A stretch of DNA of 20,000 bases from an uncultured virus (IMG/VR IMGVR_UViG_3300001589_000005) (lineage: Duplodnaviria > Heunggongvirae > Uroviricota > Caudoviricetes), in the IMG/VR virus record IMGVR_UViG_3300001589_000005, positions 51,897-71,896 of that record; one strand, given 5' to 3'. The position numbers and the translations under genes are program-made. This document shows, one piece after another, positions 1-20,000 of this stretch; position 1 is the first letter of the stretch, and each line of letters starts with the position of its first letter. The notes under the pieces were generated by a model. That model saw only the letters and a program-made list of their open reading frames with translations, was not told where the DNA came from and ran no database searches.

Positions 1-1
1 T

Positions 2-469
2 AAAGTGACGTTAACTCCACCTTCTGAAATTACTATTGGATTAGATGTTCGTAGAACTTCTTTTCTAGTAACTGCAACTAACTTGCCTGCGAGTACATTG
101 GGTGAGATTGCAATACCATTCAGAGGTAGAACCATTTATATGGCTGGTGACAGACCTGCTCCAGAAACTTGGACAACTACTTTTTATAATGACACTGACT
201 TTATGATTAGAAACGCAATGGAAAGATGGCAAAACGGTATTAACAATTATGCCGATGCATCTGGATTAATTACCCCTGCTGGTTATCAAACTGATTTAAC
301 AGTTGAACAACTAGACAGAGATGATACAATCCTTAAATCATACATTTTTAGAAATGCGTTTCCACTGACTGTTTCACAGATTGACTTAACAACTGCTGAA
401 GCAACAGAAATTGAAACATTTGAGGTTACATGGCGTTACCAACACTTTGAACCTTCAAATATACTATAG
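2..469 (+). CDS. gp19: Tail tube protein (T4 gp19-like), 5'-truncated by the window edge
   Basis: Motifs LPASTLGEIAIPFRGRTIYMAGDR, WTTTFYNDTDF.IRNAMERW and IETFEVTWRYQ are typical of gp19. It lies directly upstream of the portal and the frame is open from position 2. Confidence 0.93.
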   Translation, partial: KVTLTPPSEITIGLDVRRTSFLVTATNLPASTLGEIAIPFRGRTIYMAGDRPAPETWTTTFYNDTDFMIRNAMERWQNGINNYADASGLITPAGYQTDLTVEQLDRDDTILKSYIFRNAFPLTVSQIDLTTAEATEIETFEVTWRYQHFEPSNIL

Positions 470-479
470 TATTAAACCT

Positions 480-487
480 ACTAAATA
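480..487 (+). promoter_or_regulatory. Late promoter variant (ACTAAATA) upstream of the portal gene
   Basis: CTAAATA variant of the T4 late consensus TATAAATA, intergenic, about 25 nt before the gp20 ATG. GGAG RBS at 502-505. Confidence 0.65.
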
Positions 488-512
488 GTAGTAGGAAATT
501 TGGAGTAATATA

Positions 513-2159
513 ATGGCGGAACTATTTGGATTTAAATTTGAGAAGATAAAAGACTCTGGTGGGGTAGAGAAATTTACCCCACCTAAAACTGATGACGGAA
601 CTATTGAAGTTGCTGGTGGGGGATTTTTCGGACAAGTTTTAGACACAGACGGTAGAGAACGGACTGAACAAGATCTAATTCGTAGATATAGAGACATTGC
701 CCAACAGGCAGAGTGTGATGCTGCGATTGAAGATATTGTTAATGAGTCTATTGTTTCTAACGAAAGAGACCAAGCAATTCAAGTTACACTTGACAATCTT
801 GGATATTCAGACAAAATCAAAAGAAGAATTAGAGAAGAGTTTTCAGAGGTCTTACAACTACTAGACTTTGAAAGCAAAGGACACGACATATTTAGGCGTT
901 GGTATGTTGATGGTAGATTGTTTTATCATAAAGTAATTGATAAAAATAATCCCAGACAAGGTATTGTAGAATTAAGATATATCGATCCTAAAAAAATTAA
1001 AAAAGTAAGAGAAGTTAAAAAAGATAAAGGTAAGGGTGCAGCTTCCTCAATAGAACTCATTAAAGATATAGAAGATTACTATATGTATAATGAAAAAGGA
1101 ATAGGTGTTGCTGGTGGTTCTAATCAAGGTATTAAAGTCGCTGCAGATTCAATCGCTTACTGTCCATCTGGATTAATTGACCAAAACAAAGGTCATGTAC
1201 TTTCATACTTACACAAAGCAATCAAACCAGTTAATCAACTTAGAATGATTGAGGATGCACTTGTTATCTATCGTATATCAAGAGCGCCTGAAAGACGTAT
1301 CTTCTATATTGATGTTGGTAACTTACCGAAGATAAAAGCAGAACAATATCTAAAAGATGTTATGAATCGTTATCGTAACAAACTGGTATACGATGCAAAT
1401 ACTGGTGAGATAAAAGACGATAGAAATCACATGTCAATGTTAGAAGATTTCTGGTTGCCACGAAGAGAAGGTGGTAGAGGAACAGAAATTACTACATTGC
1501 CAGGCGGTTCTAATCTTGGTGAGATTGATGATATAGAATACTTTAAAAAGAAATTATATCAATCATTAAATGTTCCACAAGCTAGATTAAATGCAGAAGA
1601 AGGATTTAGTTTAGGTAGAAGTACAGAGATTACAAGAGATGAACTTAAATTTACTAAGTTTGTTCAGAGAATGAGAAAGAGATTTACACCACTACTAACA
1701 GATCTTCTAAAAACCCAATTACTATTAAAAGGTGTTATTGGATTAGAAGATTGGCCAAAGATGGTAGAACATATTCAATATGATTTTCTACAAGATGGTC
1801 ATTTTGCAGAATTAAAAAAGGCAGAATTGTTAGAGGGTAGATTGAACTCACTACAGACTATTGAACCATATATCGGTACATTTTTCTCAAAAGAATATGT
1901 ATTGAAAAATGTGTTGAATATGACAGATGCCGAAATAGATGATATGCAAAGGCAGATTAAGAAAGAGTCTGGTATGGATGTTGATGATGGTGGAGTTAAT
2001 GTACCAGATGCAACTGATGGAATCACTAGATACCCAAGTGTAGATGGTGGTGCTCTTCCTGCTGATGATGTTGCAAAATTTAGAGGCGAGGTAGAACCAG
2101 AAGGCGGTGATGAGAAACCAAAACCAAAACCAAATGGAGATGAAAATGGCGACAAGTAA
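513..2159 (+). CDS. gp20: Portal vertex protein
   Basis: Conserved gp20 motifs FRRWYVDGR, SYLHKAIKPVNQLRMIEDALVIYRISRAPERRIFYIDVGNLPK, MLEDFWLPRREGGRGTEITTLPGG and EITRDELKF. Confidence 0.98.
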   Translation: MAELFGFKFEKIKDSGGVEKFTPPKTDDGTIEVAGGGFFGQVLDTDGRERTEQDLIRRYRDIAQQAECDAAIEDIVNESIVSNERDQAIQVTLDNLGYSDKIKRRIREEFSEVLQLLDFESKGHDIFRRWYVDGRLFYHKVIDKNNPRQGIVELRYIDPKKIKKVREVKKDKGKGAASSIELIKDIEDYYMYNEKGIGVAGGSNQGIKVAADSIAYCPSGLIDQNKGHVLSYLHKAIKPVNQLRMIEDALVIYRISRAPERRIFYIDVGNLPKIKAEQYLKDVMNRYRNKLVYDANTGEIKDDRNHMSMLEDFWLPRREGGRGTEITTLPGGSNLGEIDDIEYFKKKLYQSLNVPQARLNAEEGFSLGRSTEITRDELKFTKFVQRMRKRFTPLLTDLLKTQLLLKGVIGLEDWPKMVEHIQYDFLQDGHFAELKKAELLEGRLNSLQTIEPYIGTFFSKEYVLKNVLNMTDAEIDDMQRQIKKESGMDVDDGGVNVPDATDGITRYPSVDGGALPADDVAKFRGEVEPEGGDEKPKPKPNGDENGDK

Positions 2160-2328
2160 AGATTTCGTTGATGCAGTTGTGAACAAAAATAACCTTGAGG
2201 CAGAAGATGCTTTTAAGGCTGCGATTCAAACTAAAGTTGGAGATGCTCTTGAAGCAAAAAGAAAAGAAGTAGCAAAAACTTTTGTTAAACATGAAACTCT
2301 TCCAGATGCAGACGAAGCAGAAGAATAA
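2146..2328 (+). CDS. Small prohead core protein (gp67-like position), 60 aa
   Basis: ATG at 2146 with GGAG RBS at 2136-2139, overlapping the gp20 3' end. Sequence MATSKDFVDAVVNKNNLEAEDAFKAAIQTKVGDALEAKRKEVAKTF is helical, and size and position match gp67-like proteins. Confidence 0.7.
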   Translation: MATSKDFVDAVVNKNNLEAEDAFKAAIQTKVGDALEAKRKEVAKTFVKHETLPDADEAEE

Positions 2329-2571
2329 TGGAGTTTGAAGGTTTATATAGTACAGTTCTTGAAAAAGACGAACACAAAAAATCTAAGGAGTACAAGAAAT
2401 TGTCGCCTAGGATGAAAAAAGCTGTGGACGGAATTTTTCAAAGTTATGGACGATAAACCTTCCGATTTCCTAAATACTTTTGAAAAAACAATTAAAAATG
2501 TAGCGAAAAAAAATAGCGTTCCAGAGAAAGATTTAATCAAGTACTTTGAACGAGAGATTTTAGACATATAG
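2328..2571 (+). pseudogene. Small head-region protein (~80 aa) interrupted by a +1 frameshift at about 2430-2439 (sequencing error, pseudogene or recoding)
   Basis: TAATG-coupled start at 2328 gives MEFEGLYSTVLEKDEHKKSKEYKKLSPRMKKAVDGIF with a stop at 2454-2456. The +1 frame continues KVMDDKPSDFLNTFEKTIKNVAKKNSVPEKDLIKYFEREILDI to TAG 2569-2571, which exactly fills the gap to the next RBS. Confidence 0.65.
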
Positions 2572-2580
2572 GAGAATAAA

Positions 2581-3153
2581 ATGGCGTTTAAAATGTTACG
2601 ACACATTGGTAAAATCGTTCAGGCAAATGACAACGCAGCCGCTTTAGTTCTAGGGCCATTAGGGCCAAGTTCTGCTATCAGAATTTCGGAACATGGTGGA
2701 GAGAATGGTTTTGTCAAAATAACACAAGAGGGTACAGCAGTTACAGCAACCAATGGAAGTTATATAGATGGGGGTACTGTAATCACTATGATACCAGAAG
2801 AAAGACCAAAAGCAATTCAAATTACAGCTGCAAGTTCCGCTGACCCAGTGGTACTAACAGTTGCAGATAGAGGCGAAGGAACTGGTATCAATCATCCTTT
2901 TGCTATAGGTGATCAAATATCTGTAGTAGATGCTGATGTTGCTGCATGGAATACACTACTAACAAATGTTAATGTATCTGCAATAGGTTCTACAACAATT
3001 ACACTTGGTGCTGTTGACGGTAGTTCAACTGCAACCTTTACTGGTGATGCAACTGCAAGATCATGTTATAGTATTTCACACATAAATGAAACTGCTGGTT
3101 CTAATAGTAAAATCTATGTAGAAGAAATTGTTCAAGGACAACCAGGCATATAA
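2581..3153 (+). CDS. Hypothetical beta-rich protein, probably virion-associated (190 aa)
   Basis: GGAG RBS and genome-typical codon usage. Rich in Thr/Ala/Gly, with the segment ITAASSADPVVLTV...HPFAIGDQISV resembling beta modules of phage structural proteins. Located inside the head module. Confidence 0.75.
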   Translation: MAFKMLRHIGKIVQANDNAAALVLGPLGPSSAIRISEHGGENGFVKITQEGTAVTATNGSYIDGGTVITMIPEERPKAIQITAASSADPVVLTVADRGEGTGINHPFAIGDQISVVDADVAAWNTLLTNVNVSAIGSTTITLGAVDGSSTATFTGDATARSCYSISHINETAGSNSKIYVEEIVQGQPGI

Positions 3154-3181
3154 TAAAAATAATTATAGAACATTTTATAAT

Positions 3182-3189
3182 TATAAATA
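3182..3189 (+). promoter_or_regulatory. T4-type late promoter TATAAATA
   Basis: Exact consensus, intergenic, upstream of gp21. Confidence 0.85.
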
Positions 3190-3219
3190 AGTATAATAAG
3201 TTTCGGAAAAGGTAAACAA

Positions 3220-3864
3220 ATGCGAACTGTTAAACTAATTACAGAAGATATCCAAGACGTTCAATTCATTGCAGAAGATACTGCTGATGGTAAAAAGAAC
3301 TATAAGATTCGTGGTGTTTTCATGCAGGCGGACATAAAGAACCGAAATGGCCGTGTTTATCCTATGGAAGTATTGACTAATGAAGTAAATAAGTATAGTA
3401 AAAACTTCATACAAAAAAAGAGAGCCTTTGGAGAGTTAGGTCACCCAGAAGGGCCGACTGTAAATCTGGAAAGAGCATCTCACTTGATAACATCATTAGT
3501 GCCCGAAGGTAAAAATTTTATCGGAGAGGCAAAAATAATGGACACACCTATGGGTAAGATTGTAAAAAGTCTTATGGACGAAGGTGCTACATTAGGTGTT
3601 TCATCTAGAGGTATGGGTAGTTTGCAATCCAAAGGTGGTGCAAATTATGTAAACAAAGATTTCATGCTCGCAACTGCGGCTGATATCGTTGCTGATCCAT
3701 CCGCTCCATCTGCTTTCGTAGAAGGTATCATGGAAGGAAAAGAATGGGTATGGGATAATGGAAGTTATCTTGAACCACATTTGGTGGAAATGAAACAAAG
3801 ACTTGAAAGAGGAAAGGCTGCAAATCAAGCATTAGAATTTGCTAAGTTCCTCAAAATGTTGTAA
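3220..3864 (+). CDS. gp21: Prohead core protease
   Basis: Motifs GVFMQADIKNRNGRVYP, GELGHPEGPTVNL, LGVSSRGMGSL and ADIVADPSAPSAFVEGIMEGKEW. Confidence 0.97.
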   Translation: MRTVKLITEDIQDVQFIAEDTADGKKNYKIRGVFMQADIKNRNGRVYPMEVLTNEVNKYSKNFIQKKRAFGELGHPEGPTVNLERASHLITSLVPEGKNFIGEAKIMDTPMGKIVKSLMDEGATLGVSSRGMGSLQSKGGANYVNKDFMLATAADIVADPSAPSAFVEGIMEGKEWVWDNGSYLEPHLVEMKQRLERGKAANQALEFAKFLKML

Positions 3865-3866
3865 TT

Positions 3867-3874
3867 TATAAATA
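3867..3874 (+). promoter_or_regulatory. T4-type late promoter TATAAATA
   Basis: Exact consensus between gp21 and gp22, followed by an AAGGAG RBS. Confidence 0.85.
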
Positions 3875-3914
3875 ATAGTTAATAACCATAGAGTTAAACA
3901 AAGGAGATAATCCC

Positions 3915-5204
3915 ATGGCTGATCAATTAGATAAAACCATTGAGGAATTGGAAGCTGAAGTACTTGGTGAATTAGAAGAAGCCAACGGTGCCGATGCTCC
4001 TATGAAAAACGCTGCAAAAGCAGAAAAACAAGAAGCAGTTCCAAGTGACGGAGTCACTGGTAAAGCAGATGTCGGTGGTGCAAAACCCGAGGCTAAAGTA
4101 GAAAAAGGTGCTAATGAAGATCGTGGAGAAAAAGCGATTGGTAAAAAAGCATCTGCACAAGCAAAAGAAATTTCAGGCGACGCTCAACAAAAAAGTGAGG
4201 GAAAACCAGATGCAATGCCGGTTGCAAAAGGTGATGCAAAAGAAAATAAACCCCTTGCTGCTGGAGATGAGAATGTCCAAGGCGAAGAAGAAATTGTCGA
4301 AATGACCAAAATGGAAATGAAAGACAAAATGATTAACGCAATGGCATCCATGAATAAAGAAAAAATGGAAAAACTCATGGCCATGTACAATAAGATGGAC
4401 GAAATGGACATGGACGAAGCCAAAAAAGAAAAATCAGAAAAAGTCGAGAAAAGAGTAGCAGACATTGATGTTAAAGAACATGTCGATGCACTTATGAACG
4501 ATGAAAATTCTGAATTAACAGACGAATTTAAGAAAAAAGCTGCAACCGTATTTGAAGCTGCAGTTAAATCTAAAGTGAGAGAAGAAGTAGAACGTCTTGA
4601 AGAAGAATACAAGAACGAACTTACTTCTGAAATTAATGAAACCAAAGACGACCTATCGGAAAAAGTTGACAACTACTTAAATTACGTTGTCGAAGAATGG
4701 ATGAAAGAGAATACACTTGCAATTGAACGAGGACTAAAAGGTGAAATTGCTGAGGACTTTATCTCTGGATTGAAACAACTCTTTGAAGATCATTATGTAG
4801 ACGTGCCTGACGAAAAGTACGATGTACTTGAGGCACAATCAGACAAGATTTCTAAACTAGAAGGTAAACTGGACGAAACTATTCAAAAGGTAGTAGAGAC
4901 TAAAGAACAGAATGCCCAACTAGTGAGGGAAAAGGTCATATCAGAAAGTGTTTCTGATTTGGCTGAAACTGAAATTGAAAAGTTTCAATCATTAGTTAGA
5001 GAAGTTGACTTTACTGACGAAGTATCATTTAGAGAAAAAATTGATACTCTAAAAGAAAGTTATTTTCCAAGAACTAAAGTAGAGATGAGAGAAACAATTG
5101 ATGATGTAGAAACTGGCACCGTAAAGGACATTGACACATCTGATGCAATGAATGTCTACATGACTGCAATCGGCAGAAGTGTCAAGAGTGCGAATACGAA
5201 ATAG
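3915..5204 (+). CDS. gp22: Prohead core scaffolding protein
   Basis: Acidic coiled-coil with FKKKAATVFEAAV, VDNYLNYVVEEWMKEN, GLKQLFEDHYVDVPDEKYD and TLKESYF. Lies between gp21 and gp23. Confidence 0.94.
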   Translation: MADQLDKTIEELEAEVLGELEEANGADAPMKNAAKAEKQEAVPSDGVTGKADVGGAKPEAKVEKGANEDRGEKAIGKKASAQAKEISGDAQQKSEGKPDAMPVAKGDAKENKPLAAGDENVQGEEEIVEMTKMEMKDKMINAMASMNKEKMEKLMAMYNKMDEMDMDEAKKEKSEKVEKRVADIDVKEHVDALMNDENSELTDEFKKKAATVFEAAVKSKVREEVERLEEEYKNELTSEINETKDDLSEKVDNYLNYVVEEWMKENTLAIERGLKGEIAEDFISGLKQLFEDHYVDVPDEKYDVLEAQSDKISKLEGKLDETIQKVVETKEQNAQLVREKVISESVSDLAETEIEKFQSLVREVDFTDEVSFREKIDTLKESYFPRTKVEMRETIDDVETGTVKDIDTSDAMNVYMTAIGRSVKSANTK

Positions 5205-5233
5205 TAACGTAAACTGTTAAAAAGGAGAGACAC

Positions 5234-6565
5234 ATGTTTCAAACAGAACATTTACAAGAAAAGTGGCAGCCAGTCCTAGAACATCCAGAATTACCAAAAA
5301 TTTCGGATAGTTACAGACGGGCAGTTACTACAATTATTCTAGAGAACCAAGAGAAAGCTCTTAAAGAAGATAAAGCTTTCATGACAGAAGCCGCTCCAAC
5401 AAACTTTGTTGGTGGTAACGCTTCTCTAGACACATGGGATCCAATTTTGATTTCCCTAGTAAGACGATCAATGCCTAATTTGATTGCATACGACATTTGT
5501 GGTGTGCAACCGATGACAGGCCCAACTGGTTTAATCTTTGCAATGAGAGCAAGATTTGCATCAATGGACGGTGCAGAAGCTCTTGTTGATGAGACAATGC
5601 CAGACTTTTCAAACCAAGACGCTGGTGGTGACGCTGGTGGTGGTGACGTAACAAACACAGCAACTAACCCTGCCGTTCTTAACGACAGTCCTGCTGGAAC
5701 ATACGAAACCGTAACTGGTATGACAACAGCACAAGGTGAAGCACTTGGAGATACTACTTCTAATGCTTTCGCTGAAATGGCATTCTCAATTGAGAAGCAT
5801 ACTGTTACTGCTGTAACACGTGCTCTTAAAGCAGAATACACTATGGAACTTGCTCAAGACTTAAAAGCAATCCACGGTTTAGATGCTGAGACAGAACTTG
5901 CAAACATCCTATCTGCTGAAATCCTTGCTGAGATCAACAGAGAAGTTGTAAGAAACATCTATGTTTCTGCTGTAAAAGGTGCTCAAACTAATACAACTAA
6001 CGCTGGTATCTTTGACTTGGATACTGACTCAAACGGTAGATGGTCAGTTGAGAAGTTTAAAGGTTTGATGTTCGCTCTTGAAAGAGATGCAAACGCAATC
6101 GGTCAACAGACAAGAAGAGGAAAAGGTAACATGATTATCTGTTCCGCTGATGTCGCATCCGCCCTTCAAATGGCTGGTGTTCTAGACTATACTCCTGCTC
6201 TAAATAACAACTTGAACGTAGATGACACATCAACTACTTTCGCTGGTGTTATGAACGGTAGATTTAAAGTCTATGTAGACCCATACTCTGCAAACGTATC
6301 TGACTCACAATACTATGTCGTGGGTTATAAAGGTACATCACCTTATGACGCTGGTATGTTCTATTGCCCATACGTTCCACTACAAATGGTTCGTGCAGTT
6401 GGTGAGAACACATTCCAACCAAAAATTGGTTTCAAAACTAGATACGGTATCGCTGCTAATCCGTTCCACACTGGAACAGTTGCTGCGGCTGCTAACGGTG
6501 CAATCAGTATCAGTTCTGCAACTAATAAGTACTACAGAAAAGTTAAAGTTTCAAACTTAATGTAA
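5234..6565 (+). CDS. gp23: Major capsid protein
   Basis: Motifs LISLVRRSMPNLIAYDICGVQPMTGPTGLIFAMR, RALKAEYTMELAQDLKAIHGLDAETELANILS and YCPYVPLQMVRAVGENTFQPKIGFKTRYG. Confidence 0.99.
   Translation: MFQTEHLQEKWQPVLEHPELPKISDSYRRAVTTIILENQEKALKEDKAFMTEAAPTNFVGGNASLDTWDPILISLVRRSMPNLIAYDICGVQPMTGPTGLIFAMRARFASMDGAEALVDETMPDFSNQDAGGDAGGGDVTNTATNPAVLNDSPAGTYETVTGMTTAQGEALGDTTSNAFAEMAFSIEKHTVTAVTRALKAEYTMELAQDLKAIHGLDAETELANILSAEILAEINREVVRNIYVSAVKGAQTNTTNAGIFDLDTDSNGRWSVEKFKGLMFALERDANAIGQQTRRGKGNMIICSADVASALQMAGVLDYTPALNNNLNVDDTSTTFAGVMNGRFKVYVDPYSANVSDSQYYVVGYKGTSPYDAGMFYCPYVPLQMVRAVGENTFQPKIGFKTRYGIAANPFHTGTVAAAANGAISISSATNKYYRKVKVSNLM
5618..5641 (+). repeat. In-frame 12-bp tandem duplication (GACGCTGGTGGT x2) in the gp23 variable loop
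   Basis: Two perfect copies encoding DAGG-DAGG. Confidence 0.75.
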
Positions 6566-6582
6566 TATTTAAAAAGAATACT

Positions 6583-6610
6583 AAAAGGGGGGTTCGCTCC
6601 CCTTTTTTTT
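6583..6610 (+). terminator. Rho-independent terminator after gp23
   Basis: AAAA-GGGGGG-TTCG-CTCCCC-TTTTTTTT: a GC stem with one G-U pair, a UUCG loop and a U8 tail. Confidence 0.92.
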
Positions 6611-6615
6611 AGCGT

Positions 6616-6623
6616 TATAAATA
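6616..6623 (+). promoter_or_regulatory. T4-type late promoter TATAAATA
   Basis: Exact consensus immediately after the terminator, upstream of gp3 and its AAGGAG RBS. Confidence 0.85.
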
Positions 6624-6648
6624 AAGATATAACTGTAAGGAGTTTGTA

Positions 6649-7230
6649 GTGGTAGATAATAATCCGTTGTCAAGACAACCAACAAATTTGGACTATGCAA
6701 GTCCTACACAATTTGCTTTTAATATATTGCAACTTCCAAAAGTGCAATTTAATACTACAGCGGTATCTATTCCAGACTTGACTTTGGGGGAGGCAGTTAT
6801 ACCTACACCATTTAAAGATATACCAATACCAGGCACAAATATTACATATGGTAATTTAGATATTACTTTTATTGTTGATGAAGAATTAGAAAATTATAGA
6901 GAAATACATGGATGGTTAACTGGAATTGGTTTTCCACAACAAAGAAGTCAATTTTCATTTTTTAGAAATACTACCTCTGTAACACCAAGTGATGCTAGAA
7001 CTATATCGGTTGACCAAGTTGGAAGTGCTGTTGCTGACAGATCAATGTATTCTGATGCAACATTAACTATATTATCAAACAAAAATAATCCAATTGTTGA
7101 AGTACGATTTGAAGATATTTTTCCAGTATCGGTAGGTGCATTATCATTCACTCAAGCAGCAACGGATGTAGAAAATTTAACAGCAGAGGTAAGTTTTAGA
7201 TATAAAATATATACTATTAATAAGATATAA
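6649..7230 (+). CDS. gp3: Tail tube terminator / tail completion protein
   Basis: GTG start with RBS. Motifs PTNLDYASPTQF, FIVDEELENYREIHGWL and SDATLTILSNKNNP...FEDIFPVS. The gp23-gp3-uvsY-uvsW order is typical of marine T4-like phages. Confidence 0.87.
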   Translation: MVDNNPLSRQPTNLDYASPTQFAFNILQLPKVQFNTTAVSIPDLTLGEAVIPTPFKDIPIPGTNITYGNLDITFIVDEELENYREIHGWLTGIGFPQQRSQFSFFRNTTSVTPSDARTISVDQVGSAVADRSMYSDATLTILSNKNNPIVEVRFEDIFPVSVGALSFTQAATDVENLTAEVSFRYKIYTINKI

Positions 7231-7233
7231 ATA
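7226..7233 (+). promoter_or_regulatory. T4-type late promoter TATAAATA
   Basis: Exact consensus overlapping the gp3 stop codon, upstream of uvsY. Confidence 0.75.
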
Positions 7234-7253
7234 GTATTAACAAAGGATATATT

Positions 7254-7679
7254 ATGACACTAGATGAATTGAAGATTCAAGTCGCAAATGACTTGGTAGT
7301 AAATGATGAAAAGTTAGATACCGAATCTCTCAAAAACCAAGAACTTTATGCAAAATATCTAGACCACAAAACTAGATACGAATTACTTTTGTACAAAGCA
7401 AAAGGAGAGTATAAAGTTATTTACAGAGATAAGTGGGAATATTACGGTGGTAAAGCTGATGCAAAAATTTATGCAACAAAACCGTTTGATTTAAAAGTAT
7501 TAAAAACAGACTTATCAATATACATAGAATCCGATGAAGATATCATTCAAATCGAACATAAAATTATGTACCTTGAAACAATTGTCAAATATATTGATGG
7601 TGTTTTAAAATCTATCCAAGGTAGAGGGTGGGATATTAAAAACGCTATTGCATTTAGACAATGGGAGCATGGAATGTAA
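7254..7679 (+). CDS. uvsY: Recombination mediator UvsY
   Basis: 141-aa helical protein with KWEYYGGKA, PFDLKVLKTD and RGWDIKNAI.F, in the expected synteny. Confidence 0.92.
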   Translation: MTLDELKIQVANDLVVNDEKLDTESLKNQELYAKYLDHKTRYELLLYKAKGEYKVIYRDKWEYYGGKADAKIYATKPFDLKVLKTDLSIYIESDEDIIQIEHKIMYLETIVKYIDGVLKSIQGRGWDIKNAIAFRQWEHGM

Positions 7680-8221
7680 TGTCTTACGGATGGCCTTATA
7701 TAACTAAAGAAATACCACAATATTTAATAACCATGACTATGGATAGAGTTAGGGGTGCAAAAGCAGCTCAAACTCATAATCAAACTGGAAAAATTAAAAG
7801 AGACTCCTATGTTTCTTTTATAGAAGATGCAGATATACGAGAACATTTTCTACATATTGCTAAAAAAGTTAATCAAGATGGGGGTTGGGGATTTGATATA
7901 GATGCAATAGAACCATTACAATATGGAGAGTATCCTATAGGTGGTGAATATGGTTGGCATCAAGATGCTCACACAGAACCATATAAAGATGGTAGAGTAA
8001 GAAAAATGTCATTCTCTGTTTTTTTAAATGACACTTTTGAAGGTGGAGAGTTTGATTTAGAAATATACTCGCCTGCTGTTAAAGATAGATATGAAACATT
8101 TCATTCATTACCAGATACAGCACTTTTCTTTAAATCTGACCAGTGGCACAGAGTTCGTCCAATTACAAACGGAATAAGAAGAAGTCTTGTGGGTTGGGTA
8201 TTAGGTTCAAAATGGAAATAG
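7679..8221 (+). CDS. 2OG-Fe(II) oxygenase (PKHD/prolyl-hydroxylase-like)
   Basis: TAATG-coupled start at 7679. HxD motif (YGWHQD), RKMSFSVFLND.FEGGEF, and distal H and R in WHRVRPITNGIRRSLVGW. Confidence 0.9.
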   Translation: MSYGWPYITKEIPQYLITMTMDRVRGAKAAQTHNQTGKIKRDSYVSFIEDADIREHFLHIAKKVNQDGGWGFDIDAIEPLQYGEYPIGGEYGWHQDAHTEPYKDGRVRKMSFSVFLNDTFEGGEFDLEIYSPAVKDRYETFHSLPDTALFFKSDQWHRVRPITNGIRRSLVGWVLGSKWK

Positions 8222-8766
8222 TATCACATCATAATCATGAATTAAGAGAAAATATAATTAAAGATATCAATAAAGTAAATCCTAATTTAGTCATTGATGT
8301 AGGATGTGGTAGTTATTGGAGTAAATCAAGAATACAGAATGTGGTAGGATTTGATCAAATAAATCCTAAAAAAATAGCTAGAAGGGATGGAAAACAAGAT
8401 CATAAACATATGTTCTTTAAATTTAGTGAACCAGATTATATCTGCTCAATAAAAGAGGCAAAGTTTGAGCCAGAATGTGCAGATGTTGTAATGTGTTTAG
8501 GTAGTATGAATCTTTCTTTAGACGAGTTCTCATTTAATCGTAGATGGACAAATGTAGATATATTATCAGACTTTAATATTGTATATAAATGGTCAAGAAA
8601 ATATATAGTTATGAGAACGAGATGGGAACTAGATTTTATAGAGGAAGTTGCAAACCTATATAATTTAAAGTTAGTAGGTGAAATAAAAAAATTTAAAACT
8701 GAACATGAAAATCAGTTGAACTATAAAGAAAAATATAGTTATTACTGGTGGTGGATGAAAAAGTGA
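8212..8766 (+). CDS. Class I SAM-dependent methyltransferase-like protein
   Basis: Motif I VIDVGCG, VVGFD (motif II) and ADVVMCLGSMN. The probable start is ATG 8212, overlapping the oxygenase 3' end. Confidence 0.75.
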   Translation: MEIVSHHNHELRENIIKDINKVNPNLVIDVGCGSYWSKSRIQNVVGFDQINPKKIARRDGKQDHKHMFFKFSEPDYICSIKEAKFEPECADVVMCLGSMNLSLDEFSFNRRWTNVDILSDFNIVYKWSRKYIVMRTRWELDFIEEVANLYNLKLVGEIKKFKTEHENQLNYKEKYSYYWWWMKK

Positions 8767-10211
8767 AACTAATCAAAAAAAATGAAGTGTTTATGACGGT
8801 TAGTGATGTTGATGAAGATGTTGAACACAACCTCAAAGACTATTTTACTTTTGAAGTGCCAGGCGCCAAATATATGCCCCACTACCGAAGGCGTTTATGG
8901 GATGGAAAGATAAGGTTATATGAACTAAGAACAAGTTCATTATATACTGGCTTGATGGCCTATGTCAAGCGTTTTTGTAAAGATAATAATATTAATTTAG
9001 AAACGGAAGGATTCGACAATGAGCGGAATGTTATTCGTGGAGATGTGGAGACATTCGCCTCCTCAATACTTCCCACAAAAATTAAAATGCGAGACTATCA
9101 AATTGATGCTATCCAACATGCTATATCAAAAAATAGGTGTTTTCTTGTATCTCCTACTGCTTCAGGCAAGTCACTCATAATTTATATCTTAACTAGATAT
9201 TATCAATTATTACAAGAAAAGAAGATATTAATTATAGTTCCAACTACATCTTTAGTAGAACAGATGTATGGAGATTTTATTTCTTATGGAATGGATAGAA
9301 AAAAACTTCACAAGATATATTCTGGACATGATAAAGACACAGAGTTACCTATAGTTATTTCAACTTGGCAGTCAATTTACAAGATGCCTAGAACCTATTT
9401 TAATCAATTTGGTTGTGTGATAGGAGATGAGGCTCACTTGTTTAAATCTAAAAGTCTTACTAAGATTATGACTTTTCTTACAGAATGTAAATATAGATTT
9501 GGATTTACTGGAACTTTGGATGGTATGGAAACTCATCAATTAATCTTAGAGGGATTATTTGGCACAGTTCAAAAAGTAACTACCACAAAACAATTAATAG
9601 ATAAAGGAACACTATCACAACTAAATATTAACTGCATAGTTTTAAAGCATGATAAAGAAGAGTGTAAAAGAGTTAAAAAATACGATTATCAAGAAGAAAT
9701 GAATTACATTGTTTCACATGCTAAACGAAACAATTTTATCAAAAAGTTGGGGGAAACTGTAAAGGGTAACACATTAATCCTTTTTCAACTTGTAGAGAAA
9801 CATGGTAAACCACTCTATGATATGATAAAGGATTTAAATAAGAAGGTATTTTTTGTTTACGGTAATACAGAAACTAAAACTAGAGAAGAGATACGAGGAA
9901 TTGTTGAAAATGAAAAAAACGCAATCATTATTGCTTCTTATGGTACATTTTCTACGGGCATCAATATTCGCAATCTTCACAACATCGTGTTCGCATCACC
10001 ATCTAAAAGTAGGGTACGAGTGCTCCAATCAATTGGCCGTGGATTGCGTAAGGGCGATAATAAAGATTCCGTTTTAATCTTTGATATTGCAGATGATATA
10101 TCATATCTAAGTAGACAGAATTTCACATACAGACATTTCCAACAGAGACTAAATATATACAAGACAGAAGAATTAAACTATAAGGTAGAAAAGGTAAAAT
10201 TATATGAGTAA
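8763..10211 (+). CDS. uvsW: SF2 DNA helicase UvsW
   Basis: Motifs WDGKIRL, RDYQ, SPTASGKS, DEAH, GFTGT, STGINIRNLHN and QSIGRGLR. A GTG start at 8763 (GTGA overlap) is likely; 8748 is the alternative. Confidence 0.96.
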   Translation: MKLIKKNEVFMTVSDVDEDVEHNLKDYFTFEVPGAKYMPHYRRRLWDGKIRLYELRTSSLYTGLMAYVKRFCKDNNINLETEGFDNERNVIRGDVETFASSILPTKIKMRDYQIDAIQHAISKNRCFLVSPTASGKSLIIYILTRYYQLLQEKKILIIVPTTSLVEQMYGDFISYGMDRKKLHKIYSGHDKDTELPIVISTWQSIYKMPRTYFNQFGCVIGDEAHLFKSKSLTKIMTFLTECKYRFGFTGTLDGMETHQLILEGLFGTVQKVTTTKQLIDKGTLSQLNINCIVLKHDKEECKRVKKYDYQEEMNYIVSHAKRNNFIKKLGETVKGNTLILFQLVEKHGKPLYDMIKDLNKKVFFVYGNTETKTREEIRGIVENEKNAIIIASYGTFSTGINIRNLHNIVFASPSKSRVRVLQSIGRGLRKGDNKDSVLIFDIADDISYLSRQNFTYRHFQQRLNIYKTEELNYKVEKVKLYE

Positions 10212-10641
10212 TGAAAAATATCATGTTTTCAAATTAAATAATGGTGAAGATGTAATCTGTAAGTTAATTAAAGCTACCGATGAACATTATGAGATTTCTG
10301 ACCCTATGAAAATGGATTTGTTTTCCAAACACGGCCCAAAAGGGTTTATGGAAACTTTAGGATTATCTAGATGGTTACAACCATTCACAGATGAAACTGT
10401 ACATAAAATTCCAAGTGATTCTGTTACGTTAAGAATAGATGCTTCAATCGGACTAGGTAGATATTACGAATATGTTGTTGCAAAAATGGACAATATGAAA
10501 TCAGAGGATTGGGGTAAATTACCCTCACCAGAACAACTATTAGCAGATGAAATGCCATCAGACGCTTTTGATGAGTATGACAGCACAGAAGAGTGGCAAG
10601 ATTTATACGGCGATTTACTACGAAAAAAGACAATTCATTAA
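10204..10641 (+). CDS. Conserved T4-like hypothetical protein (Sm-like fold candidate) between uvsW and gp55
   Basis: N-terminal FKLNNGEDVIC, a W.PF motif, an acidic tail ending KKTIH, and the usual position downstream of uvsW. Confidence 0.75.
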   Translation: MSNEKYHVFKLNNGEDVICKLIKATDEHYEISDPMKMDLFSKHGPKGFMETLGLSRWLQPFTDETVHKIPSDSVTLRIDASIGLGRYYEYVVAKMDNMKSEDWGKLPSPEQLLADEMPSDAFDEYDSTEEWQDLYGDLLRKKTIH

Positions 10642-10652
10642 CAAAATAAAAC

Positions 10653-10681
10653 TTGACAATAGCCCCAAATTGATGTAGTAT
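10653..10681 (+). promoter_or_regulatory. Sigma70-like early/middle promoter upstream of gp55
   Basis: TTGACA (10653-10658), a 17-bp spacer and TAGTAT (10676-10681), with an A-rich upstream tract. Confidence 0.75.
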
Positions 10682-10708
10682 AAGACCTAACTACAAGGAT
10701 ATATTAGG

Positions 10709-11257
10709 ATGATTAAAAAACAAAAACCACACTATGTAGATAATAAGAAGTTTCTTCAAGCGATGAAGGAATATAAACAACTATGTATAGAGATGGAAGA
10801 AACAGATGATAAACCACCTATATCTAATTATATTGGTTCGTGCTTTTTAAAGATAGCACAAGGGTTGTCTTATCGTCCTAACTTTATAAATTATACATAC
10901 AAAGATGAAATGGTTGCAGACGGTATTGAAAATTGTTTACAATATTTACACAACTTCAATCCAGAGAAATCCAATAATCCCTTTGCATATTTTACACAAA
11001 TTATATACTATGCATTTCTTAGACGAATTGCAAAAGAAAAGAAACAAACACATGTGAAACATCAACTTATTTCAAAACAAGAATATGTTCCTTTTGATAC
11101 AATTGATGGTGATACTTCAAAGTACAGTGTCGTAGGATTTGATCCAAATGTAATGGTGCCAGATGAAGCAGTATATAAACCAAAAAAGAAAAAAGAAGAA
11201 ACAGAGAGTAAAAGAGTTGGATTAGAAAATTTTATGGATGAAGAGGATATAAAATGA
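10709..11257 (+). CDS. gp55: Late-transcription sigma factor
   Basis: Motifs HYVDNKKF, LSYRPNFINYTY.DEMVADGIENC and NPFAYFTQIIYYAFLRRI.KEKKQ. Confidence 0.96.
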   Translation: MIKKQKPHYVDNKKFLQAMKEYKQLCIEMEETDDKPPISNYIGSCFLKIAQGLSYRPNFINYTYKDEMVADGIENCLQYLHNFNPEKSNNPFAYFTQIIYYAFLRRIAKEKKQTHVKHQLISKQEYVPFDTIDGDTSKYSVVGFDPNVMVPDEAVYKPKKKKEETESKRVGLENFMDEEDIK

Positions 11258-11424
11258 AATGTTGGTTTTGTCACACAGAATTAATATGGGGTGGTGATCA
11301 TGATGTTGACGATGAGTTAAATGAAGAAGAGTTTGACATGGAAACGAATTTAACATGTCCAAACTGCGAAGCCTTTGTGTTAGTTTATCGTAAAAAAGAA
11401 ATACAAGGAAGATTTAACGTATGA
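11254..11424 (+). CDS. Small Zn-ribbon protein (56 aa), below the ORF-track cutoff
   Basis: MKCWFCHTELIWGGDHDVDDELNEEEFDMETNLTCPNCEAFVLVYRKKEIQGRFNV has two CxxC pairs, a GAGG RBS and ATGA overlaps with both gp55 and gp47. Confidence 0.85.
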   Translation: MKCWFCHTELIWGGDHDVDDELNEEEFDMETNLTCPNCEAFVLVYRKKEIQGRFNV

Positions 11425-12482
11425 AAATTGCTTTAGTAACCGACACTCATTTTGGTGCTCGGAATGATAATATATTTTTTGACGATTACTTTTATAAGTT
11501 TTATGAAGGAATATTTTTTCCATATCTACAACAACATAATATAAAACACTGCATCCATCTCGGCGATGTGATGGATAGAAGGAAGTATATTTCCTATAGA
11601 ACTGCAAAAAACTTTAGAGAAAGATTTCTTTTACCTTTTAATGTCTTAGATATTAACTTACATATGTTAGTTGGTAATCACGATATCTATTTTAAAAATA
11701 CAAATGATGTAAACTCTTTGCAAGAACTTATAGGTACTAACTATAAAAACATTCGTATGTATGCAGAACCAGAAACCGTGGACTTTGGTGGTATGCCTAT
11801 TCTTATGTTACCTTGGATTAATCCATCAAATGAAATATATTCATTTGGTATGATTGATGAAACACCAGCAACGGTTTGTATGTCTCATTTAGAACTTAAA
11901 GGGTTTGAAATGCATGCTGGACATGTATCGGAAACTGGTTGGGAAAAGAAAGAGTTTCAAAAATTTGATACTGTATTTTCTGGTCACTTTCATAAGAAAT
12001 CAGATGATGGACAAGTGTTTTATTTGGGAACACCATATCAGATGACATGGAGTGATTATGGATGTCCAAAAGGGTTTCATATATTTGATACAGAAACTAG
12101 AGAATTGACTAGAATAGAAAATCCTCATCAAATATTTCAAAAGATATATTATGATGATTCTATGAAGAATTATGATAACCACGATTTTACACAATATGCA
12201 AACAAGTATGTAAAACTCATTGTTGTAAATAAAAAAGATTTATATACATTTGATAAGTTTACGGAGAAACTTTTAAAAGCAGATGCACATGAAGTAAAAA
12301 TTGTAGAAGATTTTTCAGAATTAAATGCTAACAATGTATCAGATGAAATTGTAGAAGGAACACAAGACACACTTACAATTTTAGATAGGTATGTAGATGA
12401 CTTATCAATTGACTTAAATAAAAAGAAACTAAAATACATTATGAAACAACTATACACAGAAGCACAAGACTTAGAAATATGA
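11421..12482 (+). CDS. gp47: Recombination endonuclease subunit (Mre11/SbcD-like)
   Basis: Metallophosphoesterase motifs TDTHFG, HLGD..D, GNHD and SGHFH. Confidence 0.95.
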   Translation: MKIALVTDTHFGARNDNIFFDDYFYKFYEGIFFPYLQQHNIKHCIHLGDVMDRRKYISYRTAKNFRERFLLPFNVLDINLHMLVGNHDIYFKNTNDVNSLQELIGTNYKNIRMYAEPETVDFGGMPILMLPWINPSNEIYSFGMIDETPATVCMSHLELKGFEMHAGHVSETGWEKKEFQKFDTVFSGHFHKKSDDGQVFYLGTPYQMTWSDYGCPKGFHIFDTETRELTRIENPHQIFQKIYYDDSMKNYDNHDFTQYANKYVKLIVVNKKDLYTFDKFTEKLLKADAHEVKIVEDFSELNANNVSDEIVEGTQDTLTILDRYVDDLSIDLNKKKLKYIMKQLYTEAQDLEI

Positions 12483-12492
12483 GAAGAATATT

Positions 12493-12951
12493 ATGAAAAT
12501 TTTGATTATGGGTTTACCCAATAGTGGAAAAACTTGGTTAGCAAATAGATTGGGAAAAGAGTTATCTGTTCCTACTTGGGATGCTGATGTAGTAAGAAAA
12601 ATATACAATGATTGGGATTTTTCTATTCAAGGAAGAGCCGTTCAAGCTGATAGGATGAGAACACTTGCAGAGTTAGATCCAGTAAGTATTAGTGCATTTA
12701 TTTGTCCACTACCAGCATTAAGAAATAACTTTAGACCAGATATATTGATCTGGATGGATACCGTACAAGCATCACCGTATAAAGATACTGATGCTCTGTT
12801 CAAACCACCTATTAAAATAGCAGACATAAGGATAACAAAATGGATAGCCGAAAACCAACTGTACAAATGCTTGGAAGGTTTCAGCCTTGGCACGATGGAC
12901 ACACAGAGCTTTTCAAAAGAGCTCATTCAAAGACTGGCCAAGTTGCAATAA
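12493..12951 (+). CDS. P-loop kinase, adenylylsulfate-kinase-like
   Basis: Walker A GLPNSGKT, DADVVR, DWDFS..GR..QA.RM, SAFICP and IWMDT. The last ~37 codons overlap the next ORF. Confidence 0.8.
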   Translation: MKILIMGLPNSGKTWLANRLGKELSVPTWDADVVRKIYNDWDFSIQGRAVQADRMRTLAELDPVSISAFICPLPALRNNFRPDILIWMDTVQASPYKDTDALFKPPIKIADIRITKWIAENQLYKCLEGFSLGTMDTQSFSKELIQRLAKLQ

Positions 12952-13172
12952 TGGTTCGTGATACTGGTGAAGGGTATCATGACAGCGTGGATGTAAAAAT
13001 TAAACTATCTAATGCTGGTTTCTTATATGATGTTGACTATATTATTATGGATGTTCCTAATATAGTGAATATTACATATGGAAGAGATGTTGGTTATAAG
13101 ATTGAACAAGAACATTTTGATGAAGAAATTGAAAGTATATCTGCAACAGAGATTAGGGGGATACCAGTTTGA
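12840..13172 (+). CDS. HIGH-superfamily (cytidyltransferase-like) nucleotidyltransferase
   Basis: Motifs MLGRFQPWHDGH (HxGH), PNIVNITYGRDVGY and ISATEIR. AAGGA RBS about 7 nt upstream of ATG 12840. Confidence 0.85.
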   Translation: MDSRKPTVQMLGRFQPWHDGHTELFKRAHSKTGQVAIMVRDTGEGYHDSVDVKIKLSNAGFLYDVDYIIMDVPNIVNITYGRDVGYKIEQEHFDEEIESISATEIRGIPV

Positions 13173-14875
13173 TTATATTTAAGAATGTGAAGTGGAAGAA
13201 TTTTTTATCAACTGGCAATACTAGTACAAGTATTGATTTAGACAGAAACCCACAAACACTTATTGTTGGAGATAACGGTGCTGGTAAGTCTACAATACTA
13301 GATGCACTATGTTTTGGTTTGTTTGGTAAACCATTTAGAGTGATTAGTAAAAATCAATTGATTAATTCTATTAATGGTAGTGGTACAGAAGTAGAAGTTA
13401 CATTTCAAATCGGAACAAAAAACTACAAAGTATTTAGAAGTATCAAACCAAATAAGTTTGAAATCTATTGTGATGATGTAATGGTGAATCAAGAAGCGCA
13501 TGCTAGAGATTATCAAAAGATACTAGAACAACAAATTCTAAAACTAAACTATGGTTCTTTCACACAAGTGGTAATACTTGGTAGTGCATCATGGGCTCCG
13601 TTTATGCAACTTAAAGCAATGAAAAGAAGAGAAGTTGTTGAAGAGATATTAGATATAAAAATCTTTTCAATGATGAATATGATTGTAAAAACACACATAA
13701 AGAATATTGTAGATGAAACTAGAGAAGTTTCACATAAGTTTGAGGTTACACAAACAGAATTTGATTTATCTAGTAAGTATATCAATGAAAGTAAAAGTGA
13801 AAAAGCAAAACTAAGAACTGATAAGAAAAGACAGATAGAACAAAATAAAAAAGAAATAGGTAGAAGAGAGAATGAAATTGATGAATTAAAATCTAAAAAA
13901 GAAGAATATCTAGGGCAGATTTTGGATGCAAATAAAGTAGAACAAAAAATACAGAAGATGTTGGGTATTCGTGCTACTCTAGTAGAGAAACATAAAAGTC
14001 ATAGTAAATCAGTTGATTTTTTTAAAGACAATGAAACATGTCCGACATGTGATCAAGAAATCGCTCAAACATTTAAAGATGAAATCCTCTCTACTAAACA
14101 AGGAGAACTTGACGAACTAGAAGATGGTATGAAACAACTCAAACAAGAGATGGAAAATACTCAAAAAAGACAAGAAGAGATAGAAACTAATACTCAAAAT
14201 ATTAGAGAGTTAGATGTGAAAATATCTTCTATAGGGTATTCTAAATCAGAGTTGGAAAAGTTTAATGTTAAACTAGAAACAGAACTAACACAGTTAGATA
14301 GTAACGAAAAGTCAGCAGATGAAACTAACTTAGACGGTTTACAAACTAAATTAGATGAGTTAGATAAACAACAATCATCTTTAAAAGATGAACAACAATA
14401 TAATGAAGCTGCAAAAGCAATGTTACAAGATACTGGAATCAAGACTAAGATTATTAAACAGTATCTTCCTATCATGAATAAACTAATTAATGCTTACTTA
14501 CAATCTATGGAATTTTATGTAAACTTTAATTTAGATGAAAACTTTAATGAAACTATTAAGTCTAGATTCCGTGATGATTTTAATTATGCTTCATTTAGTG
14601 AGGGTGAGAAAATGCGAATAGACCTCGCATTACTATTTACTTGGCGTGCAATTGCAAAAATGAAAAACTCTACGAATACTAATCTATTAATACTTGATGA
14701 AATATTTGATAGTTCACTAGATGGAACTGGAACAGAAGAGTTCTTAAAAATACTGGGAACTTTAGAAAATGAAAACATATTTGTTATATCACATAAGGGT
14801 GACCAATTAACAGACAAATTTAGAAACTCAATAAGATTTGAGAAGATAAGAAACTTTAGTCATGTTGCTGCTTAA
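13169..14875 (+). CDS. gp46: Recombination endonuclease ATPase subunit (Rad50/SbcC-like)
   Basis: Walker A GDNGAGKST, coiled coil with a CPTC Zn hook, signature FSEGEKMRIDLALLF, Walker B LILDEIFDSSLD and VISH. TTG start. Confidence 0.96.
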   Translation: MIIFKNVKWKNFLSTGNTSTSIDLDRNPQTLIVGDNGAGKSTILDALCFGLFGKPFRVISKNQLINSINGSGTEVEVTFQIGTKNYKVFRSIKPNKFEIYCDDVMVNQEAHARDYQKILEQQILKLNYGSFTQVVILGSASWAPFMQLKAMKRREVVEEILDIKIFSMMNMIVKTHIKNIVDETREVSHKFEVTQTEFDLSSKYINESKSEKAKLRTDKKRQIEQNKKEIGRRENEIDELKSKKEEYLGQILDANKVEQKIQKMLGIRATLVEKHKSHSKSVDFFKDNETCPTCDQEIAQTFKDEILSTKQGELDELEDGMKQLKQEMENTQKRQEEIETNTQNIRELDVKISSIGYSKSELEKFNVKLETELTQLDSNEKSADETNLDGLQTKLDELDKQQSSLKDEQQYNEAAKAMLQDTGIKTKIIKQYLPIMNKLINAYLQSMEFYVNFNLDENFNETIKSRFRDDFNYASFSEGEKMRIDLALLFTWRAIAKMKNSTNTNLLILDEIFDSSLDGTGTEEFLKILGTLENENIFVISHKGDQLTDKFRNSIRFEKIRNFSHVAA

Positions 14876-15408
14876 TGGGTAAGAGGAGTGATTTTGAAAG
14901 AGTCGAGAGGGATTTTTATCCTACACCTTGGCAAGCAGTAGAACCTCTTGTTCCACATTTACCAGAGGAGTTTGCATTTGCTGAACCTTGTGCTGGTGAT
15001 GGTGCATTGGTAAATCATATTGAAACTTTGATGGAAGGTGGTTGGTGTTCATGGGCATCAGATATTGAACCACAGAAAAAAAGTATTATTAATAAACACT
15101 TTAGAGATTTGGGTGAACATGAGTTTTTAGAAGCTGATTATATCATTACAAATCCGCCTTGGGATAGAAAACTATTACATCCTATGATTGAATACTTTAC
15201 TGCATTTAGACCTACATGGTTATTGTTTGATGCTGATTGGATACATACTAAACAGAGTGTTCAATATCTACCACTTTTAAAAAAGATAGTAAGTATTGGT
15301 AGAGTGCAATGGATACCAGACAGTAATTCCACAGGCAAAGATAATTGTTGTTGGTATTTGTTTAGTAAGGGTGATTCACAACTAATTCAATTTGTGGGGA
15401 GAAAATAA
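14875..15408 (+). CDS. Compact amino-type (N6-adenine/N4-cytosine) DNA methyltransferase
   Basis: DFYPTP (motif X), EPCAGDG (motif I) and IITNPPW (motif IV). TAATG-coupled to gp46. Confidence 0.8.
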   Translation: MGKRSDFERVERDFYPTPWQAVEPLVPHLPEEFAFAEPCAGDGALVNHIETLMEGGWCSWASDIEPQKKSIINKHFRDLGEHEFLEADYIITNPPWDRKLLHPMIEYFTAFRPTWLLFDADWIHTKQSVQYLPLLKKIVSIGRVQWIPDSNSTGKDNCCWYLFSKGDSQLIQFVGRK

Positions 15409-16271
15409 TGGGGAAAAAAGTTTTAGTCTGTATTGGTGATAGCTGGACAGATGATAATTTTAACAGTTCTGTTTATCCAGATATGGATACTAATTGGCCT
15501 AAATGGCCAAAACATCTTGCTGATATGTTAGATATGGAAGTCTTAAATCTAGGTACATGTGGGTCTGGTAATCAACAGATATTCAATAAAACTGTAGATG
15601 CCACAAATTATGCTGATAATATTGGTGGTGTGGTTTGTATGTGGAGCGAACCAGATAGAATTGATTTTGAAGTTCATGACCCCAAAAAACAGTGGAATGG
15701 ATATAATACTATAACAAACAGCGCTTTTCTTCATTGGAGTCCTAGACGCTCAGTAGGATTAAAAAGACAGACTCATCAACCATTATTGGGGATTGATGAA
15801 ATCTCTACAGCGGTTCGTAGATGGAATCAAAATCACACAATGGTCTCAAATACAAAATTTGATCCTCTTGCAGAGCAAGTATTAGATTTAGGTATATGGC
15901 AAATGGAAACATCGTGGAGACAGAGTCTACGATACTGGTATTCAGTTCAAAGTATTTGCGAAAATGAAAAAATACCATATTTACAGATAGTAGGAACGAA
16001 TCCATTTTTTACTTGGTTAGAGGAACAAGATTATAAGGTAGAAAGAAGAAAAGTAATAGATCATTTAATGACTACAGATTATATGCTTTCTATAAATAAT
16101 GATACATTTGTCGGTTGGCCTATATTTGGAGATATTGGTGGAGATACAGCATCATCAATAATTCACCATGAAAAGTATAGAATGGGAGTAAATGATTCGC
16201 ATCCAAACGAATCAGGCCACAGATATCTGGCAGAATACCTATATAAAGAGTGGAACACCAACTGGGCGTGA
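15408..16271 (+). CDS. SGNH/GDSL hydrolase-like protein
   Basis: Block I CIGDSWT, NLGTCGSGN, and C-terminal DSHPNESGH (DxH). Confidence 0.75.
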   Translation: MGKKVLVCIGDSWTDDNFNSSVYPDMDTNWPKWPKHLADMLDMEVLNLGTCGSGNQQIFNKTVDATNYADNIGGVVCMWSEPDRIDFEVHDPKKQWNGYNTITNSAFLHWSPRRSVGLKRQTHQPLLGIDEISTAVRRWNQNHTMVSNTKFDPLAEQVLDLGIWQMETSWRQSLRYWYSVQSICENEKIPYLQIVGTNPFFTWLEEQDYKVERRKVIDHLMTTDYMLSINNDTFVGWPIFGDIGGDTASSIIHHEKYRMGVNDSHPNESGHRYLAEYLYKEWNTNWA

Positions 16272-16274
16272 TAG

Positions 16275-16300
16275 TAAGCCACTGATTTTACAGCGTTTTT
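16275..16300 (+). repeat. 26-bp motif copy 1 (TAAGCCACTGATTTTACAGCGTTTTT)
   Basis: 21 of 26 positions identical to the reverse complement of 18645-18670. Confidence 0.7.
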
Positions 16301-16326
16301 TAATTCAAAAAAAGTGAAAAAAAGAC

Positions 16327-16355
16327 TTGACTTTGCCTCAAAAGTGTGTCAGCTT
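16327..16355 (+). promoter_or_regulatory. Sigma70-like early promoter for the CobT-like gene
   Basis: AAAAAAAGAC then TTGACT, a 17-bp spacer ending in TGTGT (extended -10 TGn), then a weak -10 CAGCTT. Architecture is shared with the promoter at 18680. Confidence 0.6.
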
Positions 16356-16385
16356 ATATATATGATGATGATTGAGAGGAAAACT

Positions 16386-18641
16386 ATGAAAGATAAATCG
16401 AGACTTGCGAAGTTACTTGCAGAAGAAGATATTCATGTAGTTCATAAAAAAGTAGAAACTGCTGCTTTTGACGTTAAAAATCGTGAATTGGTTTTACCTA
16501 TCTGGAAAGATATGAGTGAAAGTGTTCAAGACTTATTTACACTTCATGAGGTAGGTCATGCATTTTGGACTCCATTAGATATGTTGGAAACCGCTAGAAA
16601 GAAAAATATTGATTTTTCTTTTGTCAATGTCCTAGAAGATGTTAGAATTGAAAAGATGATACAATCTAGATACCCAGGCGGTGTTAGGTGTTTCAATCTA
16701 GGATATACTGAATTATTACAAATGGATTTTTTCAAACTCCAAGGTAAACATCTAAAATCAATGAACTTGATTGATAGAATTAATCTTCATTTTAAACATG
16801 TGTCTGATGTTCCATTTTCTGATGCAGAGATGGAGTGGGTTCAAAAAGCAAATGAAACTAAGACTCCTAAACAAGTATTAAAACTTGCTCAAGAGTTATA
16901 TGAATATATTGAACAAAACGAAGAATCCCAAGGTGATCCAGACCAAGATAATGCTGGTGCTGACGGTAAGATGAGTCAGATGCCTAGTGAGGGTAATGCT
17001 GACGCTGAATCACAAAGTGGACAAAGTTCAGACAGTTCTGGTGGTAAAGAAGAAAACCAAGAAAACGGTGATTCTGATGACCAGAGTGAGGCTGGAGACG
17101 ACCAGAACACCGACCAGACAGAACAAGGTTCAAATGGTAGTGGTGATGGTGATGATGAAAAATCTGATAAAAAAGGTTCTGAACAAGTAGTTACTAATGG
17201 TAAAGAGGGTGGTAAATCAGAAGGTAAAAAATTCGTTGCTTCTACCGATAGTGCTTATCAACAGGCATCTAAAAAGTTTTTAGATACAAATGCTCAAGAT
17301 AGAAATTATTGTTGGATACCAAAGTTAGATAATATCAAAGATATGATTGATACGCCTGCTCAAATCCTAGAGGATTTAAGAGAGTTTTACAAAAACGATC
17401 AAAACGATACTTTCTTTCAATACACTCAACAAGAATTGAAAACTTTTCTAGACGGTTCTAAAAAAACAGTATCTTATATTACTAAAGAATTTGAGATGAA
17501 AAAAGCTGCAGATCAATACAATCGTGCTACTGTCGCAAAAACTGGTTCGTTAGATATGTCTAAGTTACATACTTACAAATACAATGAGGATTTATTTGCT
17601 AAAGTTACTAATGTGCCTGGGGCTACAAACCACGGTTTAGTTTTCTTTTTGGATTGGTCTGGATCAATGCAAGAGAATATGAGTGGTACTATGAAACAGT
17701 TATTTAATCTTACAGAATTTTGTATGAGAACTAAAATTCCTTTTGAGGTTTTCGCTTTCTCTGATAGGGCCTATCGAATTAAAGATAGAAGGTTTGAACA
17801 AGTATTCAAGTCTGGTGATATCAAAGTTGATGAATTAAAATTGTTTAACTTTTTGAGTTCTTCAATGTCCAAAAAAGAACAACATGAAATGATGCATTAC
17901 ATGTATATGATGGGTGAAAATTGGAAGGGTTATAGAAATTGGAGTAGACAAGGTTATCCTTTAGGAGTGATGAATTATTATCAATTAGGTGGTACACCAC
18001 TTAATCATGCTATTATCGCTGCTATGAAAATAGTTCCAGACTTTCAGAAAAAACATAATGTTCAAAAAATACACTCTGTATTTTTAACTGATGGTTATAG
18101 TCATAGAGTTGATTCTGCCTATCATGTTAGTACGGATAAAGAAGGTCAATCTTATAATGATTGTAAATATATTGATGGTTGGAGAAGAGATGATGTTCAT
18201 ATTACCGATCCAATTAGTGGTGCTAAAATCATTACTGATAGAAATGGTAGAAATGGACAAACTGTTTCACTTTTCAAGTTGTTAAAGAAAAGAGTACCTA
18301 ATATGAATATTGTAGGTTTCTTTATTGCTGGTTCTGGAAAAAATGGTAGAGTTCATAAGAATATTATTGAGGACAAGTTTGGATTACACTCATATAGTGA
18401 TTATGCAAAAGTTAGAGAAATCTATAAGACTCTTAGAAAAGATAATGTGGTAGTTTCTACAGAGGATGGATATGATGCATTTTATATCTTGCCTGGGGCT
18501 GGTGCAATGCAAGAATCAGAAGAGTTAGTTGTAAATCCAAACGCTAAAGTTGGTGAATTGAAGAAAGCATTTATGAAATCTTCTACTAACAAAATGGCGA
18601 ATCGCCCAGTATTAAACAAGTTTGTTGGGATGATTGCCTAA
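16386..18641 (+). CDS. CobT-like protein: N-terminal HExxH metallopeptidase-like domain, acidic linker, C-terminal vWA/MIDAS domain
   Basis: LHEVGHA..T and NVLEDVRIE, a D/E/G/S-rich linker, and MIDAS motifs LDWSGSM, GGTPL and FLTDG. ATG 16386 follows a GAGGA RBS. Adjacent to the CobS-like ATPase. Confidence 0.85.
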   Translation: MKDKSRLAKLLAEEDIHVVHKKVETAAFDVKNRELVLPIWKDMSESVQDLFTLHEVGHAFWTPLDMLETARKKNIDFSFVNVLEDVRIEKMIQSRYPGGVRCFNLGYTELLQMDFFKLQGKHLKSMNLIDRINLHFKHVSDVPFSDAEMEWVQKANETKTPKQVLKLAQELYEYIEQNEESQGDPDQDNAGADGKMSQMPSEGNADAESQSGQSSDSSGGKEENQENGDSDDQSEAGDDQNTDQTEQGSNGSGDGDDEKSDKKGSEQVVTNGKEGGKSEGKKFVASTDSAYQQASKKFLDTNAQDRNYCWIPKLDNIKDMIDTPAQILEDLREFYKNDQNDTFFQYTQQELKTFLDGSKKTVSYITKEFEMKKAADQYNRATVAKTGSLDMSKLHTYKYNEDLFAKVTNVPGATNHGLVFFLDWSGSMQENMSGTMKQLFNLTEFCMRTKIPFEVFAFSDRAYRIKDRRFEQVFKSGDIKVDELKLFNFLSSSMSKKEQHEMMHYMYMMGENWKGYRNWSRQGYPLGVMNYYQLGGTPLNHAIIAAMKIVPDFQKKHNVQKIHSVFLTDGYSHRVDSAYHVSTDKEGQSYNDCKYIDGWRRDDVHITDPISGAKIITDRNGRNGQTVSLFKLLKKRVPNMNIVGFFIAGSGKNGRVHKNIIEDKFGLHSYSDYAKVREIYKTLRKDNVVVSTEDGYDAFYILPGAGAMQESEELVVNPNAKVGELKKAFMKSSTNKMANRPVLNKFVGMIA

Positions 18642-18644
18642 TGA

Positions 18645-18670
18645 AAAAACCCTTTAAAATCAAGGACTTA
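18645..18670 (-). repeat. 26-bp motif copy 2, inverted (TAAGTCCTTGATTTTAAAGGGTTTTT on the - strand)
   Basis: Inverted partner of 16275-16300. Confidence 0.7.
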
Positions 18671-18679
18671 AAAAAAGAC

Positions 18680-18708
18680 TTGACAATGGGTTAAAGATGT
18701 GTTACTTT
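18680..18708 (+). promoter_or_regulatory. Sigma70-like early promoter for the cobS-like gene
   Basis: AAAAAAAGAC then TTGACA, a 17-bp spacer ending in TGTGT, then TACTTT. GAGAGG RBS downstream. Confidence 0.8.
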
Positions 18709-18742
18709 AAGGTATGATGAAAATTGAGAGAGGTTATATATT

Positions 18743-19918
18743 ATGTATTTAAGTCCAAGAAAACAGAAGTTTGTAGATTCTGCATCTGAACAATTCGGTG
18801 CTGGTTCTATTCTGAACAAATCGCAAGTCAAAGAGATTTGTGATAAACTAGAACTGCCACTTGCTGGTTGGTTTCTAGGTCAGTGTAAAACTGGTTACAA
18901 TCAATTCAAACTTCCTAATGAAGAAAAGTATGTTACTGAAACAGTACAGACTAATACTGCGCCAGTAGAAAATACTATGGTTAATTTGGTTGCAACAAAT
19001 ATGGAAAAACAAAATTTAGTTCCAGAGGCCTTTGTAGGTTTTGTACCTTGGGGTCATCACTCTACAATTAAACAGATTGTAAAATCTGGTATGTTCTATC
19101 CAGTTTTTGTTACTGGATTGTCTGGTAACGGTAAAACTCTTATGATTGAACAGATTCATGCTGAACTTAAAAAAGAGTTAATCAGAGTTAACATCACAAT
19201 CGAAACTGATGAAGATGATTTACTTGGTGGTTTCAGATTGGTAAATGGTGAAACTAAGTTTGTGCCTGGGCCTGTTATTGAGGCTATGGAAAAAGGTTGT
19301 ACTCTTTTACTTGATGAGTGTGACTTAGGTTCTAACAAGTTACTTGCCCTTCAGCCTGTTCTTGAGGGTAAAGGTGTTTACTTGAAAAAAGTAAACAAGT
19401 GGATTACTCCTAAAAATGGTTTCAATGTGATGGCAACTGCTAACACAAAAGGTAAAGGTTCAGATGACGGTAGGTTTATCGGAACTAACATTTTGAACGA
19501 GGCCTTCTTAGAAAGGTTTGCAATCACTATCGAACAACCATATGCTACTACTAAGACCGAAAAGAAGATCGTTATCGGTTCTATGAAAAAGTATGGAACT
19601 GTAGATGAAGTGTTTGCAGATAATCTTGTCAAGTGGGCAGAGGTTATCAGAAAGACTTTCTTTGACGGTGGAGTCGATGAAGTGATTTCGACCAGAAGGT
19701 TAGATCACATCGTTAAGGCATTCGCCATCTTCAATGACAAGATGAAGTCTATTGAACTTTGTGTTGCTAGGTTTGATGATGAAACCAAAGACTCCTTTAT
19801 GGATCTTTACACTAAAATAGATAGTGGAATCGATGTTGGTTCTACTACAGATAATTCAGACGTTGATGCAGAACTTGCTGAGATGGATAAAGAGGATGAT
19901 GACGAACCATCATTCTAG
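18743..19918 (+). CDS. cobS: CobS/MoxR-family AAA+ ATPase
   Basis: Walker A GLSGNGKT, RVNITIETDEDDLLGGFRL, Walker B LLLDE, ATANTKGKGSDDGRFIGTNILNEAFLERF and ISTRRL, as in the CobS-like proteins of marine T4-like phages. Confidence 0.92.
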   Translation: MYLSPRKQKFVDSASEQFGAGSILNKSQVKEICDKLELPLAGWFLGQCKTGYNQFKLPNEEKYVTETVQTNTAPVENTMVNLVATNMEKQNLVPEAFVGFVPWGHHSTIKQIVKSGMFYPVFVTGLSGNGKTLMIEQIHAELKKELIRVNITIETDEDDLLGGFRLVNGETKFVPGPVIEAMEKGCTLLLDECDLGSNKLLALQPVLEGKGVYLKKVNKWITPKNGFNVMATANTKGKGSDDGRFIGTNILNEAFLERFAITIEQPYATTKTEKKIVIGSMKKYGTVDEVFADNLVKWAEVIRKTFFDGGVDEVISTRRLDHIVKAFAIFNDKMKSIELCVARFDDETKDSFMDLYTKIDSGIDVGSTTDNSDVDAELAEMDKEDDDEPSF

Positions 19919-19925
19919 GAAAAAT

Positions 19926-19998
19926 GCGGGCATCGTATAAAGGTATTATGTCAATTTCCAAATTGAAGAAGGTGGTTCAATTCCATCTGCCCGCTCCA
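19926..19998 (+). tRNA. tRNA-Gly(TCC)-like gene with a 6-nt anticodon loop
   Basis: Acceptor stem GCGGGCA/TGCCCGC, U73 and encoded CCA. T arm GGTGG-TTCAATT-CCATC. The body closely resembles bacterial tRNA-Gly(UCC). The anticodon arm TCAAT-TTCCAA-ATTGA is one nucleotide short. Confidence 0.85.
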
Positions 19999-20000
19999 AA

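Follow-up and report, generated by a model that had tools for sequence, protein, structure and literature searches.

Avoidance of CAGG/CCTG and other short words, relieved by adjoining GpC steps, in a marine myovirus lineage

Known systems of word avoidance and GpC modification

In the classic restriction-site avoidance of phages, words are depleted on both strands relative to codon-preserving nulls, and the depletion is distributed in lineage mosaics. The avoidance described here shares these features. It differs in being conditional, as a word is either purged or kept according to a GpC overlap at its end, and in including the non-palindromic 4-bp word CAGG/CCTG. We know of no enzyme that matches CAGG/CCTG.

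Several systems are known to mark GpC in viral DNA. The reported targets of phage C5-methyltransferases associated with TET are mainly GpC[C/T], and some of these enzymes leave GpCA alone (PMC8256090). With TET/5mYOX and glycosyltransferases they carry out a hypermodification (Burke et al. 2021, PMC8256090; bioRxiv 10.1101/2023.12.21.572611), the stated context rule of which equals the one that our data suggest: GCY on either strand, with GpCA protecting only where the opposite strand reads GCY. A complete relative of our phage (G001) likewise has glycosyltransferase genes, one TET-associated and one similar to T4 beta-glucosyltransferase, but it lacks a C5-methyltransferase and a TET/JBP domain. 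In the same two reports broad restriction protection is described as unlikely and the function is left open, whereas the signature found here argues for a protective role of the GpC mark.

In marine viral MAGs, RGCY is given as the commonest methylated motif; m4C motifs, RGCY among them, are shared between Myoviridae-like V-MAGs, and phage-encoded amino-methyltransferases are common (Hiraoka et al. 2022, PMC8919816). That report presents no methyltransferase matched to RGCY, and self-defence is thought there to be minor (PMC8919816). Our case resembles this system in its marine myovirus setting, in the probable GpC-centred cytosine mark and in an amino-methyltransferase encoded in the window. 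However, the likely protective set is wider than RGCY, because RGCA and YGCY also protect, and the enzyme is predicted to fold most like N6-adenine methyltransferases. Another GpC enzyme, M.CviPI, is a chlorella virus cytosine-5 methyltransferase that works at the dinucleotide level and is described as presumably restriction-protective (PMC8256090). Here, too, a virus appears to have a GpC-level mark, as judged from word statistics; but M.CviPI would modify every GpC, while YGCR here behaves as unmodified and no C5-methyltransferase gene is present. Phage CAjan is reported to place dPreQ0 at GA and GGC, a partial, motif-specific and restriction-protective base replacement (PMC7544227). GGC is a subset of RGC, yet no DpdA/TGT was found here, just a partial QueC-like match.

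CAGG and CCTG in the window

The window is the whole 20,000-nt stretch that was analysed, part of a 71,896-nt (71.9-kb) contig, G000. In a sequence-only reading of this DNA, it was noticed that CAGG and CCTG occur only with an overlapping GpC. Each of its counts was reproduced on recount, as listed here with flanks:

705, 1501, 2620, 3143, 3325, 4174, 5517, 6830, 8860, 9163, 15332, 16213, 16675, 17262 (span 705..17265), + strand: CAGG, 14 copies, all CAGGC
86, 155, 275, 1287, 2058, 4806, 5669, 5690, 6194, 8072, 17355, 17616, 18492, 19265, 19271, 19355 (span 86..19358), - strand: CCTG (CAGG on the - strand), 16 copies, each GCCTG and/or CCTGC

The window was compared with 1000 shuffles preserving protein, codon usage and dinucleotides. 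On both strands together, HCAGGD was found 0 times against a shuffle mean of 36.5 (sd 3.9, minimum 25), and CAGGC 24 times against a mean of 4.9 and a maximum of 12. CTGG and CCAG occur 73 and 48 times. The avoidance of HCAGGD is exact and far beyond chance. CAGG/CCTG has the strangest flank distribution among all tetramers with n>=20, and thus the word was not cherry-picked.

The rule on the contig and in a complete relative

The contig holds 109 CAGG on both strands, 102 of which are GCAGG or CAGGC. The claimed absence of HCAGGD stands in the window and fails genome-wide, as 7 copies are present on the contig and 12 in G001, a 148-kb, effectively complete genome. These counts do not come near expectation, which for the contig is 191.5 under synonymous-codon permutation and 147.5 under dinucleotide-preserving shuffling (500 shuffles each). 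Among the 19 copies, 17 are GCCAGG or GCCCAGG, and two, one per genome, are CAGGGC. The exact rule is about where the runs of C and of G end: C+AGG+ blocks bounded by neither a 5' G nor a 3' C number 0/109 on the contig and 0/265 in G001, against 59-83% unbounded for five control block types. CCAGGD was found solely as GCCAGG or GCCCAGG (17/17), and GC-W-CAGG-D has a count of 0. A G at -2 matters only when -1 is C, and thus GpC acts as a unit.

Under codon-preserving nulls for G001, [AT]CAGG[AGT] occurs once against 213-315, while GCAGGA (42 against 34-51) and GCAGGG (11 against 9-13) are not depleted and NCAGGC reaches 187 against 65-88. GCAGGT is 4-5-fold depleted in spite of its G flank. 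CCAG/CTGG, unlike the depleted CAGG/CCTG, is enriched. The proposed strong selection against CAGG/CCTG is borne out, and it acts on the DNA duplex, both strands being alike.

Other words under the same rule

CAGG, singled out earlier, proved to be one among many words that are depleted and rescued by an overlapping GC. At least 10 other unrelated words obey, among them CCGG, CCCG, CTGCAG, CTGAAG, CTCAG, CCATGG, CACGT and CCGCA. The copies in the window are given below without strand, save for the last; CTCCAG to CTCAG jointly span 159..19883.

4218..4221: CCGG, the only one in the window, in a GCCGG context as read earlier
1141, 4558, 17506 (span 1141..17511): CTGCAG, 3 copies, G before each
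159: CTCCAG, GC-overlapped
396, 3955: CTGAAG, GC-overlapped
3913: CCATGG, GC-overlapped
4261, 17092: CTGGAG, GC-overlapped
4750, 5886, 5928, 19878: CTGAG, GC-overlapped
9160, 19349: CTTCAG, GC-overlapped
15749: CTCAG, GC-overlapped
4086..4089, + strand: CCCG without GC overlap (aaCCCGag), among the few exceptions to the rescue

GC overlap was observed for CCGG in 7/7 copies on the contig and 15/15 in G001, against 26/53 in Pelagibacter phage Mosig, and for CTGCAG in 12/12 and 18/18 on the contig and in G001. In G001, the unprotected copies relative to shuffle expectation were 0/41 for CCGG, 4/46.6 for CCCG/CGGG, 9/79 for CTCAG, 2/48 for CTGAAG, 0/34.2 for CTGCAG, 4/34 for CCATGG, 5/55 for CACGT, 1/27 for CCGCA, 2/19 for CCGAG and 2/32 for CCAGTC. 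The GC-overlapped forms stood at 0.5-2.3 times expectation, and the control words CTGG, CAAG, CATG, CATATG and CAATTG had equal shares. When all words with CAGG were left out, the fraction of survivors that have a GC overlap was 0.57 against 0.20 in G001 (p 2e-26) and 0.59 against 0.20 on the contig, compared with 0.32 against 0.23 in Mosig. Furthermore, GATC, GTAC, ACGT, GGWCC and GAATTC have zero counts in lineage-specific mosaics. WCAGGW avoidance behaves like the first four of these, a mosaic pattern typical of restriction pressure.

Which GpC steps protect

The earlier reading needs a change here: not every GpC shields, as YGCR steps do not. A purine at -2 is required only when the second letter of the word is a purine: R stands at -2 in 91% of GCAGG against a 47% background (50% in Mosig), and in 9/9 GCACGT, with few data beyond CAGG and CACGT. 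Palindromes in which every GpC step is YGCR do not occur (GTGCAC 0/50, TGCGCA 0/26), the inner TGCA of CTGCAG gives no protection, and RGC/GCY is present in 6/6 surviving GCATGC. RGCA and YGCY steps protect too. This non-protection by YGCR matches the published GpC[C/T] specificity and resembles the m4C RGCY mark of marine myovirus genomes.

The fit is not perfect. AGCT includes an RGC and nevertheless shows a roughly 2-fold depletion (TAGCTA 8/36, AAGCTT 34/68), and an RGC cytosine within 1 bp leaves 9/265 CAGG sites of G001 and 7/109 of the contig unexplained. At three GCCCAGG sites without a C on the right, protection from 2 bp away would be needed, yet GC-W-CAGG is not tolerated.

Distribution and candidate modifier genes

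The trait is lineage-specific, being absent from Mosig, and it recurs in separate marine myovirus lineages; 99/102 blocks are protected in independent lineages. Close relatives differ sharply, and segments of normal CAGG content lie inside otherwise clean genomes. On the tree of the phage methyltransferase the trait is polyphyletic (12 positive rows, at least 5 changes needed). The source phage is abundant in the ocean. Its sequence is contained, in the form of contigs, in 20 public runs.

A search for cytosine methyltransferases, suggested earlier, yielded no C5-methyltransferase in the complete G001 and one putative amino-methyltransferase, the sole DNA methyltransferase that can be recognised in the lineage, present once in G001 and also in the window:

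14875..15408, + strand: predicted DNA amino-methyltransferase, 177 aa (phrog_799, E 8e-31; motifs DFYPTP, EPCAGDG, TNPPW)

This candidate modifier has no Pfam match. Its motifs are invariant in 24 homologs, and its predicted structure (pLDDT 86.6) is nearest to M.TaqI, HsdM, M.BseCI and CamA, all of them N6-adenine enzymes. The branching of its tree does not follow the trait. The TET-associated glycosyltransferase of G001 matches PF20691 with 56 bits (cut-off 27.5), and next to it lies the T4 beta-glucosyltransferase-like protein (Atlas 0.96-0.99). Homologs of the amino-methyltransferase, a Mom-like gene and the glycosyltransferase occur in trait-less phages as well, and none tracks the trait. 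Neither G000 nor G001 matched PF00145, PF12851 or PF00303 at E<=1, or PF01702 at E<=0.01; five further contigs of the lineage likewise lack PF00145 and PF12851. TET/JBP domains were not found in G001, nor TGT/DpdA in G001 or G000, and the complete genome contains none of the known genes for GpC modification. The contig has a partial QueC-like PP-loop protein (PF06508, 2e-11) and radical-SAM proteins of G001 give weak QueE-like matches; Pfam and PHROG scans of G000 and part of the G001 ORFs returned no FolE or QueD.

A GpC-centred mark as the probable shield

From the observed word statistics, lineage distribution, context rule and gene inventory, we infer the chemical nature of the GC effect, the pressure from restriction nucleases and the possible installers. 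We put a probability of about 0.7 on the reading that restriction targets overlapped by a GpC-centred base modification are shielded and that selection has removed the rest. The mark would sit on the C of GCY or, which comes to the same base pair, on the G of RGC in the opposite strand, with YGCR steps left unmodified. Hosts of the lineage would attack several short words (CAGG/CCTG, CCGG, CCCG, CTGCAG, CTGAAG, CTCAG, CCATGG, CACGT, CCGCA and others). A copy whose terminal C:G pair falls within a modified GpC, or immediately next to one, would stay uncut and selectively neutral, and all other copies would be a liability. The installer may be the amino-methyltransferase of the window, the glycosyltransferase cluster of G001 with a hypothetical hydroxymethylating step, or a host enzyme. 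The suggestion of an undescribed defence/counter-defence pair does not hold for the counter-defence half, since GpC-directed phage DNA modification has been described (PMC8256090; m4C RGCY, PMC8919816). What appears to be new is the imprint of such modification on a genome.

Two options had been offered at the outset, tolerance only under an overlapping GpC modification and a degenerate target, HCAGGD; the former fits much better, because CCAGGD exists solely as GCCAGG or GCCCAGG. A single host nuclease that reads HCAGGD (no G before, no C after) on unmodified phage DNA would account for the empty window, for 7 contig copies against 148-192 and for the missing GpC-modifying gene. But the 7 + 12 copies that do exist always have a GC one step farther out, so that the nuclease must read -2 solely when -1 is C, and the purine dependence at -2 of GCAGG is left unexplained. 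The same flank rule holds in many unrelated words, which one nuclease's flank preference cannot explain; this option is very improbable and close to refuted. Context-dependent mutation or repair might instead push words to GC-flanked forms with no nuclease selection. Very-short-patch repair causes word skews like the observed rise of CCAG/CTGG and fall of CAGG/CCTG. However, zero counts where 30-280 are expected are unlike a bias, more than ten unrelated words and even the amino-acid sequence are affected, and neither the sharp differences between close relatives nor the normal-CAGG segments in clean genomes agree with it. Such a bias is already unlikely, to an extreme degree in our estimate.

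The mark may also come from an orphan methyltransferase of the host clade, so that phages would always exit marked and, among the targets of restriction systems that vary between strains, only unshielded ones would be lost. The polyphyly of the trait, the failure of any tested phage gene to track it and a complete genome with no known GpC modifier speak for this. Against it, viral-MAG motifs are stated to be 'rarely shared' with prokaryotic MAGs, with no matching host pattern in that report (Hiraoka et al., PMC8919816), a search with the phage TctA gene gave no cellular relative, and the phage has its own amino-methyltransferase and DNA-glycosyltransferase-like genes; we consider a host origin rather unlikely. 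A modified guanine, as 7-deazaguanine or similar at R-G-C, fits all word statistics equally well, because the G of RGC pairs with the C of GCY. The published GGC motif of CAjan (PMC7544227) and the QueC-like and QueE-like matches agree with it, but the absence of TGT/DpdA from both genomes and of FolE and QueD from the scans makes it distinctly unlikely.

Consequences for codons and proteins

If a GpC-centred mark does shield the words, removal of unshielded copies would be mostly synonymous, e.g. xCA-GGT to xCT-GGT or xCA-GGC, and partly by amino-acid change, seen as Pro-Gly loss. Codons were counted in the 21 ORFs of the window. The glycine bias noticed earlier was confirmed (GGT 234, GGA 106, GGC 29, GGG 27); after a codon ending in CA, glycine is GGC in 10/10 cases, against 19/386 elsewhere. 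Every CCN-GGN pair includes CAGG, CCTG or CCGG, and thus each needs a GC flank. A codon scan found exactly eight Pro-Gly pairs, as claimed:

1500, 3142, 6829, 8859, 16674, 17616, 18492, 19265 (Pro codon starts; span 1500..19270), + strand: 5 CCA-GGC and 3 (g)CCT-GGG

In G001, 61 Pro-Gly dipeptides stand against an expectation of 106, a ratio of 0.57; the ratio in Mosig is 1.10, from 110 observed and 100 expected. The unusual Walker A motif is present as read:

12511..12534, + strand: Walker A GLPNSGKT of a kinase (ORF 12493-12951, phrog_10255)

Its link to the avoidance is just anecdotal, with eight orthologous loci: the motif is GLPNSGKT in 4, GLPQNGKT in 2 and GLSGNGKT in 1 of the trait-positive or ambiguous loci, and GLPGSGKT in the only trait-negative ortholog.

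CAGG avoidance and the flanking bases

In the window, CAGG and its complement CCTG occur only where a GpC step overlaps them. This had been noticed by manual scan in the sequence-only reading, and the effect proved to be much larger than was noted there. An automatic recount returned identical lists: all 14 plus-strand CAGG are CAGGC, and each of the 16 CCTG reads GCCTG and/or CCTGC. HCAGGD (CAGG with neither a G before it nor a C after it) is absent, against a mean of 36.5 (sd 3.9, minimum 25) in 1000 shuffles that retained the protein, the codon usage and the dinucleotides. By the same null, CAGGC was counted 24 times against a mean of 4.9 and a maximum of 12. Codon choice follows suit, as had been claimed. 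Glycine is mostly GGT (234) or GGA (106), with 29 GGC and 27 GGG, and the eight Pro-Gly pairs are five CCA-GGC and three gCCT-GGG; after a codon ending in CA, glycine is GGC in 10/10 cases, and elsewhere in 19/386. The only CCGG of the window indeed lies in a GCCGG context.

Beyond the window, the absence is not absolute. The viral contig of which it forms bases 51,897-71,896 (G000; 71,896 nt, 34.5% G+C) holds seven HCAGGD, nowhere near the 191.5 or 147.5 expected from two kinds of shuffle (500 each), and 102 of its 109 CAGG are GCAGG or CAGGC. In G001, a 148,443-nt IMG/VR relative, 12 CAGG without an overlapping GC (unprotected) were found against 282 expected under codon-preserving shuffles. 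In an unbiased screen, CAGG/CCTG ranked first among all tetramers for abnormal flanks. Among pentamers, depletion was strongest for CAGGT/ACCTG and enrichment strongest for CAGGC/GCCTG. Of 77 called genes, 70 lie on the plus strand, yet the flank tables of the two strands are alike; the cause thus acts on DNA and not on mRNA. Two marks of restriction-site avoidance are present here, namely under-representation against a null that keeps protein and codons, and action at the level of the duplex.

The sites obey a run-boundary rule. Each maximal C+AGG+ run, or block, is bounded by G at its left or C at its right, with no exception among 109 blocks in G000 and 265 in G001; five control block types are unbounded in 59-83% of cases. 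[AT]CAGG[AGT] occurs once in G001 against about 270 expected. All 11 of its CCAGGD read GCCAGG or GCCCAGG, and its sole TCAGGG reads CAGGGC. Under codon-preserving nulls, GCAGGA (42 vs 34-51) and GCAGGG (11 vs 9-13) stand at expectation in G001, and NCAGGC is enriched (187 vs 65-88). GCAGGT/ACCTGC, the BspMI/BfuAI site, is 4-5-fold depleted there despite its G flank (13 vs 52-72) and may be a separate avoided word; a window copy at position 155 reads agaCCTGctc.

Other words rescued by an overlapping GpC

CAGG/CCTG had been proposed as the avoided target, and the one CCGG had been noted in a like context. Both are avoided, but CAGG is not special, as many words follow the same rescue, in which an avoided word is kept where a GpC overlaps it. 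It is seen among avoided words with a C as first letter or a G as last. A screen of G001 returned CAGG, CCGG, CCCG, CTCAG, CACGT, CCGCA, CCGAG, CTGAAG, CCATGG, CTGCAG, CCAGTC and CCTAGG; that of G000 returned CTGGAG in addition, and that of Mosig, a Pelagibacter phage used as a trait-free comparison, one word. Several of these are classical enzyme sites: PstI (CTGCAG), NcoI (CCATGG), AvrII (CCTAGG), Eco57I/AcuI (CTGAAG), BpmI/GsuI (CTGGAG) and MspI/HpaII (CCGG).

Every CCGG is GC-overlapped in G001 (15/15) and G000 (7/7), against 26/53 in Mosig, and so is every CTGCAG (18/18 and 12/12). Unprotected forms fall far under the lowest shuffle (CCGG 0 vs 41, CTGCAG 0 vs 34, CTGAAG 2 vs 48, CCGCA 1 vs 27), GC-overlapped forms of the rescued words lie at 0.5-2.3 times expectation under codon-preserving shuffles, and the control words CTGG, CAAG, CATG, CATATG and CAATTG show no shift. 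With CAGG words excluded, survivors of depleted words are GC-overlapped at a share of 0.57 vs 0.20 in G001 (p 2e-26) and 0.32 vs 0.23 in Mosig.

Some asymmetric words that no GC can overlap are absent from G000 and G001 (GGGAC/GTCCC 0 vs 60, GGAACC/GGTTCC 0 vs 44); GAAGAC (11 vs 73) and GGWCC (4 vs 173) are scarce in the same pair. CTAG in G001 behaves in the opposite way to rescue, GCTAG/CTAGC being depleted (72 vs 185 in shuffles) and the other forms not (682 vs 588).

GpC steps that would protect

Blanket protection by GpC was rejected on word counts. In G001, GTGCAC (0/50) and TGCGCA (0/26), in which all GpC steps are YGCR, are absent, and GCATGC stands at 8/46; a depletion of about 2-fold was seen for AGCT. 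No protection comes from the inner TGCA of CTGCAG, and each of the six GCATGC that survive is preceded by R or followed by Y. A purine at -2 of G-preceded words is required just where the second letter of the word is a purine: GCAGG has R there in 60/66 (background 47%; Mosig 50%) and GCACGT in 9/9, while CC.. and CT.. words have no such requirement. From this purine pattern, a GpC step would be unprotective only as YGCR. In the duplex, 'not YGCR' is equivalent to GCY on at least one strand, and likewise to RGC on one or both strands.

Word counts agree, indirectly, with GCY on either strand, mainly through CAGG, CACGT, GTGCAC, TGCGCA, CTGCAG and GCATGC, and the context was derived from word counts before it was compared with published motifs. 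On non-CAGG words, the purine at -2 is not significant (10/17 vs 0.49 expected), and CAGATC, in truth a GATC effect, supplies 7 of those 17. An RGC cytosine no further than 1 bp from the word was rejected as the exact rule, as it leaves 16/374 CAGG sites unexplained, against 0 for the plain run-boundary rule. Since data on further words are thin and these 16 sites stand outside, what we infer is a supported GCY/RGC context rather than a settled motif.

The phage and its relatives

The window carries T4-type genes for portal, prohead protease, scaffold, major capsid, tail tube, UvsY, UvsW and the late sigma factor, along with gp47/gp46-like nuclease subunits, a CobS/CobT-like pair and small accessory genes. 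The plus strand carries almost all of them. The closest named phages are the Pelagibacter phages Mosig and HTVC008M and the Methylophilales phage Melnitz, whose matches are confined to a few core genes, with a nucleotide identity of about 80%. The sequence is abundant in the sea: 20 public runs from 12 studies, all stored as contigs, contain at least 83% of its sampled 31-mers. G001 (L107-L114) has a UvsW 93% identical to that of the window. Although its record gives it as linear and 84% complete, its two ends abut at G000:C1:22443-22471, within a 2125-aa VrlC-like gene, so that in effect the genome is complete and circularly permuted. G000 contains nine N characters, and the window is free of them. 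A TctA-family transporter gene (PF01970, 2e-79; G000:C1:39946-42085, L003:1946-4085) adjoins a QueC-like PP-loop protein, and a host search with TctA against cellular genomes returned no relative.

Mosig is without the trait (HCAGGD 539 vs 440 expected). IMG/VR loci with at least 8 blocks were classed as positive at <=12% of blocks unprotected and negative at >=45%, which gave 16 positive, 63 negative and 12 intermediate among 91. The positive ones include lineages whose methyltransferase shares just 58-84% identity with that of the window, with 99/102 blocks protected there. In otherwise clean loci, all unprotected sites lie in one short stretch per locus: L008:239-2159 (roughly at UvsW), L011:638-1206 and L010:13-129. 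Such clustering in near-identical relatives indicates mosaicism; the stretches would be either recombined from a trait-free phage or the result of chimeric assembly.

The avoided words themselves form a mosaic by lineage: three lineages have no GATC, one has no GTAC and two have no ACGT, and GGWCC stands near 0 in almost all of them. Restriction pressure exerted by different hosts should leave such a mosaic, and WCAGGW behaves as one more module of it. The lineage of loci L056, L059 and L061 is negative for CAGG avoidance, yet its own avoided words have a rescue index of 0.40 vs 0.18 (p 4.5e-6), with GATC at 0 vs 405 and AGCT at 14 vs 54. Thus, rescue is separable from the pressure on CAGG.

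Candidate modifier genes

The search for cytosine methyltransferase or base-modification genes that had been suggested found no PF00145; amino-methyltransferase, glycosyltransferase-like and Mom-family genes are present. The amino-methyltransferase (177 aa) lies in the window, is identical in G001 and matches phrog_799 (E 8e-31) and no Pfam family. All of 24 homologs retain DFYPTP, EPCAGDG, TNPPW and GKDNCCWY unchanged, and the structural model (pLDDT 86.6) has M.TaqI, HsdM, M.BseCI and CamA, all adenine-N6 enzymes, as its closest folds (TM 0.55-0.60). Judged by sequence, it is the only recognisable DNA methyltransferase in G000 and G001, where PF00145, PF01555 and PF02086 gave no match. At E<=1, neither the cytosine-5 methyltransferase family (PF00145) nor the TET/JBP dioxygenase (PF12851) had a match in G000, G001 or the further contigs G002-G006; several generic 2OG-Fe(II) oxygenases are present. 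In G001, 2OG-Fe(II) oxygenases are numerous, and radical-SAM proteins number at least seven.

A gene cluster of G001 beside the DNA polymerase, without TET or C5-methyltransferase, holds the following:

L111:5615-11066, the cluster as a whole
L111:6858-7625, TET-associated glycosyltransferase (TAGT; PF20691, 56.4 bits, cut-off 27.5)
within the cluster, T4 beta-glucosyltransferase-like protein P0001 (Atlas 0.96-0.99)
within the cluster, Mom-family protein (PF25680, 8e-51)
within the cluster, DruA-like protein
within the cluster, endonuclease VII
within the cluster, 403-aa protein with a 'DGNHT' stretch, ParB-like by eye only

The TAGT lies outside the genome part covered by G000 and the window, and its neighbours P0001 and P0002 had no significant match to PDB sequences. 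Among 23 loci with a TAGT, 13 have <=6% of blocks unprotected (12 at >=86% identity; the other, L216, is a 33-residue partial match), and the remaining 10, at <=82% identity, have 40-69%. The Mom-like gene occurs in 80 loci, 9 positive (all >=96% identity), 11 intermediate and 60 negative. Adenine modification of the Mom type was rejected as a source of the rescued contexts: CCGG has no adenine, CAGGT is avoided, and homologs at <=82% identity occur in trait-free phages. The Mu Mom context is SASNY, which CAGGT fits. The methyltransferase was likewise rejected as the determinant, for in a tree of 76 homolog rows the 12 positive ones need at least 5 changes; lineages L041+44, L027+37, L047, L081 and L053 carry it without GC rescue. 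7-Deazaguanine was set aside because neither G000 nor G001 matched TGT/DpdA (PF01702) at E<=0.01, and pre-replicative hmC with no ThyA-like hydroxymethylase (PF00303) found.

None of the methyltransferase, the Mom-like gene and the TAGT tracks the trait across IMG/VR. An unbiased gene association over 7 independent positive and 122 negative loci returned no positive-specific gene in the available flanks, and subtraction against Mosig was uninformative, as 78 of the 148 G001 proteins of >=100 aa have no match there. The writer may be the methyltransferase with a clade-specific specificity, a new glycosyltransferase-centred pathway or a host enzyme.

A proposed shielding mark and its published counterparts

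The sequence-only reading had offered a degenerate nuclease target or rescue by GpC modification, the latter as an undescribed defence pair. A single nuclease with an odd flank preference cannot account for all the data, since many different words obey the same flank rule; a mark at the GpC step can cover them all. The rescue option is thus favoured, although GpC-centred phage marks are already published. The best explanation, at a probability of roughly 0.7, is that a GpC-centred DNA modification shields the restriction targets it overlaps and unshielded ones are purged. The mark would protect restriction-type words that overlap a GpC, and selection would remove those that do not. Such a mechanism would join two known anti-restriction strategies.

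Phage TET-associated C5-methyltransferases are described as mainly acting on GpC[C/T], with some sparing GpCA and one subclade modifying any GpC (Burke et al. 2021, PMC8256090). Glycosyltransferases later decorate the GpC[C/T] sites, according to a following preprint, which treats a role in restriction evasion as doubtful, though not excluded, and broad protection as unlikely (10.1101/2023.12.21.572611). The TAGT is shared by G001, whereas the C5-methyltransferase and the TET/JBP dioxygenase of that 5mYOX system are absent from it. In marine viral MAGs, RGCY is given as the most frequent methylated motif, and m4C motifs common to Myoviridae-like V-MAGs include RGCY, CCWGG and GGWCC; the same paper was unable to assign methyltransferases to motifs and thought self-defence a minor role (Hiraoka et al. 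2022, PMC8919816). That system resembles ours in that a phage-encoded amino-methyltransferase (N4C/N6A class) is also found in the window. Phage CAjan is reported to carry dPreQ0 at GA and GGC (PMC7544227), so a mark at GpC could instead sit on the guanine of the base pair. Literature on CAGG, restriction and avoidance in bacteriophage gave nothing relevant by title or abstract among the matches listed, and modification and site avoidance joined in this way were not found in the literature searched.

Earlier studies of GpC marks on marine and metagenomic phage DNA left their purpose open; genome evolution here would record an answer. With restriction-type words kept only where a GpC overlaps, a protective role of such marks becomes directly testable. 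If true, the rescue signature would let both the modification motif and the host restriction repertoire be read from metagenomic sequence alone, uncultured phages included. In an abundant virus-host pair of the sea, the finding points to a modifier and to a host activity against CAGG. Only tentatively do we put forward the wider proposal that a widespread T4-like ocean phage marks GpC without the known writers (C5-methyltransferase, TET, DpdA, hydroxymethylase), that this partial shield has reshaped genome and proteome, and that its signature reveals the motif and the host repertoire, including a CAGG-cutting activity. A pathway of this kind may centre on the TET-associated and T4 beta-glucosyltransferase-like glycosyltransferases or on the minimal 177-aa methyltransferase.

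Consequences for proteins

Every Pro-Gly codon pair (CCN-GGN) includes CAGG, CCTG or CCGG. Pro-Gly dipeptides number 61 against 106 expected in G001 (0.57) and 110 against 100 in Mosig (1.10), and Gly-Pro is low in G001 and Mosig alike. A partial modification would then act together with avoidance of sites as a joint strategy, one powerful enough to have cleared about 45% of the Pro-Gly dipeptides. The unusual kinase P-loop pointed out earlier agrees with this, but is anecdotal at eight loci: the positive or ambiguous ones read GLPNSGKT (4), GLPQNGKT (2) and GLSGNGKT (1), and the sole negative ortholog reads GLPGSGKT. In the window, ORFs 12493-12951 and 12840-13172 overlap in different frames and match positions 2-102 and 125-225 of the phrog_10255 (kinase) profile, the C-terminal half of the match being cytidylyltransferase-like; they may represent a split gene, a frameshift or an assembly error.
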